This document shows positions 1 through 64,000 of a DNA stretch of 64,000 nucleotides, piece after piece. Positions within the stretch are counted from its first letter, which is position 1; each line of letters begins with the position of its first letter. Both the position numbers and the translations under genes were made by a program. The DNA lies in contig JBDROU010000046.1 in the NCBI GenBank assembly GCA_043809745.1, positions 1,733-65,732 of the forward strand, in the 5' to 3' direction. Origin of the DNA: a bacterium. Lineage in GTDB: Bacteria; Elusimicrobiota; JBDRMW01; JBDROU01. The notes beneath the pieces are model-generated. The model worked only from the letters and a program-made list of their open reading frames with translations. It had not been told where the DNA came from and did no database searches.

Positions 1-677
1 GAATAGGCTGCAGGAGAACAGCTGCATTTTATGGCTTTTTTATGCATTCCATTTGTCAGTTCAAGCACATCTATTCCAATTGCGATTTGAGGTTCTCTGC
101 CTTTCTCAAAGATTAAGCCTATTGGTTTCATGTTTTTTCCTTCAGAAATAACAAAAAAACCACCACCGACACGCTGACCCACATAGAGCATCGGTGCTTC
201 ATCACGTTCACCCTCACCATTTACTATCTCCGCTAAAAGCCATGTTAGCGCATTATAATATAACTCATACCAGTGCGCGGCTTCTCCATCAGCTTGTTCC
301 TTTGTAAACTTGTTTCCTGTATCATTAACCCACTTATAAAGGTGACAGGCAACAATACCGTGCACATGGATCAATTCTGGTATTCTTGATGCGATTGGCC
401 TGTTGTCTTCGTTCTCCGTAGTAATTCGTGGCACTGCAATCTCTTCGACTGATTTTATGCTCAAAAATAAGTCATCTTCTGGAATAAATCCTGCTCCATA
501 CTTTCTTTCTTCGTAAAAGAAATTATTGTTTACTCCCTTTAAACCATCTGCAATTCCTTCATTAGAACTTTGCGATATTGGCGGAGCAAGAAATATATTT
601 CCGCCAAAAACTCTAGTCGACAAATCCCCGCATAATAACCCAACAATACAAAGTAAACAAAAAATCCTTTTGCGCAT
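1..677 (-). CDS. Hypothetical secreted protein. Start codon is in the window; the 3' end is truncated by the window edge
   Basis: Minus-strand reading frame runs from ATG (revcomp at 675-677) to the window edge. Strong SD 'AAGGAGGG' lies 6 nt upstream. N-terminus 'MRKRIFCLLCIVGLLCG' is a signal peptide followed by 'GNIFLAPPISQ'. No recognisable catalytic family. The ORF track missed it because it is open at the edge. Confidence 0.6.
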   Translation of the reverse strand, partial: MRKRIFCLLCIVGLLCGDLSTRVFGGNIFLAPPISQSSNEGIADGLKGVNNNFFYEERKYGAGFIPEDDLFLSIKSVEEIAVPRITTENEDNRPIASRIPELIHVHGIVACHLYKWVNDTGNKFTKEQADGEAAHWYELYYNALTWLLAEIVNGEGERDEAPMLYVGQRVGGGFFVISEGKNMKPIGLIFEKGREPQIAIGIDVLELTNGMHKKAIKCSCSPAAY

Positions 678-974
678 AAAACCCTCCTTAAAATCATTCG
701 CTGAATGTGTCATATATTATATACAAAAAGCAAATTAATTTAATGTAAAATTCCTGTAAAATTTTTTAGATATCTAAAACGGTGGCCGCTCTAAAAGTAG
801 GGTATTTTCCCGTCGGAATTACGGACGTGAAATGGAATAGCCGGATAGGGACAGGTTCATTTTTTGGTTTTTTTTATTTTCAGGACAGAAGTTTTTTTTC
901 GACCACGGCCAGCCAATAGTTTAACAGATATAGACTTGACCAGTTAAAACATTCTCTAAAAATTAAGCGCTTTA

Positions 975-1406
975 TTACTCATAAATTGCATCTAAATTTA
1001 TTAAAAATATATTTATTTCCTTACCACCCTTTGAGCTGACACTCTGCCATTCTAGAATTATTCTATCTATATCGCCCGATTTTGAATTGCTTTTTTTCTC
1101 AAGTCCAAAATCCGAAAAAATATTCCTTAATTCCGTCGTGCTATACTGAGGAAATTCGCTCGCGTATTTTTGACTGTAAATCTTTTTTCTGCCTGAGTGA
1201 ATTCCATCACTATTAATTCCCCCATTTGGAATCAATTCAATTCTATCTGAATTAGCACTAAATGAATTCTTTACAGTATTATTGCCGGATGGTGGCGCAA
1301 GAAAAAAATAAAAGCTGGCAAAGCAGTACATGGAGAAATTAGAAAATGATATCAAAGCACTTATCAACAAAATAATCTCGAAGTATTTCATATTTTTATC
1401 ATACAT
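975..1406 (-). CDS. Small secreted hypothetical protein (143 aa, or 138 aa from the internal ATG at 1391)
   Basis: ORF carries a hydrophobic signal peptide 'MKYFEIILLISALISFSNFSMYCFA' followed by 'SFYFFLAPPSGNN'. A weak AGGGAA lies before the ATG at 1406. No family recognised. Confidence 0.45.
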   Translation of the reverse strand: MYDKNMKYFEIILLISALISFSNFSMYCFASFYFFLAPPSGNNTVKNSFSANSDRIELIPNGGINSDGIHSGRKKIYSQKYASEFPQYSTTELRNIFSDFGLEKKSNSKSGDIDRIILEWQSVSSKGGKEINIFLINLDAIYE

Positions 1407-1546
1407 ATGTTCCCTGATTGTATTGAAGACTTGTAATGAGTAAAATCAAAATATCGGTTCATTTAGAAATTCCAAATATCTGAAATAAGCTTATTAACTT
1501 CCTAAAAATATATCGGGCAAAGAAATAGATTTACAATGTAGTCTAT

Positions 1547-4468
1547 CTACAGAGATTGCTCAAAAAGGCGGCTACCGGAGCGAAAATTTGGGTTTTGAGG
1601 CGAAGCCAAGTTTTGCTCGGGAATAAATGGAGGAAGCACCCCATATTCGGCAAGTACCCGCAATACCTCGGCAATGCTCCAGGCCTGAGATCTCGTTCCG
1701 CCCGGCCGATGTGGAGCATTTCCATCAAAAACCTCAGGTAGCGATGATGCGTAAAAAGTCATTAAAAATTCTATAAGTGGTGTCATTTCTGTTTGAATGC
1801 TTTTTGTAATATTTCGGCGATCGACACTTTGATTAATTTGCACTTTAGCAAATGCATCAATATACGCACCCATTAGCCATGGCCATACCGTACCCTGATG
1901 GTAAGCTTTGTCTTTTATTTCAGGTCTTCGTTTAATATCATATTTCCCTTTATAATGTGAATCCCGGGGAGACAATGTTCGCAATCCATATGGCGTAAGC
2001 AAATCCTTTTGCACACATTCAAGCACTTTCTTTTGCCGTTCAGGACTCAGTAAGCTTCCTCCATGGCTTACTGCGAATATCATATTAGGACGTATCGCCC
2101 CTGAATGTTTGTCACGGTTATTTTTAACCGGTACAAAATCATACAGCGCCTGTTCATTCTCATTCCAGAATTTCTTATTAAAGGAATCTTTCACCTTCAA
2201 TGCAAGTATTTCATACTCCTCTACTTGTTTCTTATCACCTATAGTATCCTCAAGAAATGCAAGAAGCTTAAGATTGGCAAACCAGAGAGCATTAATTTCG
2301 ACACATTTTCCGTCGCGCGGAGTTACAGGATTATCATCCCCCCGGGGATCGGCATCCATCCATGTAGCCTGCGGGGGGCTTACGATGAGTCCGTCTTCAT
2401 CCATATAAATTCGCTGCTGTACACCATAACGCTCATATGCCGTACCCAGTTTGTAATGTCTCATAATATTTCTCATTGCATCAAAGAGTGTCTTGCCTTC
2501 ATCAATTTCTACGGTTAAAAAAGTTGTATCTCCGGGATTATACTCCATATATTTTTTTACCGCTTGAATGAACCAGAGGGAGCCATCAACCGTATTATAT
2601 TCATTCCTCTCCGGATGAGCAGGATCCGGTATTCTGTTAGGGATAATGCCGTTTTGCTCATACCGGGCGAAACGGTATATAATATCCTTTGCAACTTTAA
2701 AACGACTGGTTGCAAGCAGTATTCCCGGAAGTGATATAAATACATCCCTCCCCCACTCTTCAAAAAACCAATCCCAGCTTGCGGCCCACAGCTCCGGACT
2801 GCCATCAGTTTTATAGTTTACAAAAGTATCCGCAGCGTCAAGTAGAGTCTGACTGATAGCATCAGACGCCTGCCAGACATCTCCCTCATCAATAGCTTTT
2901 TGAGCAGCTAGGTAATTAGTAGCATCATACCGGACTCTGTTATGATAATCAGCATCTCTCTCCAAAGGAACTCTCCATTGCCAGTAGGATTTTCCGTCTT
3001 TTACATCTTTTACATTAAAGGGATCCCCCCACTGATCACCCAAGGTAAAGCTGATAAAGCGAGCGCTTTCCCCCGGGAACTTCTGCGAGTGCACATCACG
3101 AAATCTCTTCTTAAAGGCAACCACCGGGTGCTTAGCACCATTGTAGAAGCGGGGATCATCATGGTAACTCAGATGCTTCCAGTCACCCCCAACCGTTAAA
3201 AAACCTTGCTTCTGAACGATGCCAGATTTATTTTCATACGCTTCCGCAAGCGGTAACGCCCCATATTCTTCGGCAAGTGCCGCTAATGCAGCTACGAAAT
3301 CGTCACCTGGCTCATCGCCCGGTTTATCCCCCACATAACGTTTTCCGAAAAACGAGTACGCAAAATGCATCGCATCACACCGCATCCCGTCAAATCCCAT
3401 CGCCAGCCAGTACCGTACCTGATTCAAAATAAATGCATAATTATCTTTTTTGAGCTCTTTCCAGTTCCAACTCGCTAAATCCTGCCAAACCTCTACAATA
3501 TCGTCCCGCTCAATTCCCGGATGGCTATCACCATCAGCACCATTCAGAAAGTTTTGAGGATTCTTCCATACATCAACGCTGTGTTTGCACCGAAAGAAAG
3601 GCAAATCAAATAATACGTGACCTCTTAACTGTTTCGTTTCTTTCAGAGCAGATTGCAGCTGCTGAGAGGCAACCCACTGCTTATACTTGTACATCCAGCA
3701 CAATTCATCAAATGAAGAATCGCGTTTCGCCTGCGCTATTATTCCCTCAGTCCACTTATTTGCAGGTATAAAGGTATGATCTTTCAGGTTGACTAAACTA
3801 TCAATCGCCTTGAACTCAGCATATTCCTCAATCCAGAATTTGTTCTCTTCAACGTATGTCATAAACTCTGTATAGCGAGCATTATCCGTATAAAAAACAT
3901 TTTTAAATCTTTTGGATGCTAGTTTTGCAATTATGCCTTCTCTTGTCTCAATTTCACGGTAGTGAACTGATTGCTGTTCAGCATTTTGAGCGAAGAGTAA
4001 TTCCCTTAATGCATTATTTTCAAGTAATAGCTGCTTGACCTCGGGTATCTCAGACCAGTCAATATATAATTCATTTAAGGCATACATACTAATAGGAGCG
4101 TAAGGGCTTTCGTCAGATATGGCAAAATGTGGCAGCAGTAAAATAGTGTCTACACCCTGCGGTAAAAGCACCTCTCTATAATAACGCGGAAAATCCGTAA
4201 ATTTACCAATACCGGGATCATTACCCTCTTTGCGAAGCGAGTAGAGCGGCAGACTTACCGCAAGGTGATTTTTTGAGGGATCCTGCCACCAACGCTGATT
4301 ATTAACGGATGAGCTGGGAACTGACTGCATAAAAATATGTGCGCTATGCTTTAATACGGTATCACGCGCTCCCGCAGGCGCAAGCAAATTTCCCGCAGAA
4401 ATCCCGAGAGGATTAATAAGGCAAAGAAGAATAAGCAGTAAAAATGGTGTTTTAATTCTATTAAGCAT
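1547..4468 (-). CDS. Secreted bifunctional alpha-glucan debranching-type enzyme: N-terminal GH77 4-alpha-glucanotransferase (amylomaltase) domain fused to a C-terminal GH133/GDE_C amylo-alpha-1,6-glucosidase-like domain
   Basis: 973 aa with signal peptide 'MLNRIKTPFLLLILLCLINPLGISA'. GH77 hallmarks: 'LLLPHFAISDESPYAPISMYALNELYID' (the SPY...ALN.LYID amylomaltase motif), 'HVLFDLPFFRCKHSVDVWKNP' (cf. GDLPIYVA.DSADVW) and 'MRCDAMHF'. C-terminal ~400 aa 'WFFEEWGRDVFISLPGILLATSRFKVAKDIIYRFARYEQNGIIPN...NTVDGSLWFIQAV' matches the GDE_C (glycogen debranching enzyme C-terminal, GH133) pattern. Confidence 0.8.
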   Translation of the reverse strand: MLNRIKTPFLLLILLCLINPLGISAGNLLAPAGARDTVLKHSAHIFMQSVPSSSVNNQRWWQDPSKNHLAVSLPLYSLRKEGNDPGIGKFTDFPRYYREVLLPQGVDTILLLPHFAISDESPYAPISMYALNELYIDWSEIPEVKQLLLENNALRELLFAQNAEQQSVHYREIETREGIIAKLASKRFKNVFYTDNARYTEFMTYVEENKFWIEEYAEFKAIDSLVNLKDHTFIPANKWTEGIIAQAKRDSSFDELCWMYKYKQWVASQQLQSALKETKQLRGHVLFDLPFFRCKHSVDVWKNPQNFLNGADGDSHPGIERDDIVEVWQDLASWNWKELKKDNYAFILNQVRYWLAMGFDGMRCDAMHFAYSFFGKRYVGDKPGDEPGDDFVAALAALAEEYGALPLAEAYENKSGIVQKQGFLTVGGDWKHLSYHDDPRFYNGAKHPVVAFKKRFRDVHSQKFPGESARFISFTLGDQWGDPFNVKDVKDGKSYWQWRVPLERDADYHNRVRYDATNYLAAQKAIDEGDVWQASDAISQTLLDAADTFVNYKTDGSPELWAASWDWFFEEWGRDVFISLPGILLATSRFKVAKDIIYRFARYEQNGIIPNRIPDPAHPERNEYNTVDGSLWFIQAVKKYMEYNPGDTTFLTVEIDEGKTLFDAMRNIMRHYKLGTAYERYGVQQRIYMDEDGLIVSPPQATWMDADPRGDDNPVTPRDGKCVEINALWFANLKLLAFLEDTIGDKKQVEEYEILALKVKDSFNKKFWNENEQALYDFVPVKNNRDKHSGAIRPNMIFAVSHGGSLLSPERQKKVLECVQKDLLTPYGLRTLSPRDSHYKGKYDIKRRPEIKDKAYHQGTVWPWLMGAYIDAFAKVQINQSVDRRNITKSIQTEMTPLIEFLMTFYASSLPEVFDGNAPHRPGGTRSQAWSIAEVLRVLAEYGVLPPFIPEQNLASPQNPNFRSGSRLFEQSL

Positions 4469-4513
4469 AATTATAAAAAGTCTTCTAAATCTAAATCAGA
4501 ATATATATAAATA

Positions 4514-4540
4514 ATTATAGTTTTTTTATATTAAATGCAA
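4514..4540 (-). promoter_or_regulatory. Candidate sigma70-type promoter for the minus-strand GH77/GH133 gene (TTGCAT-N15-TATAAT)
   Basis: On the minus strand TTGCAT (revcomp of 4535-4540) and TATAAT (revcomp of 4514-4519) lie ~45 nt upstream of the ATG at 4468. The region is AT-rich, so chance matches are likely. Confidence 0.3.
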
Positions 4541-4654
4541 GTAAAATAATTGTAAATTTTTTCAAATATTTTAATCCGGAGATTGCTCATCGGACTACTG
4601 CTTTTTGAGAGAACTCTAATCAGAGATTTTGACATAATGTGCCTTAAAAAACAT

Positions 4655-4684
4655 TTGACTTATGATAGAATATTTTGTATAAAT
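4655..4684 (+). promoter_or_regulatory. Candidate sigma70 promoter of the T2SS operon: TTGACT-N17-TATAAAT
   Basis: TTGACT at 4655-4660, exact 17-nt spacer, TATAAA(T) at 4678-4684. It sits ~80 nt upstream of the first operon gene in the divergent intergenic region. Confidence 0.45.
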
Positions 4685-4690
4685 ATAGCC

Positions 4691-4710
4691 AGCTCTCTAC
4701 TCAGAGAGCT
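4691..4710. promoter_or_regulatory. Perfect 8-bp-arm palindrome AGCTCTCT-actc-AGAGAGCT just downstream of the -10 element; candidate operator or 5'-leader hairpin
   Basis: Seen directly in sequence. It lies between the predicted promoter and the small MerR-like HTH gene. Confidence 0.3.
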
Positions 4711-4764
4711 AATCTAAAATTAATTAATATATTTTATAGATAATTTGCACTTGCAGGAGGTAAA

Positions 4765-4983
4765 TTGAAGCAGTATTTTCTTGTAAAAGATCTGGCCAGA
4801 ACCACTGGGAACTCGGTTTATACCATTAAATATTATTACAAGCTCGGTCTTCTTAATGAGATAGGCCGGACTCCGCATACCAATTTCAAGATATTTGATT
4901 CCAAAGCAGTTTCCCAATTAAAAAAAATACGAGCTTTAAGGAAAAAAGGAAGATCACTGCAAGTGATCAAAAAACTATTATGA
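4765..4983 (+). CDS. Small MerR-family HTH protein (HTH only, 72 aa), first gene of the T2SS operon
   Basis: TTG start 5 nt after AGGAGG. 'LVKDLARTTGNSVYTIKYYYKLGLL' is a MerR/excisionase-type helix-turn-helix. Its stop overlaps the next gene as ATGA (4980), suggesting translational coupling. Confidence 0.55.
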   Translation: MKQYFLVKDLARTTGNSVYTIKYYYKLGLLNEIGRTPHTNFKIFDSKAVSQLKKIRALRKKGRSLQVIKKLL

Positions 4984-5807
4984 GCTATTTCAAAGCCTTG
5001 GGCCTGGAAAAAGAGCCGTTTTCAACAAGCCCGGACCCTGAATTTTTTTATAAATCCAAAGATCACCAATCAGCGCTTTCGCGCCTGGAGATTGCAATCA
5101 GGCTTAAACGCGGACTCAATTTAATACTTGGTGACGTAGGCACCGGTAAAACCACGCTGGGCAGGATACTCGTACAGCGTTTTAACAAGGAAGGTAATTT
5201 CATTTTTCATTTAATGCTTGATCCCGGGCACAAATCAGAATATTTATTCCTTCAAAATGTCTGCAAAATGTTTGGCATTAAAGGAAACTTAAGATCGAGC
5301 ATAGATTTTCAGGATGCCATAAAGGATTATCTGTTCGAAAAAGGAGTCAAGGAAAAGAAAACAATAGTACTGCTTATAGATGAGGGCCAGAAACTTTCAC
5401 TCCCCCTTCTCGAGATACTGCGCATATTTCTTAATTATGAAACCAATGAGTACAAACTTCTGCAATTGGTTATATTGGCCCAGCTTGAGATAATCCCAAA
5501 AGTAGAAAGGGTGAAGAATTTTAATGACAGAATAAATCTTAAATACAGCATAAATCCGTTCGATGAATCAGAAACTGCAGAGATGATATATTATAGGCTT
5601 AAAAAAGCAGGTTATAAAGGAAACTCACCATTATTTGAAAAAGATGCTGTACAATCAATCTATAATCACACCAAAGGCTATCCCAGACAGATTTCATTGC
5701 TCTGCCACAACTGCCTTGAATATCTGGTAATGCACGATAAATCATCCGTATCAAAGGATTTGGTAAAAATATTAATCGATGAGGATAGAAAAATTAATGG
5801 CAAATAA
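4980..5807 (+). CDS. gspA: Type II secretion ATPase-like protein ExeA/GspA (AAA_22 family)
   Basis: Walker A 'GDVGTGKTTL' and Walker B 'VLLIDEGQ'. The N-terminus 'FGL..EPF....DP.FFY.S..H..AL..L' is typical of ExeA/GspA. Position at the head of a gsp operon supports the call. Confidence 0.7.
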   Translation: MSYFKALGLEKEPFSTSPDPEFFYKSKDHQSALSRLEIAIRLKRGLNLILGDVGTGKTTLGRILVQRFNKEGNFIFHLMLDPGHKSEYLFLQNVCKMFGIKGNLRSSIDFQDAIKDYLFEKGVKEKKTIVLLIDEGQKLSLPLLEILRIFLNYETNEYKLLQLVILAQLEIIPKVERVKNFNDRINLKYSINPFDESETAEMIYYRLKKAGYKGNSPLFEKDAVQSIYNHTKGYPRQISLLCHNCLEYLVMHDKSSVSKDLVKILIDEDRKINGK

Positions 5808-6465
5808 ACCTTCCCCTGAAGAGAAGCTGCTTAATTTAATAAGAGGCAAAAATAGCAAAAAGGTCATATTTTCACATATTGGATCAATATCCATATCATT
5901 ATTAAATACATTAAAATCCAAATTTGCTCCTGTATTAAACAAAATTAAAAGTGCGAGCAATAGATTTTCATTAAAACTAAAAAACCGATTATTATTTTAT
6001 GTTAACCGGCTGCTTACAGCGATTGTATGCATACTACTCATTATAATGGCTCTAAACATATTCTCTACACCTCAAAATATAAGACTTCTTAAAAACATAG
6101 AGAATGAAGAAAGCGTCAAATCAGCAAAAAACACAGTTCAAACTGTTGAATCAAAACCTTTTCCTTATTACTTAAGCAGAATCAGCGGCAGGAAACTATT
6201 CAAGATATACAAAGCAAAACCTGAAATAAAAAAAATCGAGAAAAAAGAAAACCCGGTCCTGCTTGAGCTTACAAATGGTTTATTTTTAAGCGGTATAATC
6301 TCTGACGGCAGCAGATTACAGGCAGTTATAACAGATCAAAAACGGAACCAGACATATTTTCTTTATGACGGAGATTATATAGGTGAAATAAAAATTGAAA
6401 ATATTCTACAAAATGAAGTAGTTGTCAGCTATAGAGGCGAGACCACATCCATTAATATGCGCTAA
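5779..6465 (+). CDS. gspC: GspC/PilP-like inner-membrane protein: single TM plus a C-terminal HR (secretin-interacting) domain, no PDZ
   Basis: TM segment 'LLTAIVCILLIIMALNIF'. C-terminus 'LFLSGIISDGSRLQAVITDQ...YFLYDGDYIGEIKIENILQNEVVVSYRGETTSINM' fits the GspC HR / PilP beta-sandwich pattern. It lies immediately upstream of the secretin gene, as gspC normally does. Confidence 0.5.
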   Translation: MRIEKLMANKPSPEEKLLNLIRGKNSKKVIFSHIGSISISLLNTLKSKFAPVLNKIKSASNRFSLKLKNRLLFYVNRLLTAIVCILLIIMALNIFSTPQNIRLLKNIENEESVKSAKNTVQTVESKPFPYYLSRISGRKLFKIYKAKPEIKKIEKKENPVLLELTNGLFLSGIISDGSRLQAVITDQKRNQTYFLYDGDYIGEIKIENILQNEVVVSYRGETTSINMR

Positions 6466-6476
6466 GGAGGCAGAAT

Positions 6477-7916
6477 ATGTTGCGTTTAATTATTGCAGTA
6501 ATATTTATGTTGAGTATAGCTCCGGTTGATTATTCTTTTGCAACGGAAGAATTTCCCCCTTTACCTGAGCTGTTGTCGAATGAGGATGGGCCGGGTGAAG
6601 AAATTATACAAGAACCTCAAATATCACCTCCACCTCCTGCCGCAGTTTCGGAAAGTTATCGTAGCAAAATCGAAGCTCCAGACAGCCTGTCAAACAGGAA
6701 AATCTCGCTTGAGCTGCGCAGTATGGATATCATTAATGTTTTTAAAATACTTTCCGATAAAAGCGGCCTGAAAATAATAGCAGGCAAAAATGTTAGAGGT
6801 ACGGTTAGTTTGTTTCTAAAAGACGTAGATGTATTCAAGGCATTAACAATGATACTTGAAACTAACGAACTGGCCTATGAGCTCGATGACAGCATAATAA
6901 AAGTAACCACAGCGATGGAATACGAGAAAGCATACGGTAGAAAGTTCAATGACAAAAGGGACATACAGGTGGTAAAGCTTAATCACGCAAAAGCCGCTGA
7001 TTTATTAGCATTATTAAACAAATTAAAAACAAACGTCGGCGAAATAATACATGATGAAAGAATGAACAGTTTAGTGATAGTAGACCTGCCGGAAGCGATA
7101 GAAGAAATCATGAAAGTCATCAAAATGATCGATCACCCTGATAAACAGGTCTTGATAGAAGCCAAGATCGTTCAAATACTGCTTAATGATGATTTTAAGA
7201 TGGGTGTCGATTGGCAGTATGTATTCAGCGAGATAAACGAACGCAAAGTTGAAGGCGGCGTCAAAGGCAACTTTAATATACTTGCCAACAGCGCTCTCGG
7301 GGCGCAATTCGATATAGGAACAATTGAAATAGACAATTATGCAGCTATGCTTAAAGTCCTGGAAACAGTAGGAGAAACCAACCTCGTTTCCACACCTAGA
7401 ATAACTACCATCAACAATACTGAAGCAAGAATATTGGTAGGCACAAAAGAAGCTTATGTAACCTCTGAAACTACATCAACCGGCAGCGGGGTAGTTACCA
7501 CAGCAGAATCCGTCACATTTGTAGACGTAGGTGTTAAGCTCTTCGTAACCCCTACGATAGGTGAAGATAATTTTATAAAAATGAAGATCAGGCCGGAAGT
7601 AAGCTCGGTTGACAGGGAAATGACCACGGGGCAGGGCAACAGCATACCGATAGTGCGCACATCCGAAACCGAAACTACTGTATTAGTAAAAGACGGCGTT
7701 AGTATAGTTATCGCAGGATTGATTGAGGACAGAAAATTAGACACGCAAAGTCAGATCCCGATATTAGGGCATATACCTATATTAGGATATTTATTCAGAA
7801 GTACAAGCAAAGTAAAAGCAAAAACTGATCTCGTGGTTTTTTTAACCCCTCACATAGTAAATGGGAATATAAAATCAGAAGAATTTGACAAATATTTCCC
7901 TAAAGATAAAGAATAA
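6477..7916 (+). CDS. gspD: Secretin (type II secretion system protein D / PilQ-like), short form
   Basis: RBS GGAGG and a signal peptide. Secretin_N-like domain 'ISLELRSMDIINVFKILSDKSGLKIIAGKNVRGTVSLFLKDVDVFKALTMILE' and a canonical secretin C-domain ending '...DLVVFLTPHIV'. Confidence 0.85.
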   Translation: MLRLIIAVIFMLSIAPVDYSFATEEFPPLPELLSNEDGPGEEIIQEPQISPPPPAAVSESYRSKIEAPDSLSNRKISLELRSMDIINVFKILSDKSGLKIIAGKNVRGTVSLFLKDVDVFKALTMILETNELAYELDDSIIKVTTAMEYEKAYGRKFNDKRDIQVVKLNHAKAADLLALLNKLKTNVGEIIHDERMNSLVIVDLPEAIEEIMKVIKMIDHPDKQVLIEAKIVQILLNDDFKMGVDWQYVFSEINERKVEGGVKGNFNILANSALGAQFDIGTIEIDNYAAMLKVLETVGETNLVSTPRITTINNTEARILVGTKEAYVTSETTSTGSGVVTTAESVTFVDVGVKLFVTPTIGEDNFIKMKIRPEVSSVDREMTTGQGNSIPIVRTSETETTVLVKDGVSIVIAGLIEDRKLDTQSQIPILGHIPILGYLFRSTSKVKAKTDLVVFLTPHIVNGNIKSEEFDKYFPKDKE

Positions 7917-7936
7917 TTAAACGACTGGAGAAAACA

Positions 7937-9652
7937 ATGTTTACAGAAAGTGATATATACTTGGGCGAGATTTTAATAAATAACAAATTAATCTCCAGGG
8001 AACAACTTGATAAAGCATTAGAAGAACAAAAAAAAGCCGGCGGTTTTATAGGTGAAATCATAGTAAATCTGGGTTTTGCTGATGAAAAAGAGGTATTTGA
8101 ATTAATATCAAAGAAAATAAACATCCCTTATATCAGAATTAAAGAAACCAAGATTGAAGAGAGCATAACAAAATCCGTACCTGCAAGATACGCCTACCAT
8201 TATTCTGTAATCCCTGTTTCTAAAAAAGGCAAAACTCTCACAGTTGCAATGAGTGATCCGCTGGATGTTGCTGTAAGGGATGACCTTGAACTTTTGCTCG
8301 GTTTTTCAATTGAACCTGCTTTATCCAGAAAAAAAGACATCCTAGAAGAAATAAGCAGGTATTACGGCGTTGGAGCGGAAACCTTGGAACGCATGATAGA
8401 TCAATCCGCGCCAAAACAGAAAGAATCAACCCACACTCAACACGGAAGCGAAGAGATAAGAGATGTTTCTATAGACGCATCAATAAGCAGGCTTGTAAAC
8501 CAGATACTTCTTGAAGCGCACGAAAAAAGGGCTACCGATATTCATATCGAACCTTACGAGGGCGAGGTTAAGATAAGATACAGGATTGACGGCGTATTAT
8601 ATCAGGCTCCGGTTCCTGAGGAGTTGAAATATTTCAATCAGTCAATAATCTCCAGAATAAAAATAATGGCTTCATTGAATATCGCGGAAAAAAGACTCCC
8701 TCAGGACGGCAAGATCAAAGTGAAAATCGGCGGCGAAGATCTTAACTTAAGGGTTTCAATACTGCCAACCCCGTTCGGTGAAAGCGTCAATATAAGGCTG
8801 CTTAATACTGACATAAGGCTCGGACTAAAGAATTTAGGGTTCGCTGATAAAGACCTAACCATGCTGGAAAATATAATAAAAAAACCTCACGGTATAATCC
8901 TTGTAACCGGCCCCACAGGAAGCGGAAAGACCACTACTTTATATTCCTGCCTTGATAAAATAAATCAAGTGGACAGAAAGATAATTACCATAGAAGATCC
9001 TATAGAATATCAGCTGAAAGGCATAACCCAGATACAGATCCACCCTCAAATAGATCTGAGTTTTGCCCGGGGCTTAAGATCTATGCTAAGGCACGACCCT
9101 GATGTAATGATGGTCGGCGAGATACGAGACTATGAAACCGCCGAGATAGCCATAAGGGTAGCCTTAACAGGCCATCTGGTTTTCAGCACACTCCATACAA
9201 ACGATTCAGCCGGAGCAATAACAAGGCTGCTGGACATGGGGGTAGAACCCTATCTGATCGCTTCATCAGTGGAATGCATTGTAGCACAACGTCTAGTACG
9301 TGTCCTGTGCCCTCACTGCAAGTCCAAAGAAATTCCCAAACAAGAAGCCCTGGGAGAATTAGGAATAAAAACAACACAAAATATTCATATTTTTGAGAAC
9401 AAGAGCTGCAGCAAATGCAGATTCACAGGCTTTCTGGGCAGAACCGCTATATATGAAATACTTTCCTTAAACGAAGAAATCCGAGGGCTAATATTAAACC
9501 GCAGAGCTTCCAGCGATATTAAAAAAGCAGCCCTTAAAACAGGCATGAAAACCATGCGGGAAAACGGCTGGGATAAAATAAGAAAAGGCATCACAACAAT
9601 AAGCGAAGTCTTAAGGGTAACGCAGGAAGAGGGAGATCTGGAGTACAAATGA
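7937..9652 (+). CDS. gspE: Type II secretion ATPase GspE with N-terminal T2SSE_N/MshEN-like domain and tetracysteine zinc motif
   Basis: Walker A 'GPTGSGKTTTLYSCL', Asp box, His box and 'CPHC...CSKC'. N-terminus 'YLGEILINNKLISREQLDKALEEQ' plus 'FIGEIIVNLGFADEKEVFELISKK' resemble the tandem MshEN c-di-GMP-binding motifs. Confidence 0.9.
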   Translation: MFTESDIYLGEILINNKLISREQLDKALEEQKKAGGFIGEIIVNLGFADEKEVFELISKKINIPYIRIKETKIEESITKSVPARYAYHYSVIPVSKKGKTLTVAMSDPLDVAVRDDLELLLGFSIEPALSRKKDILEEISRYYGVGAETLERMIDQSAPKQKESTHTQHGSEEIRDVSIDASISRLVNQILLEAHEKRATDIHIEPYEGEVKIRYRIDGVLYQAPVPEELKYFNQSIISRIKIMASLNIAEKRLPQDGKIKVKIGGEDLNLRVSILPTPFGESVNIRLLNTDIRLGLKNLGFADKDLTMLENIIKKPHGIILVTGPTGSGKTTTLYSCLDKINQVDRKIITIEDPIEYQLKGITQIQIHPQIDLSFARGLRSMLRHDPDVMMVGEIRDYETAEIAIRVALTGHLVFSTLHTNDSAGAITRLLDMGVEPYLIASSVECIVAQRLVRVLCPHCKSKEIPKQEALGELGIKTTQNIHIFENKSCSKCRFTGFLGRTAIYEILSLNEEIRGLILNRRASSDIKKAALKTGMKTMRENGWDKIRKGITTISEVLRVTQEEGDLEYK

Positions 9653-10860
9653 CAACATTTTATTATAAAGCTAAAACAAAATCACATGAGCTTGTTGAAG
9701 GTTTCATTGAAGCCGCCAGCAGGCGACTGGCTATTTTAGATTTGGATTCAAAAGGGTTAATCCCCTTTAGTCTTACGGAAGAAGTTGTTAAGGATAACAA
9801 TTCAGGAATTAAAATAAGTCTATTTCGGCGAATCTCATCCCAGGAGATCACAATATTTACCCGTCAATTATCAGATTTATTATACGGCGGGGTACCAATT
9901 GTAAAAGCATTGATAATTCTTAATAACCAGTTAAGCAATAAAAAGTTTAAGAATATAACTGAAGAGATCGTGAAAAGCGTACAGGAAGGCGAAAGTTTTT
10001 CAAACAGCTTAAAGCATTATCCTGAATTATTTTCAGGATTTTTTATAAGCCTGGTGAAATCAGGCGAGATGAGCGGCAGATTAAATGAGATATTGGCCAG
10101 AATAGCAGATTTCAGGGAGAAGGAAGAGGAAGTAAAATTAAAGCTTAGCTCAGCTTTGACATACCCGGTTTTAATTTTACTTGTAGGCACATTAAGCATC
10201 GTATTCCTTCTGTCGGTAGTTATACCCAGAATAGTATCAATGTTTAACGAGATGGGACAGCTGCTGCCGCTGCCGACCCAAATATTGGTTGCAGTAAGCC
10301 GCTTATTCACTAATTACTGGTGGGCTGTAATACTTCTTATCGTATTTACAGCGCTGTCTATGCACAGAATACTGAAAACTGAAAAAGGAAAAACAGCAAT
10401 AAGCAGCTTCATACTGCATATACCCTTTTGGGGAAATCTTATAAAAAAAATTGAGATAACACGTTTTTCGGGTACTCTGGCCATGCTTCTCGAAAGCGGG
10501 GTTCCTGTGCTTTCTTCCGTACACCTTGTTAAGGGCGTACTAACAAATGAAACAATCAGGCGTGAATCAGACAGAATTTACAATTCAATAATACAGGGGT
10601 CATCGCTTTCAAAGAGCTTAAAAGAAAGCACAGTTTTCCCCGCTTCAGTGGTGGATATGATAGCGGTAGGCGAGGAAAGCAATATACTCGGCAGCACATT
10701 GGCAAAGATCGCAGCTTCTTGCGAAAAGGAATCCGACAGAACAATCAAAAAAGGTTTAACTATGCTCGAACCCGTAACCATACTCGTTATGGGATTGGTA
10801 ATCGGATTTATTGTAGTAGCTATGCTGCTGCCGATATTTCAGATGAATGTTATGAGGTAA
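9649..10860 (+). CDS. gspF: Type II secretion inner-membrane platform protein GspF
   Basis: 403 aa with two T2SSF repeats and three TM segments. Start overlaps the gspE stop. Confidence 0.9.
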   Translation: MTTFYYKAKTKSHELVEGFIEAASRRLAILDLDSKGLIPFSLTEEVVKDNNSGIKISLFRRISSQEITIFTRQLSDLLYGGVPIVKALIILNNQLSNKKFKNITEEIVKSVQEGESFSNSLKHYPELFSGFFISLVKSGEMSGRLNEILARIADFREKEEEVKLKLSSALTYPVLILLVGTLSIVFLLSVVIPRIVSMFNEMGQLLPLPTQILVAVSRLFTNYWWAVILLIVFTALSMHRILKTEKGKTAISSFILHIPFWGNLIKKIEITRFSGTLAMLLESGVPVLSSVHLVKGVLTNETIRRESDRIYNSIIQGSSLSKSLKESTVFPASVVDMIAVGEESNILGSTLAKIAASCEKESDRTIKKGLTMLEPVTILVMGLVIGFIVVAMLLPIFQMNVMR

Positions 10861-10895
10861 GTAAATATTTAGAGCTAATAATAGGAGGCTTCAAA

Positions 10896-11333
10896 ATGAA
10901 AAGAATTAAAACAAACAAAGGCTTTACCCTTATAGAATTAATGCTTGTTGTTGTTATACTCGGAATATTAGTTACTATGGTTATACCCAGATTGGTCGGC
11001 AGAAGCAAGGAAGCCCGGATATCAGCAGCTAAAGCAGATATCGAAGCCAACATAGCCATAGCCCTGGATTTGTATGAACTTGATAACGGGAACTACCCCT
11101 CAACAGAACAGGGATTGGAAGCACTCAGAATAAAACCTGAATCCCCTCCGCTTCCAAAAAAATGGAAAGGCCCTTATATAAAAAAGAAAGTCCCTGTAGA
11201 TCCATGGGGCAACAAGTATGTATACCAATGCCCGGGCTCGCATAATAAGGAAGATTATGATCTTTACTCACTGGGGGCTGACGGCGTAGAAGGCGGCGGG
11301 GATGATATCTCTAATTGGGAGCAGGAAGAATAA
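10896..11333 (+). CDS. gspG: Major pseudopilin GspG
   Basis: RBS AGGAGG before the ATG at 10896. Prepilin leader 'MKRIKTNKG|FTLIELMLVVVILGIL' (Gly-1, Glu+5). C-terminus 'DPWGNKYVYQCPGSHNKEDYDLYSLGADGVEGGGDDISNWE' is the GspG signature. The track ORF 10719..11333 is an in-frame N-terminal over-extension into gspF. Confidence 0.9.
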   Translation: MKRIKTNKGFTLIELMLVVVILGILVTMVIPRLVGRSKEARISAAKADIEANIAIALDLYELDNGNYPSTEQGLEALRIKPESPPLPKKWKGPYIKKKVPVDPWGNKYVYQCPGSHNKEDYDLYSLGADGVEGGGDDISNWEQEE

Positions 11334-11334
11334 T

Positions 11335-11811
11335 ATGCGGTTCAGAATTAAAGGTTTTACATTAATTGAGCTTATTATAGTCATATTAATACTCGCTGTA
11401 ATGAGCTCAATATCTATACCGCTGTTTAAGAGCTGGTACGGCTCAGCAAGTACCGAAGATACAGCATCAAGAATAACAGCACTGCTTAATTATGCCCATC
11501 AAAAAGCATTATTAGAGCGCAAATCAATAAGGTTCAATATAGATACAGCCAGCAGGAATTACTGGCTTACATATAAAGATAAATCTACCGGCAAATTCAG
11601 CAAAGAAAAAGGAAAACACAGCCGCGTTTTCTCATACTCAGATAAATTAACCGTTATTAGTAAAAACAGTTATTACGATTTCACAAAATACGGTGATCAT
11701 GATCTAATTAATATTAAAGTGTCCATTAACCAAAATAATGGTTTCGAGATACTTAGCAACGGCCGTTTCGAAACTGTTAAAGCCTTGCCGTTACAAGAAG
11801 AATCTGTATGA
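11335..11811 (+). CDS. gspH: Minor pseudopilin, GspH-like
   Basis: Prepilin N-terminus 'MRFRIKG|FTLIELIIVILILAV'. About 158 aa, placed after gspG. Confidence 0.6.
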   Translation: MRFRIKGFTLIELIIVILILAVMSSISIPLFKSWYGSASTEDTASRITALLNYAHQKALLERKSIRFNIDTASRNYWLTYKDKSTGKFSKEKGKHSRVFSYSDKLTVISKNSYYDFTKYGDHDLINIKVSINQNNGFEILSNGRFETVKALPLQEESV

Positions 11812-12182
11812 TGAAAAGCAAAGAAAAAGGGTTTTCGCTAATAGAAGTACTGGTTACACTGGTAGTTCTCTCTGTGGGTTTGGTTTATATAATTGGGTCT
11901 TTAAGGACATCTATTTACTCGGTTAAAGTATCAAAAGATTATTACGCTTCTTATCTTTTGCTCGAAAATAAAATGTGGGAGCTTAATGCTGAAGGCTCTT
12001 TTAGCATAGGAACAGAAGAATATTCATGCGATGAGGAAGATCCAATTGACTGTTCTTACAAGGCTGAAATTACCGAACCAAACGGCGAAATACTCAGTCA
12101 TCTGGTGCTTAAGCTAATTGATAAGCAAGAAAAAGAAATTTCCAGCTTAGAAACACTGGTAATCCTAAATGAGGATTTATGA
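11808..12182 (+). CDS. gspI: Minor pseudopilin, GspI-like
   Basis: 'MMKSKEKG|FSLIEVLVTLVV'. 124 aa, typical GspI size. ATGA overlap with gspH. Confidence 0.6.
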   Translation: MMKSKEKGFSLIEVLVTLVVLSVGLVYIIGSLRTSIYSVKVSKDYYASYLLLENKMWELNAEGSFSIGTEEYSCDEEDPIDCSYKAEITEPNGEILSHLVLKLIDKQEKEISSLETLVILNEDL

Positions 12183-12787
12183 TCTTAAATCAAATTGAAT
12201 CAGAAAATACTCAAAAGGCCTTTACTCTTATTGAGCTTCTCATTGCTTTATCCATATTTTCAATTGCGGCTGTGACAATTATTTCAGTATTTCAGAAGGG
12301 CCTGCTTGCCTGGAAGAAAGGCAGCAGTATAATAAGCTTAAACCAAAAAACAAGGGCTTTCTCAGAATTATTTTCAAGGGAATTAAGAAATATTAGGACT
12401 TTCTCCCCCATTAAGTTTTCCGGCGAAACAAGCAGCATCTCTTTCCCCAACCTTTCAACTGATAAAACTAAAGGTTGCTTCAACAAAACTACCTATTACT
12501 TTGATTCTATGAACAAAACAATAGTAAGGAACACAAAGAGTTTAAGTGATATATATCTAAATAATACGGGATCGGATGAACCTATGTTGACAGATGTTGA
12601 GGAATTTAAGTTGGAATACGCATATTCAAGCGCAGATCAAGGCCTTTCATGGAAAGAACTTTGGGACGCGGAAGACTCCGTCCCCAAAGGCCTTAAGATA
12701 CACTTAAAACTCCTGGATAATGAAAACAAAGAAGAAGTTTTCTCAAGATTTATATATATACCTGCAGGATATTCGCCACAAGGATGA
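12179..12787 (+). CDS. gspJ: Minor pseudopilin, GspJ-like
   Basis: '...TQKA|FTLIELLIALSIFSIAAV'. 202 aa. ATGA overlap with the previous gene. Confidence 0.55.
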   Translation: MILNQIESENTQKAFTLIELLIALSIFSIAAVTIISVFQKGLLAWKKGSSIISLNQKTRAFSELFSRELRNIRTFSPIKFSGETSSISFPNLSTDKTKGCFNKTTYYFDSMNKTIVRNTKSLSDIYLNNTGSDEPMLTDVEEFKLEYAYSSADQGLSWKELWDAEDSVPKGLKIHLKLLDNENKEEVFSRFIYIPAGYSPQG

Positions 12788-12790
12788 GAA

Positions 12791-13762
12791 ATGAATGCAA
12801 AAAATAAGGGATCAATATTAATATTAACACTCTGGATAATGGCAATTCTGTCTCTGCTGGCTATTAATATTGCAGGCAGTATGAGCTATGAACTGTATAT
12901 TACAGGAAGATTTATAGATTCAATAAAATCTTTTCAAATCCTCCAGGCAGGCATCAGAAAAGCAGCATTGCTAACTAGAATTGATGATGATACCGCAGAC
13001 AGCCTGAAGGATATATGGAGCAACAACCCTAAAGAATTTAAAAAAATACAGGTTGGGGAAGGTTATTTAACAATATCCAGGAAAAATAGCGGCGAAACAG
13101 AAGACATAGTTTACGGTTTGATTGATGAATCTAGAAAATTAAATATTAATACAGCATCTAAGGAAATTCTCAAGTCCGTAGATGGTCTGGAAGAGATTCA
13201 TGTTCATTCAATTATTGACTGGCGCGATGAGGATGATTTGTCGCTCCCAATGGGAGCTGAGAACTCTTACTATGAATCGTTACCCAATCCGTATAAGTGC
13301 AAGAATTCGCCCTTTGAAAGCCTGGATGAACTTCTTCTGGTAAGAGGATTTTCTCCTGAACTACTATCAAAAGTAAAAGACAAATTAACGGTTTTCAGTA
13401 GCGGACAGATCAATATAAACACCTGCACATTCGAAACATTGAAATCTATCGGGCTGGATGATAACACCATCCAGATAGTAATAGACTACAGGAATGGCAA
13501 TGACGCCGAAGAAGGCACCGAAGACGACAGGATATTCACTAATCCAAAATTAATACTGAGCGAACTCTTAACCGAGTATCAGCTCAGCGAAGGCGAATCT
13601 GCGCAGATTACGGGTATAATTGATAAAAATATATTATGCGCTAACACTGAATATTTTCAAATGAACATCGAAGTGGAGTTAAACAAAGAAATAACCAATA
13701 ACGCATATATAATATTTAACAGGAAAAACGGCGAGATAGTATATTGGGACGAGGAATATTAA
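12791..13762 (+). CDS. gspK: Minor pseudopilin GspK-like (no Glu+5)
   Basis: 'MNAKNKGSILILTLWIMAILSLLAI' lacks the Glu+5 residue, as is characteristic of GspK. 323 aa with helix-hairpin-helix-like repeats 'LDELLLVRGFSPELLSKV'. Confidence 0.6.
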   Translation: MNAKNKGSILILTLWIMAILSLLAINIAGSMSYELYITGRFIDSIKSFQILQAGIRKAALLTRIDDDTADSLKDIWSNNPKEFKKIQVGEGYLTISRKNSGETEDIVYGLIDESRKLNINTASKEILKSVDGLEEIHVHSIIDWRDEDDLSLPMGAENSYYESLPNPYKCKNSPFESLDELLLVRGFSPELLSKVKDKLTVFSSGQININTCTFETLKSIGLDDNTIQIVIDYRNGNDAEEGTEDDRIFTNPKLILSELLTEYQLSEGESAQITGIIDKNILCANTEYFQMNIEVELNKEITNNAYIIFNRKNGEIVYWDEEY

Positions 13763-15205
13763 ATGTTTCTAGGCAAATTTATTAAACCAAAAGGCACCAT
13801 AATTTCTAACATAATAGAATTCGAAGAGCACAGCATCCGACTTATTCAGTATTCCGAATCCAATGGAAAGAAGAATATACTGGGGATTTTTGAAGAGAAG
13901 GTTGATCCGGAATTAAATGAAGATTTATCAGTTAAGGTTTCTAAGCTTATAAGCAGAGCCGATTCCAAAGTGCAAGATGCCGGAATAATTATACCCAGGA
14001 GCCTAATTGCTGTTAAATATTTTACTTTCCCTTCTATCGATCCCGAAGAATTAATGGAGATGGTAAACCTTCAGCTTATTAAGGATATGCCAATCTCACA
14101 AAATGATATAAAAAGCGATTATACTGTAATATCACAAAATGGTTCAAATTCATTTGTTGAAGTATTCGCCGTGCAAAGATCGGTAACAGATCAATTTTGC
14201 AGTATATTAAAAGAAAACGACGTGCAGCCTAAATTCTGCACTGTAAGTTCATACGCGCTTTTTAGTCTAATAAAGCATTTTTATACAGAAAAGCTGGAAG
14301 ACAAAAAAATAATTGGATTAATTTATAAAAGCGTTCATAACATTGATTTTTTAATATTCAACAGCCGCGAACTGTTATTCAGCCGCAGTTTCTCATACGA
14401 AAACCAGTTAATGAACACAGATGTAACGCTCAAATTTATAAGCGACTCAATTGCATATTTCAAGAAAAAGATCACTAATAATAATTTTGATAAAATATTC
14501 ATTCTCAACGAATTAAATAAAGACGATGAGATGCATAACTCAATAAGGTTTCAATTGAACATACCAATAGATGAGCTTAACATAAAGGAACTCGCTTCAC
14601 ATTTCGTACAAACCGGGAATAAAGTCTTAGAGTTTGACGCTAAAACAGCAAAATTTGCAGGTTTGCTATTAACCGAAGATATTCATCTTGATTTCCTTAA
14701 AAGAGAGAGCCGCGCAAGGAAGGTATCGCTTTCAGTAAAAAAAGAAATTATCAAATTCATTGTATTATGCAGTTCTTCCTTAATACTCATACTGCTTATC
14801 ATCTTCTCCTGGTTCTGGAAGCAGAATCGATATCTAAATGCTCTTGAGAGCAAAATTAATTTGACTCAGCCGCTCTCTGACAGATTAAATTCCATGCGGT
14901 CAAAATCATCTATAATAAATAAATACTTAAACAGAAATAACTCAAGCATAGAGGTCCTGGCAGAAATATTTCACATGATTCCTAAAAGCGTAAATCTTTC
15001 AGGTTTTATGTACAACAGCGAAAACGAGCTTACTCTGCAGGGGACTTCTGCTAATATGTCAGATGTATTTAAGCTTGTATCTATCCTGGAAAAATCGAAA
15101 CAATTTGAAAAGGTGGAACTGAGATACGCAAGCAAAAGAGAGTTAACTGCAAAAACAATAACAGATTTTCAGATATTCTGTCATTTTGTGCCAAATGAGA
15201 GTTGA
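13763..15205 (+). CDS. gspL: GspL-like bitopic assembly protein (cytoplasmic actin-like domain, TM, periplasmic domain)
   Basis: 480 aa with a single TM 'IIKFIVLCSSSLILILLIIFSWFW' near residue 330. The gene-order position is that of gspL. Confidence 0.5.
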   Translation: MFLGKFIKPKGTIISNIIEFEEHSIRLIQYSESNGKKNILGIFEEKVDPELNEDLSVKVSKLISRADSKVQDAGIIIPRSLIAVKYFTFPSIDPEELMEMVNLQLIKDMPISQNDIKSDYTVISQNGSNSFVEVFAVQRSVTDQFCSILKENDVQPKFCTVSSYALFSLIKHFYTEKLEDKKIIGLIYKSVHNIDFLIFNSRELLFSRSFSYENQLMNTDVTLKFISDSIAYFKKKITNNNFDKIFILNELNKDDEMHNSIRFQLNIPIDELNIKELASHFVQTGNKVLEFDAKTAKFAGLLLTEDIHLDFLKRESRARKVSLSVKKEIIKFIVLCSSSLILILLIIFSWFWKQNRYLNALESKINLTQPLSDRLNSMRSKSSIINKYLNRNNSSIEVLAEIFHMIPKSVNLSGFMYNSENELTLQGTSANMSDVFKLVSILEKSKQFEKVELRYASKRELTAKTITDFQIFCHFVPNES

Positions 15206-15741
15206 ATATGATTATTAAACACCTATCAAAAAGAGAAAGAATATTGTTCTATATAACTTTGTTATTTATAGTTGGCGTGCTGTTTAACTTTTTAATTATT
15301 TCCCCTTTAGCAAACCTTAAAGAGAAGCTTTCTTTTGAAATTATCAGAAAAGAAATTGCTTTAAAGAAGAATATGTCAGTTATTAGCAAAAAAAAAGAAA
15401 TTCAAGAAAATTACAATATTCTTTCTAATTTCATAAAGAAGCAAGGCTCAGATGAAGAAGAATCGGCAAACTTGCTCAAAGAAATTGAAACTCTGGCCAG
15501 CAAATCAAAAATTTCACTTATTAATATAAAACCCAAGCCGCCAAAAGAAATGGAATTCTACAAAATATATTCAGTGGAAATAGAAGGCGAGGGTTACCTT
15601 GAACAGCTCGTAAGATTCATTTACAATCTTGAGCAATCAAAGCAATTACTCAAGGCCGAAAAGTTAAACATTTCCGTAAAGAGCAGCTCCTCCTCCACAC
15701 TCAAATTCTCCCTCCTAGTGGGGACGTTGTTTACAGATTGA
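15202..15741 (+). CDS. gspM: GspM/PilO-like protein
   Basis: 179 aa with N-terminal TM 'ILFYITLLFIVGVLFNFLIISPL' and a coiled-coil. Last gene of the operon; start overlaps the gspL stop. Confidence 0.45.
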   Translation: MNMIIKHLSKRERILFYITLLFIVGVLFNFLIISPLANLKEKLSFEIIRKEIALKKNMSVISKKKEIQENYNILSNFIKKQGSDEEESANLLKEIETLASKSKISLINIKPKPPKEMEFYKIYSVEIEGEGYLEQLVRFIYNLEQSKQLLKAEKLNISVKSSSSSTLKFSLLVGTLFTD

Positions 15742-15875
15742 CAGTTGAATAAACTAGTGGCACCCCCCACATCTATTTAATTTTTTTACAACTGAAGAAT
15801 AGGAACAAATATGGAAGTTGCTTTAATCTACTATTCTTCAATCTTTTAAACTGTCAATCTGTCATCAACGTCCCC
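15720..15875. repeat. Long-range imperfect inverted repeat with a nested hairpin at the 3' end of the T2SS operon. Outer 27-nt arms GGGGACGTTGTTTACAGATTGACAGTT / AACTGTCAATCTGTCATCAACGTCCCC; inner TGAAGAATAG / CTATTCTTCA
   Basis: Arms at 15720-15746 and 15849-15875 (25 of 27 complementary). Inner arms at 15793-15802 and 15831-15840. The left arm overlaps the gspM stop. Confidence 0.5.
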
Positions 15876-15937
15876 AAAATATTTTACAATAACTTTACAG
15901 CGAATTTTACATACTTGTGGTATACTTAATTAGGCCT

Positions 15938-17029
15938 ATGAATAGATTTATACGTCTAATTATTACTATATTTCTTTTATTCCAGATACCAGTTCAATCT
16001 TGGAGCAGGACTATGCTTGCTCCCCCGCATTCAATGGAACTAATTCGCAAAAAACAAGTGCAATCCTATCAAAATGCAGTACGGGATTTTATCCGGAAGC
16101 AATCGCAAATTTATGCCTGTGCAGCTGCAAAGAATATTTACCAGCTAAAAATATTAAATTTGCCAAACACTACAGCTAGATTATCAAATATACAAACAAA
16201 TATTCGTTCTCTTACACCAGAAAAACTTCTAGCTAAATTTATGGATTATGCTCAAGAAAAAGGCGGAGGAAATTACAAATCTTTGGACCCCAAAAATTTT
16301 GATCCTGGAGATTTTCAGGACTTTATAGGAAATAAATTTATGGTTCTTGATAATATTTTTGAACTGCTTAAGCTACATATTGAAAATAATGACCAGGATA
16401 AGATTGAAGATAAATTTTCTAAAATATGCAATTATTATGAGCTAATTTCAATTGTCTTAGCCAATATTTTAGGCATAGAGGAATTTTCCACCATCTTCCA
16501 ATCGGCAGAATGGCTGGAAGAAATTCAATGGTACAAGGCCATTTTAAGCAAAACAACCAACCAAACATCTGAGGTTAAAGATTATTTAAAAGAACTTCAA
16601 AGTAAATTCACAGCTGCAGATGAGGAAATACTCGGAATGGATAATGAACAATTAGAAGAGGAATTTAAAAGAATTAACGAAGGTTATAATGTGCCAGATT
16701 ACTCTCATAAATTGTCTTATGAATTTGATTACCAAGAATTTTACGATTTCTGCTCGAATATAGGAGTAGGTACTGTTATAATGATCTTTAGTGGGTTTTA
16801 CGATAAGCTTTTACGTGGAGAACAAATAAATTTAATTTACTTTAACAAAATAACTCTAAATCTGCCTGAATATTACAGAAAAGGCATGATTCTTTTGTGC
16901 TGTTTCATTGGTAAAGATTTAGTTTACCCAAACAAGGGGGTCGTTGGTGGGATAATTAAACTTCCCCAACCTACAAAACCAGCTATTGAACAAATTGATA
17001 ATCCCTCATACTATGAAAACTCTTTATAG
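15938..17029 (+). CDS. Hypothetical secreted alpha-helical protein (candidate T2SS substrate)
   Basis: Signal peptide 'MNRFIRLIITIFLLFQIPVQSWS' then 'RTMLAPPHSMEL'. No family recognised. The track ORF begins at GTG 15917; the ATG at 15938 gives a canonical n-region. Confidence 0.5.
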   Translation: MNRFIRLIITIFLLFQIPVQSWSRTMLAPPHSMELIRKKQVQSYQNAVRDFIRKQSQIYACAAAKNIYQLKILNLPNTTARLSNIQTNIRSLTPEKLLAKFMDYAQEKGGGNYKSLDPKNFDPGDFQDFIGNKFMVLDNIFELLKLHIENNDQDKIEDKFSKICNYYELISIVLANILGIEEFSTIFQSAEWLEEIQWYKAILSKTTNQTSEVKDYLKELQSKFTAADEEILGMDNEQLEEEFKRINEGYNVPDYSHKLSYEFDYQEFYDFCSNIGVGTVIMIFSGFYDKLLRGEQINLIYFNKITLNLPEYYRKGMILLCCFIGKDLVYPNKGVVGGIIKLPQPTKPAIEQIDNPSYYENSL

Positions 17030-17065
17030 GGACTAACCACATATTTATTAAAATCGCGTTATTGT

Positions 17066-17098
17066 AGTTACTGAAAAGTAATGAGTAACTTGGTTTTT
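17066..17098. terminator. Candidate bidirectional rho-independent terminator between convergent genes
   Basis: Hairpin AGTTACT-(11 nt)-AGTAACT followed by TGGTTTTT on the plus strand. It sits between the 15938..17029 gene (+) and the response regulator (-). Confidence 0.4.
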
Positions 17099-17135
17099 AA
17101 GGAAGTGTAAAATAAATATGGAGGTTGTTCCGATT

Positions 17136-17846
17136 TTACTCTTCGAATTTGTAACCCATGCCTTCTACGGTGGAAATTTTGCTTGCGTATTTACCGAGTT
17201 TTTTTCTCAAACTTTTAATATGGACATCTACGGTTCTTGTAGTGCCAAAATACTCATAACCCCAGATACTCTCGATTATAAACGACCTATCCAGGACTTT
17301 CCCTTTCTTCTTCAACAGCACACAGAGCAGCCCGAATTCCTTTTTGGTGAGTTCTATAGGAGTATTTTTCAGGTTTACTGTATGTTTATTCAGGTTCACA
17401 ACAAGATCATCGCATTTAAGAATTTGCTTGTCTTCATCTTTGAACTGATTCTTTCTTAAAGAGGCTTTTACACGGGCAACCAGCTCACCCGGGCTAAATG
17501 GCTTGGTCATATAATCATCCGCACCTATCTCCAAACCGAGAATCTTATCTGAATCATCAGATTTTGTACTGAGCATTATAACGGTAATTCCGGCTAAGCG
17601 CTCGTCACCCTTTACTGTTTTGCAGATGTCAATTCCGCTCGGACCGGGCAGTTTTACGTCAAGAATCATTAAATCCGGTTTGGTTTCCCTTAATTTCTTA
17701 AATGCTTCGTTAGCGTTTTTAGCCAAGGATACTATATAGCCCTCATTTTCAAGTATATCCTTTACCACCCTTAGTATATCCGCCTCATCATCTACTACAA
17801 GAACTCTTTGTTTTATAGTAACAGACATAATTCCTCCTAAAATCAA
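17136..17846 (-). CDS. OmpR/PhoB-family response regulator (REC plus winged-helix), orphan
   Basis: Receiver motifs 'VLVVDDE', 'LMILDVKLPG', 'MLSTKSD' and a trans_reg_C domain 'ELTKKEFGLLCVLL...TRTVDVHIKSLRKKL'. No histidine kinase is adjacent. Confidence 0.85.
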   Translation of the reverse strand: MILGGIMSVTIKQRVLVVDDEADILRVVKDILENEGYIVSLAKNANEAFKKLRETKPDLMILDVKLPGPSGIDICKTVKGDERLAGITVIMLSTKSDDSDKILGLEIGADDYMTKPFSPGELVARVKASLRKNQFKDEDKQILKCDDLVVNLNKHTVNLKNTPIELTKKEFGLLCVLLKKKGKVLDRSFIIESIWGYEYFGTTRTVDVHIKSLRKKLGKYASKISTVEGMGYKFEE

Positions 17847-17918
17847 CTCTCACTAATTTAATTATAAATGACAATACAAAATTGCGCAAGGGGGTATGTG
17901 AATTTTCAAATCTTAAAT

Positions 17919-19919
17919 TTATCTGTCTGCTTTTTTTCTTCTGGGCATCATCTCCCTTATCTGGAAGATTTTATCCCTAATTGAAGCGGCAGTTTCAAAA
18001 TCCAGGTTATCAGCGGCTTCACGCATCTGTTTTTCTAAATCCCTGAGCAGAGATTTCATATTCCCTTTTAGAGCATAAGGCAGTCCATAATCCTTAATCA
18101 GCGAAAGAACTTCATGTTTAGCTTTATATTGAAACTCTTCCAACTCCTGGACTTCTTTTTCAATAGTTTTGGGGGTAATATTGTTTATATTATTATACTC
18201 AAGCTGTTTTAATCTTCGCCTGCTCATCTCGTCTATGGCCCTTTTCATGGATCCTGTTATATTATCCGCATAAAGTACTACTCTGCCGTTAACATTTCTG
18301 GCAGCCCTGCCGCACACCTGTATCAGTGTGGTCTCAGATCTTAAGAAACCTTCCTTATCCGCATCCAGAACAGCTACAAGCGATACTTCGGGCAGATCAA
18401 GGCCTTCCCTCAATAGATTTATGCCAACCAGCACATCAAACTCCCCTTTTCTGAGCGCATTAAGAATATCAACGCGCTTTAAAGCATCAATATCGGAATG
18501 AAGATATTGAACCTTAAATTTCTTGCTAAGGTATTCTGCCAAATCCTCGGCCATCTTCTTTGTTAAAGTGGTTACCAATACGCGTTCTTTATTAGTAATG
18601 GTTTTCTGAATCTCATTAATCAAATCTTCTATTTGTCCCTTTATAGGCCTTACATCAACCTCGGGATCCACTAATCCAGTAGGTCTTATGACCTGCTCAA
18701 TAACGCTTCCTTTTACCTTTTGAAGTTCGTATTTGCCGGGAGTTGCTGAGATACACACCATCTGTGAAACAAGCGATTCAAACTCATTAAATTTTAATGG
18801 CCTGTTATCTAACGCGCTGGGCAACCTGAAACCGTAATCCACCAATGTCTTCTTTCTTGCATAATCACCCTGGTACATCCCGTTAATTTGAGGTATTGTT
18901 ACATGCGATTCATCAATAAAAATTAGAAAATCCTTCGGGAAAAAATCTATAAGGCAAAACGGCCTTTCGCCCGGCGCTCTCCCGGTCAGATGCCTGGAGT
19001 AATTCTCTATACCATGGCAAAAACCTGTTTCCAGCATCATTTCCATATCAAACCTTGTCCTCTGTTCCAACCGCTGGGCTTCAAGCAGTTTATTTTTGCT
19101 CTTAAGGAAAGTAAGTCTATCCGTCAACTCTTCCTCTATGGACTTAAGAGCTTCATTCATTTTATCCTGAGTTGTAACAAAGTGTCTTGCCGGATATATG
19201 AATGATTTATTATGCTCTTCAAGTATTTCACCGGTAAGGGGGTTCACATAGGATATATTTTCAACTGAATCCTCAGGCAGTTCAACTCTTATAAGTTTAT
19301 CCATATATGAAGGAAATATATCAATCACCCCGCCTTTTGCCCGGAACTTACCCCTGGATAAATCCAAATCATTTCTTTCATATTGAATGCTTATAAGCTG
19401 TTCTAAAAGACTCTTTCTGGAAATTTTCATCCCTTTTTCTATATAAACGCACATGTCTTTATAATCCTGAGGCGAGCCTAATCCGTAAATGCACGATACG
19501 CTGGCCACAACTATAATATCGCTGCGTTCGAGCAGTGTAGATGTTGCTTTAAGCCTTAACCTGTCTATATGCTCATTAATTGAGGCATCTTTATCTATGT
19601 ATGTATCGCTCTGCGGCACATATGCCTCGGGTTGATAGTAATCATAATAAGATATGAAATACTCGACAGCATTTTCAGGGAAGAATGACTTAAACTCGGC
19701 ATAAAGCTGCGCTGCAAGTATTTTATTGTGGGAGATAATTAAAACCGGCTTATTCAGCTCTTTTATCACATTTGCTACGGTAAAAGTCTTTCCGGAACCT
19801 GTTACACCAAGCAAAACCTGTATTCTTTCTTCAGCCTTAAGGCCGTCAACGATTGATTTAACAGCTTCAGGCTGATCACCTGAAAGCTTAAACTGGGATA
19901 CAAGCTTAAATTTTTTCAT
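17919..19919 (-). CDS. uvrB: Excinuclease ABC subunit B
   Basis: 666 aa. 'GVTGSGKTFTVANVI', a beta-hairpin region, helicase motifs, and a C-terminal UVR domain 'LDFETAASIRDKI'. Confidence 0.95.
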   Translation of the reverse strand: MKKFKLVSQFKLSGDQPEAVKSIVDGLKAEERIQVLLGVTGSGKTFTVANVIKELNKPVLIISHNKILAAQLYAEFKSFFPENAVEYFISYYDYYQPEAYVPQSDTYIDKDASINEHIDRLRLKATSTLLERSDIIVVASVSCIYGLGSPQDYKDMCVYIEKGMKISRKSLLEQLISIQYERNDLDLSRGKFRAKGGVIDIFPSYMDKLIRVELPEDSVENISYVNPLTGEILEEHNKSFIYPARHFVTTQDKMNEALKSIEEELTDRLTFLKSKNKLLEAQRLEQRTRFDMEMMLETGFCHGIENYSRHLTGRAPGERPFCLIDFFPKDFLIFIDESHVTIPQINGMYQGDYARKKTLVDYGFRLPSALDNRPLKFNEFESLVSQMVCISATPGKYELQKVKGSVIEQVIRPTGLVDPEVDVRPIKGQIEDLINEIQKTITNKERVLVTTLTKKMAEDLAEYLSKKFKVQYLHSDIDALKRVDILNALRKGEFDVLVGINLLREGLDLPEVSLVAVLDADKEGFLRSETTLIQVCGRAARNVNGRVVLYADNITGSMKRAIDEMSRRRLKQLEYNNINNITPKTIEKEVQELEEFQYKAKHEVLSLIKDYGLPYALKGNMKSLLRDLEKQMREAADNLDFETAASIRDKIFQIREMMPRRKKADR

Positions 19920-19964
19920 TTTTACTTATGTTATTTTGGAAGGTTTTTGAGCGATCTCTTTTAC

Positions 19965-20966
19965 CTACATTTTTATATTTATACTATCCTGAGAAAGTTC
20001 AAGGTTAGCACCGAAATCACCTGAGATATCTTTCAGCAGGTCAAATATCCTGAGTTTTTCTTTATCATCCGGCCTTCTTAAGAATGCGTCACCTATTACT
20101 ATCGGGTAAAATACGTATTCAAACCCTGATTTATTTATAATGACCCGTAAAACACCGGTATCATAGCATTTTTTTGACTTGGATAGAAAAAGAAAATTAC
20201 CAAGGCTGTAAAATATCAGTTTGCCATTATAGACTTCAATACCCTGCAGTACATGGGGATGATGTCCGACAACAGCATCTGCTCCGTTATCTATAGCGGT
20301 ATGAGCTATATCCTTCTGCACCTGCTTGGGATAATAAGACCTCTCATCACCGCCGTGATATACAACAAATACATAATCAGCTTTACTTTTAGCTTTTCTC
20401 ACATCCTGCTTTATGTATTCGAGAAACGCTGGGGTTATACCGGGCTTTTCTTTTTTAGCCCACTGTTCAGCCGGCAGGGTGTTAGAAAACCCCAGAAAGG
20501 CAACTTTTACATCGCCAACCGTTACTATTTCCGAATTTCTTGACTCGTAAAGTGAAGGCCCGCCTCCGAAATATTTTATATTATTTTTTTTAAGATTTTC
20601 TAAAGTGTCATTAAACGCTTCATGACCAAAATCCCCAGTATGATTGTTAGCAATATTTACAATATTGATATTAGATTTAACAAGAACCTCCAGCATCTGA
20701 GGATCCGCTTTAAAACGATAAGTCTTCTCTATAGCCTCACCTCTTTTACTCACAGCGGTTTCAAGATTTACGCAGTTTACATGCGAATCCTTAAACAAAT
20801 CACTGATCCGTGAAAATGGATAATCATAGCCGTTTTGTTCGGCCTTTTCTGCTATATAACCGTCCAATCTGACATCACCGGCGAAATTGATTATAACATC
20901 TTGTGAATATAAGGGGCAAACACCCAAGAATATTGTTAGAATGAGAATTGTATTTTTTTTAACCAT
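19965..20966 (-). CDS. CapA/PgsA-type metallophosphoesterase (poly-gamma-glutamate capsule-synthesis family), secreted
   Basis: Signal peptide. 'FAGDVRL', 'GNHTGDFG', 'VVYHGGDE' and 'GHHPHVLQGIE' are calcineurin-like/CapA motifs. Confidence 0.65.
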   Translation of the reverse strand: MVKKNTILILTIFLGVCPLYSQDVIINFAGDVRLDGYIAEKAEQNGYDYPFSRISDLFKDSHVNCVNLETAVSKRGEAIEKTYRFKADPQMLEVLVKSNINIVNIANNHTGDFGHEAFNDTLENLKKNNIKYFGGGPSLYESRNSEIVTVGDVKVAFLGFSNTLPAEQWAKKEKPGITPAFLEYIKQDVRKAKSKADYVFVVYHGGDERSYYPKQVQKDIAHTAIDNGADAVVGHHPHVLQGIEVYNGKLIFYSLGNFLFLSKSKKCYDTGVLRVIINKSGFEYVFYPIVIGDAFLRRPDDKEKLRIFDLLKDISGDFGANLELSQDSINIKM

Positions 20967-21745
20967 ATTAAACTGTTCTTTATACTTTTTAGTTTTTTAC
21001 CATTTAGAGTAATCGGAGTCAACGATATATCCCCTTTCTTTACAGTTTCCACATCACTCCCTTTGCCATTTGATGTATTTTTAACCTCTCCCAACAATGT
21101 ATAATGAAATGCCGCATTATTTATAATTCTTTTTATAAAGTTTCTGCCGTACTCACGGTTCCCGATTGCTGCAACTGTAATTCTGGATTTCGTAAAATTA
21201 ACTTTAGCAGGAATATTTACATTTAGATAGACTCCCTTTGGCAGAGCATTTTCCAATATACCCTTGCATATTTTATAAGAAATTATCTGAGCTTTTGACA
21301 GATTCATCTTATTTTTATCACATATCTGCGAGATTGCAACAGAAGGGATGCCTGCTATTGAAGCTTCCCTGGCGCAGGCCACGGTAGCGGAATAAATTGT
21401 ATCTATCCCTAAATTGGGCCCTTTATTGATGCCAGCCGCAACCAGATCAATCTTGCTCTTCACAACTGCTGTATAACCCAGCCGAACGCAATCAGCCGGT
21501 GTGCCGGAAACCGTAAAAAATCTGCCTTTAATCTTTTCCATTATATATTTTTGAAACGAATTAAAGGTTCTTTTATATCTTTTAACTAATATTGGCCTAT
21601 CTAAGGTTATAGCATGACTTAAGGCAGAACAATCCCTGTCCGGAACAACAACAAAAACATTCCCCAACGGAATAAGAGCTTCTACTAATGGGAATAATCC
21701 CTCGCCAAGATACCCATCATCATTTGTTATTAATATATTTTTCAT
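20936..21745 (-). CDS. surE: 5'/3'-nucleotidase SurE
   Basis: 'MKNILITNDDGYLGEGL' is the SurE N-terminal signature. 269 aa. Confidence 0.85.
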   Translation of the reverse strand: MKNILITNDDGYLGEGLFPLVEALIPLGNVFVVVPDRDCSALSHAITLDRPILVKRYKRTFNSFQKYIMEKIKGRFFTVSGTPADCVRLGYTAVVKSKIDLVAAGINKGPNLGIDTIYSATVACAREASIAGIPSVAISQICDKNKMNLSKAQIISYKICKGILENALPKGVYLNVNIPAKVNFTKSRITVAAIGNREYGRNFIKRIINNAAFHYTLLGEVKNTSNGKGSDVETVKKGDISLTPITLNGKKLKSIKNSLIWLKKIQFSF

Positions 21746-22838
21746 TTAATCTATTCAGTTCAGAATTAATGGTTGACAATGGATTAAGGTTGTATTCAGG
21801 AAGCAGCTCAAATCTCCGCTCATAAGAAACTAACAGTTTTTTATTTTTAGCGAACCTCATTAATATCTCAAAGAGCTTGTCTTTATCCATATTATTTTCC
21901 TCTTCAAGTATAATGCACTCTTGTTCTGCCAGATAACCGGCATTTATAAACTGGTGATTGTTAGCGGCATGTAAAAATGGAATTAACAATGCCGGCTTAC
22001 GCAAAGCGATTATTTCTGCGATTGTTGTTGCCCCGGCTCTTGCTATTAAAAAATCTGATTCGTGATATAACTGCTCAACCTGATAGTGATATGAGTACAC
22101 TTCCGCATTAATTCCTATTTGATTGTAACAACTTTTTACCATAGAATAATCATTCTTCCCTGTTATATGCTTTATATAAAATTTGCCTTTCTGATCCTTT
22201 AACAGCTCTAAAGATGAGACCATGAGTTTATTTAAGAAATGAGCTCCCTGGCTGCCACCCAATATCAAAATCCTTAAGGCTAGCGAATGCATGCTTGGCT
22301 TATCACGGATATCCAAAACTTCCTTTCTTATCGGATTACCGCTTAAAAAAACCTTACTTTTAGGAAAGCAGCCTATACTGTTATTAAAACTTACTGCAAT
22401 CCTGGAAGCAAACCTGCTTAGCACTGTGTTTGCCAAACCCGGCCGCACATTTTGTTCGTGCAGTATTATTGGGATTTTCTTAAAATAGCCGGATATCACC
22501 GGCGCAAATGACATGAAACCTCCTGTTGAAATAATCACATCCGGCCTTATTTCAGACATTACTCGCCATGACTTAAATATACTCATTAAATTAACAAGAA
22601 TGAACGGTATATATTTTAAGATATTCATTTTAGGGAAAGCATATCCGGGAACTGTTTGATATCTATAATTTTCTTTTTTTAATATTGCTTGGACAATAGG
22701 CCGCTCACCAATAATAAATGATATTTGCCAGCTGTACTCTAAAGATTTCGCAATCGCAATACCTGGATACAGATGCCCCCCTGTATCACCCCCTATAATC
22801 AGCAACCGTTTATTATTTCCTTTTATTGACTCATTCAT
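21720..22838 (-). CDS. murG: UDP-N-acetylglucosamine--N-acetylmuramyl-(pentapeptide)-pyrophosphoryl-undecaprenol GlcNAc transferase
   Basis: 'LIIGGDTGGHLYPGIAIAKSL' and a C-terminal GT28 domain 'ARAGATTIAEI'. Confidence 0.9.
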   Translation of the reverse strand: MNESIKGNNKRLLIIGGDTGGHLYPGIAIAKSLEYSWQISFIIGERPIVQAILKKENYRYQTVPGYAFPKMNILKYIPFILVNLMSIFKSWRVMSEIRPDVIISTGGFMSFAPVISGYFKKIPIILHEQNVRPGLANTVLSRFASRIAVSFNNSIGCFPKSKVFLSGNPIRKEVLDIRDKPSMHSLALRILILGGSQGAHFLNKLMVSSLELLKDQKGKFYIKHITGKNDYSMVKSCYNQIGINAEVYSYHYQVEQLYHESDFLIARAGATTIAEIIALRKPALLIPFLHAANNHQFINAGYLAEQECIILEEENNMDKDKLFEILMRFAKNKKLLVSYERRFELLPEYNLNPLSTINSELNRLNEKYINNK

Positions 22839-23932
22839 AATTTCGATTGTCTGGAAATATTCAGTATCATGCCGACGGCAGCCATTGTCAGTACAAGCGA
22901 TGACCCTCCAAATGAAAGAAATGGAAGAGAAATCCCTTTTGTTGGAAGCATACCGGTAGACACCGCCATATTAATTAATGCCTGAAATGATATCGCGAAT
23001 ACCAATCCAGCGCATACCAGTGAACCAAACAAAGTGTCAGCCTTCCTTGCAACTGCAAGCCCTCTTATAGAAAAGAACACAAACAGCACTATTAATCCTA
23101 AACACCCTACGAATCCAAGTTCTTCACCAATTATAGGAAAAATAAAATCAGTATAAGGGGTAGGCAGATAAAGCAGCTTCATGGTACTGCCGCCTAAACC
23201 TTTACCGGCAAAACCTCCGGAACCAAACGCCAGAAGCGATTGAATGATCTGGTATCCTGAACCCTGAGGATCATCCCAAGGATTTATGAAAGAAATAAGC
23301 CTTTTCCAACGATAAGAATAAACAAAAATTAAGCCTAATAAGAAAGGGGCCGAAACAACAACTATACCGGATAGATGTACAAAACGAGCCCCTCCGATGA
23401 AAAGCATTACTAAACCCACCGAGGCTATGATGAACGGTATTCCCAAATCCGGTTCAGCTAGAATTAGAACTATTGGCAAACCCATTATGATCAAACCGGG
23501 TATGATGCCTTTTGAAAGTGTATCCATTTTGCTTCTCTTTCTATCTATAAAATATGCCAGCATCAGAATAGTGCTTATTTTAGCAAGTTCCGAAGGCTGA
23601 AAATTGACAGCCCCTAAACTGAGCCATCGCTGAGCGCCTCCGACACTCTTTCCAACAAAAAGGACCAACACCAAAAGTATTATTGTAAGCATATAAATAG
23701 GTATTACAGCTTGCTTCCACTGCTTGTAATCAACATTAATAAAAATAAACATCAGCACACTTCCAAGTAAAACCCAAATAATCTGCTTTTTCAGAAAATA
23801 GGAAAAATCATTATAAGAATCATTGGCAACGATTGCGCTTGATGAATATATCATAATAAGGCCAAAAAATATCAGGAAAAACACAGCAAACATCATGCTC
23901 AAATCCGGACTATGATATCGTTTTGCTTTCAT
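22835..23932 (-). CDS. ftsW: SEDS-family cell division protein FtsW
   Basis: 365 aa, about 10 TM segments. 'QPSELAKI' and 'PDLGIPFI' are FtsW/RodA motifs. Located between murD and murG. Confidence 0.9.
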   Translation of the reverse strand: MKAKRYHSPDLSMMFAVFFLIFFGLIMIYSSSAIVANDSYNDFSYFLKKQIIWVLLGSVLMFIFINVDYKQWKQAVIPIYMLTIILLVLVLFVGKSVGGAQRWLSLGAVNFQPSELAKISTILMLAYFIDRKRSKMDTLSKGIIPGLIIMGLPIVLILAEPDLGIPFIIASVGLVMLFIGGARFVHLSGIVVVSAPFLLGLIFVYSYRWKRLISFINPWDDPQGSGYQIIQSLLAFGSGGFAGKGLGGSTMKLLYLPTPYTDFIFPIIGEELGFVGCLGLIVLFVFFSIRGLAVARKADTLFGSLVCAGLVFAISFQALINMAVSTGMLPTKGISLPFLSFGGSSLVLTMAAVGMILNISRQSKL

Positions 23933-23934
23933 AA

Positions 23935-25284
23935 TTATAATGCCTTAATTAATTTTTTAAAGTGCTCACCGCGTTCTTCAAAATTCTTGTACTGATCAAA
24001 TGATGCGCATGCGGGAGACAAAAGCACAATATCATTATATTTCGCGCGCGAAAACGCGCATTTAACCGCCTTTTCCATATTAATACACTTAAATATTGGG
24101 ACAGTATTTCTTAAATCCCTTTCTATTTTCTTTGATGCTTCCCCAATAAGATAAATACTTTTCACTGTTGGGACAACATAATCGCACAACGGCTTATATG
24201 GGAAACCCTTATCCTCTCCACCGAGAATTAAATGCACATCACTATTGAAAGACTTTAGAGCCACTACAGTTGATTCAACATTGGTTGCTTTAGAGTCATT
24301 AATAAAGCAAACACCGTTTATAACACCCGCATTTTCCAACCTGTGCTCTAAACCCGGAAATGAGTTTATACCTTTAATAATTTTGTTTTTATGCATCCCG
24401 CTTAATTCGCCGATTCCGCATGCCGCAAGAGCGTTTTCTATATTATGCATACCAGGCATCTTCAAATCAGGCATAAAACTATATTTTTTTTCATTTATAT
24501 TTACACATATTCTATGGTTTTTAAACCATATGCCATTTTTTAATTCATCTCTGGAGCTAAAATAAAATATGCCGCTTTTTAAGTGTTTTGATATTTTCTT
24601 TAATACCGGATCGTTAAAATTCAATAATGCATAATCAGAAGCAGTTTGATTCTTAAATATATTCATCTTAGCTATAATATAGTTATTCATTGTTTTATGA
24701 CGGTATAAATGGTCTGGCGTAATATTAGTTATAACACTCATATGCGCCTTAAATTCTTTCAGGATTTCTAATTGATAGCTGGAAACCTCTAATACTATCC
24801 AAGTTTCTTTTTTAGCAACAGGGAGTATATCAAAAACAGGTTTGCCGATATTTCCCGCCACAATTACACTAGGAAATTCTTGTTTCAGAATATGTCCTAT
24901 CATGCTTACAACGGTTGATTTACCATTAGTTCCAGTTACCGCAATAACCTTGGAACTATCCAGATATTTAGCGGCCAGATCAATATCTGTTACAACCGGT
25001 ATTTTCTTTAGTCTTGCTTTTTTTAGTATTGGCATATCCGGCGGTATGCCTGGAGACTTAACTATCAACTCCGCTGAAAGTATCTTATTTCCATGTCTTC
25101 CCCATTCAAACTCGATATTGGAATTATATCGTTTCAATGATTGTTCAATTTCTTCATCCTTATTAATATCACTGACTATAAGATTAATTCCCTTTTTTGA
25201 CAAAAAATTGGCAACTGATTTTCCAGATAAGCCGAGACCCACAACCGCTATTTTTTTATATGGCAAACAAGCTGAGTCTTTCAT
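23935..25284 (-). CDS. murD: UDP-N-acetylmuramoylalanine--D-glutamate ligase
   Basis: 'VAVTGTNGKST' and 'LILGGEDKG'. Mur ligase fold. Confidence 0.9.
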   Translation of the reverse strand: MKDSACLPYKKIAVVGLGLSGKSVANFLSKKGINLIVSDINKDEEIEQSLKRYNSNIEFEWGRHGNKILSAELIVKSPGIPPDMPILKKARLKKIPVVTDIDLAAKYLDSSKVIAVTGTNGKSTVVSMIGHILKQEFPSVIVAGNIGKPVFDILPVAKKETWIVLEVSSYQLEILKEFKAHMSVITNITPDHLYRHKTMNNYIIAKMNIFKNQTASDYALLNFNDPVLKKISKHLKSGIFYFSSRDELKNGIWFKNHRICVNINEKKYSFMPDLKMPGMHNIENALAACGIGELSGMHKNKIIKGINSFPGLEHRLENAGVINGVCFINDSKATNVESTVVALKSFNSDVHLILGGEDKGFPYKPLCDYVVPTVKSIYLIGEASKKIERDLRNTVPIFKCINMEKAVKCAFSRAKYNDIVLLSPACASFDQYKNFEERGEHFKKLIKAL

Positions 25285-25290
25285 TTAATA

Positions 25291-26376
25291 TTACCGGACT
25301 TTTAGGGAACTCAATGCTAACAAAGCCAATATTATGCCTATAATCCAAAACCGAATGGTAATTTTAGGCTCGCTTAATCCGCACAACTCAAAATGATGAT
25401 GCAGGGGCGCCATCTTGAATATGCGCTTCCTGCGCAGCTTAAAGCTGCCTACCTGTAATATTACAGAGATAACCTCAAGAACAAACACACCTCCAACGAT
25501 TATTAAAAGCAACTCCTGCTTTATTATAACCGCCACTACCCCTATGGCGCCTCCCAGAAATAATGACCCCGTATCCCCCATAAAAACCTCTGCAGGATAA
25601 CTATTGTACCACAGAAATCCTAATCCCGCCCCAACCATGGTTGCAAGAAATACAGATAACTCGCCGGCTCCCGCAATAGGGATTATGCGCAGATAACTGG
25701 AGAATTTAACATGTCCCGCTAAATATGCGATAACCGAATAAGTTAATGCAGCAATTATTAAATTACCTATGGCAAGCCCGTCCAATCCATCGGTAAGATT
25801 GACGGCATTTGATGACCCAACTATAACCAGCATCATAAAAAGCAGATAGAATGCACCCAGATTAATATACAGCTCTTTGAAATAGGGGATATTAATATCA
25901 TTTGCGTGACTGATGTTGCTGGGCATGTGATAAAGGAATAATGCTATGGCAAAAGCCAGCAGGCACTGAATTAAAAATTTATATTTTGCTGGTAAACCTT
26001 TAGAATTCTTTTTTACCCATTTGAGATAATCATCCAAAAACCCAACAATACCAAGGAAAATTACCGCTCCTAACACCATGAGTATGTACCGATTGTTTAT
26101 TCTAGCCCACAACAATGTTGATACCACCATGGAAAGCAGGATTGACACCCCTCCCATAGTTGGTATGTACTTCTTATTTATATGGCTTTTAGGGCCATCA
26201 CTCCTTATTTCCTGCGAAATATTTCTCTCCCTGAAATATTTTATCAGCACAGGCGTGAATAAATAACTCAAAATAATTGCTGTAATAATAGCTCCGCCGG
26301 ATCGGAAAGAAATATACTGGAATATATTCAACGGTGAATAATATTCCTTTAACGGAAAAAATAAGTGATAAAGCAT
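25291..26376 (-). CDS. mraY: Phospho-N-acetylmuramoyl-pentapeptide transferase
   Basis: 'PTMGG', 'NAVNLTDGLDGLA' and 'VFMGDTGSL' are MraY signatures. Confidence 0.95.
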   Translation of the reverse strand: MLYHLFFPLKEYYSPLNIFQYISFRSGGAIITAIILSYLFTPVLIKYFRERNISQEIRSDGPKSHINKKYIPTMGGVSILLSMVVSTLLWARINNRYILMVLGAVIFLGIVGFLDDYLKWVKKNSKGLPAKYKFLIQCLLAFAIALFLYHMPSNISHANDINIPYFKELYINLGAFYLLFMMLVIVGSSNAVNLTDGLDGLAIGNLIIAALTYSVIAYLAGHVKFSSYLRIIPIAGAGELSVFLATMVGAGLGFLWYNSYPAEVFMGDTGSLFLGGAIGVVAVIIKQELLLIIVGGVFVLEVISVILQVGSFKLRRKRIFKMAPLHHHFELCGLSEPKITIRFWIIGIILALLALSSLKVR

Positions 26377-26423
26377 AATAAACCTCTTGTCAAACTATAT
26401 ATTATTTTCGGCCTAAATAATTA

Positions 26424-27833
26424 CTAACAAGGCTTATATCTATCCTTAACAGCCTCAACAATTTCCTCGAATTTATTTAATCTTGAAGCCTTAAACAACA
26501 TGGCGCAGGGATTATTTAACTCCTTAACCAGAGCATCTACAAGTTCATGATGGGAATCATAAATCTTTATTCTGTCACTAGAAGAAAATTGGTCGCAAAA
26601 TCCCTTAGCTACATACTCACCGAATTCACCGTACCAGAATATCTTATCCAGCGCCTGGGAAGCTAAAACCTTGCCAAGATCATAATGTTCCTGCATAGAA
26701 GCTTTACCCAGCTCATTCATTGTACCTAACACGACAACCTTTCTTTTTATAGCAAACATTGTCGCAAATGCCAGTATTGATTCACGCATTGATTTTGGAT
26801 TAGCATTATATGCGTCATTAATTAAGACATTTGTATTAGACAAACGAATTAAGCTCATATGCATTGGAGGCACCGAAAACTCTTCAAGCCCCTTGATAAT
26901 ATCCTCAATTCTTTTTCCCAGGCGCCATGCAGCCGCTGCTGCTGCCAGCGCATTATATACATTAAATTTACCTATTACCGGAATTTGTACACGATAACGT
27001 TTTCTGTCAATTACCAATGTGAATTGAGTAGCAGGCCAAAGATTTACGCTTTCTGCGGTTACATCAGCAATGTTATCTATCCCAAAAGTAGTAACCCTGC
27101 ATCTTGGTTCTCCCAATTTTTTGGATAACAAAGGATCATCAGCATTTAATATTACTTCGCCATCTTTTTGAATAGAATCAACCAACTCCCATTTAGCCCT
27201 CAGAATATTCTCTATAGAACCAAAACCCTCTAAATGCGCTGCTGACACATTTGTAATAATTGCCATTTTTGGTTTACACAACGAAGCAAGTTTTTCTATC
27301 TCGCCTAAACTTGATGCGCCTAACTCGAAAATAGCATATTCATGATCGGTTTCCAACTCAAGCATCATAAGCGGCAAACCAATCTGGTTATTCATATTAC
27401 CTCGCGTACTAAGGACAGAATGACCCTGAGCCAGTATAGAGGCAAGCATCTCCTTGGTAGTTGTTTTTCCATTCGTACCTGTAATACCCACGCTGAATAC
27501 ATTGAATTTATTATGATGAAACAGTGCAAAGTTTTGCAACGCTTCTAATGTATCTTCAACTCTTACGATATGCGGCAGCTGAACTAAAGACCAAGGATTT
27601 TTTTCTATACCAAGCCTGATATCTTTAACTAAAAGCCCCTGCGCGCCTTTTTCTAAAGCTTCATCAAGATACATATGCGCGTCTTTTTTATCTCCTTTTA
27701 AGGCTATAAAGAAGTCACCTTTTTTTAGCGTTCTGGTATCTATACAAACACGATTTACCAGGGCATTCGGATCCCCAATAATCAAATCGCCTTTTACAGC
27801 TTTTACTAATTGCGCAATGCTTATACCTAACAT
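26424..27833 (-). CDS. murF: UDP-MurNAc-tripeptide--D-alanyl-D-alanine ligase
   Basis: 'GITGTNGKTTTKEM' and 'DAYNANPKSM'. Confidence 0.9.
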   Translation of the reverse strand: MLGISIAQLVKAVKGDLIIGDPNALVNRVCIDTRTLKKGDFFIALKGDKKDAHMYLDEALEKGAQGLLVKDIRLGIEKNPWSLVQLPHIVRVEDTLEALQNFALFHHNKFNVFSVGITGTNGKTTTKEMLASILAQGHSVLSTRGNMNNQIGLPLMMLELETDHEYAIFELGASSLGEIEKLASLCKPKMAIITNVSAAHLEGFGSIENILRAKWELVDSIQKDGEVILNADDPLLSKKLGEPRCRVTTFGIDNIADVTAESVNLWPATQFTLVIDRKRYRVQIPVIGKFNVYNALAAAAAAWRLGKRIEDIIKGLEEFSVPPMHMSLIRLSNTNVLINDAYNANPKSMRESILAFATMFAIKRKVVVLGTMNELGKASMQEHYDLGKVLASQALDKIFWYGEFGEYVAKGFCDQFSSSDRIKIYDSHHELVDALVKELNNPCAMLFKASRLNKFEEIVEAVKDRYKPC

Positions 27834-29299
27834 TTTTTTATATATTTTCTAGCTATCAAGCGGTCATCAAAATCAATCCTCTTGTCCCCTATGATCTGAC
27901 AAGTCTCATGCCCTTTGCCTGCTAATAGTATTATGTCCCCGCACTTAGCATTATTAATAGCGCATTTTATAGCTTCCTCTCTATCTTCTATTAATGAGTA
28001 GTTATTTTTATTTATTGACTTTATCCCCTGTTCAATTTGATTCATTATCAATCTCGGATCTTCATCCCGCGGATTATCAGAAGTTACCACAACCCAATCA
28101 CTTAACTTGCTGGCTATTATACCCATCCGCGGCCTTTTATCTGTGTCCCTATTCCCGCCGCAGCCAAAAACAGTTATTATCCTTGCCGGCTTCAAACTCC
28201 TTATACATTTTAGTGCTTTTCCCAACGCATCATCAGTATGGGCATAATCCACTATAACATCATATTTATCTTTATTTGTAATCCTCTCCATCCTGCCCGG
28301 GATGCTCTGGAGCTTGCGCAGTCCCGGTATTGCTTCTTTAGGCTGTAAACCTAATTTAATACTGGCTCCTAATGCGGCTAAAACATTGTAAACGTTATGC
28401 TCGCCGAGCAGTTTAATATGCAACTGGTATTTCTTTTTATTGTATTCAATCTCAAGAGAAACACCCCGCACATCAGAATGAGCAATGTGAGCGCAAAGCT
28501 CAGAACCTTTATGGATGCCATACGACAAATGAGGTATAGTTATTGATGCGATCAGCTTTTTGCCCCATTCATCATCGGAATTTATTATAGCACATTTATT
28601 GATTTTTTTTGAATTTTTTGCATTCATCGCAAGATATTTTGTAAACAAGCTTTTTTTTGCATTAAAGTAGTCATCCATCGTTTTATGAAAATCCAGATGC
28701 TCGCCGGTTAGATTTGTAAAAACTGCCAAATCAAAATCCACTCCTGAAACCCTGTTTAAGCTCAATGCATGCGATGATACTTCCATAAATACATTTGAAA
28801 CAGAATTATCATGCATTTCTTTCAACAGACTCTGCAAATCGGCTGATTGCGGCGTTGTGTTAGGAGCAGCAACTATTTTATTGCCATACCTGTAATTAAT
28901 CGTGCCGATTACCCCTGTGTTTTTACCGATAGCCTTAAAAACGGATTCAAGCAAATAACAAACCGTAGTCTTTCCGTTAGTACCAGTAATCCCGACAACA
29001 TTCATTTTTTTCGATGGATTATCGTACACCCTATTAGCTAATGTTGCCATTACAGAAGACAAACTGGATGTACTTAGTATTGGAACTGTGTTGATTGAAT
29101 GGAATTTATCTTTACTGTATTGCTTCTTATCTATAAGAACAGCAGCTGCACCTTTAGAAATTGCGTCTTTTATAAAACTTGCACCGTCATGATGCTCTCC
29201 TATAATGGCAACAAAAATATCCCCGCGGGATATTTTTCTGGAATCCGCCTTAATTCCGGTTATCTCATTATTATTAGAATGCTTAACACTTAACGACAA
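27827..29299 (-). CDS. murE: UDP-MurNAc-L-alanyl-D-glutamate--2,6-diaminopimelate ligase
   Basis: 'GITGTNGKTTV' and 'DYAHTDDAL'. The 'GCGGNRDTDKRPRM' DNPR-type motif suggests meso-DAP specificity. Confidence 0.9.
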   Translation of the reverse strand: MSLSVKHSNNNEITGIKADSRKISRGDIFVAIIGEHHDGASFIKDAISKGAAAVLIDKKQYSKDKFHSINTVPILSTSSLSSVMATLANRVYDNPSKKMNVVGITGTNGKTTVCYLLESVFKAIGKNTGVIGTINYRYGNKIVAAPNTTPQSADLQSLLKEMHDNSVSNVFMEVSSHALSLNRVSGVDFDLAVFTNLTGEHLDFHKTMDDYFNAKKSLFTKYLAMNAKNSKKINKCAIINSDDEWGKKLIASITIPHLSYGIHKGSELCAHIAHSDVRGVSLEIEYNKKKYQLHIKLLGEHNVYNVLAALGASIKLGLQPKEAIPGLRKLQSIPGRMERITNKDKYDVIVDYAHTDDALGKALKCIRSLKPARIITVFGCGGNRDTDKRPRMGIIASKLSDWVVVTSDNPRDEDPRLIMNQIEQGIKSINKNNYSLIEDREEAIKCAINNAKCGDIILLAGKGHETCQIIGDKRIDFDDRLIARKYIKKC

Positions 29300-29315
29300 G
29301 CCTTTAATAAGTTCT

Positions 29316-31040
29316 TTAAGTTTTATCCGGTTTCTCCTTTATAATAACATTATCTACATAATCAACTTCATCGGGCAGGATATTCATATAACTCACCACC
29401 TGTCTAGCTATTCTGGAAAAAACAGGAGCGGCTATAACACCTCCCCAATATGAGGTCTTGGGTTCATCCAGCACTACAATAATAGCTATTTTAGGCCTGC
29501 TCGACGGCAAGAATCCGCAGAATGAGGCCACGTAATTCCTATCAGAATATCTATCTAATTCCTTATCAAATTTTTGTGCTGTGCCTGTTTTGCCGGCTAT
29601 TCTATATCCGCTTACTTGCGCCATTGTCCCTGTTCCTGTTTTTATTACACCTTCCAAAATCTTTTTCAGGTTTTCTGCCGTAGCTTTAGATATTATATTT
29701 CTAACCTTTGTAGGATTAGATTCCCATAAAATATTGTTCTTTTCATCAACCACCCTTTTAATTATTTTAGGCTCAAGTAATACTCCCTGATTGGCAATAG
29801 CGGAATAGGCACAAAGGACTTGAATACTGGTAACACCCACTTCCTGGCCAAATGAAATCATCGGAAGAGAGATTTTGGACCAGTATTTGGGCTTTCTTAG
29901 TATGCCTGATGACTCCCCTGGAAGCTTGATACCGGTTCGATTGCCAAACCCAAAAGCTCTTGCGTAGTAATAAGTTTTTTTCTTTCCTACCAACTCACCT
30001 ATCTGAGCCACCCCGATATTAGATGAATACTCGAATACCTGTTTGAAATTAAGCATGCCCCTTGGCTCGTGGTCATGTATTGTATTTGCCATAATTGTAT
30101 ACTTACCGTTATGGCAATTAAACATAGTGTTCATATCGCAGATTTTTTCTTCCAATGCGGCGGCGGCGGTTACTATCTTGAAAGTAGAACCTGGCTCGAA
30201 AACCTGACCTATAGCAAGATTATGCAGTTGACTAACCTGTTGAATATCTTGAGGAGAGTTATTTGAGAATTTTGGGCACATAGCCATAGCAAGGATCTCT
30301 CCAGTGCTTATGTCCTGCACTATAGCACATCCCCACTTGGATTTTGTAGACTCAAAAACACTGCTTAATTCTTTTTCTGCTATATATTGGATAGTCTTAT
30401 CAATTGTTAGATACACAGATCCATTTGACATCTCGTCAGATATTGCTCCATCCCAGTTAATCATCCTCCCCTTTGCATCTCTACCAAATACTTTTTCTTC
30501 TCCATGAGTCTTAAATATATTGCTTACCGTTAACTCAATACCGGACAACGGTTTATCATCCAGTCCTACTATTCCTAACAATGGGGAAGCTAACCCATCT
30601 TCAGGATAGTACCTCTTCCTCTCTTTTATACAGCCAATGCCCTTCAAATTTTCTAATTTTAGTTTTTCTGCTTTTGATTGTTCAACCATTCTCTTAAGCC
30701 ATATAAAGCTTTTGGTGGAATCTCTCACGCTATTTATATATTGCGCCTCATCTAATTCTAGAATTTCACATACTTTTTTCATAGTTGACTTAACATTCTC
30801 TAATTTTTTAGGATTTACAAAAAATGAGTCCGCATAGCTGGAAAATGCAAGCAACCTACCCTTTCTATCATAAATGGAACTCTTCAGAGGTTTTGTGTGC
30901 GAGACCTTCATCCACTGCTTTTTAGCTTTGTAAGACAACTCCGCGCGCTTCCATATTTGGAGGTAATACAGTCTGAAACTGAGCAATACATACAGCATAA
31001 ACATACTTATAAACGCTAATGTTAGTCTTTTATGTTTCAA
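29316..31040 (-). CDS. ftsI: Penicillin-binding protein 3 (FtsI) transpeptidase
   Basis: N-terminal TM, PBP dimerisation domain. 'STFK', 'SSN' and 'KTGT' active-site motifs. Confidence 0.9.
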   Translation of the reverse strand: MKHKRLTLAFISMFMLYVLLSFRLYYLQIWKRAELSYKAKKQWMKVSHTKPLKSSIYDRKGRLLAFSSYADSFFVNPKKLENVKSTMKKVCEILELDEAQYINSVRDSTKSFIWLKRMVEQSKAEKLKLENLKGIGCIKERKRYYPEDGLASPLLGIVGLDDKPLSGIELTVSNIFKTHGEEKVFGRDAKGRMINWDGAISDEMSNGSVYLTIDKTIQYIAEKELSSVFESTKSKWGCAIVQDISTGEILAMAMCPKFSNNSPQDIQQVSQLHNLAIGQVFEPGSTFKIVTAAAALEEKICDMNTMFNCHNGKYTIMANTIHDHEPRGMLNFKQVFEYSSNIGVAQIGELVGKKKTYYYARAFGFGNRTGIKLPGESSGILRKPKYWSKISLPMISFGQEVGVTSIQVLCAYSAIANQGVLLEPKIIKRVVDEKNNILWESNPTKVRNIISKATAENLKKILEGVIKTGTGTMAQVSGYRIAGKTGTAQKFDKELDRYSDRNYVASFCGFLPSSRPKIAIIVVLDEPKTSYWGGVIAAPVFSRIARQVVSYMNILPDEVDYVDNVIIKEKPDKT

Positions 31041-31067
31041 ATTTTCCTCGTCCCCATCTTAAATTAA

Positions 31068-31385
31068 TTATAATTTAGAAATATATTTTTTAGTTTTTAT
31101 TGTTGAATACCTAATTAAAATGACCTCATCTTTGGTGGGGAATCTTAAACCTAATTTCTGTCTAGCAATGGTATCAAGTCTCTCCAGAGAGGTAAATTCG
31201 TTGTATTTCATGCTAAGGACATCGTTCTCCAATTTATATTTAAAATATATTTCATTTTTTTGCTGCAGCTGGTATCCAAGCTTTATCACGTAAATATTTT
31301 CATATACATAGGCAAATAAAGATACCATTAAAAATATAAGTAAAACAAAATATAATCTGTAGTTGGCAGTATTTTTTTTTGCCAT
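31068..31385 (-). CDS. ftsL: Cell division protein FtsL
   Basis: 'MAKKNTANYRLYFVLLIFLMVSLFAYVY' (short cytoplasmic tail plus TM) followed by a coiled-coil. Located between rsmH and ftsI. The track ORF starting at TTG 31508 adds a junk 41-aa extension that reads through a GC hairpin. Confidence 0.6.
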   Translation of the reverse strand: MAKKNTANYRLYFVLLIFLMVSLFAYVYENIYVIKLGYQLQQKNEIYFKYKLENDVLSMKYNEFTSLERLDTIARQKLGLRFPTKDEVILIRYSTIKTKKYISKL

Positions 31386-31467
31386 AATTCTTTTTATGAA
31401 CAATAACTTAATAAAGTAAAAAACTATTAATATATGCGGTGGAATAAAGGTAGATGTGCAAATCGTA

Positions 31468-31503
31468 GGGTGGGCGTCCCGCCGAGTAAAGACGCCCACT
31501 CCT
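31468..31503 (-). promoter_or_regulatory. GC-rich hairpin in the rsmH-ftsL intergenic region: GTGGGCGTC-(12 nt)-GACGCCCAC, extendable to 12 bp with one bulge
   Basis: 9 of 9 perfect complementarity, at 31470-31478 and 31491-31499. GC-rich stem in an AT-rich genome. No U-tract follows on the transcribed strand. Confidence 0.4.
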
Positions 31504-31511
31504 ATCAAATC

Positions 31512-32465
31512 TTATACTTTTTCAGCAACTCTTAGTCTTGCGCTTCGCGCTCTGGGATTAAATCTAATCTCTTTTTCTTTAGGCTTAATAACCTTCGGAA
31601 GTATAATGTTAAACCTCTTCTGATATCCGCATACACATCGCGGCACAAATGGTGAACATGTGCAGCCGCGCGAGTTGTTGAATATATACTTTTTAACCAT
31701 CCTATCTTCTGCAGAATGGAAGCTGATAACCGCCATTCGGCCCTTCGATAGTAGTGAATCTGCTATCTCAATCATTGCCGCCTCCAAATGCTTTAACTCT
31801 TCATTTATAAAAATCCTTATAGCCTGGAAAGTCTTTGTGGCTGGATGAATATGACTCCTCCCATAAAATCTTCCCACTGATGTACTGATAATTTCAGCAA
31901 CTTCTTTTGTCGTTTCAATTTGTTTTTTTTCTCTATATCTTATTATTGCTTTTGCAATACGCCTGCTAAATCGTTCTTCTCCGTAAACATATAAGCAATG
32001 GGATAATTCACTATAAGAAACATACGATAGATACTCAGCCGCAGTAATACCCTTAGATCTGTCAAAACGCATATCGAGCGGCCCGTTATTAGTAAAACTG
32101 AAGCCTCTTTCAGCGCTATCTATCTGTAAAGAAGAAAAACCAAGATCCAAAAGCACGCCATTCACATGCTTTACCTTAAAATCCTTTAGTACAGATCTTA
32201 TTTGCGAGTATTCGCTATGGACGAAGTGAATCCTGCTTTTATACTCTTTCAAACGCTCCTTGGCTACCGAAAGCGCTTCATTATCCCTATCAATTGCAAT
32301 CAGCCGCGCTCTTGGCCCTAATGCGCGCATTAAATGAAAGGCATGCCCGCCAACACCCACAGTGCCGTCAACATAAACCCCATTACGATCTGTAATAAGA
32401 CACTTTTTAACTTCATCAACCATTACCGGCTGATGACATTCGCAGATTTTCAAAGAACTCTCCAT
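31512..32465 (-). CDS. rsmH: 16S rRNA (cytosine1402-N4)-methyltransferase
   Basis: 'GTVGVGGHA' SAM-binding motif, 'DLGFSSLQID' and 'ISFHSAEDRMVK'. Confidence 0.9.
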   Translation of the reverse strand: MESSLKICECHQPVMVDEVKKCLITDRNGVYVDGTVGVGGHAFHLMRALGPRARLIAIDRDNEALSVAKERLKEYKSRIHFVHSEYSQIRSVLKDFKVKHVNGVLLDLGFSSLQIDSAERGFSFTNNGPLDMRFDRSKGITAAEYLSYVSYSELSHCLYVYGEERFSRRIAKAIIRYREKKQIETTKEVAEIISTSVGRFYGRSHIHPATKTFQAIRIFINEELKHLEAAMIEIADSLLSKGRMAVISFHSAEDRMVKKYIFNNSRGCTCSPFVPRCVCGYQKRFNIILPKVIKPKEKEIRFNPRARSARLRVAEKV

Positions 32466-32472
32466 AAAAGGA

Positions 32473-32910
32473 CTATATCTCTAACTTAGAAGCTATATTG
32501 TTAAAGGTTTTATCGGCATATTGCTTATATTTTCTCCACCTGCTCTCTTCCCATAACTCAATTCTATCCCACACACCCAATATCACAACTTCTTCTTTTA
32601 ATACCGCGTGATCTACTAAATGATGCGGTATCAGAATCCTTCCCTGTGAATCCGGCACAACTTCTGTTGCCCCGGATAGCAGCAGCCTCTTAAAGGCTCT
32701 TTCCTCCATTTTGTCAGCAACCGGCAAATTCTTAAATTTGTCTGAGATATTTATAAATGTTTTCGGATCATATAAGTAGAGGCAACCATCAAGTCCGCGG
32801 GTTAGTATGAAACTTTTGAATCTTTGTTGGAAGGATTTTTTGCGGAAATTTGACGGGATAAATAACCTATTCTTTTTATCCAAGGAATGTTTAAATTCAC
32901 CCATGAACAT
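32473..32910 (-). CDS. mraZ: Transcriptional regulator MraZ
   Basis: 'MFMGEFKHSLDKKNRLFIP' and a second SpoVT/AbrB-like repeat 'DSQGRILIP'. 145 aa, first gene of the dcw cluster. Confidence 0.9.
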   Translation of the reverse strand: MFMGEFKHSLDKKNRLFIPSNFRKKSFQQRFKSFILTRGLDGCLYLYDPKTFINISDKFKNLPVADKMEERAFKRLLLSGATEVVPDSQGRILIPHHLVDHAVLKEEVVILGVWDRIELWEESRWRKYKQYADKTFNNIASKLEI

Positions 32911-33020
32911 TGAGGTTGCCTCTTTATCTTTCGATTATCCCAACTTATTTTTATTCGCTTTTACTCTTTTATTAACAAAATTGCTTTTGAAACGCCTTAA
33001 GTCAAAAAAGAACATTTCGA

Positions 33021-33080
33021 CACTTAAACTCACTATGCTACACTTTCAAACACTATTCACCACTATCCACCACCTATAGT
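33021..33080 (-). promoter_or_regulatory. Candidate MraZ operator: six exactly 10-bp-phased repeats (plus strand CACT at 33021/31/41/51/61 and CACC at 33071; minus strand AGTG five times and GGTG once) just downstream of the mra promoter
   Basis: Phasing read directly from sequence. MraZ is known to bind phased direct repeats (TGGGN in E. coli, AAAGTG[T/G] in mollicutes) overlapping the transcription start of its own operon. Confidence 0.5.
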
Positions 33081-33081
33081 A

Positions 33082-33110
33082 AATATATAATCTAATTGAC
33101 CAATTGTCAA
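33082..33110 (-). promoter_or_regulatory. Pmra candidate sigma70 promoter (minus strand TTGACA-N17-TATATT)
   Basis: TTGACA is the revcomp of 33105-33110 and TATATT the revcomp of 33082-33087, with an exact 17-nt spacer. It lies ~170 nt upstream of mraZ. Confidence 0.5.
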
Positions 33111-33303
33111 GAAAAAATTATATATTTTTTATTTTTTATTTATTAAGTCAGGTTTTATCGAGAGAAATCAGAATATTACTAATCAATAAATATTTATACT
33201 TGCTTAACAACTTCTTCGCCAATTACGCCTTGCAAATTGTTTTCTTTTATATTTTTTACAACCAAACACTTTGCCATAACATCATGCAACCTTAGCTTAA
33301 AAA

Positions 33304-33766
33304 AATGGGAGAAGTATCGGTACACCGAATTCTGTCCTCAATAATAAATATTGAGTGGAGATCATTAAACTAAGACCTAAACTTCAGGCCTTCGTCAATC
33401 TTAAACACTTGCATGTTTAAAATCCAACGTGCGATAAACCTGAAAGGTTTCCAAATCTCTTTGGAAAAGGAAAGAGCATCCATCCTTTCACCTAATTTTA
33501 TCTTGCTCCCTATGGGGTTTGCCGTGCCCTCTCGGTTACCCTTGAGGCGGTAAGCTCTTAACTCACCTTTTCACCCTTACCCACCTTTAAAACGGCGGGC
33601 GGTTTATTTTCTGTGGCACTTTCCGTATTCAAATTCCCCAAAACCTAGATTCTGGAAAAATATTGAATCCCTAGATTAACTCTAGGCATAGCGCTCTTAG
33701 GAGTTCGGACTTTCCTCTCTAAAACACAGTTGTTCTAGAGCGATCCCCTGATACATTCTCCCATTC
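33304..33766 (-). ncRNA. rnpB: RNase P RNA (bacterial type A)
   Basis: Minus-strand sequence contains 'GAGAGGAAAGUCCGAAC' (P4/CR-I), 'AGUGCCACAGAAAAUAAACCGCC' (cf. E. coli GUGCAACAGAGAGCAAACCGCC) and 'GGUAAGGGUGAAAAGGUGAGUUAAGAGCUUACCGCC' (P10-P12 region). P1 pairs 33750-33765 with 33304-33319. There is no long ORF in this region. Confidence 0.85.
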
Positions 33767-34205
33767 AAAAAAGATCTTGTACACCATTGTTTTTATCTTT
33801 GAAAGATTGGTTCGCAAGAAAATCAGCTTCCTTGTTCTTGCTTCGGCTTATATGAGAAATTTCGAATTTTTTGAATTTATTCTTTAATCTTATAACTTCT
33901 TGCAGCAACAATAAAAGAGTCGGTTCTTTTACTTTATAGTAGCCATTAAGCTGCTTAACCATTAACTCTGAATCTGAAAAAACCTTAACTTCTTTTTCCC
34001 CTGATATTTTTTCTATGCTCATTAGGCCAAAAATGAGTGCTTTATATTCAGCAATATTATTTGTGGCAACACCTATGCTTTCAGAAAACTTTAATAGATT
34101 CTCCCCGGAAACATCCTTGACTACCCCTCCAATCCCTGCAGGCCCAGGATTACCTCTACAAGCACCATCACAGAATAAATGCAAAGACTTTTTAACTTTC
34201 GGCAT
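33765..34205 (-). CDS. rnhA: Ribonuclease HI
   Basis: 'LFCDGACRGNPGPAGIG' (DGAC..NPG), 'TNNIAEYKAL' and 'SDSELMV' are RNase H catalytic motifs. Confidence 0.9.
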   Translation of the reverse strand: MPKVKKSLHLFCDGACRGNPGPAGIGGVVKDVSGENLLKFSESIGVATNNIAEYKALIFGLMSIEKISGEKEVKVFSDSELMVKQLNGYYKVKEPTLLLLLQEVIRLKNKFKKFEISHISRSKNKEADFLANQSFKDKNNGVQDLF

Positions 34206-34917
34206 CTTTTACAGCCTTTTCAGTATAAAGGATGCGCGAGCAAGTCTCACAAATAACCAAATCCTTATTTGTTAAGGCCACGTTTAATGTATGAGGCGGC
34301 AGTTCCATATGGCATCCGCCGCACATATTATTATTAATAGGGACTACGGCTGTCCCCTTCTCTGCTTTTCTAATGTATTGATATCTTTGCAAAGCCGCGC
34401 CATTTATAGTTTTGGAAAACTCTCCACATTCCTTAATTTTCGTTTCTCTTTCCAAAGTCTTTGATTTTATGGTATTCTCAAGTTCACCAATTTTCCTCTG
34501 GGAATCTGCTTCATCTTTTTTTAACCCCTGCTCACGCTTCTTTACTTCCTTGTTAAATGTATCTATGCCTTCCATTAATGTAAGTATTTCCTCTTCTAAA
34601 ATGTCTTTTTGCTGTTTGCACTTATCAATTTCCTTTAATATTGCCCTGTAAGCTTCGTTTGTCTTTACAGTATTTAGCTCTTGGTTATGTTTTATAATTT
34701 CCTTCTCCTTACCGTCCAGCTCGCCTTCCTTTGATTTCTTTCCAACTAATCTTTGATTATTCTCTTTCTTAAAATCTTCAAATTCTTTGCGCCTGACTTC
34801 CAACTCAGATTTCAGATTCTCAATCTCAACCGGAAGGTCCTCTAATTCTTCGGTAAGACTATCTATATATAAATCCTTCTGCTGCAGATCCAATAATTGC
34901 TTCAGGCTGTCTTTCAT
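34192..34917 (-). CDS. COG1579/DUF164 zinc-ribbon coiled-coil protein
   Basis: Long coiled-coil followed by a C4 zinc ribbon 'CGGCHMELPP...CETCSRILY'. Architecture of the zf-RING_7 family. Confidence 0.7.
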   Translation of the reverse strand: MKDSLKQLLDLQQKDLYIDSLTEELEDLPVEIENLKSELEVRRKEFEDFKKENNQRLVGKKSKEGELDGKEKEIIKHNQELNTVKTNEAYRAILKEIDKCKQQKDILEEEILTLMEGIDTFNKEVKKREQGLKKDEADSQRKIGELENTIKSKTLERETKIKECGEFSKTINGAALQRYQYIRKAEKGTAVVPINNNMCGGCHMELPPHTLNVALTNKDLVICETCSRILYTEKAVKDAES

Positions 34918-34970
34918 ACTTTAAGTCTCCATTCCTTCCTAGATTAACGTATGTCTTTCAATGTTTGCAA

Positions 34971-35042
34971 TGGGCAATGTAGGGATTGAACCTACGGCCT
35001 TTCGCATGTGAAGCGAACGCTCTACCACTGAGCCAATTGCCC
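34971..35042 (-). tRNA. tRNA-Val (anticodon CAC)
   Basis: Minus-strand 72 nt folds as a cloverleaf: acceptor GGGCAAT/ATTGCCC, D-arm GCTC-AGTGGTA-GAGC, anticodon arm TTCGC-TTCACAT-GCGAA, T-arm GTAGG-TTCAATC-CCTAC, discriminator A. No CCA is encoded. Confidence 0.85.
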
Positions 35043-35142
35043 ACCTTCTGGGAAATTTTTGTGAAGATAAGTACCCTTTAATCTATGAATTGAACTAAAT
35101 AGTTTAATGGCGTCTTTTGCTGTAATCCGTGAATAATCAGAA

Positions 35143-35436
35143 CTAGTCAATTTTTTCTAATTCGTATTTAGAAAATTTCTCAAGAGACTCTTTTCTTATC
35201 CTAATTTTTAATCCTACAAATTTATCTTCATTGTTTTTTCTTAACGGTTCCAGCTTCTCTGCTAATGATTTCGGAGCGATATACAGTTTATTTATCGAAT
35301 CAGATTTCCCAACTTTAACAAGTAAAACTGGGGTATACCCTTTTACAGTCAGGATTATCTCAGGACCGCCAATCACTTCAATAATAGTCCATTCCGTGTT
35401 CATCTTTACTACAGGCGTTGTGTCAAGATTAGGCAT
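35143..35436 (-). CDS. Hypothetical small protein (97 aa)
   Basis: ORF with a reasonable context; no recognisable motif. Confidence 0.35.
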   Translation of the reverse strand: MPNLDTTPVVKMNTEWTIIEVIGGPEIILTVKGYTPVLLVKVGKSDSINKLYIAPKSLAEKLEPLRKNNEDKFVGLKIRIRKESLEKFSKYELEKID

Positions 35437-35609
35437 ATTTCCTCCCTTAATCCAATATATACTGCATTTAGTTAGATTCTAACTAATAATTTAATAAGTT
35501 TCAATAATTATTCTGATGGATGATGGAGTTTCCCCAATTTATTTTTTAACTTTGCAAAGCCCTTATAAAAACAGTAGAAAATATTTTTTGCAACGACTTG
35601 CAAATTTTA

Positions 35610-35723
35610 GGGTTTCGAAGAAAATATTCTGAAACTTTTGCCGACATGTTTGAGCCGCAAAAAGTCGTCGACTTTTTGCGAGTGAGTTGTCGGCAAACCG
35701 AATATTTTCGTTTATCGAAACCC
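35610..35723. repeat. 114-nt nested imperfect palindrome. Outer arms GGGTTTCGAAGAAAATATTC / GAATATTTTCGTTTATCGAAACCC; middle arms CTTTTGCCGACA / TGTCGGCAAA; central perfect 11-bp-arm palindrome GCAAAAAGTCG-T-CGACTTTTTGC
   Basis: Outer arms 35610-35629 and 35700-35723, middle 35635-35646 and 35688-35697, centre 35657-35679. It lies downstream of the barrel gene, near tRNA-Val. Confidence 0.5.
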
Positions 35724-35845
35724 GTAAAGAATTTTGCATTAGAGTGAAAAAAATGTTTTCTGCTGTTTCCACTTGTTATACCAAACCTTTGTTTATTTTT
35801 ATGGATAAAATTAACAAATGAATTAAAATTCTGGGGAAACTATTG

Positions 35846-36844
35846 TTATTCTGCCGGGGTGCTTTTTTTGTCTTTCTTCGGTGTGCCGAATCTGCAAAGT
35901 AAGCTTACTCTATGCGACCCGGTTGTTTCTAGAATCTCCAACGGCCATATAAACGCGTAATCTATCTGTATGCCAAAGTCACCTGTATCAAACAGATAAC
36001 CCAACCCTAATGTTAACTCCCTGGTATTTCCTCCCAAACGAAGCCCCATAACTTTATCAAAGAAGAAGTTTTCCCATCCTAAATGAACATTTAGATCATC
36101 GTCCCTGTATGTAAGATCGACCGCGGCTAACGCTTCAGTCAGCAGCCATATATCCCCAAACAGATAACAGAATCCTAATTTATATTCTCTCGGAATCCTA
36201 TCAGTCTCAAGCAATCCTATATCGGGTTCATTAAGCATCTTAACGCTGAATCCAACACTCTCTGATTCAAAATTAGCCAGTACGCCTAAATCAACCGCAA
36301 GAGCACTGCTATACCTGCCTTTGGCAAACACAGGATCAGATCTTGTACGATCATCAAGCGTATAACCGTTGCGCAGGAATTTAATATTACCGCCTATATA
36401 TATATCCGCATTTACTTGCTGATAGACATCCAGATCATGAGCATAGTTTATTGTTGCCGTATCCTCCCTATAGAGTCCGTTAGCTATAAAGTTAGCCCAG
36501 CTTATACCCCAGGCTCCGCCGTTATCCATTGGATGAGCATACGCAAAGTAATTTAACCCCAGTTTTACCGCGGACAGCCCTGTATAAAGACGTGAGTACA
36601 TGAAGCTGCCCTCAGGCCGCTCAAGCTGGCCGATACCTGCAGGATTATAAAGTATGGAATTCACGTCATCCGCAACCGCGGTAAAAGCGCCGCCCATTCC
36701 CGCGGGCCGCGCGCCCCACCCGGAATCTTTGAACGCGCACCATACCGGCGGCGAAATCAAAAACAAGACGCTTAAGATTCCTAGAACCTTTATAATTTTT
36801 CTATGAATTTTGAGTTTCATGCTAACCACGTCCTTAAAAACCAC
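35846..36844 (-). CDS. Outer-membrane beta-barrel protein, FadL/OmpP1/PorV-like (possibly a PorP/SprF-type partner of the adjacent CTD protein)
   Basis: Signal peptide then 'GWGARPAGMGGAFTAVADDVNSILYNPAGIG', which matches the N-terminal motif of FadL/PorV-family barrels (..GRA.sG.GA.ADDA....NPA). Beta-rich with an aromatic C-terminal region. 332 aa is shorter than FadL proper. Confidence 0.5.
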   Translation of the reverse strand: MVFKDVVSMKLKIHRKIIKVLGILSVLFLISPPVWCAFKDSGWGARPAGMGGAFTAVADDVNSILYNPAGIGQLERPEGSFMYSRLYTGLSAVKLGLNYFAYAHPMDNGGAWGISWANFIANGLYREDTATINYAHDLDVYQQVNADIYIGGNIKFLRNGYTLDDRTRSDPVFAKGRYSSALAVDLGVLANFESESVGFSVKMLNEPDIGLLETDRIPREYKLGFCYLFGDIWLLTEALAAVDLTYRDDDLNVHLGWENFFFDKVMGLRLGGNTRELTLGLGYLFDTGDFGIQIDYAFIWPLEILETTGSHRVSLLCRFGTPKKDKKSTPAE

Positions 36845-36848
36845 ACTC

Positions 36849-38138
36849 TTATTTTGCTACAGCAATCACTCCGCTTATTAATTCATTATCGACCTTTAGC
36901 TGATATATATATACACCATTTTCCACACGGCTGCCATCATCATCCCGTCCATCCCATTCATGGGGCTGACCCCGAATAGTGCGAATCTTTCTTCCTGTTA
37001 CATCAAATATATTAATATTAATATTTCTGTCAGCCAGACCGTCAAACTGAGCAAAATCATTGTATCCGTCGCTGTTTGGTGTTATTATACGTTCCTTAGG
37101 CCTGTATACGCTCGGCCCCAAAGCACCAAGAGGAAACACACCATAAATGCCAAACCGATTAATTGAAGTGCTTATAAGATTTTTTTCAGTATCTATAACT
37201 CCGCCAACCAGACGCCATTCAAAACCATCCCACCAGCAGATTTTCAAATCAGTTTCTTTAAATCCGGTATAATCTTCTATACCGAAGGGTTCAACGGTAT
37301 CGTAATATAACAGAGTCAGCTTGGCTTGCTTTTGAAGCGCGGTATTGTTCGGGCCGAGTTCATATACCATCACTGGCGGCAATCCGCCTATTCCCGCGCC
37401 ATAAATCAGCGATTCGGCATTTTTTAAAATTCTCAAAGTTAAATCAGTCTTGCTCTGAAGAGCCCCGACAGGCAAATCCAATGAATTTTCACCATCAAAA
37501 GGATTAGCATCAGGGAATATAACCATACCGCCTGAAGCGCTCGCGGATCTAGTTATTTTTCTGCTGATCATTATTGATATATACTCCAACTGCTTTACCG
37601 AACCGCCTGACTGCCCTAAATATTGAATGTTGTTTGAAGCATCCTCAACAGACAGATAGAAATTTATACCCGGCTCTTCTACCATCACTCTCGGAATTTT
37701 AACCTGCCAGGAAAATTCTTTTATGCCTTCGCCTAAAGGGCCCAAAGTAAAGGTCTGCGTCATATTAGCTGCAGCACCTTTACTCTTTCCTGCAATCGAA
37801 GGTGCCCCTGATTTTGATTGTTCTACAGCTAAATTACCATTGCTGGCAACCAACTCCGCGCCCAAAAGTGATTTGTTATCGGATAATGATATGTCTAATA
37901 TAATTTCGTTTACCAGTACACCCTCTTGGGGTATGCCTGAAACACTGACCAACGGAAAGATCGGATCTTCATGGCCCAGCGGAAACAAGACTCCCTCTGA
38001 TATGATAAAACCGGCAGTAAAAGTCAACTTCTGGAGAGATTGAAAATCTCCATGCAATCTAGCATTATTCATAAAGAAAATAATTACAAACGCGACCGAA
38101 GCTGCGGTTATTTTATTCATAATTGTTTTTTTATGCAT
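36849..38138 (-). CDS. Secreted protein with a C-terminal T9SS type-B-like / CHU_C sorting domain
   Basis: Signal peptide. C-terminus 'ITPNSDGYNDFAQFDGLADRNININIFDVTGRKIRTIRGQPHEWDGRDDDGSRVENGVYIYQLKV' matches the TPNGDG.ND ... F.R.G..V ... WDG ... G.Y.Y type-B C-terminal domain. It ends 4 nt before the barrel gene. Confidence 0.55.
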   Translation of the reverse strand: MHKKTIMNKITAASVAFVIIFFMNNARLHGDFQSLQKLTFTAGFIISEGVLFPLGHEDPIFPLVSVSGIPQEGVLVNEIILDISLSDNKSLLGAELVASNGNLAVEQSKSGAPSIAGKSKGAAANMTQTFTLGPLGEGIKEFSWQVKIPRVMVEEPGINFYLSVEDASNNIQYLGQSGGSVKQLEYISIMISRKITRSASASGGMVIFPDANPFDGENSLDLPVGALQSKTDLTLRILKNAESLIYGAGIGGLPPVMVYELGPNNTALQKQAKLTLLYYDTVEPFGIEDYTGFKETDLKICWWDGFEWRLVGGVIDTEKNLISTSINRFGIYGVFPLGALGPSVYRPKERIITPNSDGYNDFAQFDGLADRNININIFDVTGRKIRTIRGQPHEWDGRDDDGSRVENGVYIYQLKVDNELISGVIAVAK

Positions 38139-38157
38139 GCTTTATCACCCGCTTGCA

Positions 38158-38913
38158 CTACTTTACTACTTCGCCGTTTTCATCTATCTTGAACCTGCAG
38201 GAATCTTTTAATACCATCCCTTTATGTAAAAGATTTACTTCAAATTTTGCGGTATACCTGCCTTTATCCAATAACATGTCATCCCACCTGGCAAAAAATG
38301 CCCTTTCCTGATTAGGATATACCGGCCAGCCGTAAGAAATAGGGACCGTTTTAACAACCTTTTTTCCTTTTAATACAGTTACTTTTCCCGTAGGTCTAAT
38401 ATGAACATTCCCTTCATTTTTCAGAACTACAGCAGCAGTGTACCCATCTTTCTCTCTACGTACAACACTTTTAGCAATTTCGACTATAGGTTCTTCTGTG
38501 CCTTCAATAAAAACATATAGAGAAACACTCATCATTACGATAAGCTGTGCTTCAGATATTGTTGGCGTAAAAGATATTTTTTCAGCCAACTCGCCCTTTG
38601 CTTCCTTAGGCACCTTAATCTTATATTTAACCACTCGAACTTCATTTGACTTTAAGTTAAATACAGGCGGATCAAAAGACAACCAATCCTTTGCCTCTAT
38701 ACCCTTATTATCTTCCAAAACAAACCAATCGTTTACCTCAATAGCAACTTCCATATCGGAATCTGTAATGTTCTTAACCGAATACTCACCCGCGTATTCG
38801 CCTTCGGGAGGTATTCTCAACTCCAATCTCAAAGGCGATATCTCCAGTTGCTGTGAAGCAAACAGCGATAAAGAACAGGATATCAATATAGTAAAAATTA
38901 ATAATTTTTTCAT
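38158..38913 (-). CDS. Periplasmic hypothetical protein, possibly PapD/MSP-like beta-sandwich (chaperone-like)
   Basis: Signal peptide. 'LEISPLRLELRIPPEGEYAGEYSVKNITDSDMEVAIEVNDW' loosely resembles the PapD N-domain pattern. No usher gene is present. Overlaps the upstream GH gene by 4 nt. Confidence 0.3.
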   Translation of the reverse strand: MKKLLIFTILISCSLSLFASQQLEISPLRLELRIPPEGEYAGEYSVKNITDSDMEVAIEVNDWFVLEDNKGIEAKDWLSFDPPVFNLKSNEVRVVKYKIKVPKEAKGELAEKISFTPTISEAQLIVMMSVSLYVFIEGTEEPIVEIAKSVVRREKDGYTAAVVLKNEGNVHIRPTGKVTVLKGKKVVKTVPISYGWPVYPNQERAFFARWDDMLLDKGRYTAKFEVNLLHKGMVLKDSCRFKIDENGEVVK

Positions 38914-41900
38914 GGCACAAAAAACTCCAATATTAACTTGGTTGTTTTATACTCATTGGGTGTTGAAGCCCTTTTGAAATCAGCCGCAATGTAAAGATAG
39001 TTAGGTGAAGTTGCCAAACCATGCTCTAAAGCTTGTCCTCCAAACTGAATACCTTCATTATCCCATATGGTCTGGTAATAATCACCATTAATAAAAGCTT
39101 CGTTTAAATCTGTTTGGGGATTATCTTTTGTATTAATGTCTTTGAACCATAAAAAGCCGTTCTCAAAATAAGAACTGTTTGTTGCTAGGTCAAGCCTCTG
39201 GTCGGGGATTTCCACCGGCACAACTTCCAGTTCATCAGTTATCTTCCAGCAAACAGGCAGTTTAGCCATAGAATTTGCACTTACTATCCCTGACGGATCT
39301 TGTATATTGTCCAGATCACCGGGATCTAAAGGGTATGGCGGCGAAGAATTTACATTATCGGTGTAAATCTGAATCCCCCAGGTAAGAGCTCCAGGGTCAG
39401 TTTCAATTTGAATATACTGGTTTGCAACAGTCCATGCAGAAGTCATCGTACTATTCCAGGTAATCTCATCTGCTTCTAAGTTATCGCTGACATTCTTTAT
39501 CGTGAATTTAACTGCATTGGGATTCCAAAGATCCATAAGCATATTATATGCTTCCCTAACCTCCCTGTAACCTAAAGGGGAGCTGTTGGTTTTTGTAATA
39601 CCCCACCACTCCTCATTCATATTATTCCCGCCGGCATCAAATGTATAGAATAGGTTTGTCCAATCACCCGTTTCATCATGAACATTTATATCACCGGAAC
39701 TTTTCCACCACTCATCAACCCATTCAAACACACAACCGCCGGCGCATACTTTACCAATATTGTCTTCACTTAAGTTTGACGAAATCTCTGCCCACTGCTG
39801 CTGTATATAACTGGCCTGTATGCTCTGAACCTCTTCTTTCGTTATATTATTCAGCCGGTCGCAGCCGAACTCGGTAATCACCAGCGGCTTGTCAGATTTA
39901 GCCGCGTAATTAGTAAATGAAGTCAGAAAAGAAGGGCCGTAATAAATATTCACCGACCAAAGATCTGGATCAGCAACCGCTTCATTTACAAATGATACTT
40001 CAGTAACAGATGTTGAAACCGGGTGTGAGACAACACCTTCTTCCGCATGAGCAGCTGAAACACAACTATTAAAGAAAGTATACCACCCATTAACATCCCC
40101 TGTTTGCTTGCTCACTTCATTACCAAGCTGCCAGAACAAAACAGCAGGATGGTTTTTGTACTTGTTCACGATATTTAAAAAGTCATCGCGGATAGGGTCG
40201 GTTTGCACCGGATTACCCCAATTCGTATTGGGATCAACACTGTGATTAATAATCACAAATAAACCCAGCTCATACAAAACATCTAAAGCAGGGAAAGGCC
40301 CGCCGGTTTGAGCCGGATAAGGATCCGCGAACAATCTTATGGAATTCGCTCCCATTACTTTTATCAAATTAAAATCCGTTTCATAAATATCCGGATTGTT
40401 AGCCCAATCATATCCAAATGTAAAACCGGGAGGCACCGGAGAATAATTAACACCCTTAACCGTAAATGGCTGCCCGTTGACTATAAGCCTGTAACCGTCA
40501 ACATTCACTGAAGCTGCACCTGTCTGTGTGGCTTCTACCTCAATTCGGACATTATCTACATAAAACTTCAAGCCGTTATAAACATCGGGATTGACCATAG
40601 TATCATCCCATGGACTTATAAGAAAAACTATGTCTGTTTTAGAAAAATCCAACCAATCAAACTCAAACGAAGATAAGGGAATGGAAATCTCATGCCACTC
40701 ATTTCTTACGACACCGGTATTATCTCCCTTCATCGGATAGCCGAATAGGCTCACACGTTTTTCCGGACTTTCTATGAAAATTCCCGGATTAAACCTATCC
40801 TCAGCTTTCATTTTAATAACAAAATCCCTAACATAAACATTCGGGACCACATCTCCGACCAAAAGCGAAAATTTCAGTTCACCGGATTTAAAATCTGTGA
40901 GATCAACCGGATCATTCGGCTGAATAAATATGCCGCCGTAATTTGCAGTACCCACTATAATCTCTAAACAATTATCTCCTTCAGGCATAACGGAGCCTAC
41001 ACCAGGCACGATTGTTACGGTATTAGCTACAGGTCCGCCAAAAGCAGGGTCCGGAAAGACTCTTAATTCACTTGAAACAGGAATACCAACATCGCTTAGT
41101 ATGTTATATTTAAAAATCTCAGTAGCAGAATTTACAAAAATCGGGACTGTGTCTGAACCTCCTCCTTGAGCTGCCGTAAGGAAATCAGATCCTATGGTAT
41201 TAGCAGTAACAGAAATAGAAGCCCCTGTTGCAGGATTAATTGATGCTAACCCGTTTATGACCGACCAGGAGGGATTAGCTGAAACCAGCTCATTGTTGAT
41301 GTCGAAACCCCAGGCTTTAAAATCTTTAGATTGACCCGGCGTAAAATATCCCCTCCCCGGAATTATAACAATATCAGTTGGAGATCCCAGATTATAAGAA
41401 GAATATCTTAAATCATCTATATTAAAACTCAGTCCCTCAATGACGCCGGAATATGGAGGTTGGGTATCATTGATAATGTAGAAGAATGAATGTATACGAG
41501 TAAAGTTTACGCCTGTAAAATGCGCCAGCGGTATAGAAATCTGGCGCCATACATTGTCGTCCCTAACACCATAATCGTATAATCTAAGGTTTTTTTCTTG
41601 TATAGTACCTGAAAGATTTTTGCTCTGTATGCCGATTTTAAGCATGCTGACATTATCCAGCGTGTGATGGAGGTCAGACTTAACCCAGAACTTTATGTAG
41701 CTATAAGCTGACATATCCTTAATATCCGATAATTCTTCCGTTCCGTTTCCGTTAGCATCGCTTCTAACAGCCATGCCGAACCAGGTTCCTCCGCTTATAT
41801 TTACACCTTTGAAGCTATGTCCTCCCTGCATATAATCGACATTATCACCGGTGGTATATGCGCTTGTTACAAGATTCCACCAAAACTGAAACTGAGCATT

Positions 41901-42053
41901 TGCTTCTGGCCCACCTAGAATTGCGCCGGCATGTCCGCTGCTCAAGACACCATAATTATCAGCAAATGCAATACTTATTAGAGGGGAATAAAAAAAACCT
42001 AACCCCAGAATTAGCCAAAAATAACGGATTTTATTACGGGTGTAGGTTTTCAT
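38910..42053 (-). CDS. Large secreted clan GH-A (TIM-barrel) glycoside hydrolase with an unknown N-terminal region and an unknown ~220-aa C-terminal domain
   Basis: Signal peptide 'MKTYTRNKIRYFWLILGLGFFYSPLISIAFA'. Central 'VKGVNYSP...ANSIRLF...FWQLGNEV' (acid/base NE) and 'PLVITEFGCD' (nucleophile TE.G) are GH-A hallmarks (GH2/GH5-like). C-terminus '...LYIAADFKRASTPNEYKTTKLILEFFVP' is homologous to the 42279..43025 protein. Confidence 0.65.
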   Translation of the reverse strand: MKTYTRNKIRYFWLILGLGFFYSPLISIAFADNYGVLSSGHAGAILGGPEANAQFQFWWNLVTSAYTTGDNVDYMQGGHSFKGVNISGGTWFGMAVRSDANGNGTEELSDIKDMSAYSYIKFWVKSDLHHTLDNVSMLKIGIQSKNLSGTIQEKNLRLYDYGVRDDNVWRQISIPLAHFTGVNFTRIHSFFYIINDTQPPYSGVIEGLSFNIDDLRYSSYNLGSPTDIVIIPGRGYFTPGQSKDFKAWGFDINNELVSANPSWSVINGLASINPATGASISVTANTIGSDFLTAAQGGGSDTVPIFVNSATEIFKYNILSDVGIPVSSELRVFPDPAFGGPVANTVTIVPGVGSVMPEGDNCLEIIVGTANYGGIFIQPNDPVDLTDFKSGELKFSLLVGDVVPNVYVRDFVIKMKAEDRFNPGIFIESPEKRVSLFGYPMKGDNTGVVRNEWHEISIPLSSFEFDWLDFSKTDIVFLISPWDDTMVNPDVYNGLKFYVDNVRIEVEATQTGAASVNVDGYRLIVNGQPFTVKGVNYSPVPPGFTFGYDWANNPDIYETDFNLIKVMGANSIRLFADPYPAQTGGPFPALDVLYELGLFVIINHSVDPNTNWGNPVQTDPIRDDFLNIVNKYKNHPAVLFWQLGNEVSKQTGDVNGWYTFFNSCVSAAHAEEGVVSHPVSTSVTEVSFVNEAVADPDLWSVNIYYGPSFLTSFTNYAAKSDKPLVITEFGCDRLNNITKEEVQSIQASYIQQQWAEISSNLSEDNIGKVCAGGCVFEWVDEWWKSSGDINVHDETGDWTNLFYTFDAGGNNMNEEWWGITKTNSSPLGYREVREAYNMLMDLWNPNAVKFTIKNVSDNLEADEITWNSTMTSAWTVANQYIQIETDPGALTWGIQIYTDNVNSSPPYPLDPGDLDNIQDPSGIVSANSMAKLPVCWKITDELEVVPVEIPDQRLDLATNSSYFENGFLWFKDINTKDNPQTDLNEAFINGDYYQTIWDNEGIQFGGQALEHGLATSPNYLYIAADFKRASTPNEYKTTKLILEFFVP

Positions 42054-42278
42054 ATTATCGCTCCATTAGCAACTGATATCAAAAAACTCTCTAGAGATCA
42101 CTCTACTGCTAAAACGCTCATTATATGTCGCTGCCGCGATATTGAGCGCACCACAAGCATCCCGCACTTCAGCAAGCTCAATATCAAGACTATCCAAAAG
42201 GATCTCTACCGGGCATTTCTTCTACCCCAATTTTTGGAATCGAGGTAGAAGATAAAACCCAATATTTTTCAAACTAAA

Positions 42279-43025
42279 TTACTGCCAGAACAACTCCATC
42301 GTTAGAGTGTTGGTCTTATACGTGTTTGGAGTTGATGCGTTTTGAAACTTAGCGGCTAAGTATACAAATGCTGTATTATCAGCCGGTTGAAAATAATCAA
42401 ATGTAGCTTCCGCATGGTGAATTCCGCCATACTGATTCCAAACTGTAATATAATCCTCACCGTCAAGAAACGCGGTTGATCCGCCTACAGCCAATGTGGC
42501 TCTATCCTTCATCCACAGAAACGGGTAGTAATCTGCCGCGAAACCATCTAGTGTAAGATTGTTTGTAGCATTTTGAGTAATATTAAGAGCATCTGTTGTG
42601 TCGTCAACCACTCTCCAGGCTAAAGGCAGCATTCCCGCATTCGGATTATCAACAGTCAACAAACCGGCAGGATTGATATCAGCCGGATCTCCAGTAAACT
42701 GAGGGTTTGCTATAGCACTCGTGTTGTTTGTGAAAATCTGGACTCCCCAGCCCGATCTGTTATAAGTGTTGGTGACTTCCAAGTACTGATCTGCGGCCTT
42801 CCAGTCAGTGACCCCAAGAGTAACATCACTCCAGCTCAACTCAGTAGTTGCGGCATCACCTATCCTATTGCGGATTACAACACTCAAAGTTCCGCTGGGT
42901 GCTTCATTGAATACCACGCTGGCAGTGTTAGTCGATCTCAATATTGGCGTAAACGCTGCCAATAACGCGCTTGGTAAAGCAGCTACAAAAGCAAACAAAC
43001 TAACTAAGAAAAGTAACTTCTTCAT
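42279..43025 (-). CDS. Secreted stand-alone paralog of the C-terminal domain of the 1047-aa glycosidase
   Basis: RBS AAGGAGGA, signal peptide 'MKKLLFLVSLFAFVAALPSALLA'. 'WGVQIFTNN...LPLAWRVVDD...VYLAAKFQNASTPNTYKTNTLTMELFWQ' aligns with 'WGIQIYTDN...LPVCWKITDE...LYIAADFKRASTPNEYKTTKLILEFFVP'. Confidence 0.6.
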   Translation of the reverse strand: MKKLLFLVSLFAFVAALPSALLAAFTPILRSTNTASVVFNEAPSGTLSVVIRNRIGDAATTELSWSDVTLGVTDWKAADQYLEVTNTYNRSGWGVQIFTNNTSAIANPQFTGDPADINPAGLLTVDNPNAGMLPLAWRVVDDTTDALNITQNATNNLTLDGFAADYYPFLWMKDRATLAVGGSTAFLDGEDYITVWNQYGGIHHAEATFDYFQPADNTAFVYLAAKFQNASTPNTYKTNTLTMELFWQ

Positions 43026-43422
43026 TTAACTATCCTCCTTAATAATTATTTGTAATTTCACTTCTAAAAACTAAACTTATCCCCCCTTTCATAATATAAT
43101 ATTCTGTATTTCTTTACTATAGTGTACAATAGCGATATTAAGAAAATGTAAAAAAATTGTAAAGTTTTTGTAAAATCTAAAATAACGAAAAACCAGGCCC
43201 AAACATTTTTATGTGGTTGAATCAAGTTTAAATGGGAAGCAGCATATCCTAAAAATACAGGGAACCACATAAAAATAACTTATGTTCTTATAAGATCTCT
43301 ACTACACTCGGCAGGTCTATTAAAATGATCTTTTGGAACCTTAATTATAGTTAATTTAGCTAGGAAGTGTCAAGCATTTTTGATTCTAATTTTAAGCATT
43401 TTTTAGGGAACCCAGAGAAGCT

Positions 43423-44511
43423 TTACAGCAACTCTCTCAATATCTGGTTAGCAAGCATTATCCCCTTTGAAGTTAATGCTACTCTTTCGTTTTTAAAGGC
43501 AACTAATCCCTTCGGCATAAATTCAGAAAGCTTTTCTTTGAGCATATTTTTTTCTTTTTTACTGCAGCGCACACCCTCGGTTAATCTCAACCCTAAAAAG
43601 AATTTCTCTTTGTTCTTACTTTCCTGAGTGATTGTTACAACATCCTCATTCTGGAATTTACCTTCTTGAGCCTGAGAAATATACGCCTTGATATCATTTG
43701 AATTCCTGAACCTCCTGCCCTTTATGTAAGAGCTTGCGCCAACACCTAATCCAGCATATTCTCCGTTCAGCCAGTAATTCAAGTTATGTTTACATTCGCA
43801 CCCGGGCTTAGAAAAATTGGATATTTCGTAATGCAAATATCCATTGCTTAGCAGTAGATCTATTCCCTCTTTATACATATCTGCGGCTAAATCCTGGTCA
43901 ACATGCTGTTTTAGTTCACACATCGGGGAGTCAGGCTCCATTGTTAACTCATATATTGATATATGATTTGGGGCTAAGTTTAATACATTTTTTAAATCAC
44001 TTATCCACTCCCTTAAAGTCTGAAATGGCAATCCAAATATTAAATCAATATTTACAAAATCGAAGCCAAGTATTTTAGCTGTATTAAATGCATTGAGCGC
44101 ATCCTCATTTGAATGAATCCTTCCTAGTATTTTAAGATATTTAGCTTTGCAGCTTTGGAAGCCTAAACTAACTCTATTAACGTTGTTATCCTTCAATAAA
44201 GAGAACTTATCTTTATTTATGCTTTCCGGGTTTGCTTCAAAACTAATTTCTTTTATCCTGCTTAAATCGAATTTGCAATTAAGTATACTGAACAATTTTT
44301 GCAGCTGTTTATTAGAAAGTAAGGAAGGCGTCCCGCCGCCTATATAAATTGTATCCGGCCGAATACACTTCACAGCTCCTGCTTCAATTTCTAAAGCTTT
44401 TAAATAGGGATCAATTAAATATTCTTTTTCTCCGAATGAGGAGTAGGAAGTAAAATCACAATAATTACAGCGCTTTTTGCAAAACGGAATGTGTATATAT
44501 AAACCAACCAT
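43423..44511 (-). CDS. hemW: Radical SAM heme chaperone HemW (HemN-like)
   Basis: 'YIHIPFCKKRCNYCDF' (CxxxCxxC) and an HemN_C region. 362 aa is typical of HemW rather than HemN. Confidence 0.8.
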   Translation of the reverse strand: MVGLYIHIPFCKKRCNYCDFTSYSSFGEKEYLIDPYLKALEIEAGAVKCIRPDTIYIGGGTPSLLSNKQLQKLFSILNCKFDLSRIKEISFEANPESINKDKFSLLKDNNVNRVSLGFQSCKAKYLKILGRIHSNEDALNAFNTAKILGFDFVNIDLIFGLPFQTLREWISDLKNVLNLAPNHISIYELTMEPDSPMCELKQHVDQDLAADMYKEGIDLLLSNGYLHYEISNFSKPGCECKHNLNYWLNGEYAGLGVGASSYIKGRRFRNSNDIKAYISQAQEGKFQNEDVVTITQESKNKEKFFLGLRLTEGVRCSKKEKNMLKEKLSEFMPKGLVAFKNERVALTSKGIMLANQILRELL

Positions 44512-44514
44512 CTC

Positions 44515-45273
44515 TTATTTTATAATTCTAATTCTTTTTAACGGCCAGTAAAGGAGTAATGCTTCTCCCCTGAGCTTCTTAAAATCCAGAGGCCCCCAGA
44601 AACGGCTGTCGAAAGACCTATCACGGTTATCACCCATTACAAAGTAGTGATTATCAGGAACAATAACCGGACCAAAATTATCCCTTATTAAATAATACGG
44701 GAGTTTTTCAAATTTATCATCTTCCCATGCTTTTTGGTATTCTGCGCTATCATAGTAGGGCATCTGTGCCGGAAATGTTTTATCATCCAAATGCTGTTTG
44801 TATTTCTCATCAACAGCCTCTCCGTTTACAAAAAGCTGTTTATTCCTAATCTCAATTTTATCTCCCGGCAAACCCAAAGCTCTTTTGATAAAATCCTTGC
44901 CGTAATGAGGATTATCTTTATCTTTAGCAGGATATCTGAATATTACAATATCACCGCGTTTTATTTTTTTAAGCTTTAAAATCTTTTTTTCAGTGAACGG
45001 TATTCTTGTGCCATAAACAAACTTGTTCACAAATAAATGATCGCCTTCAAGCAGCGTCGAAGCCATTGAAAGAGATGGTATCTTAAATGCTTGAATGAAA
45101 AAATACATAATAAAAGCAGCCATAAATATGGCTGAGAATCCGGTATCAAGCCATTCAACTACTTCAGCATATATTTTTCTCCATCGATCATTATCAAACC
45201 GTTTCTTAAAACGCCTTAATATTATATTCACCAAAAGTATTACGCATCCAGCATAGAAAAGTTTTGCTTCCAT
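44515..45273 (-). CDS. lepB: Signal peptidase I
   Basis: 'SMASTLLEGD' (Ser nucleophile), 'IKRALGLPGDKIEI' (Lys) and 'GDNRDRSFDSRFWG' box E. Confidence 0.9.
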   Translation of the reverse strand: MEAKLFYAGCVILLVNIILRRFKKRFDNDRWRKIYAEVVEWLDTGFSAIFMAAFIMYFFIQAFKIPSLSMASTLLEGDHLFVNKFVYGTRIPFTEKKILKLKKIKRGDIVIFRYPAKDKDNPHYGKDFIKRALGLPGDKIEIRNKQLFVNGEAVDEKYKQHLDDKTFPAQMPYYDSAEYQKAWEDDKFEKLPYYLIRDNFGPVIVPDNHYFVMGDNRDRSFDSRFWGPLDFKKLRGEALLLYWPLKRIRIIK

Positions 45274-45301
45274 ATTTAATCACAACCTCCTTTAATATTT
45301 T

Positions 45302-47077
45302 TTACTTTTGTTCCAAATTAAGAACCGTTAAGAAAGCCTCCTGAGGCAACTCTACATTTGCAAATTGCTTCATTTTCTTCTTTCCCTCTTTTTGTTTTTC
45401 CAGTAATTTCCGTTTTCTGCTGATATCACCGCCGTAGCATTTTGCTATAACATCCTTGCGTAAAGGCGGAATGTTCTCCCTTGCAATGATTTTATTATTG
45501 ACTCGCGATTGAATAGCTATCTGAATCATCTGTCTGGGGATTACTTCTTTAAGCCTTTCTACAAGTTTCTTGCTTACATAATACGCCCTCTCCTTGTGTA
45601 CCACGCTTGATAATGCATCTACCACCTTGCCTTGAACTAAAATTTCAACTTTCATCAAATCGCTTGGCTTCCAACCGCTATGCTCATAGTCGAGAGAAGC
45701 ATAACCCTTAGATATTGATTTTAACTGGTCATAGAAATCAACTATAACCTCCCCCAATGGCAGTAAATAATTAAACATAAGCTTTTTGGATGTGATATAG
45801 TGCATCTGCTTCATCTGCCCCCTCTTCTCCTGGCACAACTGCATAACTCCTCCAACAAACTCTTTCGGCGTTATAATACGGGCCGCTATATACGGCTCAT
45901 CAACAGCCTCCACCTTGCGCGATGGGAAATTAGCCGGGTTTAATATCTCTTCAATCTCATCGTGTTCATTTAATATCCTGTAAACGACGTTAGGAGCTGT
46001 AACAATTATCTCAAGCTGAAACTCTCTCTTTAACCTTTCCTTTATTATATCCATATGCAGTAATCCGAGAAAACCGCATCTAAAACCAAAACCCAATGCC
46101 TGGGATGTTTCTGGTTCGAAATGAAACGACGAATCTGAAAGATGCAATTTGTCAATAGCTCCCCTTAAGAAGCCGTAGTCGGCCGGATTTATTGGATATA
46201 ATCCAACAAAGATATACGGTTTCAACTCTTTGTAGCCGGGATGAGGCTTTTTTGTTGGATTTTTTACCGTTGTAATTGTATCACCGATCTTAACCGCATG
46301 TATATCCTTGATGCCTGTAACCAGAAATCCAACCTCTCCTGAAGTCAATATTTTGGAACTCACCATCTTCGGAGTCAGATAACCAACATCAATGCACTCA
46401 ACCTCCAATTTTGAAGACATCATACACAGTAAATCATTCACTTTCAGCGTACCTTCCAGTATCTTTATATAAATAATCACACCTCTATATGGATCGTATA
46501 ATGAATCAAATATCAAGGCGGATAAAGGAGCATGCGAGTCCTGCTTATATGGAGGTATTTTTTTAACAATGGCCTCTAAAACCTTTTCAACACCCTTCCC
46601 CTCTTTCGCGCTGACGAGAATCGGCTCCTCGCCTAAATGCAGGACTTCCTTTAATTGAACTTTAACTCCTTCAGGATCTGATGCAGGAAGGTCAATTTTA
46701 TTAATTACCGGGATTATAGTTAGATTCGTCTCCTGAGCCAGATAAGCATTTGCAACTGTTTGCGCCTCAACACCCTGTGTTGCATCCACCACTAATATTG
46801 CCCCTTCACACGCAGCAAGCGCCCTGCTTACCTCATAAGTAAAATCTACATGACCGGGTGTATCAATCAAATTAAGAATATACTTCTTCTTATAGATCAT
46901 GCGAACCGCTTTAGCCTTAATTGTGATACCGCGTTCCCGCTCAAGTTCCATATCATCCAAAACCTGGTCGCGCATATCTCTTTTAGAGACAGTACTTGTT
47001 AACTCAAGCAAACGGTCAGCTAAAGTGGACTTCCCATGATCGATATGCGCTATTATAGAAAAATTTCTTATTTCCAA
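45302..47077 (-). CDS. lepA: Elongation factor 4 (LepA)
   Basis: 'IRNFSIIAHIDHGKSTLADRLL', 'DTPGHVDF', 'NKID' and a LepA C-terminal domain. Confidence 0.95.
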   Translation of the reverse strand: MEIRNFSIIAHIDHGKSTLADRLLELTSTVSKRDMRDQVLDDMELERERGITIKAKAVRMIYKKKYILNLIDTPGHVDFTYEVSRALAACEGAILVVDATQGVEAQTVANAYLAQETNLTIIPVINKIDLPASDPEGVKVQLKEVLHLGEEPILVSAKEGKGVEKVLEAIVKKIPPYKQDSHAPLSALIFDSLYDPYRGVIIYIKILEGTLKVNDLLCMMSSKLEVECIDVGYLTPKMVSSKILTSGEVGFLVTGIKDIHAVKIGDTITTVKNPTKKPHPGYKELKPYIFVGLYPINPADYGFLRGAIDKLHLSDSSFHFEPETSQALGFGFRCGFLGLLHMDIIKERLKREFQLEIIVTAPNVVYRILNEHDEIEEILNPANFPSRKVEAVDEPYIAARIITPKEFVGGVMQLCQEKRGQMKQMHYITSKKLMFNYLLPLGEVIVDFYDQLKSISKGYASLDYEHSGWKPSDLMKVEILVQGKVVDALSSVVHKERAYYVSKKLVERLKEVIPRQMIQIAIQSRVNNKIIARENIPPLRKDVIAKCYGGDISRKRKLLEKQKEGKKKMKQFANVELPQEAFLTVLNLEQK

Positions 47078-48819
47078 TTTGATCTAGCAACTCCCCTTTT
47101 GACAACGCGCGATATAGAATCCCTATCGCTCAACCGCATTATCTCTTTTACTAATTCCTGTGATTTGCGAAAGTTCGATGTGCGAATAAAACTCTTAATG
47201 CGCGGCACATCAACCGGAGATATGCTCAACTCGTCCAAACCCAATCCCAACAATACTGCATTTAAGTTCGGATCGGCCGCCATCTCACCGCACATGCCTA
47301 CCCATTTCCCGGCAGCGTGTGTTGAATCCACCACAAATTTAATCAAACGCAATATAGAAAGGTTTAACGGATCGTAAAGTGTCGCAACATCTTCGTTAAC
47401 TCTGTCCACTGCAAGTGTATATTGAATTAGATCATTTGTGCCAATTGAGATGAAATCTGATTCCTTTGCCAAAATGTCTGTTATCAAAGCGGCACTGGGT
47501 ACCTCAATCATGATCCCGATCTCGATATCACCGTCAAAATCAATTCTTTCTCTGGTTAGCTCAAGCTTAACCTCTTTCACTAACTCCTGAACCTGTCTTA
47601 ACTCTTCCAGGGTGCTAATCATGGGAAACATCATCTTTACCTTTCCTTCTGATGATGCGCGCAGTATAGCCCGAATCTGGGGTTTAAGCAGTTCTGGGTG
47701 GTGCAGACATAAGCGAATTCCCCTCAATCCCATAAATGGATTACGCTCCTGCTTTCCAACTCCGTATCCCTGCTTTGCCAATTTGTCACCACCCAGATCC
47801 AATGTGCGGATAATAACACTATAAGGAAGCAGAGATTTAACAACATTAGTATAATGCCTGTATTGTTCCTCCTCTGTTGGAAGCGAGTTTCTGTCTAAAA
47901 ATAAAAATTCTGTTCTAAATAATCCGACGCCCTCTGCCCCATGCGATAGCACTGACTTTACTTCATCTGAAGAATCAATATTGGCAGCCAACACTATTCG
48001 GTGTCCATCAACAGTTTGAGCAGGGAGGTCTTTTAACTTCTCCAACTCTCTTAATTCTGCCATATGTATCTCTTTTGCCCTTCTATAGCTGGAGATTGTA
48101 TCCCTATCCGGATTTATAATAACCAATCCCGCATTACCGTCTATAATCACATCATCACCGGATCTAATAAATTTGGAAATGGCTTTTAATCCAACAACAG
48201 CCGGTATCTCTAAGATGCGGGCAACAATAGCCGTATGAGAAGTTTTTCCTCCAATATCTGTTGCAAATGCCTTAACCATCTGATCACGCATATGAACTGT
48301 ATCCGAAGGACTTAAACTGTGGGCTATAATGAGAACCTCATCTTTAAGCTTGGTCATATCTTTCTTCTTTCTGCCCAATAGGTTCTGCATTATTTTCTTT
48401 CCGACATCTATTACATCATTCTTTCTTTCTCTAAAATACTCGTCATCAAGTTTTTCGAACTTTTTAACAATCTTATCAATACTCTGCTTTAATGCATATT
48501 CTGCCTTTACCCACTCACGGTTTATAGTCTGGATTACATCTTCAGTCAATATTGGATCGCTTAATATAAGCAAATAAGCTTCTATAAGACGAGCATGGCT
48601 CTTTCCAAGGGTTTTAAGTATTTTTTCCTGGGTTTGCAGCATCTCATTTTTTGTTTTGCTTAATGCAGTCTGAAAACGCAATATTTCATCCTTAACACCG
48701 CTCCTTTGCACTGTTGCTTCCGGGAAGTAATCGCTCTCTTCTTCAATAACAAATGCCTTACCTATAGCTATACCTGGGGAAGCAGCTATGCCCTTAAATA
48801 CACTTTTCTTTTTTTCCAT
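47068..48819 (-). CDS. ptsI: PTS Enzyme I (phosphoenolpyruvate-protein phosphotransferase)
   Basis: 'GGKTSHTAIVARILEIPAVVG' (His carrier), a PEP-utilising C-domain 'GMCGEMA', and the EI N-terminal HPr-binding domain. Confidence 0.9.
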   Translation of the reverse strand: MEKKKSVFKGIAASPGIAIGKAFVIEEESDYFPEATVQRSGVKDEILRFQTALSKTKNEMLQTQEKILKTLGKSHARLIEAYLLILSDPILTEDVIQTINREWVKAEYALKQSIDKIVKKFEKLDDEYFRERKNDVIDVGKKIMQNLLGRKKKDMTKLKDEVLIIAHSLSPSDTVHMRDQMVKAFATDIGGKTSHTAIVARILEIPAVVGLKAISKFIRSGDDVIIDGNAGLVIINPDRDTISSYRRAKEIHMAELRELEKLKDLPAQTVDGHRIVLAANIDSSDEVKSVLSHGAEGVGLFRTEFLFLDRNSLPTEEEQYRHYTNVVKSLLPYSVIIRTLDLGGDKLAKQGYGVGKQERNPFMGLRGIRLCLHHPELLKPQIRAILRASSEGKVKMMFPMISTLEELRQVQELVKEVKLELTRERIDFDGDIEIGIMIEVPSAALITDILAKESDFISIGTNDLIQYTLAVDRVNEDVATLYDPLNLSILRLIKFVVDSTHAAGKWVGMCGEMAADPNLNAVLLGLGLDELSISPVDVPRIKSFIRTSNFRKSQELVKEIMRLSDRDSISRVVKRGVARSNWK

Positions 48820-48849
48820 TATAATCCTCCGCTATTTGAGTTTTTTTAT

Positions 48850-49116
48850 TCACTCTTCGCCAAATTTCGAATCGAACAACCTTTCCAATTCCTCAATTGC
48901 AGCTTGTTCGTCTTCACCATCTAATAGTATCGTGAGTTCAGAAAGTTGTTCAGCGGCAAGCATGAGTATGCCCATTATGCTCTTGCCATTAACCTCCTGA
49001 TCACCCTTTATAACTTTTACCTCTGATTTAAATTTATTTGTAGTTTGCACAAGAAGGGCAGCTGGACGGGCATGAAGTCCCAATTTGTTTTTTACCTGTA
49101 ATATTTTTTCTATCAT
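48850..49116 (-). CDS. ptsH: Phosphocarrier protein HPr (carries both His15 and Ser46)
   Basis: 'GLHARPAA' (His15 site) and 'NGKSIMGILML' (Ser46 site for HprK). The track ORF's first 11 aa are an over-extension. Confidence 0.85.
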   Translation of the reverse strand: MIEKILQVKNKLGLHARPAALLVQTTNKFKSEVKVIKGDQEVNGKSIMGILMLAAEQLSELTILLDGEDEQAAIEELERLFDSKFGEE

Positions 49117-49919
49117 TATAATAATCCTATCGCGGTCAGAATGACACATAAAACCAGACCACTTATAAATATTTTTATTGTGGATTGCTCCAATATTTTT
49201 AAGCTGACAAACAGAATCAAAAACAACGCGCTGAAAAGCTTTAGTTTAACAGTTGGAACATTACAAATAATAAAGAATAAAATGAGAAAAGATGTTATTG
49301 CCAAACCTATCAAACATAACACATGATGAATCTTTGCCAAAGGTATTTTCTTTAAATACTGCAAAACAGCTTCCTTGTAACGTATACCGGCTGCTCCGCA
49401 TAAAAAACGCACATTTAAGGTTACGCTATTATACAAAAGTAAATAGAGTATAATTGACAAAACTATATAATTTGAAGTAATATTCTTAAAACAAACAAAA
49501 AATAACATACATCCGATTATAGAATTAAACGGCCTTAAACACCCCCAAATAAAACTATCTCCTATAGCAGCTAGTGAGGATGAAAGATATTTTTTTATCA
49601 TAGGAATCTCTTTATCCATATTCCTTTCTGAAGTTAAACTGCTTTCCTCTTTATCTATTACAAGCGCTGCGACAAGAGGGACCAAATATGGGTTAGTGAC
49701 AAAATAATCAAGATGTCTGGTAATTGCAGCGTTCAACTTTTCCGAATTCTTACTATAAATCTTTGTAAGAAAAGGCAGGATAGTAAAAGCAAATCCAATA
49801 TTTTGCAGCCCTTCTCTATTCCAATATGCCTGTATAAAAAATGAACGAAAGAAAAGTATCCAAGCCTTCTTTAATTTAAACAACGAAGCAAAATCAGCAA
49901 GTTTTGAATATATTGTCAT
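49116..49919 (-). CDS. PTS mannose-family EIID component
   Basis: 'FFRSFFIQAYWNREGLQNIGFAFTILPFLTKIY....LNAAITRHLDYFVTNPY' matches the EIID-Man N-terminal consensus. Multiple TM segments. Confidence 0.75.
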   Translation of the reverse strand: MTIYSKLADFASLFKLKKAWILFFRSFFIQAYWNREGLQNIGFAFTILPFLTKIYSKNSEKLNAAITRHLDYFVTNPYLVPLVAALVIDKEESSLTSERNMDKEIPMIKKYLSSSLAAIGDSFIWGCLRPFNSIIGCMLFFVCFKNITSNYIVLSIILYLLLYNSVTLNVRFLCGAAGIRYKEAVLQYLKKIPLAKIHHVLCLIGLAITSFLILFFIICNVPTVKLKLFSALFLILFVSLKILEQSTIKIFISGLVLCVILTAIGLL

Positions 49920-49942
49920 ATCTGTTCTCACTACGAGCAATC

Positions 49943-50575
49943 TCACCAAACTCTTATTTTTTTAAACTTATCTAAATTAAAGGCAATCACAAGGCTCAGC
50001 AAAGGCAAAAAAACATCAAAAGCGATAAACCCATTTAGAATCATATCCGGTAAAAAAGTAAAAATTATATCTCTTAAGAAACATGCAAATCCCAAGGATA
50101 AAGCAATAAATACAAAATTACGAATTACAATAATAATAATATTCCCAACAATTACACCTGTAACCGCTCGATCAAGATGCTTATATATTGCCTGGAAATA
50201 ATCAAAAAATATAGACGACTTCTTTTTAAACCAAAGATCATATACATGGAAACTCATAGCAACAATAAAAGCGAAGAGTATTGCAATTGTCTTATTATGA
50301 ACAACCGGAGATGCAACTCCTATAAAAAAAACTCCTGCTGTAATTGAAGACATAATCGCGGCATCTAATGGAATAACAACTCCCAAAGGAAGCATATCGA
50401 TGCATATAAGCTCCAGGATAACACCCAAAGTAAACCCTTCAACAGGGGCATTGAAGCAAAATCCAAATACTGTTAAAAGAACCAGCGGCCTTGAAAGCAA
50501 CATCTGTCCTACAAATGTAACGTCTAGCGAAAACACCGAACCGATTAATGAAATTAATAATATTTGTTCAACCAT
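49943..50575 (-). CDS. PTS mannose-family EIIC component
   Basis: Polytopic membrane protein immediately upstream of EIID. The ATG at 50575 overlaps the upstream GH57 gene's stop; the track's TTG at 50626 gives an N-terminal extension. Confidence 0.65.
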   Translation of the reverse strand: MVEQILLISLIGSVFSLDVTFVGQMLLSRPLVLLTVFGFCFNAPVEGFTLGVILELICIDMLPLGVVIPLDAAIMSSITAGVFFIGVASPVVHNKTIAILFAFIVAMSFHVYDLWFKKKSSIFFDYFQAIYKHLDRAVTGVIVGNIIIIVIRNFVFIALSLGFACFLRDIIFTFLPDMILNGFIAFDVFLPLLSLVIAFNLDKFKKIRVW

Positions 50576-52688
50576 TGGCAAGTGTGGAAGCCGAAATTCT
50601 CCATTCCCATAAAAATGAAGAGTCAATATCTAAACCAAACTTACAGTGGGGAGTAATACTTATTCCCTGAAAGGTTTTCTCAAAACCATCTTCAGATTGT
50701 GATACAGTTTCTATAGGGAACTGCCATATATTTACTAAATTATTAAAACACATTTTTACCTGCGTATTTTTTTCAGCGGCGTTCCACAAAAACTCATTTG
50801 AAAATAACTCTTTTTTCTCTTTATATTCGCTGCCAAGCAGCAAATTTAGCTCAACTCCAAACCACAAGTCTACTTTTTGCTTACAGCAGTTCTTTATTGT
50901 ATATAGTACCTTAACCTCACTATCAGGTAAAAATTCAAACCTTTTGCTTACAAATATAGGACAATGGCAGTCTCCTACCCAAACATTCCCTCTGTTTGAC
51001 AGCTCTAATATGATATTACTATCCTTTTCCTCATGTACGCTCCATTTATATTGGGCGAGCACAAAATCCCCCTGCTCCCCGTACTGACTTTTTTCATACT
51101 CATCAAGCCTGGCAAATGGATGGAAAAAGTGATCCAAAAAAGTCAATCTATCGTACCAATCATAAAATAAGCTTTCCTTCAAATCACTTTGCTTAGTTTT
51201 TACTAAACCATGTATAGTTTTAACTTCACCATCTCCCTTATTCTCGCCTTTATCCACAACAACAAGTTTTTCTAACTTTTCATGGTATGCTTCTTTACGC
51301 CTAGTAATCACATTTGTAAGATTTACAGAGTTAGGTTTATAATCCCATTCTATAACAGATCCACCGCGATGAGGAGCAAAATAGAAATTCTGCTGCTTAC
51401 CTTCAATAAGGACCTCCTCAAAACCATCACAATTAAAGTCTTCTATTAGATGCCAGTAATTCTTGCTTTTTGAAGAAGCTATCCCATTATCCGTTAAGCT
51501 TTCTGCTTTTATCAGGTTGCTGTATATGGCCTCCCTAAGATGAGGAAGATACAATCCTCCAAAAACACCATGCCAGTAAGCGCAGTTGCATTGTCCGGCC
51601 CATAGATGGTTGACAGCATCCGAAATAAAATTCTTGTTTCCTTCAACTGATTCAAGCTTATGGACCTTTTGGCTTACCAAAAGCATTTTTTTGTGCATAG
51701 CATTTGATTCAGGATATTTATACAAAAAATTTCTCCAAAGCGCGCCGCGCAAAAATGACATATCTTCTTCTGACATGTCGTTCATGTTCATACGCTTCAA
51801 AAAATGCTCAAATTTTATTTCCATATCCGAGGGCAGCGTCCACTCGGACATCTCAAAATAAGAAGCTGTTGGTATATAAAGCATACCCTTGCCGGGAAAA
51901 GACTTTGAAAAATCGCTGAATTTCCAGGTCTTTATCCATTCCTGGTTTTCATCGAGTAGAGTAAAGAACTTATCCAGCCATCCTTTTTCGTACACATGCT
52001 TATAAGTCCCAGGCCAAAGCCCAAACTTCTCCCCATCATCAGCCATTACAAGAAGTCCCTGATCATGTTTTTCAGCGTACTGCCTGAAATAATCAATGCA
52101 TTTTTCCGCAGTACTGAATGGTATCATGTACCTTAACATTTTGTTAATTGGGAACAGTTTGACAGTAACTCCTTGTTCCTCAGTTACAAAATAACCTGTC
52201 AATTTATCACATGAAATTCCTGCTGCCTGAAAATGCGCATCATCCAGAATGGTATACTCTACACCGGCCTCAGCTAATACCTTGGGAAGGTGCGGTTCCC
52301 ACACACGTTCTGTTAGCCAAAGACCTTTAGGCATAAATCCAAAACAATCTTTAATAAACTTACTTTGTTTTTTTATTTGACCTATCTTATCGCTATCCGG
52401 AAGCGAAGAAAGTATCGGTTCATAATATCCGCCTGTTAGAAGCTCAAGCCTTCCCGTGGAAACCATATTTTTAAGTTTCGCAAGAAACTCAGGCTTATAT
52501 ACTTTTAGCCAATCAAACAAAACCCCGCTAACATGCAGATTCCAGTTTATACGCGGATGCTTCTCCAGAACCTCTAATAAAGGCTGGTATGAACTGGCAA
52601 AAGCTTTTTCCAGGACCTCACTAAAATTACCGACAGGCTGGTGGTTATGGATGCCAAAAATAAAATTTACTGTTCCCATATTTGACAA
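50568..52688 (-). CDS. GH57 4-alpha-glucanotransferase (Thermococcus-type)
   Basis: 'NFIFGIHNHQPVGNF...WLTERVWEP...GVEYTILDDAHF' is near-colinear with the N-terminus of characterised GH57 4-alpha-glucanotransferases (HxHQP motif). Confidence 0.8.
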   Translation of the reverse strand: MSNMGTVNFIFGIHNHQPVGNFSEVLEKAFASSYQPLLEVLEKHPRINWNLHVSGVLFDWLKVYKPEFLAKLKNMVSTGRLELLTGGYYEPILSSLPDSDKIGQIKKQSKFIKDCFGFMPKGLWLTERVWEPHLPKVLAEAGVEYTILDDAHFQAAGISCDKLTGYFVTEEQGVTVKLFPINKMLRYMIPFSTAEKCIDYFRQYAEKHDQGLLVMADDGEKFGLWPGTYKHVYEKGWLDKFFTLLDENQEWIKTWKFSDFSKSFPGKGMLYIPTASYFEMSEWTLPSDMEIKFEHFLKRMNMNDMSEEDMSFLRGALWRNFLYKYPESNAMHKKMLLVSQKVHKLESVEGNKNFISDAVNHLWAGQCNCAYWHGVFGGLYLPHLREAIYSNLIKAESLTDNGIASSKSKNYWHLIEDFNCDGFEEVLIEGKQQNFYFAPHRGGSVIEWDYKPNSVNLTNVITRRKEAYHEKLEKLVVVDKGENKGDGEVKTIHGLVKTKQSDLKESLFYDWYDRLTFLDHFFHPFARLDEYEKSQYGEQGDFVLAQYKWSVHEEKDSNIILELSNRGNVWVGDCHCPIFVSKRFEFLPDSEVKVLYTIKNCCKQKVDLWFGVELNLLLGSEYKEKKELFSNEFLWNAAEKNTQVKMCFNNLVNIWQFPIETVSQSEDGFEKTFQGISITPHCKFGLDIDSSFLWEWRISASTLANG

Positions 52689-52698
52689 TAGCTAGAAA

Positions 52699-54453
52699 CT
52701 AAATTTTAACCGCTTCCAGTTTTTGAGGCTCTACTCTTTTAAACGTTTTATAATCTATATCTGGGAAAGGGTTGTTTTTGTTCCTAATAGCGCTCAATAT
52801 TTCTTTGGCCTTATCATCATCTTTGTTTGATTTGATTAGGTGTATTATTTTCTTAAAGTATTGATAGTGCTCCATGAACCTTTCACGGGCATAGTCGCGT
52901 GCCTGACCGGTAGTGATAAGGAACGGCCAATCAGAAGACTGCATCAATACTAACTCCCTGGCTGCCTGCTGCAGTAATTCCAGCTTAAAACCATTCGCAT
53001 CAGGATACTCACTGACAACATTTTCCATCTCCTCTTCCGATGCATGAATGTAAGGCCAGATCCATTCGGTATCCGGGTTGTTCCATACATAATGACCGCC
53101 GCCATTGCCCCATGACGACTCCAGCAGCTCTATAACCCTGGGAGGTTGAACAGAATCCACAAATTCGCCTATAGTACGTCTGCGTACATAAGGATTTGCG
53201 TTAATCTTTTCTACTACCTTTTCTATCCAGGAAATACCTTCAAACCACCAATGCCCGAATAGTTCGGTATCATATGGAGCGAGAATAACACCTTCCTCCC
53301 TATTATTTGCATAAAAATTCTTCAACAATTCTTCAACCAGTTTGTTAAAATGATCGGAATTTTCGTTTACTCTTGGAATTGTATTATCCAGAGAATAAAT
53401 ATCCTTATATCCAAGATCCGTATCGCGTCCTGTAATCTTCCAGTACTGTAATCCTGATTGAGAATCTTTCTTATGAAACTCTCTATAGTTGCCATCTCCA
53501 GGGTAACCCCATTCTCCGCTCCACACCTGCAATCCTGTTTCCTTATTTCTGCCTAACGCAATACATCCGGACTTAAGAAGGTATGGAAAATATGTTGATG
53601 CAGATCTCTTCTGAGAATAATCTATTTTAGGCGGGAGTATTTCCTTATATAGTCCCATCATCTTCCCTCCCCAGAAAGCTGATCCACCTTCAATCGCATG
53701 TGAATCTGTAATGAAATATTCAATACCATTAGCCACTAAAAATTCGTCTATCCCTTTTTTCCAGTAACTCTCATTCTCACCCAATCTGTTAAGATATCCA
53801 GGCCTATAAGCGCACTCCGGCAACCAGATGCCCCTGGGTTTTCTATTGAAATGCCTTTGATAAGTTTTGACTCCAAGTTCAATCTGAGCTTGGATGGAAG
53901 AATCCCTATTAAGCAAAGGGAGATAAGCATGTGTGGCAGCTGAGGTCAATAACTCTATATGCCCTTCTTCTTGAAGAAGCCCAAAAGCCTTTACTAAATC
54001 CCTCCTGAATTTCTCAAAATATACATACTGAAGATTTTTAAAATAATTAACATAAAAATTACTCAAAGCATAAAACTTTTTTTCACCTGAACGTTCGAAT
54101 CTCTTGCAATCCATCTCAGCCCTTGACAGCCTGTCATTAAGATAATTTTCAAAATTCGCTAGCATATACGGATCGTTTAATTGTTCAAGCAGAACAGGTG
54201 TTAATCCAAAAGTTAATTTTGGAGATATATTTTTTTCTTTTAATCGATACAGCATATCAAGCATCGGGAGATAAGTTTCTAGAATGCCTTCATATACCCA
54301 TTCTTCCCCAAATGGCCAGTATCCTGCTTTCCTTACATACGGGAAGTGGCTGTGAAAAACAAAGCAAAAGCTCCCAAACTTTTCGGTTTCCGGGTTATTA
54401 ACTCTCATAAATCGCTCCTTTCCCTTACAAAATAAAAATTGGCGCCAAAACAA
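52699..54453 (-). CDS. GH57 1,4-alpha-glucan branching-enzyme-like protein (GH57 plus DUF1957 architecture)
   Basis: 'FCFVFHSHFPYVRKAGYWPFGEEW' (GH57 HxHxPY motif) and 'GLTPVLLEQL'. 584 aa with an alpha-helical C-terminal half, typical of GH57 glycogen branching enzymes. Confidence 0.7.
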   Translation of the reverse strand: MFWRQFLFCKGKERFMRVNNPETEKFGSFCFVFHSHFPYVRKAGYWPFGEEWVYEGILETYLPMLDMLYRLKEKNISPKLTFGLTPVLLEQLNDPYMLANFENYLNDRLSRAEMDCKRFERSGEKKFYALSNFYVNYFKNLQYVYFEKFRRDLVKAFGLLQEEGHIELLTSAATHAYLPLLNRDSSIQAQIELGVKTYQRHFNRKPRGIWLPECAYRPGYLNRLGENESYWKKGIDEFLVANGIEYFITDSHAIEGGSAFWGGKMMGLYKEILPPKIDYSQKRSASTYFPYLLKSGCIALGRNKETGLQVWSGEWGYPGDGNYREFHKKDSQSGLQYWKITGRDTDLGYKDIYSLDNTIPRVNENSDHFNKLVEELLKNFYANNREEGVILAPYDTELFGHWWFEGISWIEKVVEKINANPYVRRRTIGEFVDSVQPPRVIELLESSWGNGGGHYVWNNPDTEWIWPYIHASEEEMENVVSEYPDANGFKLELLQQAARELVLMQSSDWPFLITTGQARDYARERFMEHYQYFKKIIHLIKSNKDDDKAKEILSAIRNKNNPFPDIDYKTFKRVEPQKLEAVKI

Positions 54454-54468
54454 AGATTGCTAAAATCA

Positions 54469-54972
54469 TTATTTTTCTTTTAAGACCACTTGGATCTTCC
54501 TTATTTCCTCAACTACATCAAGCCGCTTATCATTAGGCAGAACCCTGCTTTCAATCATTACATTATAATCAGCTATCTTCTCAAACAATATGCAATCATC
54601 CTGATCGACGTAAAGCGCGTCATTGATCGCAACTTTACCTTTTGCAAAATGAAGCCCTCCAACATTAATTGACTCAAGCTTTACGCCATTTTCAAGCAAC
54701 TGTAAAATTTCTCTAGGGCTCTCAACCAAGATCAGGACATGATCATTTTTATAATCATCATTTTTAAGAGCTTCAACAGCTTTCTGAACATGCAGATAGT
54801 CTACAGTAACTCCCACAGGAACAGCAAGCGAAAACAGTATTTTCTCATTCTCTTTTTCAGCAAGTTCATCAGAAATTATAACGATTTTATCCGCGCCGAT
54901 AACTCTAAGCCATCCTTCAACAACCTGCCCATGAATTAAACGGTCGTCAATCCTGATTAAATTTATTGCCAT
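54469..54972 (-). CDS. PTS mannose-family EIIB component
   Basis: 'INLIRIDDRLIHGQVVEGW' is the PTS_IIB (sorbose/mannose) phospho-His signature. Confidence 0.85.
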   Translation of the reverse strand: MAINLIRIDDRLIHGQVVEGWLRVIGADKIVIISDELAEKENEKILFSLAVPVGVTVDYLHVQKAVEALKNDDYKNDHVLILVESPREILQLLENGVKLESINVGGLHFAKGKVAINDALYVDQDDCILFEKIADYNVMIESRVLPNDKRLDVVEEIRKIQVVLKEK

Positions 54973-54981
54973 AATTACACC

Positions 54982-55389
54982 TCATTTCAATTTATCCATA
55001 AACATACCTTTTGCATTTATCATAGATTTTTTTGCGTCCTCCAGAGTTTTATTTGCTAACTCCTTCAATCCCATCCTCTGCCTGTTTATCAATGCTGAAA
55101 TCAGCATAGGCAAACTTAAGCCTGTTAAGATCTCAAGCGAGAAATCATTTATCAGCCCCAGACACGCGTTAGAAGCACTCCCTCCAAGCATATCGGTCAT
55201 TATCAGTATACCGCTGCCATCATCAAGCTTATTCAATGAACCGCGGCATCGCTCTTTTATACTCAAAAGACTATCTTTTGCAGTAATCGCGACTACTACC
55301 ACTTTTTCCTGAGGGCCTACTATGCTTTCGGCTGCTCTCAAAATCTCAACTCCGAGTTGTCTATGTGTAAAGAGCGCTATCCCAACCAA
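54982..55389 (-). CDS. PTS mannose-family EIIA component
   Basis: TTG start with a GGAG RBS. '(M)VGIALFTHRQLGVEILRAAESIVG' fits EIIA-Man (His10 region). Confidence 0.75.
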   Translation of the reverse strand: MVGIALFTHRQLGVEILRAAESIVGPQEKVVVVAITAKDSLLSIKERCRGSLNKLDDGSGILIMTDMLGGSASNACLGLINDFSLEILTGLSLPMLISALINRQRMGLKELANKTLEDAKKSMINAKGMFMDKLK

Positions 55390-55401
55390 TTATTTCTCCA
55401 C

Positions 55402-56265
55402 TTATTTTTTTATGTCTCTATGTAATAAACTCACATTAAAACCCAGCTTCTTAGTTATTTTTGCTAATTCTTCCATTACAAAAACACTTCTGTGTCTGCC
55501 GCCGGTACAACCAATACCTACTGTAAAATAAGATTTTCCTTCTTTAACATATAAAGGAAGAATCATTTTAAAAAGTTCTTTTAACAAGTTTAAAAAGCGC
55601 TTGGCCTGTCTATTCTTAAGTATAAATCTCATTACTCTCTCATTCTTCCCGGTTAAACGGCGCAACTCAGTAACGTAATTAGGATTAGGCAGAAACCTAA
55701 CATCTAAAAGCATATCAACATCCATGGGCACCCCGTGTTTATACCCGAAAGATACCAGATGCATATGCATACCAGGTTTATCTAAGGATTCAGCTAAAGA
55801 AATTAATTCCTGCTTAAGCTCGCTTAAAGAAAGATTACTAGTGTTAATTATCTTTTCTGCGCTGGATTTTATCTCAGAAAACTTCTTTCTCTCCAATCTT
55901 ATCCCTTTTATAATACTCCTTCCAAGGGGATGCCTTCTCCTGGTTTCAGAATATCTCCTTAACAAAATTTGATCATCGGCATCAAGAAATATAATTTTAT
56001 ATTGTAATCCAGCCGACTTTAATTCTCTCAAAGAGCTGAAGAATTCCTTAAAAAATCCACCTTCTCTAATATCGATACCCAGCGCAACTTTCGCAAATTT
56101 TTTTCTAAGCCTTTTAGTCAACTCCACAAATCTAGGAAGAATAGCTAAAGGCAGATTATCAACGCAAAAAAAACCAAAATCCTCCAAACACTTTAGTGTT
56201 TGGGTTTTCCCGGCTCCGGACATACCGGTCACAATAATAAAACGCACTGGTTCAGACATCAACAT
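55402..56265 (-). CDS. rapZ: RNase adapter protein RapZ (YhbJ)
   Basis: 'IIVTGMSGAGKTQTLKCLEDFGFFCVDNLP' and the C-terminal 'GCTGGRHRSV' motif. Confidence 0.9.
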   Translation of the reverse strand: MLMSEPVRFIIVTGMSGAGKTQTLKCLEDFGFFCVDNLPLAILPRFVELTKRLRKKFAKVALGIDIREGGFFKEFFSSLRELKSAGLQYKIIFLDADDQILLRRYSETRRRHPLGRSIIKGIRLERKKFSEIKSSAEKIINTSNLSLSELKQELISLAESLDKPGMHMHLVSFGYKHGVPMDVDMLLDVRFLPNPNYVTELRRLTGKNERVMRFILKNRQAKRFLNLLKELFKMILPLYVKEGKSYFTVGIGCTGGRHRSVFVMEELAKITKKLGFNVSLLHRDIKK

Positions 56266-57247
56266 CTGCCTTATTATTATTATTCCGCGACTTCGATATA
56301 GATGAATATTTCATTATATCCAGTAATTTTTTGTTTAATTCCCTGCCTGTGAACAGCCCCTTATTGCGCAAACGTTGATTGAGAGCAGCAATCTCAATGA
56401 GTACTGCCAGATTCCTGCCCGGATATATTGGGATGTTCAGTATTGGAACTTTTATTCCCAGAATCTCTGTTTCTTTTTGCTCCAGCCCTAAACGATCATA
56501 TTCTTTCTTTGGATTCCACATCTCCAGATGTACCACAAGTTCAATTTTATAAGAATCAAGTATTGTTCCAACACCAAATATATTTCTAATGTCAATTATT
56601 CCTAACCCTCTTACTTCCATATGATGCCGTATTACTTCATCACCCGAACCAATCAAAAGCCCTCCTGAACGATGTCTGATCTCTACTACATCGTCCGCAA
56701 CTATCATATGCCCTCTTTTTAACAGCTCAAGAGCACATTCAGATTTGCCTATCCCGGATACACCTGTTATCAGCACTCCCAGTCCATATATGTAGACCAG
56801 AACACCGTGAATAGTGGTAAACGGAGCCAGATTTTCTTCAAGGAATACAGTGACCTCGCTTACAAAATTAGCGGTATCTAACGACGTTTTAAATATTGGC
56901 ACATTTTTTTTATTGCAAATTTGTATTACTTCCCAATGCGGTCTCAGATTGCGGGTGAAGAACAGACATGGCAGGGCATCATAATTGAGCATCATGCTGA
57001 AAACTTCTCTGACCTTTTTTTTAGGCAGAGAGTTTATGTATGAATGCTCTCCTTTTCCAAATACCTGAACGCGCTCTGCGCGAAAAAAATCAAAAAAACC
57101 AGCCAGGACCAAGCCGGGCCTATTAATTTCAGAAACTGTTATTTTGCGCTTTAGCCCCTTAGATCCTCCGATAAGCTGCAATTTTAACTGATCTTTTTTA
57201 TCCGCGCTATACAACTTACTAACAGTTAGAACATTTTCCCCTAGCAT
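56252..57247 (-). CDS. hprK: HPr kinase/phosphorylase
   Basis: 'GVLITGVSGIGKSECALEL' P-loop and 'GHMIVADD' / 'LEVRGLGIIDI' HprK C-domain motifs. Confidence 0.9.
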   Translation of the reverse strand: MLGENVLTVSKLYSADKKDQLKLQLIGGSKGLKRKITVSEINRPGLVLAGFFDFFRAERVQVFGKGEHSYINSLPKKKVREVFSMMLNYDALPCLFFTRNLRPHWEVIQICNKKNVPIFKTSLDTANFVSEVTVFLEENLAPFTTIHGVLVYIYGLGVLITGVSGIGKSECALELLKRGHMIVADDVVEIRHRSGGLLIGSGDEVIRHHMEVRGLGIIDIRNIFGVGTILDSYKIELVVHLEMWNPKKEYDRLGLEQKETEILGIKVPILNIPIYPGRNLAVLIEIAALNQRLRNKGLFTGRELNKKLLDIMKYSSISKSRNNNNKADVDV

Positions 57248-57699
57248 TCATCCTCTTCTTTAATTATTTTAAGTATCTCTTCACTGCTCTTTGCTTCCCT
57301 CAAAGCCTGCCTAAAAAACTTATCCTTTAGCAACCTCGAAATTTTTGCCAACGCCTTCAAATGAACTCCGGCTGAATCATGAGGAGCAACGAGCAGAAAG
57401 ATTAGGTTTACGGGTTCCCCATCGAGCGCATCGAAATCTATACCTTTTTTTGATATTCCAAACGCAGCTAGTATATTAGCTATAGAATCAGATTTACCGT
57501 GAGGAATGGCTATTCCCTGCCCGATCCCGGTTGAACCCAAACTCTCCCGATCCATCAATATCTTAACTATCTTATCGGTATCCTTAATCTTTTTTCCCTT
57601 TGACAGCAACTGAACAAGCTCTTTTATGGATTCTTTTTTAGTCTGACATTGAAGATCCACAGAAATCGAATCAACATTTAAAAAATCTCTAATTTTCAT
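57241..57699 (-). CDS. ptsN: PTS EIIA-Ntr (fructose-family EIIA, PtsN)
   Basis: 'GIAIPHGKSD' active-site His region. 152 aa. Confidence 0.85.
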   Translation of the reverse strand: MKIRDFLNVDSISVDLQCQTKKESIKELVQLLSKGKKIKDTDKIVKILMDRESLGSTGIGQGIAIPHGKSDSIANILAAFGISKKGIDFDALDGEPVNLIFLLVAPHDSAGVHLKALAKISRLLKDKFFRQALREAKSSEEILKIIKEEDEC

Positions 57700-57857
57700 A
57701 GTTTAATCCCTCCCAGGAGTGTCTATTATAAGTTATTTTTTTATAACGTTATTAACAGAAAATATATAAAATTTAGCGCCTATAGTCAATGAAGTTAAAA
57801 TTCAAAAAAATATATTAGAATTTATCTAGTAATTTAATTTAGTGTAATTAAGCGAAC

Positions 57858-58574
57858 TTACATGCGAAATTTTTGGCCTAGATATACCCTTCTCGCCTCA
57901 GAATTTGAAAGCAAATCCTTAGAAGTCCCCTCCAGAAGCACCCTGCCCTCATATACTATATATGCTCTATCGATTATCTCCAAAGTTTCACGCACATTAT
58001 GATCAGTGATAAGTATCCCAAGTCCTTTATCCCTTAATTGCGCAATTATCGATTGTATATCATGCACAGCTATAGGATCTATACCAACAAATGGCTCGTC
58101 CAAAAGTAAAAAAGAAGGCTGGGTAACCAAAGTCCTTGCAATTTCGCAACGCCTCTTTTCACCGCCCGAAAGCGTCGCAGATTTCTGGTCTGCCAGATGA
58201 GTAAGCCCGAGTTCACTTAAGAGCATATCCGCCCTCTTTAACTTTTCATCTTTAGGAATATTGCTAAATTCCAAAATAGCCATTAGATTATCTCTTACAC
58301 TGAGATTTCTGAAAATTGATGGTTCCTGAGAAAGATAACCTATTCCAAGCCTAGATCTCATATACATTGGTATGTCATTAATTATTTTATCATCCAAAAG
58401 CACATTCCCTTTTAGTGATTTAAGAAGTCCTACAATCATATAGAATGTGGTTGTTTTACCCGCACCGTTGGGACCAAGCAGGCCTACAATTTCACCTCTG
58501 TTAACGAACATGCTTACTTCATTAACAACTCTCTTACGCCCATAATATTTACTTAATTTTTCCGCTCGAAGCAC
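57858..58574 (-). CDS. lptB: LPS export ABC transporter ATPase LptB
   Basis: 'GLLGPNGAGKTTTF', 'LSGGEKRR' and 'LLLDEPF'. The GTG start at 58574 with a GGGGAGGAAAG RBS avoids the 68-nt overlap with lptA that the track ORF implies. Confidence 0.9.
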   Translation of the reverse strand: MLRAEKLSKYYGRKRVVNEVSMFVNRGEIVGLLGPNGAGKTTTFYMIVGLLKSLKGNVLLDDKIINDIPMYMRSRLGIGYLSQEPSIFRNLSVRDNLMAILEFSNIPKDEKLKRADMLLSELGLTHLADQKSATLSGGEKRRCEIARTLVTQPSFLLLDEPFVGIDPIAVHDIQSIIAQLRDKGLGILITDHNVRETLEIIDRAYIVYEGRVLLEGTSKDLLSNSEARRVYLGQKFRM

Positions 58575-59256
58575 TTTTCTTTCCTCCCCAAACAATACCT
58601 TCCACGCTGCGATCAAGCAGCAGTGTTTCTGTATTTAGAAGAATTGTTATCTTGTCGCTGTTAAAATAATTAACACCGCTGTCATCTATCATAACAATCA
58701 ACGGTTTATCGCCTGTCATTACAACCACTTCTTTTTTCTGATCGTATTCGGCGCGATCCGACCAAATGTCCATATTGCTGTTTGCTAAATACACATTACC
58801 CAAAGCCTTTACATATCCTTTTTTCTCATAAAACTTTATCTCATCTGCATACAAGAACAACGCATCAGCGTCTTCTCCACTGCCTCTAATTATTGCCTTT
58901 GGGAATCCATAAAGAGTTCCCTGCTGTGAGCTTCTGTCGTAACGAGCGCTTGAACCAAAGGCTTCAATTACATCTCCTTCTTCCTGAACAAAAAATATTC
59001 TAATATTCCCTTCTATAATAATCTCTTCTGTTTCCTCATTGTATATAGCTTCTGAGGCTTTTAACCAACTCTTTCCTTTTTTCATCAAAACACCATCTTT
59101 GTAAATAGTAAGCATTCCCTTATGTCTGAATTCCATATTGTTTCCGGTAATAACAGCCTTCTCTTCCTCCTTTGCGTGCAAGAATAAATTGGACTGAAGA
59201 CTAAACATCAACGCGATCAACATCAATACAAATTTTGTCAGCATATTACTTTTCAT
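58549..59256 (-). CDS. lptA: LPS transport periplasmic protein LptA
   Basis: Signal peptide and OstA_N-like beta-jellyroll 'ITGNNMEF...IIEGNIRI'. Located between lptC and lptB. Confidence 0.75.
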   Translation of the reverse strand: MKSNMLTKFVLMLIALMFSLQSNLFLHAKEEEKAVITGNNMEFRHKGMLTIYKDGVLMKKGKSWLKASEAIYNEETEEIIIEGNIRIFFVQEEGDVIEAFGSSARYDRSSQQGTLYGFPKAIIRGSGEDADALFLYADEIKFYEKKGYVKALGNVYLANSNMDIWSDRAEYDQKKEVVVMTGDKPLIVMIDDSGVNYFNSDKITILLNTETLLLDRSVEGIVWGGKKSASSGKIK

Positions 59257-59818
59257 TACTAATCTCGGTAATATTATCCTTTATTTCAATAACCTGTAAT
59301 CCTACATCGGATTCGAACCCAACCCCATTAGTTATCATATTGTGCCTGATAATAGATACAGGCTTATCAGAATATATTTGCTTCTTTTCAATATCGTAAT
59401 ACACTTCTTCCGTTTTGATAACAGTTCCTTCTTTCTTGGAATCTATTACAACATCTCCCCACATAATTATTTCATTTTTATCCTGATCAACCTTACCGGA
59501 TTTGGCGGAAACCATGGAACCTTCTTTATCTTCTTCAAAGAAACGTATCGAAGGCATCTCTAAGAGCGCCACACTACTTTGTTCATAAAGGCGCGCTTTT
59601 GCGGCTGTTAAAACCCAAACCTTTTTGCCGCCTTCTCGATTAGCCATAGTAAATTCTTTGATTACCTGCTTAGGCTTCTCTCCATTTTTATATAGAGTAT
59701 TGCTGCCTTTCTCCTGACAAGAGATTAAAAGAAAAAGCAGTAAGCAGAATCCCAGAATAGCAATTGGACACATGCCAATTACGGTTCTAAGGTAAAAATT
59801 TATTCCTTTGTTTTCCAT
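59246..59818 (-). CDS. lptC: LPS export system protein LptC
   Basis: N-terminal TM anchor, about 190 aa periplasmic beta-jellyroll. Canonical position upstream of lptA. Confidence 0.7.
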   Translation of the reverse strand: MENKGINFYLRTVIGMCPIAILGFCLLLFLLISCQEKGSNTLYKNGEKPKQVIKEFTMANREGGKKVWVLTAAKARLYEQSSVALLEMPSIRFFEEDKEGSMVSAKSGKVDQDKNEIIMWGDVVIDSKKEGTVIKTEEVYYDIEKKQIYSDKPVSIIRHNMITNGVGFESDVGLQVIEIKDNITEISNEK

Positions 59819-60723
59819 CGATTATGCATCCATACCCATTGATCCGGGAATTCTCTAACAATATCCTCAACTATGTTTGTGAAGTTCTGCGTATTAATAA
59901 GTACATCTTGTTCTCTGTCCCCGGTTCTAACTAAATGCAATGGAGAGCTTACTCTTAATGTATGCTTCTTATCTCCTCTAATTAAAAATCCGCTTACCAC
60001 TGGCGTATTACTTCTTAATGCTAAAGTCGCTAATCCTATTGTGGTATGCGCTTTTCTGTTGAAATAATTTACAAAGATTCCTGCGACTTTTGTGTCCTGA
60101 TCAATCAGTATACCAATTACCTCGTTTTTCTTTAATGCTCTAATAATATCCCGCGGTGAGCTTTCTTGAGATCTTAATATAACTTTCATGCCAACCGTTT
60201 CTCTAAGCGAAACAAGCAGCTTATTTATACCCTCAATATAAATCTTCCGCGCGATAACATTAATCGGAAATCCCCAAATGGACAAACTCCCGCCCATTAA
60301 CTCCCAGTTGCCGAAATGCGCTGTAAGGTATAATACCCCCTTGCCAAAAGACAGCGCCTTTTCAAGATTAGCCCTATCAGGAAAATCAACAAGACTGTTA
60401 ACCTTATTGAGATTTAACGAAGGAAACTTAAAAAGTTCAAAAAGGTTTTTCCCCTGATTAACAAAACTTTTTTTTGCGATCTGCTTTATCCTTTCCAACT
60501 TAAAATCCGGAAAGGCAATACTTAAATTATTTATGGCCTGCTTTCTAGCATTTGCTATTAAATAGTAAATTAATAATCCTAATGCCCCTCCGACTTTTGA
60601 ACAAAAACGAAAAGGAAACAAGAAACAGATATAAAAAGCCCCCCAAGCAAGAACAGCAAGAATATGCCTAAAAATTAATCTCAAAAATCTCACTTTAAAT
60701 ATTCTTTCACAATACGGCGCCAT
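59800..60723 (-). CDS. Lipid A biosynthesis late acyltransferase (LpxL/HtrB family)
   Basis: N-terminal TM. '...NLSIAFPDFKLERIKQI...' and 'THFGNWELMG' (H(X)4E-like acyltransferase motif). Confidence 0.75.
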   Translation of the reverse strand: MAPYCERIFKVRFLRLIFRHILAVLAWGAFYICFLFPFRFCSKVGGALGLLIYYLIANARKQAINNLSIAFPDFKLERIKQIAKKSFVNQGKNLFELFKFPSLNLNKVNSLVDFPDRANLEKALSFGKGVLYLTAHFGNWELMGGSLSIWGFPINVIARKIYIEGINKLLVSLRETVGMKVILRSQESSPRDIIRALKKNEVIGILIDQDTKVAGIFVNYFNRKAHTTIGLATLALRSNTPVVSGFLIRGDKKHTLRVSSPLHLVRTGDREQDVLINTQNFTNIVEDIVREFPDQWVWMHNRWKTKE

Positions 60724-61226
60724 TTTCCCTGGCTTTTAAGTATTACCTCAAGGACCTCGCGAAAAACACCTCTGCCCCCTTTGCAATCAGAAACAAAATG
60801 CACATTATTTTTGACCTCGCTAACCGCATCTGAAGGAGAAGCGGCAAAACCCACCTTTGTAAGCAACGGCAAATCAATTAAATCATCTCCAATATATGCA
60901 ATGTCTTGGGGTGATAGAGAAAATCTCTCACACAAATTATCCAATATCTGTCCTTTATTCAGCACATTCTTATAAAGAGCGTCGATACCTATCTCATCTG
61001 CTCTGTCTCTGATCTGCTGGGAGCTTCTTCCGGTAATCCAGGCAAATCTTAAATTCAAATCAAACACCTTCGCAAAGTGAAAAGCTATTCGATCTTTGAC
61101 ATTCCAAAATTTAACTTCCTGGCCGTCCTGAAGAATTATAATCTCTCCGCCGGTTAAAACACCATCTATATCCATGGCAATCAGTTTAATCTTTTTGGCG
61201 CGTTTAACGATTTCTTTTTTATTCAT
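60690..61226 (-). CDS. kdsC: 3-deoxy-D-manno-octulosonate 8-phosphate phosphatase
   Basis: 'IKLIAMDIDGVLTGG' HAD motif I and 'YIGDDLIDLP' motif III. Confidence 0.85.
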   Translation of the reverse strand: MNKKEIVKRAKKIKLIAMDIDGVLTGGEIIILQDGQEVKFWNVKDRIAFHFAKVFDLNLRFAWITGRSSQQIRDRADEIGIDALYKNVLNKGQILDNLCERFSLSPQDIAYIGDDLIDLPLLTKVGFAASPSDAVSEVKNNVHFVSDCKGGRGVFREVLEVILKSQGKWRRIVKEYLK

Positions 61227-61292
61227 ATCAAATCCAAAACTTTAATATTTATTTTTACTTGAAACCCCGGAACCGAAATTGGTCTAGTAACT

Positions 61293-61535
61293 TTATTTTA
61301 GCCAAGGGGTCATTTCAGGAGATATCTGCCTTTGATTATATGGAGGCGGTAATCTTTCCAGCGCAAAACAGGTAGCAAAATAGCCTATGATCACCGCAAC
61401 GTAAATAATTAGGAGTGTCTTAATGTGCCATCTCCAAGTAGGCATCCATAATGTTTCATAAATAAATTCTCTGCCGCATTTTTTGCAGTTTTTTGCGCTC
61501 TCTTTATTCTCAGTTCCACATTTTTCACATTTCAT
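61293..61535 (-). CDS. Small zinc-ribbon membrane protein (80 aa)
   Basis: 'MKCEKCGTENKESAKNCKKCG' (CxxC...CxxC) then TM 'LLIIYVAVIIGYFATCFAL'. Its start overlaps the kdsA stop (ATGA). Confidence 0.4.
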   Translation of the reverse strand: MKCEKCGTENKESAKNCKKCGREFIYETLWMPTWRWHIKTLLIIYVAVIIGYFATCFALERLPPPYNQRQISPEMTPWLK

Positions 61536-62323
61536 TTTATTCCCCCAGTCCTTAATCTATCAAGTTTTACTACTTGCTGTAAAAGTGTTTTAAACTCCTT
61601 TAGATTTAGTGTTGTTGCGGCGTCTGACAAGGCTTTGTCGGGTTCGGGATGCACCTCAATAAAGAAACCATCTACCCCTACACCCGTGGCAGCTCTAGAA
61701 AGAGCAAACGCAAACTCTCTCTGCCCGCCGGAAGAATTTCCCATACCACCGGGCAGCTGCAGAGAATGCGTAACATCAAATATCACTTTACAATTGAATC
61801 TTTTCATATATTCGAGCGAAACCATATCCACAATCAGGCGATTATAGCCGAAGCTGCTGCCTCTCTCTGTAACCCAAATACTCTTACTCCCAACAGATCG
61901 TGCTTTTTCTACAATATGTTCCATATCCCAGGGCGCTAAAAACTGTCCCTTTTTAATGTTAACAGTTTTTTTTGTAGAGGCTGCGGCAACTATTAAGTCC
62001 GTCTGCCTGCAAAGGAAAGCCGGAATTTGCAAAATATCAACCACATTTGAAACCTCTCTAACCTGAGCGGTTTCATGAACATCGGTAATTAATTTACAGC
62101 AAAATGTTGATTTTATTTTTTCCAGTATTTTAAGCCCCTGCTTTAATCCCGGACCTCTAAATGAATCCTTTGATAATCTATTTGCTTTATCAAAAGAAGC
62201 TTTGAATACCCATTCTACATTAAAACCTGCAAGTATATCCTTTAACCTTTTTGCAATTTCCATTGTCCTTTTCTCATTCTCAATAACGCAGGGCCCGCAT
62301 ATTACAGTAAGCTTTTTACTCAT
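61532..62323 (-). CDS. kdsA: 2-dehydro-3-deoxyphosphooctonate aldolase (KDO-8-P synthase)
   Basis: 'VICGPCVIENE' and 'KASFDKANR' are DAHP/KDO8P synthase family signatures. Confidence 0.9.
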   Translation of the reverse strand: MSKKLTVICGPCVIENEKRTMEIAKRLKDILAGFNVEWVFKASFDKANRLSKDSFRGPGLKQGLKILEKIKSTFCCKLITDVHETAQVREVSNVVDILQIPAFLCRQTDLIVAAASTKKTVNIKKGQFLAPWDMEHIVEKARSVGSKSIWVTERGSSFGYNRLIVDMVSLEYMKRFNCKVIFDVTHSLQLPGGMGNSSGGQREFAFALSRAATGVGVDGFFIEVHPEPDKALSDAATTLNLKEFKTLLQQVVKLDRLRTGGIK

Positions 62324-63072
62324 TAGTTCCCTCTCAAATGTTTTTTTACCTTACTTAAATCACCATAAACATCAACTCCGATGGAATCGAAACTGCCTCT
62401 TATCACATTTATATTCTTGCCCGAGTACAAATACTTTAACTGCTCAAGTTTTTCAGCTTCGCCGATCCATGATTCAGCGAAATCATTCGTCTTTAAGAGA
62501 AATTCTTTTTTATACGCGTAAATACCTATATGCTTTAAGTACCTTTTCTTTTTTAAATATTCTGATATTTTTTTTCTATCCCTTGAATACGGTATCGCCC
62601 AGCGCGAGAAATATAACGCGCAGTCATTACTGTCCAGAATTACTTTAACTATATTTGGATCATTCAAATCTTTCATAGAAATTAAAGGGCAAGCAAGCGT
62701 AGCAAATTCAACATTCTTATTATTCTTAACGAATTCTATCAGCATCTTAACACCCTTTATTGAAAAGTTTGGTTCGTCCGCCTGTATGTTAATAATCCAG
62801 TCTGCTGATATCTTTCGAGCTACTTCTCTCACCCTCGCTGTTCCATCAGCGCACTTCTTTGAAGTAAGCTCAACGCAAGCACCATACTTCTCCATTATAT
62901 TCTTTACCTTAACATCATCAACAGCCAGTATAACATCTTCGCTATTTGATAAAACCCTGACCGCTCGTTTCCAAGTCCACCACAACATAGGTTTCCCAAA
63001 AATATCAGCTAAGATCTTTTTCGGAAGACGTGTTGATCCAAGTCTTGCAGGAATAACAATTTTAAGCTTCAT
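62323..63072 (-). CDS. kdsB: 3-deoxy-manno-octulosonate cytidylyltransferase
   Basis: 'IVIPARLGSTRLPKK' and 'IINIQADEP'. Confidence 0.9.
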   Translation of the reverse strand: MKLKIVIPARLGSTRLPKKILADIFGKPMLWWTWKRAVRVLSNSEDVILAVDDVKVKNIMEKYGACVELTSKKCADGTARVREVARKISADWIINIQADEPNFSIKGVKMLIEFVKNNKNVEFATLACPLISMKDLNDPNIVKVILDSNDCALYFSRWAIPYSRDRKKISEYLKKKRYLKHIGIYAYKKEFLLKTNDFAESWIGEAEKLEQLKYLYSGKNINVIRGSFDSIGVDVYGDLSKVKKHLRGN

Positions 63073-63099
63073 CTGTTAACGCTTATCTTTCGAGATCTC

Positions 63100-64000
63100 T
63101 CAATTCATCCAATCTATTAATTCTTTCTGCGTTGCAGTCGCAGTCCCGATCTTTCCAACAACTATACCGCCGGCAATATTGCTTAAATAAGCGCTTTCTG
63201 TAAGTGTAGCCCCACTGACAAATGCCAATGTAAAAACACTTATTACCGTATCCCCTGCACCAGTTACATCGAATACTTCCTTTGCCACAGTAGGCAGATG
63301 CGATACACGGTTCCCACTATCGAAAAGGCTCATCCCATGTTCGCCCCTGGTTATCAATACAGATTTTGCCTTCAGTTTTTTAACAATTAACCGCCCCAAC
63401 TGTTCAAGATCTTTCTTATTTGATACGCTCCTGAAAAACATACCTTCTAATGCTTCTTTAAGATTAGGTGTTATGCAAGTAACATGTTTATACATTTGAA
63501 AGTGTTCTATCTTGGGATCAACCATAATAGGTATCTGCTTTTTTCTGCATAGGGGCAGTATTACAGACAAAACATCCTTATTTATTACACCTTTTCCATA
63601 ATCCGATATAATTACCGCATCAACAGAATGAATTTCGGACTTAAATTTATCGATAATATTATTAATCAATTTTTTTGAAGATCCCCTTGTCTTCTCCCAA
63701 TCAACCCTAACAAGCTGCTGGCTTCCCGCAATAATCCTTGTTTTCTGAATTGTCGTTGAACCTGAATCTTCGTAAAGAGTCTGCGGTTTTACACCCCTGC
63801 TTTTTAGATTTTCTTTGAGAAATCTTCCGTATAAATCCTTTCCTATAACACCCACTATTGAACAACTTGATCCTAAAGCAACCAGATTATTGACTACATT
63901 CCCGGCGCCACCCAAATGCAAAGTCTCCTTCTCAACCTTTACAACAGGCACAGGCGCTTCCGGGGATATCCTGCTGACCTTTCCCCAAATGAAACGATCA
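63100..64000 (-). CDS. hldE: D-glycero-beta-D-manno-heptose-7-phosphate kinase (HldE/RfaE domain I), 5' end beyond the window
   Basis: Frame is open to the window edge: '...DRFIWGKVSRISPEAPVPVVKVEKE...GGAGNVVNNL...DVTGAGDT'. Ribokinase-like fold. The track's GTG start at 63951 is internal. Confidence 0.8.
   Translation of the reverse strand, partial: DRFIWGKVSRISPEAPVPVVKVEKETLHLGGAGNVVNNLVALGSSCSIVGVIGKDLYGRFLKENLKSRGVKPQTLYEDSGSTTIQKTRIIAGSQQLVRVDWEKTRGSSKKLINNIIDKFKSEIHSVDAVIISDYGKGVINKDVLSVILPLCRKKQIPIMVDPKIEHFQMYKHVTCITPNLKEALEGMFFRSVSNKKDLEQLGRLIVKKLKAKSVLITRGEHGMSLFDSGNRVSHLPTVAKEVFDVTGAGDTVISVFTLAFVSGATLTESAYLSNIAGGIVVGKIGTATATQKELIDWMN

Follow-up and report, generated by a model that had tools for sequence, protein, structure and literature searches.

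To our knowledge, no linear signal has been described by which a T2SS selects its cargo, a problem of long standing; the signals of the classical T2SS are generally regarded as conformational. In the pul locus of Klebsiella, the pullulanase PulA is encoded beside its exporting T2SS operon. In curli biogenesis (type VIII secretion), about 22 mature N-terminal residues of CsgA, termed N22, direct the Sec-exported protein to a dedicated outer-membrane channel. N-terminal export signals have also been described for type IVb pili (T4bP), where the exoproteins TcpF of V. cholerae and CofJ of ETEC carry a signal bound by the tip minor pilin TcpB/CofB; this signal is a short disordered mature N-terminus with a key hydrophobic or aromatic residue, and it is specific to its own machine (PMC10120004). 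A first-pass annotation of the locus described below held that the literature contains no sequence-level T2SS signal, which stands for the classical T2SS but omits this T4bP N-terminal export signal (PMC10120004). In Bacteroidetes, the lipoprotein export signal (LES), a short consensus right after signal-peptide cleavage, decides post-Sec surface exposure (PMC5080379). A linear sorting tag with a dedicated partner is found in a subset of T2SS cargo, the GlyGly-CTERM or rhombosortase-processed proteins, for example V. cholerae VesB (PMC12889589), and PulA has been named as T2SS cargo (PMC12802150).

The locus compared here with these systems lies in a stretch of 64 kb from an uncultured Omnitrophota-like bacterium, the whole of which was analysed and is called the window, and contains a T2SS operon assigned with Pfam:

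4980..15741, forward strand: T2SS operon
4980-5807, forward strand: ExeA-like ATPase
5779-6465, forward strand: GspC-like protein (Pfam T2SSC weak, below the Pfam cut-off)
6477-7916, forward strand: GspD secretin (Pfam Secretin)
7937-9652, forward strand: GspE (Pfam T2SSE)
9649-10860, forward strand: GspF (Pfam T2SSF)
10896-11333, forward strand: GspG (Pfam T2SSG, N_methyl)
11335-12787, forward strand: three further pseudopilins (N_methyl in these three minor pseudopilins)
12791-13762, forward strand: GspK (Pfam T2SSK_1st)
13763-15205, forward strand: PilM/N-type GspL (Pfam PilN)
15202-15741, forward strand: PilO/GspM (Pfam PilO/T2SSM)

The components of a T2SS are present, namely GspD, GspE, the platform GspF/L/M/C, GspG and minor pseudopilins including GspK, with T2SSJ also matched, and no prepilin peptidase gene lies within the 64-kb window. 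The T2SS relatives are Omnitrophota-type loci, with GspE identities of 49-63%. Two transcription units flank or extend the complete gsp operon and encode four exported proteins:

1..677, reverse strand: ORF1, an exported, divergent GlpX-like (class II FBPase-like) protein that runs off the window; ATG at 677 with AAGGAGG upstream
975..1406, reverse strand: 143-aa ORF, likely start Met6 at nt 1391
1547..4468, reverse strand: GH77+GH133 enzyme of 973 aa with a signal peptide (GenBank MFH1282891.1; Pfam and NCBIfam)
15938..17029, forward strand: 363-aa orphan protein, the last gene, after gspM; 370 aa if read from the GTG at 15917

All four carry the motif [FLMIV]LAP[PA], which has exactly four matches in a six-frame scan of the whole window, each where the first-pass annotation had placed it, following a short signal-peptide-like hydrophobic region and 26-35 residues into a real ORF:

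579..593, reverse strand: motif copy 1 in ORF1, residues 29-33, F-L-A-P-P in the context IFLAPP, codons TTT CTT GCT CCG CCA
1290..1304, reverse strand: motif copy 2 in the 143-aa ORF, F-L-A-P-P in the context FFLAPP, codons TTT CTT GCG CCA CCA
4373..4387, reverse strand: motif copy 3 in the GH77/GH133 enzyme, residues 28-32, L-L-A-P-A, codons TTG CTT GCG CCT GCG
16013..16027, forward strand: motif copy 4 in the 363-aa protein, residues 26-30, M-L-A-P-P, codons ATG CTT GCT CCC CCG

A small residue ([S/G/A]) stands two positions past the motif in all four, giving the extended consensus hydrophobic-L-A-P-[P/A]-x-[small]. Among the 58 window proteins (19,768 aa), LAP[PA] is observed four times against 0.39 expected and AP[PA] is confined to the four sites. 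The Ala codon (GCT or GCG) and the first Pro codon (CCG, CCA, CCT or CCC) vary between sites, so that conservation is mainly at the protein level, pointing to selection on the peptide and not to a DNA repeat. The motif is real and non-random, and outside it no nucleotide or peptide similarity was found among the four copies.

That the motif has no function, being either a chance match to a motif defined post hoc or a vestige of one ancestral, short 5' gene segment, is quite unlikely. The Leu codon is CTT in 4/4 copies, where the chance of any common Leu codon is about 0.01 by codon usage, and this could hint at shared ancestry, but nucleotide and peptide similarity ends at the motif. For the role of chance, the discovery correction asked whether, in a set of 12 signal-peptide N-termini, at least three proteins have the same 4-mer exactly and a fourth has it with no more than one mismatch. 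Shuffles of composition gave a corrected P of 0.004, whereas random sets of real signal-peptide-like N-termini as the null gave a corrected P of only 0.057, with n = 4. The matches of this level in a per-locus check were, however, hydrophobic h-region words and not Pro-containing polar words, and no non-hydrophobic word common to at least three signal-peptide proteins of one locus was found at the other T2SS loci checked. The confinement of AP[PA] to the four sites, which extends to all six frames, also speaks against an absence of function, as do 160 Omnitrophota-type T2SS loci (2.08 Mb), where a background of six matches includes none after a signal peptide.

These relatives bear on the reach of the motif as well. 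Since it is missing after signal peptides in the T2SS loci of 160 relatives, it is lineage-private and not a conserved T2SS signal. Three of the four carrier proteins are likewise absent from the 160 related loci. No AP[PA]/LAP enrichment after signal peptides was found in 324 Omnitrophota signal-peptide-like proteins, and the motif thus does not reflect a phylum-wide preference at this position. Within the window, the motif is limited to the four non-machinery exported proteins beside the gsp operon, and eight other signal-peptide proteins, among them a secretin, LptA, a T9SS-CTD protein and a PorV-like barrel, do not have it. The claim of the first-pass annotation that every exported protein around the operon carries the motif is too broad; GspD is exported yet has no copy, so the statement should read 'all four non-machinery exported proteins'. 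A Fisher test of motif against T2SS adjacency (4/5 versus 0/7) gives p = 0.01, though, with three of the four genes sharing an operon, this statistic represents about two independent units, with n = 4.

Signal peptidase I cleavage follows the -3/-1 rule, and Pro at -3/-4 together with a long, charged c-region is atypical for this enzyme. Signal peptides and cleavage sites (arrows) were assigned by eye on the translations with this rule:

603..677, reverse strand: ORF1 signal peptide, residues 1-25, MRKR / IFCLLCIVGLLCG / ...VFG↓G
1317..1391, reverse strand: 143-aa protein signal peptide, MKYFE / IILLISALISF / ...CFA↓S
4394..4468, reverse strand: GH enzyme signal peptide, residues 1-25, MLNRIKTP / FLLLILLCLI / NPLGISA↓G
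15938..16006, forward strand: 363-aa protein inferred signal peptide, MNRFIR / LIITIFLLF / QIPVQSWS↓R, outside the GenBank gene model

The features sought in a Sec and signal peptidase I substrate were a basic n-region, an uncharged hydrophobic h-region of 7-15 residues and a c-region whose -3/-1 residues are small, with any residue but Pro at +1. By eye, all four carriers qualify, with h-regions of 9-13 residues and small -3/-1 residues; the n-region of the 143-aa protein has a net charge of 0. In GenBank the gene of the 363-aa protein is modelled as MFH1282905.1 with 338 aa, beginning at the Met of MLAPP, for which reason its signal peptide is inferred and not annotated. From the predicted sites, VFG↓G, CFA↓S, ISA↓G and SWS↓R, LAP begins at mature +4 to +6 and the five-residue motif at +3 to +5, which agrees with the 3-9 residues past the signal peptidase I site given in the first-pass annotation. 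Placement of the motif in the predicted early mature region, outside the hydrophobic core of the signal peptide, is supported by these assignments; were the GH enzyme cut at AGA↓R instead, its motif would fall within a long c-region. Upstream of the motif, none of the four has a lipobox ([LVI][ASTVI][GAS]C, Cys at +1), and L-A-P-[PA] is without Cys. Elsewhere in the window, the protein at 59246-59818 has a normal lipobox, LISC. The carriers are not prepilins with a class III signal (G↓F-T-L-I-E), as Pfam N_methyl matches none of them, nor do they appear to be T9SS cargo, with no match to the NCBIfam CTD models TIGR04183 or TIGR04131, the C-terminus of ORF1 lying outside the window. The sole NCBIfam T9SS CTD match in the window is a 429-aa protein at 36849-38138.

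This placement leaves room for an early-mature element acting at the level of Sec or signal peptidase and unconnected to the T2SS, in which a hydrophobic patch and a Pro-Pro helix breaker would tune the engagement of SecA/SecYEG, or in which the segment would serve signal peptidase I, or a further peptidase, as an unusually long c-region or a pro-junction. The near-fixed spacing of the motif, relative both to the start, with Leu at residues 27-31, and to the h-region, would fit such an element, as would the [P/A]-x-[S/G/A] of all four copies, which resembles a -3/-1 site and in the GH enzyme is a perfect A-G-A↓R, the presence of a LepB gene in the window (44515-45273), and a relaxed form, FLISPP, inside the signal peptide of the PorV-like protein. 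We nevertheless consider it rather unlikely, because the eight other Sec substrates of the window have no motif, the 324 related signal-peptide-like proteins show no such bias, canonical cleavage sites lie upstream of the motif in all four carriers, and a Pro at -3/-4 with charged residues in a c-region of 17-18 residues would be atypical for signal peptidase I.

The same positional evidence would also suit a step after export and without recognition by the T2SS, with the motif serving as a pro-peptide protease site or anchoring its carriers to the surface or to each other. Joint action of three carriers is conceivable, as their genes share an operon, several of the Elusimicrobia homologues of the GH enzyme are fused to or lie beside S8 proteases, and secretion of TcpF is followed by clipping of its export signal (PMC10120004). 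On balance such processing or anchoring is unlikely, since the 17-kb region has no protease, sortase-like or rhomboid gene, the motif has none of the Cys, Ser/Thr or Gly of known anchoring chemistries, and no NCBIfam sorting-signal model matches any of the four. Highly improbable is a programmed translational pause, in which A-P-P, as an EF-P-dependent stalling tripeptide, would aid co-translational targeting at codons 30-33, when the nascent chain is just filling the ribosomal exit tunnel. APP has been reported as a stalling motif (PMC4176338), it occurs at three of the four sites and nowhere else in the 19,768 aa, and its spacing from the start codon is tight; the GH copy, however, is APA and has no XPP motif, the hydrophobic-Leu before and the small residue after the motif would go unexplained, and the other exported window proteins have no such site.

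The carriers themselves are mutually unrelated, comprising the GH77+GH133 enzyme, the GlpX-like protein and two proteins with no informative match. ORF1 matches Pfam FBPase_glpX with E=3e-7 and PDB 1ni9 with E=1e-5, with a GEGExDEAPMLYxG motif, and a search for a close homologue found none. The 143-aa ORF has no Pfam or NCBIfam family, nothing meaningful in PDB and no tblastn match in the 160 T2SS loci. MFH1282891.1 is a debranching-type fusion of GH77 (4-alpha-glucanotransferase) and GH133/GDE_C (amylo-1,6-glucosidase), with homologues about 48% identical, mostly from Elusimicrobia, and most of the full-length ones have signal-peptide-like N-termini. Its motif context NPLGISAGNLLAPAGA can be aligned with TNLGSAASLNSASLAPAGG, found in an Elusimicrobia subclade, and this copy may be a family inheritance and not a local acquisition. 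In the AF2 model of the enzyme (pLDDT 77), residues 1-57 are without secondary structure at pLDDT <50, and the motif lies inside this segment. The 363-aa protein has no homologue among 1.84 billion cluster representatives, the one other match being a spurious repeat protein; its single-sequence AF2 model is all-alpha and weak (pLDDT 47), with the motif in a coil of this poor model.

Set against the described systems, the motif most resembles the signals of TcpF and CofJ, likewise N-terminal segments of mature Sec-exported proteins, whose machine is a type IV filament system, homologous to the T2SS. The machine here, however, is a T2SS (GspC/D/E/F/G/K) and not a T4bP; each T4bP exports one exoprotein and the signals have no common consensus, whereas here one consensus is found on four unrelated proteins; and for TcpF and CofJ experiments have demonstrated binding as well as necessity and sufficiency, whereas the motif is known from sequence and models. 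Its absence after signal peptides in the 160 related loci is consistent with the own-system specificity of T4bP signals, but is no proof of membership. In SPII lipoproteins, the LES stands behind the lipidated Cys at +1 and has many acidic residues, whereas the motif is hydrophobic, Pro-rich and has no lipobox Cys. CsgA N22 is rich in Gly and Asn and takes one substrate family to the CsgG channel, whereas the outlet here would be a secretin with a pseudopilus. GlyGly-CTERM sits at the C-terminus, has three parts (a motif, a transmembrane helix and a basic tail) and is cleaved by an enzyme of the rhomboid family, whereas the tag here is N-terminal, with no such enzyme nearby. As with PulA and pul, a large starch- or glycogen-debranching enzyme is encoded beside a T2SS operon, although in PulA, a GH13 lipoprotein, the determinants of secretion are no short consensus peptide, and the enzyme here is a GH77+GH133 fusion without a lipobox.

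The motif is probably a functional protein-level tag for some common post-Sec step. A lineage-private tag at the flexible mature N-terminus of four Sec-exported proteins, including recognition by the T2SS, has in our estimate a probability of roughly 0.35. Sec export and signal peptidase I cleavage would expose the N-terminal peptide, which, in an extended conformation, might be bound by the T2SS encoded alongside, with the pseudopilus tip complex (GspK and minor pseudopilins) as the best candidate component and GspC or the periplasmic N-domains of GspD as the alternatives; such putative binding would pass the folded cargo to the secretin, on the principle established for TcpF/CofJ and the tip minor pilin of T4bP. 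Gene adjacency is the one line of evidence that points to the T2SS, and a private export or sorting tag is plausible; against a role in the T2SS stands the lack of evolutionary conservation of the motif in the T2SS loci of relatives.

If the motif is a Sec-level or processing feature instead, it would be a minor lineage-specific curiosity. That hydrophobic-LAP[P/A], common to unrelated cargo and read by the pseudopilus tip or GspC/GspD, represents the first sequence-level T2SS export signal is doubtful. If true, it would extend the one-cargo principle of T4bP export signals to a multi-cargo T2SS in a directly testable system of five residues and 12 genes, offer a possible portable secretion tag, and give a handle for secretome prediction in Omnitrophota-like uncultured bacteria.

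A six-frame scan of the 64 kb window finds exactly four matches to [FLMIV]LAP[PA], in the same four predicted exported proteins that the first-pass annotation had singled out. All four lie 26-35 residues from the start of the ORF, after a short uncharged hydrophobic stretch with basic residues before it.

Motif copies in the window, with position, strand, carrier and codons
579-593, minus strand: IFLAPP in ORF1 (1-677), codons TTT CTT GCT CCG CCA
1290-1304, minus strand: FFLAPP in the 143-aa ORF (975-1406), codons TTT CTT GCG CCA CCA
4373-4387, minus strand: LLAPA, residues 28-32 of the 973-aa enzyme (1547-4468; GenBank MFH1282891.1), codons TTG CTT GCG CCT GCG
16013-16027, plus strand: MLAPP in the 363/370-aa ORF (363 aa at 15938-17029; 370 aa from the GTG at 15917), codons ATG CTT GCT CCC CCG

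Cleavage sites called by the -3/-1 rule, a rule of thumb, fall at VFG|G, CFA|S, ISA|G and SWS|R, which would put the first residue of LAP at mature positions +4, +4, +5 and +6. An EM-trained cleavage-site matrix (745 signal-peptide-like N-termini) converged on the hydrophobic core and was set aside. The h-regions of the carriers span 9-13 residues, which is typical of cleavable signal peptides and not of membrane anchors. The motif could also be an element acting at the level of Sec or signal peptidase, a possible though rather unlikely reading: a small residue follows in all four copies (x-[S/G/A]), giving a weak [P/A]-x-small pattern, and in the 973-aa enzyme the resulting site, AGA|R, is perfect and would leave the motif in a long c-region. 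However, the other Sec substrates of the window do without it, and Pro at -3 or -4 in a c-region of 17 residues that also contains charged ones would be atypical for signal peptidase.

Outside the motif the four sites show no similarity, they lack a CCTCC anti-Shine-Dalgarno core, and their Ala and Pro codons vary (two for Ala, all four for the first Pro), so the conserved object is the peptide, and an anti-Shine-Dalgarno or DNA-repeat origin is ruled out on the same grounds. The degenerate DNA pattern CTTGCNCCNSC matches only at the four coding sites. A small peculiarity is that the motif Leu is CTT in 4/4 copies, although this codon accounts for 23% of the window's Leu codons; the chance of any common Leu codon in four copies is about 0.01. 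A translational pause at the motif is very improbable: APP is an EF-P-dependent stall tripeptide (PMC4176338), but the copy in the 973-aa enzyme reads APA, and a pause would leave the flanking conservation around APP unexplained.

LAP[PA] is observed four times in the 58 proteins of the window (19,768 aa), against an expectation of 0.39, and AP[PA] and APP are confined to the four motifs. Since the motif was defined post hoc, discovery-corrected tests were applied to the window's 12 signal-peptide N-termini, with a hit defined as at least three proteins that have any exact 4-mer in common and a fourth that differs from it at no more than one position. P is 0.004 against composition shuffles and 0.057 against random sets of 12 real signal-peptide-like N-termini drawn from related loci; the words reaching that level in a per-locus check are hydrophobic h-region words such as LFLL and IAIT. 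Related T2SS loci totalling 2.08 Mb contain six copies of the motif in ORFs of at least 80 aa, none of them behind a signal peptide. The motif is thus non-random, though its significance, about 10^-3, is far from extreme. A functionless motif, arisen by chance or by common descent, is quite unlikely as an explanation; the empirical-null P of 0.057 and the common Leu codon speak for it.

The 973-aa protein is a fusion of GH77 (4-alpha-glucanotransferase) and GH133/GDE_C (amylo-1,6-glucosidase). Homologues, chiefly from Elusimicrobia, have about 48% identity to it; in most full-length ones long Ala/Pro-rich linkers come after a signal-peptide-like N-terminus, which makes extracytoplasmic location a family trait. 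In an AlphaFold model built on a 41-sequence alignment (pLDDT 77, pTM 0.78), residues 1-57 stay below pLDDT 50 and lack secondary structure, the fold starting near residue 60, so the motif sits within a flexible N-terminal extension. An NLAPAG-like segment is found in only one Elusimicrobia subclade of the homologues, about 35 residues after the signal peptide. The segment NPLGISAGNLLAPAGA of the enzyme aligns with TNLGSAASLNSASLAPAGG of that subclade, where LAP varies to LTP or LSP; judged from this alignment, the copy in the enzyme may be older than the present lineage. The copies in ORF1, the 143-aa protein and the 363-aa protein have no comparable history. No T2SS lies beside the homologue loci that were inspected (two distinct among the three fetched, L001-L003). 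Many Elusimicrobia homologues carry A-Q-V-[VIFY] exactly at the predicted cleavage site (…AAAQVV…; P0008, P0014-P0016, P0020-P0023, P0025, P0026, P0029, P0030, P0034, P0040, P0041, P0043, P0044), which could reflect plain conservation among orthologues or a feature of the Gln(+1) type; it was not found in the neighbouring exported proteins of L001 and L003. Some family members are fused to or lie beside S8 proteases (P0036, P0042, P0051; positions 935-7903 of L003).

ORF1, truncated by the window edge, encodes a divergent GlpX-like protein with a GEGExDEAPMLYxG motif (PDB 1ni9, E = 1e-5) and an N-terminal extension of about 85-95 residues ahead of the GlpX-like region; a full-database protein search returned no close homologue. 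The 143-aa protein has no family or structural match in Pfam, NCBIfam, PDB or the fetched loci. The GH77+GH133 and GlpX-like proteins are co-operonic with one small orphan (1-4468, minus strand), and two normally cytoplasmic enzyme types, the GH77+GH133 fusion and a protein resembling class II FBPase of the GlpX type, have signal peptides in this stretch. The 363/370-aa protein has no homologue among 5.8 billion proteins or 1.84 billion cluster representatives; the 1732-aa P0059, matched to its C-terminus at 1e-9, was rejected as spurious, its near-identical 61-residue tandem repeats inflating the E-value. The GenBank model of the gene (MFH1282905.1, 338 aa) begins at the Met of MLAPP, with GGAG 7 nt upstream. 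The 25 in-frame codons upstream of that start, within 15938-16027 (plus strand), make a textbook signal peptide, for which reason the longer 363-aa form is preferred; either the start of MFH1282905.1 is mis-called, or the protein is cytoplasmic and the motif count is three.

The 973-aa enzyme, the 143-aa ORF and ORF1 form one minus-strand unit, divergent from a plus-strand operon of an ExeA-like ATPase, GspC, D, E, F and G, three minor pseudopilins, GspK, a PilM/N-type GspL and GspM, and the gene of the 363-aa protein comes after gspM. A promoter and terminator scan gave promoter-like counts at chance and no help in delimiting transcription units. The genome is labelled 'bacterium' in GenBank (locus tags ABII27_*), and the GspE relatives come almost all from Omnitrophota MAGs (49-63% identity), the best full-length identity being 61% in genome contigs and 60% in metagenome contigs. 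The T2SS gene order here is ExeA-C-D-E-F-G...L-M, as against E-F-G...L-M-ExeA-C-D in the checked Omnitrophota-type loci (e.g. L004 and L011), so that here the A-C-D block is permuted to the front and an orphan gene is appended after gspM. Homologues of ORF1, the 143-aa and the 363-aa protein are absent from all 160 related T2SS loci, and among the fetched loci the 973-aa enzyme matches only its own three homologue loci, none near other T2SS operons.

It had been claimed that every predicted exported protein around the gsp operon has the motif; this holds for the four carriers and fails for GspD. The companion statement, that the secreted proteins of the 35.8-43 kb locus and the CapA-like protein are without it, is borne out. 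The window proteins with signal peptides and no motif are GspD, the CapA-like protein, a PorV-like barrel, a protein with a T9SS C-terminal domain, LptA and three more of the 35.8-43 kb locus. Carriers make up 4/5 of the signal-peptide proteins in the first 17 kb vs 0/7 elsewhere (Fisher p = 0.01), a count whose independent number is closer to two, as three of the four carriers share one operon. No non-hydrophobic word is common to at least three signal-peptide proteins of any one other T2SS locus, so the motif is not a general habit of such loci. Nor is there an AP[PA] bias after the signal peptide in 324 signal-peptide-like proteins of Omnitrophota (0.49 per 1000 residues after the h-region vs 0.35 elsewhere).

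The 35.8-43 kb locus is itself a T9SS-like cluster in an Omnitrophota-like genome (35846-43025, minus strand).

Members of the T9SS-like cluster
35846-36844, minus strand: PorV/PorQ-family barrel
36849-38138, minus strand: protein with a T9SS type A/B C-terminal sorting domain
within 35846-43025, minus strand: 1047-aa GH2-like protein and two small exported proteins

In the PorV-like protein a near-variant of the motif, FLISPP, lies within the signal peptide. Elsewhere, a bacterial class A RNase P RNA (33305-33760, minus strand; 202.6 bits) has 456 nt against a 367-position model and so carries insertions, and a tRNA-Val(CAC) lies at 34970-35043 (minus strand). The stretches 17919-34917 and 43423-63951 (minus strand) look like ordinary core genome from N-terminal translations, lepB alone being confirmed by family search, with UvrB, a dcw cluster (mraZ-rsmH-ftsL-ftsI-murE-murF-mraY-murD-ftsW-murG), lepA-lepB, PTS components, hprK, lptC-lptA-lptB and kdsA/kdsB.

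Several known signals were considered for the motif. The motif is not a lipobox, having no Cys, and by family searches it is neither a prepilin signal nor a T9SS C-terminal domain; double-glycine leader, rhomboid-site, Tat and TonB-box readings were dropped because, by eye, none fits more than two of the four sequences. That the motif is a processing or anchoring site is unlikely, no candidate enzyme gene lying nearby. The best-supported reading, and a likely one, takes the motif as a tag private to this lineage, near the N-terminus of the mature chain, that marks the four proteins for a common post-Sec step; the observed features of the motif are placement, non-randomness, flexibility in one carrier (in a model) and confinement to genes next to the T2SS. 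The earlier proposal of a sorting or recognition tag is upheld in so far as a functional tag is likely, its link to the T2SS being one of adjacency.

Recognition of the tag by the T2SS is accordingly put forward from adjacency only. Cleavage would take place upstream of the motif, and the T2SS would then recognise it. The closest established mechanism is the type IVb pilus export signal, an N-terminal segment of TcpF/CofJ bound by the tip minor pilin (PMC10120004). The T2SS is homologous to type IVb pili, with an equivalent tip complex of GspK and minor pseudopilins, and this complex, as counterpart of the pilus tip, would be the best candidate receptor. On such a model the absence of the motif in relatives is expected and not damaging. 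If true, the motif would be akin to known N-proximal sorting tags that follow the signal peptide, namely the type IVb pilus export signal, the LES of Bacteroidetes (PMC5080379) and CsgA N22, and what would be new is one consensus common to several unrelated T2SS cargo proteins.

What the first reader, a model, noticed from the sequence alone, without database searches (positions are those of the whole stretch)
1547..15741. pulA-like arrangement: T2SS operon divergent from a secreted GH77+GH133 debranching-type enzyme
The complete gsp operon (4765-15741, plus strand) is transcribed divergently from a signal-peptide-bearing 4-alpha-glucanotransferase/amylo-1,6-glucosidase fusion (1547-4468, minus strand) and two small secreted proteins. 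This mirrors the Klebsiella pulA / pulC-O paradigm, where the T2SS sits divergent to its starch-debranching cargo. The cargo here is unusual: a GH77 amylomaltase domain fused to a GDE_C (GH133) domain and exported. That resembles a eukaryote-like transferase-plus-glucosidase debranching logic built from different families.
Basis: partly seen in the sequence, partly recalled or inferred. Interest (0 to 1): 0.6.

Follow-up and report, generated by a model that had tools for sequence, protein, structure and literature searches.

The report
Exported two-domain glycogen-debranching enzyme beside T2SS
A bacterium from an uncultured lineage encodes an exported enzyme that joins a chain-transferring domain to a branch-stub-removing domain, the two-step logic animals and fungi use to debranch glycogen; the enzyme family is real and uncharacterised, but its position next to a secretion machine is unique to this genome.

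Summary
ORF 1547-4468 (-) encodes a 973-aa protein with a signal peptide, a GH77-fold domain and a complete GDE_C/GH133 domain. It lies head-to-head, across a 296-bp AT-rich gap, with a MerR-gspA-C-D-E-F-G-H-I-J-K-L-M operon (4765-15741, +).

The glucosidase half keeps all three residues shown by mutagenesis to be needed in yeast or human GDE (D575, D705, E912). The transferase half keeps the nucleophile (D365) and probably the acid/base (E409). Its sequence diverges from GH77 after the nucleophile, although the predicted fold matches whole amylomaltases.

The GH77-like + GDE_C cassette is a conserved, uncharacterised unit in Elusimicrobiota and Omnitrophota. Most complete stand-alone members carry a signal peptide, so export is a family trait.

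The "pulA-like" linkage is not conserved. None of about 60 loci carrying the cassette has a gsp operon nearby, and none of 80 related T2SS loci has the cassette. Relatives instead pair the enzyme with a giant S8-protease/HEAT protein or with GH13 amylases.

Unexpectedly, the only four LAP[PA] motifs in the window all sit just after the N-terminal hydrophobic stretch of the four genes flanking the T2SS operon. T2SS cargo status is plausible but unproven.

The parts
1547..4468 (-). 973-aa exported GH77-like + GDE_C (GH133) enzyme. Signal peptide residues 1-24; disordered 25-56; GH77-fold (beta/alpha)8 domain about 57-540; (alpha/alpha)6 GDE_C domain 545-940; disordered tail 951-973.
   Evidence: Pfam; NCBIfam; AlphaFold2 model with pLDDT 82.5 and pTM 0.82; Foldseek against PDB gives GH77 amylomaltases at TMt 0.67-0.72 and eukaryotic GDE. 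Candidate catalytic residues are D365, E409 and D478 in the transferase half and D575, D705 and E912 in the glucosidase half.
4469..4764 (.). 296-bp AT-rich divergent intergenic region. It holds a 10-bp-stem palindrome at 4689-4712 and a TG-extended promoter-like site at 4644-4671.
   Evidence: Sequence. The consensus scan found no more sites than in shuffled sequence, so these are leads only.
4765..4983 (+). MerR-family regulator, first gene of the gsp operon (TTG start behind an AGGAGG site).
   Evidence: PF13411, 3e-11. The MerR-GspA-GspC-GspD block is conserved in most of the 80 related loci.
4980..5807 (+). GspA/ExeA-like AAA_22 ATPase.
   Evidence: PF13401, 2e-15. TIGR03015 at 172.7 bits, below its cut-off of 324.5. 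Relatives are 55-73% identical.
5779..6465 (+). GspC-like protein (weak match).
   Evidence: PF11356 E=0.0016 and TIGR01713 E=2.8e-4, both below their cut-offs. Its position is conserved in relatives.
6477..7916 (+). Secretin GspD (short, 479 aa; STN/N0, one Secretin_N domain, then the secretin domain).
   Evidence: PF00263, 2.7e-48. TIGR02517 at 247 bits, below its cut-off of 351. Relatives are in Elusimicrobia and Omnitrophota.
7937..9652 (+). GspE ATPase with an MshEN-type c-di-GMP-binding N-domain.
   Evidence: PF00437, 2e-136; PF05157. TIGR02533 at 609 bits (cut-off 630); NF053729 at 56 bits, above its cut-off of 38.
9649..10860 (+). GspF platform protein.
   Evidence: PF00482, 1.6e-57. 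TIGR02120 at 374 bits, below its cut-off of 424.
10896..11333 (+). Major pseudopilin GspG (start taken at MKRIKTNKGFTLIEL).
   Evidence: PF08334, 1e-36. TIGR01710 at 169.8 bits, above its equivalog cut-off of 88.85.
11302..13762 (+). Four minor pseudopilin genes in H, I, J, K order (11302-11811, 11808-12182, 12179-12787, 12791-13762).
   Evidence: N_methyl motif in the first three; weak T2SSJ in the third; T2SSK_1st at 3.5e-15 in the fourth.
13763..15741 (+). GspL-like (PilM/PilN-type, 13763-15205) and GspM (15202-15741).
   Evidence: PF05137, PF04350 and PF10741. NF040576 GspM at 43 bits, below its cut-off of 60.
15917..17029 (+). Orphan 370-aa ORF directly after gspM. Either it is signal-peptide-bearing, or (NCBI's call, 338 aa) it starts at MLAPPHS. 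It carries the LAPP motif.
   Evidence: No Pfam or NCBIfam hit. Only itself was found among 5.8 billion proteins. Alternative starts are visible in the sequence.
975..1406 (-). 143-aa ORF downstream of the enzyme gene, with a hydrophobic N-terminus followed by FFLAPPSG.
   Evidence: ORF list. No Pfam hit. No relatives in the fetched loci. Motif scan.
3..677 (-). 5' part (225 aa) of a gene cut by the window edge. It has a strong AAGGAGG site, the N-terminus MRKRIFCLLCIVGLLCGDLSTRVFGGNIFLAPPIS, and a weak GlpX-type FBPase region at residues 124-172.

Best explanation
The 973-aa protein is a Sec-exported, bifunctional alpha-glucan debranching enzyme.

- Domains. An N-terminal GH77-fold 4-alpha-glucanotransferase domain is rigidly joined to a C-terminal GH133 amylo-alpha-1,6-glucosidase domain.
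- Inferred mechanism. On glycogen, starch or amylase-limit dextrins outside the cytoplasm, the transferase half moves the alpha-1,4 stub of a short branch onto another chain end. The glucosidase half then hydrolyses the single alpha-1,6-linked glucose that remains. This is the 'indirect' two-step route of animal and fungal GDE, built here with a GH77-like transferase instead of a GH13_25 one.
- Family. It belongs to an uncharacterised GH77-like + GDE_C cassette family spread through Elusimicrobiota and Omnitrophota. In its stand-alone form the family is typically exported, and it often sits with exported GH13 amylases, sugar ABC transporters or a giant S8-protease/HEAT protein.
- Local context. 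In this genome alone it lies head-to-head with the T2SS operon. That makes it a plausible T2SS cargo, but the coupling is local.

What is shown: domain identity, fold, conservation of key residues, conservation of the signal peptide, and lack of conserved synteny with the T2SS.
What is inferred: substrate, the two-step mechanism, final location (periplasm or outside), and use of the T2SS.
For: Domain identity and fold:
- Pfam and NCBIfam assign both domains.
- The model has pLDDT 82.5 and pTM 0.82.
- Foldseek puts whole GH77 amylomaltases on top (E about 1e-16, TMt 0.67-0.72 over about 530 columns). It also gives collinear matches to C. glabrata and human GDE.

Glucosidase residues:
- D705 aligns with human D1261 in the TWMD motif, and E912 with human E1502 in LPE (mutagenesis in PMC12219210).
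- D575 aligns with CgGDE D1078 in WGRD (PMC4837477).
- D575, D705 and E912 are each conserved in at least 90% of 46 family members.

Transferase residues:
- D365 aligns with the Thermus 'RIDH' motif, whose Asp I take from memory to be the nucleophile D293.
- GFDGMRCD and LPLAEA align with the TreS stretches GIDGFRLD and VLLAEA. I identify these from memory as the GH13 nucleophile and acid/base regions.
- R363, D365, E409 and D478 are invariant in the family.

Export:
- 38 of 57 homologues have an N-terminus that passes a simple signal-peptide-like test; nearly all the rest are fragments or larger fusions.
- Neighbouring GH13a, S8-HEAT and unknown proteins in relatives also start with signal peptides.
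- The window holds separate, signal-less GH57 glycogen genes for the cytoplasm.

Alpha-glucan context in relatives: GH13 with Glucodextran_C, and SBP/ABC transporters.

T2SS: the operon is present and the organism looks diderm (lipid A acyltransferase).
Against: - No biochemical data exist for any family member. No paper describing this fusion was found.
- Sequence similarity to GH77 stops at the nucleophile.
- The third catalytic Asp is assigned only from predicted topology and invariance. It is preceded by Gly rather than the usual His.
- NCBIfam equivalog cut-offs are not reached for either half.
- GDE_C-fold enzymes are related to trehalases and mannosylglycerate hydrolases, so the specificity could differ.
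- In Omnitrophota and Goldiibacteriota the same cassette sits inside 2.5-7.6 kaa proteins alongside domain types usually cytoplasmic (phosphorylase-like, HD, cytidylate-kinase-like). The cassette is therefore not intrinsically extracellular.
- T2SS linkage is absent from all relatives examined.
Confidence: 0.6

Rival explanations
1. The enzyme is a dedicated cargo of the adjacent T2SS, a true Pul-like module. The enzyme, the two downstream genes and the ORF after gspM would be co-regulated from the divergent region and secreted to the surface or the medium, possibly recognised through the shared post-signal LAP[PA] segment.
For: - The genes are head-to-head 296 bp apart, and the enzyme has a Sec signal peptide.
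- All four LAP[PA] occurrences in the six-frame translation of the window fall 28-36 residues from the N-termini of the four genes flanking the operon. At least 8 other signal-bearing proteins in the window lack the motif.
- The left-edge ORF and the 143-aa ORF share nothing beyond the motif in a pairwise comparison.
- Low-GC orthologues have similar post-signal segments: P0184 TLAAPLEG and P0204 CLAPHSS.
- Related T2SS loci are often flanked by very large exported carbohydrate-active proteins.
Against: - The adjacency is not conserved: 0 of about 60 cassette loci and 0 of 80 T2SS loci.
- The motif does not follow signal peptides in the flanks of 84 related T2SS loci.
- For orf370 the annotated start is the Met of MLAPP itself, so it may have no signal peptide.
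- From general knowledge, no linear T2SS targeting signal has been established in any system.
- There are only four sequences, all from one genome.
Confidence: 0.3
2. The enzyme is exported but stays in the periplasm, processing imported maltodextrins or limit dextrins. Its place next to the T2SS operon is an accident of a local rearrangement.
For: - The signal peptide is conserved but the T2SS linkage is not.
- The gsp gene order in the window differs from most relatives, which implies a rearrangement at exactly this junction.
- Relatives place the enzyme with SBP-dependent sugar ABC transporters.
- No T9SS C-terminal domain (no such Pfam hit) and no canonical lipobox (read directly from the sequence).
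Against: - A branched polymer substrate such as glycogen is unlikely to enter the periplasm intact.
- In Elusimicrobia the long Ala/Pro-rich linkers after the signal peptide suggest tethered, surface-exposed proteins.
- The clustering of the LAP[PA] motif around the T2SS is left unexplained.
Confidence: 0.35
3. The protein is cytoplasmic. The annotated start would be wrong, or the hydrophobic N-terminus is not a signal peptide, and the enzyme debranches the cell's own glycogen.
For: - GH77 and GH133 enzymes are normally cytoplasmic (general knowledge; PMC11046441).
- The Shine-Dalgarno site before the ATG at 4468 is weak.
- An internal Met47 exists.
- The cassette occurs inside giant proteins that carry domain types usually cytoplasmic.
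Against: - The signal-like N-terminus recurs in most complete stand-alone homologues from independent genomes.
- NCBI's gene call uses the same start.
- The cell has separate, signal-less GH57 branching-enzyme and glucanotransferase genes.
Confidence: 0.07
4. The two domains act on something other than glycogen or starch. Examples are another alpha-glucan or glucoside of prey or envelope origin, or synthesis of cyclic or remodelled glucans. The GH77-like half might also serve mainly as a binding module.
For: - The C-terminal half of the GH77-like domain is strongly diverged, and the conserved His before the third Asp is missing.
- There are weak hits to trehalase, MGH1-like and GH94 families.
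- The conserved partnership with a giant S8-protease/HEAT protein is not a classical starch-utilisation context.
Against: - Nucleophile and acid/base motifs are invariant across the family.
- GH133 catalytic residues are intact.
- GH13 amylase neighbours recur.
Confidence: 0.15

Closest known systems
Eukaryotic glycogen debranching enzyme (AGL/Gdb1; structures 5D06, 8ZEQ)
   Same: - One polypeptide with an N-terminal clan GH-H transferase barrel and a C-terminal GH133 (alpha/alpha)6 glucosidase.
- The residues equivalent to human D1261 and E1502 and to CgGDE D1078 are conserved (PMC4837477, PMC12219210).
- The structural match is collinear.
   Different: - The transferase half is GH77-like, not GH13_25.
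- The protein is about 970 aa against about 1530 aa, and lacks the M1/M2/central domains.
- It carries a signal peptide, whereas GDE is cytosolic.
- The GDE_C half is closer to the archaeal type (TIGR01561) than to the eukaryotic model.
Archaeal/bacterial stand-alone GDE_C proteins (TIGR01561 'gde_arch'; Sulfolobus GH133 'GlgX', PMC11046441)
   Same: - The C-domain is 45-52% identical to stand-alone GDE_C genes in Bathyarchaeia, Nitrososphaeria and CPR bacteria.
- The best NCBIfam model is gde_arch.
   Different: - Only the C-terminal part of the gde_arch profile (positions 254-567 of 569) is matched. The space where its N-terminal part would lie is taken by the GH77-like domain.
- From general knowledge, the stand-alone proteins are cytoplasmic and not fused to a transferase.
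- The score is below the family cut-off (260 against 364).
GH77 amylomaltases / disproportionating enzymes (MalQ, DPE1; 1CWY, 5CSU, 6M6T)
   Same: - Overall fold (TMt 0.67-0.72).
- The N-terminal 280 profile positions match, including the SPY region.
- The R-x-D nucleophile is present.
   Different: - After the nucleophile there is no detectable GH77 sequence similarity. The beta4-beta6 stretch aligns better with GH13 TreS.
- The candidate third Asp lies in a TLGD context without His.
- The protein is exported and fused to GH133.
Klebsiella pulA / pulC-O module
   Same: An alpha-glucan debranching-type enzyme gene lies divergent from a T2SS operon. PulA as a T2SS substrate, with maltose used for induction in the secretion assays: PMC10790770. 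The divergent pulA / pulC-O layout and MalT control are from my own knowledge.
   Different: - PulA is a GH13 pullulanase lipoprotein that debranches directly; this protein has no canonical lipobox (read directly from the sequence) and a different chemistry.
- The regulator here is a MerR-family gene inside the gsp operon, not MalT.
- The linkage is not conserved in any relative.
NCBIfam NF011083 'bifunctional glycogen debranching protein GlgX/4-alpha-glucanotransferase'
   Same: It is a bacterial fusion of a debranching activity with a GH77 transferase.
   Different: There the debranching half is GlgX, which from general knowledge is a GH13 direct debranching enzyme. Only the GH77 part gives a weak match (27.7 bits against a cut-off of 1322).

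Membership tests
GH77 (4-alpha-glucanotransferase) | Significant match to the family profile | tested here: met
   PF02446 at 113 bits against a gathering score of 25, but only profile positions 1-279 of 465. PDB GH77 sequences reach E=7.6e-20 with the family profile.
GH77 (4-alpha-glucanotransferase) | Complete GH77-type (beta/alpha)8 catalytic domain | tested here: met
   The predicted structure matches whole amylomaltases at TMt 0.67-0.72 and E about 1e-16 over about 530 columns. This rests on a model, not an experiment.
GH77 (4-alpha-glucanotransferase) | Catalytic nucleophile Asp in the R-x-D motif after beta4 | tested here: met
   D365 (GMRCD) aligns with the Thermus 'RIDH' motif, whose Asp is the nucleophile D293 by my recollection. 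It also aligns with the TreS GFRLD motif. It is invariant in 46 sequences.
GH77 (4-alpha-glucanotransferase) | Acid/base Glu after beta5 and transition-state Asp (His-Asp) after beta7 | tested here: inconclusive
   E409 (LPLAEA) aligns with the TreS VLLAEA motif at E about 0.002 and is invariant. The third Asp is assigned to invariant D478 (TLGD) from predicted strand order only, and the preceding His is replaced by Gly. H436-D437 aligns with the beta6 region of TreS.
GH77 (4-alpha-glucanotransferase) | NCBIfam equivalog score for 4-alpha-glucanotransferase | tested here: not met
   NF011081 at 125 bits against a cut-off of 556; TIGR00217 at 60 against 206.
GH133 / GDE_C (amylo-alpha-1,6-glucosidase) | Full-length match to the GDE_C profile | tested here: met
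   PF06202 at 355 bits, E=5.3e-106, profile positions 2-367 of 367.
GH133 / GDE_C (amylo-alpha-1,6-glucosidase) | Catalytic Asp and Glu (human D1261 and E1502; CgGDE D1241 and E1492) and the glucose-coordinating Asp (CgGDE D1078) | tested here: met
   D705, E912 and D575 align to these residues (residue roles from PMC12219210 and PMC4837477). Each is conserved in at least 90% of the family.
GH133 / GDE_C (amylo-alpha-1,6-glucosidase) | Hydrolysis of a single alpha-1,6-glucosyl stub | not testable with these tools
   This needs an enzyme assay.
Type II secretion system | Core set: secretin D, ATPase E, platform F, major pseudopilin G, minor pseudopilins H-K, L, M, C | tested here: met
   All are found in gsp order. 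GspG passes its equivalog cut-off. D, E, F and M have T2SS models as their best hit but score below the cut-offs, and C is weak.
Type II secretion system | Prepilin peptidase (GspO/PilD) | tested here: not met
   None was found among the window ORFs scanned with Pfam. A few ORFs between 57241 and 63951 were not scanned, and the gene may lie elsewhere in the genome.
Pul-like cargo/T2SS module | Cargo gene divergent from the gsp operon | tested here: met
   296-bp divergent intergenic region.
Pul-like cargo/T2SS module | Linkage of cargo and machine conserved in related genomes | tested here: not met
   0 of about 60 cassette loci have gsp genes next door. The only nearby hits are one GspE-like gene 9 kb away in L012 and one AAA_22 gene in L076. 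0 of 80 related T2SS loci have the cassette.
Pul-like cargo/T2SS module | T2SS-dependent secretion and co-regulation | not testable with these tools
   This needs fractionation in gsp mutants or a heterologous host, and transcript data.
Eukaryotic GDE (indirect debranching enzyme) | GH13_25 transferase domain plus GH133 domain in one cytosolic protein of about 170 kDa | tested here: not met
   The transferase half is GH77-like. TIGR01531 scores 135 bits against a cut-off of 1400. A signal peptide is present. The protein is an analogue, not a member.

The most novel reading that the evidence does not exclude
The short segment [LFM]-LAP-[PA], placed just after the N-terminal hydrophobic stretch, marks the enzyme and the three other genes flanking the gsp operon. 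Beyond this segment no similarity among them was seen. The segment would be a lineage-specific linear sorting signal that commits Sec-exported proteins to this T2SS (or to a surface-retention step coupled to it). The locus would then be a self-contained secretion module. Its main cargo would be an extracellular, convergently evolved 'eukaryote-style' glycogen debranching enzyme used to feed on other cells' glycogen.
Probability: 0.08. Interest if true: 0.85.

Novelty: new variant of a known kind. Interest (0 to 1): 0.5.

Why it matters
- Debranching routes. From general knowledge, bacteria are thought to debranch glycogen directly with GH13 GlgX or pullulanase, and the two-step transferase-plus-glucosidase route is treated as a eukaryotic speciality (with an archaeal TreX oddity, PMC11046441). 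A widespread, exported bacterial cassette that rebuilds this logic from GH77 + GH133 would add a third solution. It would be a convergent one, and it is directly testable with one recombinant protein.
- Extracellular use. From general knowledge, GH77 and GH133 enzymes are normally cytoplasmic. Export of both would show these chemistries being used outside the cell, which bears on how Elusimicrobiota and Omnitrophota feed, possibly on other cells' storage glucan.
- Mega-enzymes. The same cassette inside 2.5-7.6 kaa proteins with phosphorylase-like domains hints at single-polypeptide glycogen-degrading enzymes.
- T2SS claim. The adjacency is a single-genome coincidence until shown otherwise. The shared LAP[PA] segment is the only feature that could make it more, and it speaks to the long-open question of how T2SS substrates are recognised.

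Tried and rejected
- Conservation of the T2SS link, from the enzyme side. I examined 7 contigs by exact look-up and 75 GTDB loci, then ran tblastn with all window Gsp proteins. No gsp operon was found.
- Conservation of the T2SS link, from the T2SS side. I retrieved 80 metagenome loci with the GspA-like protein at 55-64% identity. None holds GH77-GDE_C, orf143 or orf370. The left-edge ORF query was out of frame, so it was repeated correctly; again there were no hits.
- Closest T2SS relatives. L087 and L088 share the window's gene order, but their contigs end at MerR, so the upstream side is unseen.
- Extending the GH77 alignment past the nucleophile. hhalign of the N-domain profile against a canonical MalQ stopped at column 284. 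hmmsearch against PDB stopped at the nucleophile. Only TreS (GH13) bridged beta4-beta6.
- H436-D437 as the His-Asp of conserved region IV. Rejected, because the TreS alignment and the predicted strand order place it after beta6.
- Lipoprotein reading (PulA-like). Rejected, because LILLC is not a canonical lipobox (read directly from the sequence).
- T9SS cargo reading. Rejected. The enzyme gives no CHU_C or other T9SS-signal Pfam hit, although the window does encode PorP/SprF and a CHU_C protein.
- Homologues of orf370. None exist other than itself.
- Rest of the source contig. The exact look-up found no record.
- AFDB fold search. The library was unavailable.
- Promoter and terminator scan. 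It found no more sites than in shuffles.
- Literature. No paper describing a GH77-GH133 fusion or an Elusimicrobia debranching enzyme was found.
- LAP[PA] after signal peptides in the flanks of related T2SS loci. Absent.

Full report
**1. What is in the sequence**

The minus-strand ORF 1547-4468 encodes 973 aa.
- Pfam places Glyco_hydro_77 on residues 73-365. The score is 113 bits against a cut-off of 25, but only profile positions 1-279 of 465 are matched.
- Pfam places GDE_C on residues 545-937, at 355 bits and covering the whole profile.
- The N-terminus MLNRIKTPFLLLILLCLINPLGISA|GN looks like a Sec signal peptide. LILLC is not a canonical lipobox (read directly from the sequence).

Across a 296-bp AT-rich gap the plus strand carries the secretion operon.
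- MerR: 4765-4983.
- A GspA/ExeA-like AAA_22 ATPase, then a weak GspC.
- A short secretin, then GspE with an MshEN c-di-GMP-binding domain, then GspF.
- GspG, four further pseudopilin genes including J-like and K, a PilM/N-type GspL and GspM, ending at 15741.
- GspG passes NCBI's equivalog cut-off. D, E, F and M have T2SS models as their best hit but score below the cut-offs.

The 'two small secreted proteins' need correcting.
- One is a 143-aa orphan (975-1406).
- The other (677 down to the window edge) is the first 225 aa of a longer gene. It has a strong Shine-Dalgarno site and a weak GlpX-like region.

**2. Are both halves real enzymes?**

An AlphaFold2 model built on 46 homologues is confident (pLDDT 82.5, pTM 0.82). 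Only residues 1-56 and 951-973 are disordered.

Foldseek against PDB puts complete GH77 amylomaltases first: DPE1, the S. agalactiae enzyme, Thermus and Aquifex. Their E-values are about 1e-16, with TMt 0.67-0.72 over about 530 columns. It also gives long collinear alignments to C. glabrata and human GDE. The N-terminal domain is thus a whole GH77-type barrel, not the half barrel the Pfam match suggested.

For the glucosidase half, the phmmer alignments give these equivalences:
- T702-W-M-D705 lies on human T1258-W-M-D1261.
- L910-P-E912 lies on human L1500-P-E1502.
- W572-G-R-D575 lies on CgGDE WGRD (D1078 in 5D06 numbering).

D1261 and E1502 (CgGDE D1241 and E1492) and D1078 are the residues whose mutation abolishes glucosidase activity (PMC12219210, PMC4837477). 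All three positions are conserved in at least 90% of the family.

For the transferase half:
- The family profile aligns GaRvD with the Thermus 'RIDH' motif, whose Asp I take from memory to be the nucleophile D293. D365 is therefore the nucleophile.
- GH77 sequence similarity ends at that point.
- The stretch 347-438 aligns, marginally (E about 0.002) but motif-for-motif, with GH13 trehalose synthase: GFDGMRCD with GIDGFRLD, LPLAEA with VLLAEA, and HLSYHDD with HMAFHFP. I identify the first two TreS motifs from memory as the GH13 nucleophile and acid/base regions.
- This supports E409 as the acid/base and shows that H436-D437 lies after beta6.
- The third carboxylate is then most likely the invariant D478 in TLGD, after predicted strand 470-475. 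No His precedes it. This last assignment is inference.

**3. The family**

The exact protein exists in NCBI as 'MAG: 4-alpha-glucanotransferase [bacterium]' on a 66-kb contig. The next relatives are only 43-48% identical, and nearly all are Elusimicrobia MAGs annotated '4-alpha-glucanotransferase' or 'glycogen debranching enzyme'.

Export looks like a family trait.
- 38 of 57 homologues have an N-terminus that passes a simple signal-peptide-like test; nearly all the rest are fragments or larger fusions.
- In the high-GC members the signal peptide is followed by about 100 residues of Ala/Pro-rich linker.

A full HMMER scan of 1.84 billion representatives with the N-domain alone found 50 clusters at E<=1e-30.
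- Many are 2.5-7.6 kaa proteins, named where a source gives a name as Omnitrophota. One (P0190) comes from a Goldiibacteriota MAG contig.
- In all five that I checked, the GH77-like domain is again followed by GDE_C.
- Some of them add a phosphorylase-like region or S8 peptidase plus HEAT repeats.
- L076, the Goldiibacteriota locus, adds cytidylate-kinase-like and HD domains.

GH77-like + GDE_C is therefore a conserved cassette reused in several architectures. The C-domain on its own is 45-52% identical to stand-alone GDE_C genes of Bathyarchaeia, Nitrososphaeria and CPR bacteria. Its best NCBIfam model is the archaeal type.

**4. Is the T2SS linkage meaningful?**

From the enzyme side, I examined seven contigs and 75 GTDB loci with tblastn of every window Gsp protein.
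- No gsp operon lies within 10 kb of the cassette.
- The only nearby hits are one GspE-like gene 9 kb away (L012) and one AAA_22 gene (L076).
- About 35 Elusimicrobia loci instead have a signal-bearing S8-peptidase/HEAT protein, 1733-2325 aa where gene calls are available, immediately upstream on the same strand.
- About a dozen have a GH13 / GH13+Glucodextran_C / two-unknown-genes cluster, sometimes with a sugar ABC transporter.
- Several of these neighbours start with signal peptides.

From the T2SS side, the secretin's relatives are Elusimicrobia and Omnitrophota.
- 80 metagenome loci of the same T2SS type (GspA-like protein 55-64% identical) contain no GH77-GDE_C.
- Most have the order gspE...M-MerR-gspA-C-D. 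The window's order, MerR-A-C-D-E...M, is shared only by L087, L088 and L130 among those seen.
- The junction with the enzyme gene is therefore a local rearrangement.
- Related T2SS operons do often neighbour very large exported proteins, some carrying carbohydrate-active domains. The general idea of cargo genes beside the machine is thus not foreign to these lineages.

**5. An unexpected feature**

I searched all six frames of the window (open stretches of at least 60 aa) for LAP[PA]. There are exactly four matches. All four fall 28-36 residues from the N-terminus, immediately after the hydrophobic stretch, of the four genes that flank the gsp operon:
- the enzyme: ...GISAGNLLAPAGARD
- the 143-aa ORF: ...CFASFYFFLAPPSGNN
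- the left-edge ORF: ...RVFGGNIFLAPPISQ
- the ORF after gspM: ...SWSRTMLAPPHSME

Points in favour of significance:
- At least eight other signal-bearing proteins in the window lack the motif.
- The left-edge ORF and the 143-aa ORF share nothing beyond the motif in a pairwise comparison.
- In 354,000 residues of open reading stretches from 84 related T2SS loci, the pattern occurs 9 times and never after a signal peptide.
- Two low-GC orthologues of the enzyme have similar post-signal segments: P0184 TLAAPLEG and P0204 CLAPHSS.

Caveats:
- There are only four sequences, all from one genome.
- For the ORF after gspM, NCBI's start is the Met of MLAPP itself, and a GGAG lies 7 nt upstream of it.

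I cannot explain the motif. It is the only evidence that ties the flanking genes to one another, and so perhaps to the T2SS.

**6. Most likely function**

The best-supported reading is an exported bifunctional debranching enzyme that works by the indirect route.
- The GH77-like half transfers the alpha-1,4 stub of a short branch.
- The GH133 half removes the remaining alpha-1,6 glucose.

The window separately encodes a signal-less GH57 branching enzyme and a GH57 amylase/glucanotransferase inside a PTS cluster. The cell's own glycogen therefore has its own enzymes, and the exported protein most likely acts on external glucan or dextrins.

Whether it ends up in the periplasm or is passed outward by the T2SS is open. 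I put about 0.3 on T2SS cargo, 0.35 on periplasmic, and under 0.1 on cytoplasmic.

**7. Comparison with known systems, and novelty**

- It works like eukaryotic GDE but is not a member of that family. The transferase family differs, the accessory domains are missing, and it is exported.
- It passes the tests for GH133.
- It is a divergent GH77-like member of clan GH-H.
- It resembles the Klebsiella pulA/pulC-O layout only in gene orientation.
- No paper describing this fusion was found.
- The 2024 review of prokaryotic alpha-glucan enzymes mentions GH133 only as a stand-alone archaeal enzyme.

I rate it a new variant of a known kind, of moderate interest. Most of the interest lies in the enzyme family rather than in the T2SS adjacency.

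Noticed in passing
window 590, 1301, 4384 (- strand) and 16016 (+ strand): The only four LAP[PA] motifs in the six-frame translation of the 64-kb window all lie 28-36 residues from the N-terminus, right after the hydrophobic stretch, of the four genes flanking the gsp operon. Beyond the motif no similarity among them was seen (only one pair was compared directly). Eight other signal-bearing proteins in the window lack the motif, and it is absent after signal peptides in 84 related T2SS loci.
   Followed up: partly
L001, L006, L007, L010, L013-L014, L016-L019, L021-L030, L035, L037, L039, L043, L047, L050-L053 (upstream of position 10001): In about 35 Elusimicrobia genomes the GH77-GDE_C gene is immediately preceded, on the same strand, by a signal-bearing Peptidase_S8 + HEAT_2 protein (1733-2325 aa where gene calls are available). 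P0183 (2686 aa) and P0041 carry the S8, HEAT, GH77 and GDE_C domains in one polypeptide. The function of this conserved pairing is unknown.
   Followed up: partly
P0182, P0186, P0187, P0190, P0192, P0196, P0199, P0201, P0220; L076:20-16570: The GH77-like + GDE_C cassette is embedded in proteins of 2.5-7.6 kaa, mostly from Omnitrophota and one (P0190) from a Goldiibacteriota MAG contig. Some also have a glycogen-phosphorylase-like region (P0182, P0186). L076, the Goldiibacteriota locus, has cytidylate-kinase-like and HD domains. These may be single-polypeptide glycogen-degrading mega-enzymes.
   Followed up: partly
window 50568-52688 and 52699-54453 (- strand): A GH57 amylase/4-alpha-glucanotransferase (706 aa) and a GH57 branching enzyme (584 aa), both without a signal peptide. 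They sit inside a mannose-type PTS / EI / HPr-kinase / RapZ cluster (47068-57247). This is a GH57-based cytoplasmic glycogen gene pair, separate from the exported enzyme.
   Followed up: partly
window 35846-42053 (- strand): A PorP/SprF-like protein, a protein with a CHU_C type IX secretion signal domain, a 251-aa signal-bearing protein, and a 1047-aa GH2_C/GH72-like protein. These are T9SS-type components and possible cargo in the same window. A similar GH2_C/GH72 + F5_F8 protein follows the T2SS secretin in Elusimicrobia locus L086.
   Followed up: no
window 7937-9652 (+ strand): The T2SS ATPase GspE carries an N-terminal MshEN-type cyclic-di-GMP-binding domain (NF053729, 56 bits against a cut-off of 38). 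This suggests c-di-GMP control of secretion.
   Followed up: no
window 3-677 (- strand): This gene is cut by the window edge. It has a strong AAGGAGG site and a signal-like N-terminus, then about 100 residues later a weak match to GlpX-type fructose-1,6-bisphosphatase (29.8 bits against a cut-off of 27, residues 124-172). From general knowledge that enzyme family is cytoplasmic, so a signal peptide on it would be odd.
   Followed up: partly
window 4689-4712: A 10-bp-stem palindrome (CCAGCTCTCTACTCAGAGAGCTAA) lies between a TG-extended promoter-like site (4644-4671) and the MerR start codon (4765). It could be an operator or a 5'-UTR hairpin for the gsp operon.
   Followed up: no
L089-L168 compared with window 4765-15741: In most related loci the gene order is gspE-F-G-...-L-M followed by MerR-gspA-C-D on the same strand. 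The window, L087, L088 and L130 instead have MerR-gspA-C-D first. The MerR-gspA-gspC-gspD block behaves as a mobile sub-operon within this T2SS type.
   Followed up: partly
window 33305-33760 and 34970-35043 (- strand): RNase P RNA (bacterial class A, 202.6 bits) and tRNA-Val(CAC). These are ordinary housekeeping RNAs. The rest of the window (19965-32465) is a mraW-ftsI-murE-murF-mraY-murD-ftsW-murG cell-wall cluster.
   Followed up: no

Follow-up and report, generated by a model that had tools for sequence, protein, structure and literature searches.

The 64-kb stretch of Elusimicrobiota DNA that was analysed (hereafter the window) carries five minus-strand open reading frames, all of them present as originally predicted, which we name A, A', B, C and D in the order in which they would be transcribed. 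They encode a small secreted protein made of a signal peptide and one copy of a domain that we call the A domain (gene A, 42279-43025, 248 aa); a large secreted protein with a clan GH-A domain and a C-terminal A domain (gene A', 38910-42053, 1047 aa); a secreted protein of two Ig-like domains that is a distant WxLIP homologue (gene B, 38158-38913, 251 aa); a putative anchor subunit with a C-terminal type-B sorting domain, or CTD (gene C, 36849-38138, 429 aa); and an outer-membrane beta-barrel of the PorP/SprF superfamily (gene D, 35846-36844, 332 aa, or 324 aa in the NCBI gene call, which starts 8 codons later). The tight packing claimed for the last four genes holds, with a 4-nt overlap between A' and B, a gap of 19 nt between B and C and one of 4 nt between C and D, and gene A is separated from A' by 225 nt. 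Exact database look-ups, run for the proteins of the window and for NCBI-only homologues, returned no record.

Two candidate expression elements accompany gene A. About 320 nt upstream of its start codon, a promoter-like site (43344..43373, minus strand) agrees as a pattern match with 12 of 12 positions of the sigma-70 consensus (TTGACA, an 18-nt spacer and TATAAT), and just after its stop codon lies a stem-loop (42219..42253, minus strand) with a 15-bp stem and no U tract. The predicted folding energy of the latter is −30.2 kcal/mol (z=−4.5), none of 200 shuffled sequences folded as well, and strong hairpins stand at the same place 3' of the small-A gene in nine related loci. This stem-loop probably acts as an attenuator or stabilises the mRNA, so that A is expressed above the level of the downstream genes, and A is probably the most abundant component of the set.

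The original prediction had pointed to a fifth related gene upstream of the operon and to a C-terminal domain of unknown type on the glycosidase, and the two prove to be related: A and the C-terminal part of A' are paralogous (29% identity over ~200 aa, BLASTP 5e-22), so that an undescribed domain is common to A and to the last ~200 aa of A', where the family HMM finds it at 2.6e-38. In both proteins it occupies the extreme C-terminus. No family in Pfam or NCBIfam matched A, whose homologues are 30-47% identical to it, and a search of the A profile against PDB returned no sequence at E<=10; the AF2 model of A is all-beta and poor (pLDDT 52.9). The remainder of A' comprises a signal peptide, a CBM-like region (a weak CBM_11 match at about aa 100-180) and a GH-A domain at aa ~505-850, followed by the A domain at aa ~848-1046. 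The GH-A assignment is borne out by Glyco_hydro_2_C (45.6 bits, cutoff 21), GH72 (37.4, cutoff 25.9) and Cellulase/GH5 (35.0, cutoff 23.5), all within aa 505-850, and by PDB matches to GH2 beta-glucuronidases at 2e-8, which identify the catalytic domain as a (beta/alpha)8 barrel of clan GH-A. A protein of the same make-up, GH plus A domain, fills this slot in the related locus L096.

Protein B had been described as chaperone-like and PapD-like. The PapD-like label stands only at the level of fold, and the sequence and operon hallmarks of a PapD-like chaperone (PF00345/PF02753, an usher, pilins) are lacking, with a PapD_N match in only 2 of 90 family members. What the prediction missed is that B, which has no Pfam match of its own, is a distant WxLIP homologue, with two Ig-like domains in the order PGBD (PF06030, DUF916) then HBD (PF11797, DUF3324), and that a small and a large protein beside it reproduce the architecture of a WxL cluster. 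Its family is unnamed and exceeds 2000 clusters at 50% identity. Members are 240-290 aa long, compared with 337-365 aa for WxLIP (PMC10599100), and B itself is complete at residue 251, immediately behind the second beta-sandwich, and has neither a hydrophobic tail nor a C-terminal transmembrane helix. A lipoprotein reading, suggested by Cys13 in an L-I-S-C context, was rejected because homologues carry ordinary AxA-type signal peptides.

In Firmicutes, WxL clusters contain a small WxL protein, a large one with a C-terminal WxL domain, a WxLIP and usually an LPXTG protein (PMC9772566, PMC10599100), an arrangement that we also saw directly in E. mundtii plasmids, and a WxL-WxLIP complex has been solved (PDB 9i25). 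The WxL domain itself is a C-terminal all-beta domain of ~160-190 aa with two Trp-x-Leu motifs. The domain shared by B's neighbours A and A' is not recognisable as WxL. The Pfam WxL model (PF13731) gave no match at E<=1 in six A-family proteins; an hhalign comparison of A2 with ten small WxL proteins reached 37% probability over 22 N-terminal columns only, and a 17-sequence A alignment reached 0.2% in global and greedy local modes. Since hhalign gave no support, we do not file A under WxL. The C-terminal motif TYKTNTLTMEL of A resembles TYKSTLTWEL of WxL proteins.

Protein C consists of a signal peptide, a variable N-terminal part, a conserved module at aa ~190-340 that is ZU5-like (a weak ZU5 match) and a CTD at aa ~345-429. 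The type-B identity of the CTD was correctly predicted: it scores 45.0 bits against CHU_C (PF13585, Pfam cutoff 27) and 37.5 against the NCBIfam type-B model TIGR04131 (cutoff 35), and falls below the cutoff of the type-A model TIGR04183 (21.3 against 23). In PDB, the C family profile matches the CTDs of PorU (E=3.4e-4) and PorZ. The view of C as a cargo protein has to be revised: because C is 35% identical over its full length to its counterpart in L001, and because the pre-CTD module recurs directly before the CTD in other barrel-adjacent proteins, we prefer to see it as a conserved anchor subunit that carries no cargo. Elsewhere, barrel-adjacent CTD proteins are giant fn3/CBM proteins, and the C protein of L002 has an A-like domain fused at its N-terminus (6e-10).

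The neighbouring protein D, predicted to be a FadL/PorV-like barrel, is indeed an outer-membrane barrel, though of the PorP/SprF superfamily rather than an ordinary FadL. It passed the Pfam PorP_SprF model (PF11751, 37.9 bits, cutoff 22.3) and stayed below the NCBIfam cutoffs for PorV_fam (58.5, cutoff 90) and TIGR03519 (41.3, cutoff 90.55), and the sole PDB match of its family profile was PorV at E=0.69; these results together make D a distant member of that superfamily. A FadL transporter was rejected, as no PF03349 match was listed, and UPF0164 (18 bits) and TraF_2 remained below cutoff. NCBI annotates D as PorP/SprF, a T9SS protein. We found 775 homologues, many with a fused C-terminal OmpA domain, and conserved motifs at the N-terminus (AFKDSGWGxRPxGMGGAF) and C-terminus (GSHR..RF). 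By analogy with Bacteroidota, in which barrels of the PorP type serve as anchors for type-B CTD proteins and PorP also binds PorE, an OmpA_C-like protein (PMC9143113), D is presumed to be the docking site for the CTD of C.

Related loci were gathered with the D alignment in genomes and a close A alignment in metagenomes, and were scanned with A, B, C and D family models built in this analysis from few sequences. The D alignment search found 474 relatives among species genomes, and 81 of the 102 D-family barrels in the fetched loci had an adjacent CTD gene on the same strand. The pairing of CTD protein and barrel is thus no peculiarity of this locus but occurs widely, in Elusimicrobiota as in many other candidate phyla, with several pairs per genome in some cases (L001, L002, L003). 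T9SS is known to occur in FCB-group phyla, in many of which the pair was also found. With the CTD/barrel pair already widespread, the new part of the locus is the other three genes, A, A' and B.

At least 14 other loci contain all five genes, arranged in four different orders: L001, L096, L005 and L007 (the last with a weak A match, E=1e-4) and ten metagenome loci (L097, L101, L108, L112, L113, L117, L118, L126, L129 and L132), with partial sets at contig ends. Of the 16 A-anchored loci that span 8 kb or more, 12 contain B, and in three of the other four the sequence runs out within about 2.5 kb of A. The recurrence of the same set in other loci leads us to regard the five genes as one functional unit, as originally suggested. 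The surroundings of the CTD/barrel pair are also as non-Bacteroidota-like as had been claimed, namely an LPS-making genome with housekeeping neighbours (LptA/B, KdsA/B, LpxL, HldE, dcw genes and a T2SS/T4P-like operon), and no T9SS core gene was found among the scanned ORFs of the 64-kb window, the longest of which encodes 1047 aa.

Functionally, we propose that the products of the five genes assemble into a single complex, with an anchor and a display module, on the surface of a diderm bacterium that makes LPS, a reading to which we give roughly even chances. The gene set and its conservation are established, as are the kinds of domain that make up B, C, D and the catalytic part of A', and the presence of the A domain in two proteins; the physical contacts, surface location and stoichiometry are put forward as a model, and the outer membrane may be crossed by way of a T9SS translocon (SprA/Sov, driven by PorL/M and PorK/N) encoded elsewhere or by something else. 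In the anchor module, the type-B CTD of C would dock on the barrel D, much as Bacteroidota use PorP to hold PG1035 and SprF to hold SprB. The display module would consist of A, small and probably abundant, and A', with its CBM-like parts and GH-A glycosidase, which share the C-terminal A domain and, like B, have no CTD. B, which lacks the WxLIP membrane helix and could thus lie in the periplasm or at the surface, may bind and stabilise the A domain by donating a beta-strand, by analogy with WxLIP-WxL and PapD-type chaperones, and the A-domain proteins would thereby be held on C-D, which would place a polysaccharide-degrading enzyme on the cell surface.

Such a layout would be a Gram-negative counterpart of the Firmicute WxL/Csc cluster, with CTD-to-barrel anchoring in the outer membrane in place of sortase anchoring to the wall. 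In both, all the proteins have signal peptides, a small protein consists of the shared domain only, a large one has that domain at its C-terminus behind variable functional domains, and a two-Ig-domain WxLIP homologue is accompanied by one protein with a dedicated anchoring signal; the role first proposed for WxL/Csc clusters was carbohydrate utilisation (PMC9772566, PMC10599100, PMC1534035). In contrast to those clusters, the cassette belongs to a diderm with LPS, its shared domain shows no similarity to WxL that sequence or profile comparison could detect, B has no C-terminal membrane helix, and the anchor is a type-B CTD protein with a barrel instead of sortase/LPXTG and peptidoglycan. The anchor half resembles the PG1035-PorP-PorE and SprB-SprF systems of Bacteroidota (PMC9143113, PMC12618676), in that a gene with a CHU_C/TIGR04131-type CTD adjoins a PorP/SprF-superfamily barrel, an OmpA-like peptidoglycan-binding partner is frequent (in many cassette homologues it is fused to the barrel) and a genome may hold several pairs. 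Unlike these systems, the cassette lies in a lineage outside Bacteroidota for which no T9SS core is known, D scores too low for the NCBIfam PorP and PorV models, C is a conserved subunit that carries no cargo, and WxLIP-like and A-domain proteins are encoded alongside the pair, in a set of five genes.

The likeness to Bacteroidota also invites a plainer reading, an ordinary T9SS cargo operon, in which a full T9SS (SprA/Sov, PorK/L/M/N) is encoded elsewhere, C is a cargo, D its cognate PorP/SprF shuttle, and A, A' and B serve polysaccharide utilisation, being co-transcribed with C-D but not physically joined to it. The passing of T9SS-associated Pfam models by both CTD and barrel, the PorU and PorZ matches, the NCBI label of D and the many FCB-group phyla with such pairs all fit this reading. 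However, C is small, conserved end to end and free of any enzyme or adhesin domain, the five genes stay together through four gene orders, and an A-like domain is fused to the C protein in L002; a literature search on T9SS in Elusimicrobia or Poribacteria yielded nothing relevant, and reviews call the system Bacteroidota-specific (PMC7463736). We regard a plain cargo operon as unlikely on this evidence. As to the export route, it is compatible with the surface complex that we favour.

Alternatively, the products could build a chaperone-assisted surface fibre or lattice, with A as the polymerising major subunit, A' as an enzyme-bearing minor subunit, B as a periplasmic chaperone of PapD type, which would cap the A domain through donor-strand complementation, and C-D as base and outer-membrane anchor. 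The cassette shares with chaperone-usher pili a two-Ig-domain protein of PapD-like fold, an outer-membrane barrel in the operon, a small abundant subunit beside a larger one with a functional domain, and a hairpin after the major subunit gene. A strong candidate promoter of its own and a conserved hairpin are what would be expected for a major subunit, the terminal position of the A domain and the occasional PapD_N matches in the B family point the same way, and an incomplete fold could account for the poor monomer model of A, although a shallow alignment would account for it equally well. Against this, the operon lacks an usher (its barrel has about 300 aa, an usher about 800 aa), A gives no pilin-family signal, and WxLIP is a closer relative of B than PapD is, and we consider a fibre possible but improbable. 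Least probable is a tether in which C, for want of a translocon, stays periplasmic and binds D from inside, D-OmpA fusions link outer membrane to peptidoglycan and periplasmic or wall glycans are the substrate of the glycosidase, a reading in keeping with the lack of a T9SS core gene among the scanned window ORFs, with the peptidoglycan-binding OmpA domain on many D homologues and with the peptidoglycan association of WxLIP and WxL in Firmicutes (PMC10599100), but at odds with such CTDs being known only as export or anchoring signals of surface proteins (PMC9143113, PMC12618676), with the typically extracellular character of the giant CTD proteins of other loci, and with the external polysaccharide substrate suggested by the CBM-like parts of A'.

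For the surface complex that we favour, one further, more speculative step can be considered. The CTD/PorP-like pairs of Elusimicrobiota and of several other non-FCB lineages such as Poribacteria, if they operate without a T9SS translocon, might represent an older, self-standing means of fixing proteins to the outer membrane, and the A/B module a diderm ancestor or sister of WxL/WxLIP in which B is a strand-donating chaperone; we think this distinctly unlikely. WxL/WxLIP clusters are regarded as a speciality of Lactobacillales and Bacillales that is tied to the thick Gram-positive wall, and type-B CTD/PorP pairs as part of the Bacteroidota T9SS. If the T9SS-free scenario were true, the cassette would link monoderm and diderm surface display and define a new outer-membrane display pathway. 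The analysis itself shows a WxLIP homologue, from an unnamed family, to be part of a conserved cassette of uncultivated diderm bacteria that also encodes a CTD/PorP-type anchor. Should the surface-complex model hold, it would give a function to three families of 'hypothetical proteins' (A, B and the pre-CTD module of C), offer a tractable five-protein system for type-B CTD docking on PorP-like barrels, with or without T9SS, and explain how glycosidases could be displayed on the outside of these cells.

The five minus-strand ORFs of the original prediction (35846-43025) were recovered exactly by translation: A (42279-43025, 248 aa), A' (38910-42053, 1047 aa, the longest ORF in the window), B (38158-38913, 251 aa), C (36849-38138, 429 aa) and D (35846-36844, 332 aa), all five with a hydrophobic, signal-peptide-like N-terminus as read from the translations. 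The last four are tightly packed (A' and B overlap by 4 nt, with gaps of 19 nt between B and C and 4 nt between C and D), and A sits apart, 225 nt upstream of A'. A pattern match to a sigma-70-type promoter (12/12; 43373-43344, minus strand) lies ~320 nt 5' of the start codon of A and would thus imply a long AT-rich leader (43025-43373, minus strand), for which no matching Rfam family was found. Directly 3' of the A stop codon is a 15-bp stem-loop (42219-42253, minus strand; −30.2 kcal/mol, z = −4.5) that lacks the U tract of a canonical terminator and may set the ratio of A to A' expression. In nine related loci (L096, L097, L101, L104, L105, L108, L110, L115 and L117), too, the small-A gene has a strong hairpin behind it (z from −4 to −9.3); these loci have the conserved sequence UAAUCAGAUAACUCUCU...GGGUGGGAGC...GCUCCCACCC... 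in common. Such hairpins would fit A being made in excess.

Evolutionarily, the nearest relative of B is the WxL-interacting protein (WxLIP). An exhaustive profile search recovered 2339 representatives of the B family at 50% identity (E ≤ 1e-3), nearly all of 240-290 aa, and its profile matched both domains of the solved Enterococcus faecium WxLIP1 (9i25_C, 9i1y_A; E = 5e-5). Among 90 members scanned, 20 matched the WxLIP_PGBD domain (DUF916), four WxLIP_HBD (DUF3324) and two PapD_N, with a single member exceeding the PGBD cutoff (29.2 versus 27.3). The AF2 model, built from the 90-sequence alignment, has two beta-sandwich domains (pLDDT 95.3), so that the earlier description of B as PapD-like is correct at the level of the fold but misses its closer kinship to WxLIP, whose C-terminal membrane helix B lacks.

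The glycosidase call for A' was borne out, with a clan GH-A catalytic domain at residues ~505-850 that scored over the cutoffs for GH2_C, GH72 and GH5; the nearest solved relatives of this catalytic domain are GH2 enzymes, and a weak CBM-like signal precedes it. The small A protein is paralogous to the C-terminal ~200 residues of A' (5e-22), defining a shared A domain. Neither A nor B has a Pfam or NCBIfam family, and the A domain did not match Pfam WxL. Homology of the A domain to WxL found no support in hhalign either, the probability being 37% across just 22 columns at the N-terminus and 0.2% with a wider A alignment. The structure model of A was poor (pLDDT 52.9), and fold searches with it came back empty. 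Three resemblances remain, namely a C-terminal motif (TYKTNTLTMEL versus TYKSTLTWEL), an all-beta prediction and the small/large architecture, and we therefore claim that the cassette works like a WxL cluster, not that it is one.

The type-B sorting domain (CTD) proposed for C was upheld by Pfam and NCBIfam models (CHU_C, 45.0 bits, cutoff 27; TIGR04131, 37.5, cutoff 35), with the type-A model scoring just under its cutoff; among PDB sequences, a profile of C-type proteins matched the CTD of PorU (E = 3.4e-4) and that of PorZ. D had been called a FadL/PorV-like barrel. It passed Pfam PorP_SprF (37.9 bits, cutoff 22.3) but fell under the cutoffs of the more stringent NCBIfam models for PorP/SprF and PorV/PorQ and had no FadL match listed, while its profile reached PDB entries for PorV at no better than E = 0.69; by sequence, it is a distant member of the PorP/SprF superfamily. 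A large protein collection held 775 D homologues, those with names being Elusimicrobiota and Endomicrobiales MAGs, and a scan of one genome per species confirmed 474 relatives, the closest (37-43% identity) in Elusimicrobiota and remoter ones in Poribacteria, FCPU426, Goldbacteria, KSB1, Calditrichia, Zixibacteria, Cloacimonadota, Aerophobetes, Omnitrophota, Marinimicrobia and others. For 81 of the 102 D-family genes in the fetched loci, a CTD-bearing gene is adjacent on the same strand, as counted with HMMs built for this analysis from its own alignments, and a protein identical to D already carries the NCBI label 'type IX secretion system membrane protein PorP/SprF'. Given this, the pairing of CTD protein and barrel is real but neither rare nor unannotated: it is an already known type in a little-studied lineage.

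D-type barrels with adjacent CTD genes also occur on L061 (labelled a Thaumarchaeota archaeon) and on L042, L050 and L064 (labelled Negativicutes or Clostridia), which are probably mis-binned contigs, an outer-membrane barrel being unexpected in those lineages. Many D homologues (L001 17125-18723, P0003-P0005, P0007, P0010, P0013 and others) carry a fused C-terminal OmpA peptidoglycan-binding domain, and a further L001 ORF (4509-5831) matches the D barrel model (1e-24) together with TPR Pfam models, TPR being a domain also present in Bacteroidota PorE. PorP of Bacteroidota binds a type-B CTD protein and also PorE, whose OmpA_C-like domain binds peptidoglycan, and in F. johnsoniae six porP-like genes adjoin porE-like genes (PMC9143113); the D-OmpA fusion is a single-polypeptide equivalent of PorP plus PorE.

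C had been read as cargo but is better seen as an anchor subunit: it aligns over its full length with its L001 counterpart (35% identity) and can be aligned with those of nine further loci. No enzyme or adhesin domain was recognised in the cassette's C. Its variable N-terminal part is followed by a conserved pre-CTD module (37104-37570, minus strand; aa ~190-345) and the CTD, and this module recurs directly before the CTD in far larger fn3/CBM proteins beside D-type barrels (L003 4465-9921; L004 26-6289). One of these gave a weak ZU5 match (19.5 bits, under the cutoff of 21); ZU5 domains are capable of self-cleavage, which makes processing of C conceivable. In L002, a 566-aa C-type protein (7777-9477) has an N-terminal A-like domain (6e-10), tying the A domain to the anchor, and a PilZ-like ORF lies between it and the barrel. 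Close relatives (L102, L103, L105, L107, L108, L116, L117 and L124) encode an additional CTD protein of 441-457 aa immediately upstream of small A, a slot that in the window holds a radical-SAM HemW-like gene, as read from its translation.

The five-gene set recurs beyond the window. L001 has the same order at 33-36% identity, with a 428-aa non-GH large protein and an OmpA-fused D; in L096, A is followed by a 1328-aa GH2_C/GH72 protein with a terminal A domain and then by B, C and D, with one extra ORF between the last two; and the Elusimicrobia MAG loci L005 and L007 also hold the set (L007 with a weak A match, E = 1e-4). An A-anchored metagenome scan gave 43 loci, ten with the full set and six more broken off by contig ends, in four gene orders (A-A'-B-C-D, A-A-B-A'-C-D, B-A'-C-D and D-A-B-C-A'). 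Among the 16 loci that span 8 kb or more, 12 contain B, and three of the four lacking it break off no further than about 2.5 kb from A. In L093 (2865-7442; also L094 and L095), an 892-aa protein with an A domain near its N-terminus and a 330-aa A-domain protein precede B, and a PKD-repeat protein follows before the contig stops short of any C or D.

The cassette's neighbours are housekeeping genes of an LPS-making diderm: LptB, LptA-like, LpxL, KdsA, KdsB and HldE, dcw/mur genes, UvrB, LepA and LepB, PTS components, HprK and RapZ, with glycogen enzymes and RNase P RNA also in the window. The glycogen/alpha-glucan genes (1547-4468 and 50568-54453, both minus strand) encode a 973-aa GH77/GDE fusion, a GH57 alpha-amylase/4-alpha-glucanotransferase and a GH57 branching enzyme. 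A secretin/GspE/GspF/GspK-like/PilN-like operon of T2SS or type IV pilus type (4980-15205, plus strand) has a 370-aa ORF without family match on its 3' side (15917-17029, plus strand); no link between this secretin-based system and the cassette was found. As first noted, no other T9SS core gene occurs among the scanned window ORFs. Reviews call T9SS Bacteroidota-specific (PMC7463736), and the searched literature yielded no paper on T9SS in Elusimicrobia; C, A and A' could cross the outer membrane through a T9SS encoded elsewhere or by another route.

Firmicute WxL clusters always hold a small WxL protein (the domain only), a large one with a C-terminal WxL domain behind variable functional domains, and a WxLIP, most adding an LPXTG protein (PMC9772566, PMC10599100); on two E. 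mundtii plasmids the order is LPXTG, small WxL, WxLIP, large WxL. The window likewise has a small A and a large A' sharing a C-terminal domain, a WxLIP homologue (B) and, as counterpart of the anchor protein, C with its dedicated anchoring signal plus barrel D; like large WxL proteins, A' has an N-terminal part whose length varies among loci (about 200 to 2300 aa). The original prediction was right about the locus and in part about its interpretation, and in the literature searched there is no description of a five-gene cassette that combines a WxLIP homologue with a new shared domain. One prediction has a WxLIP strand completing the WxL sandwich (PMC10599100), and the PDB contains a WxL-WxLIP complex (9i25). 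Apart from the conserved ...GSHR..RF terminus observed in the D family, we infer the following steps: all five proteins would be exported by Sec, D would insert into the outer membrane, C would dock on D via its CTD, and B would bind A and A' through strand complementation of their A domains, such that A-domain proteins assembled on C would place the CBM-GH enzyme at the cell surface.
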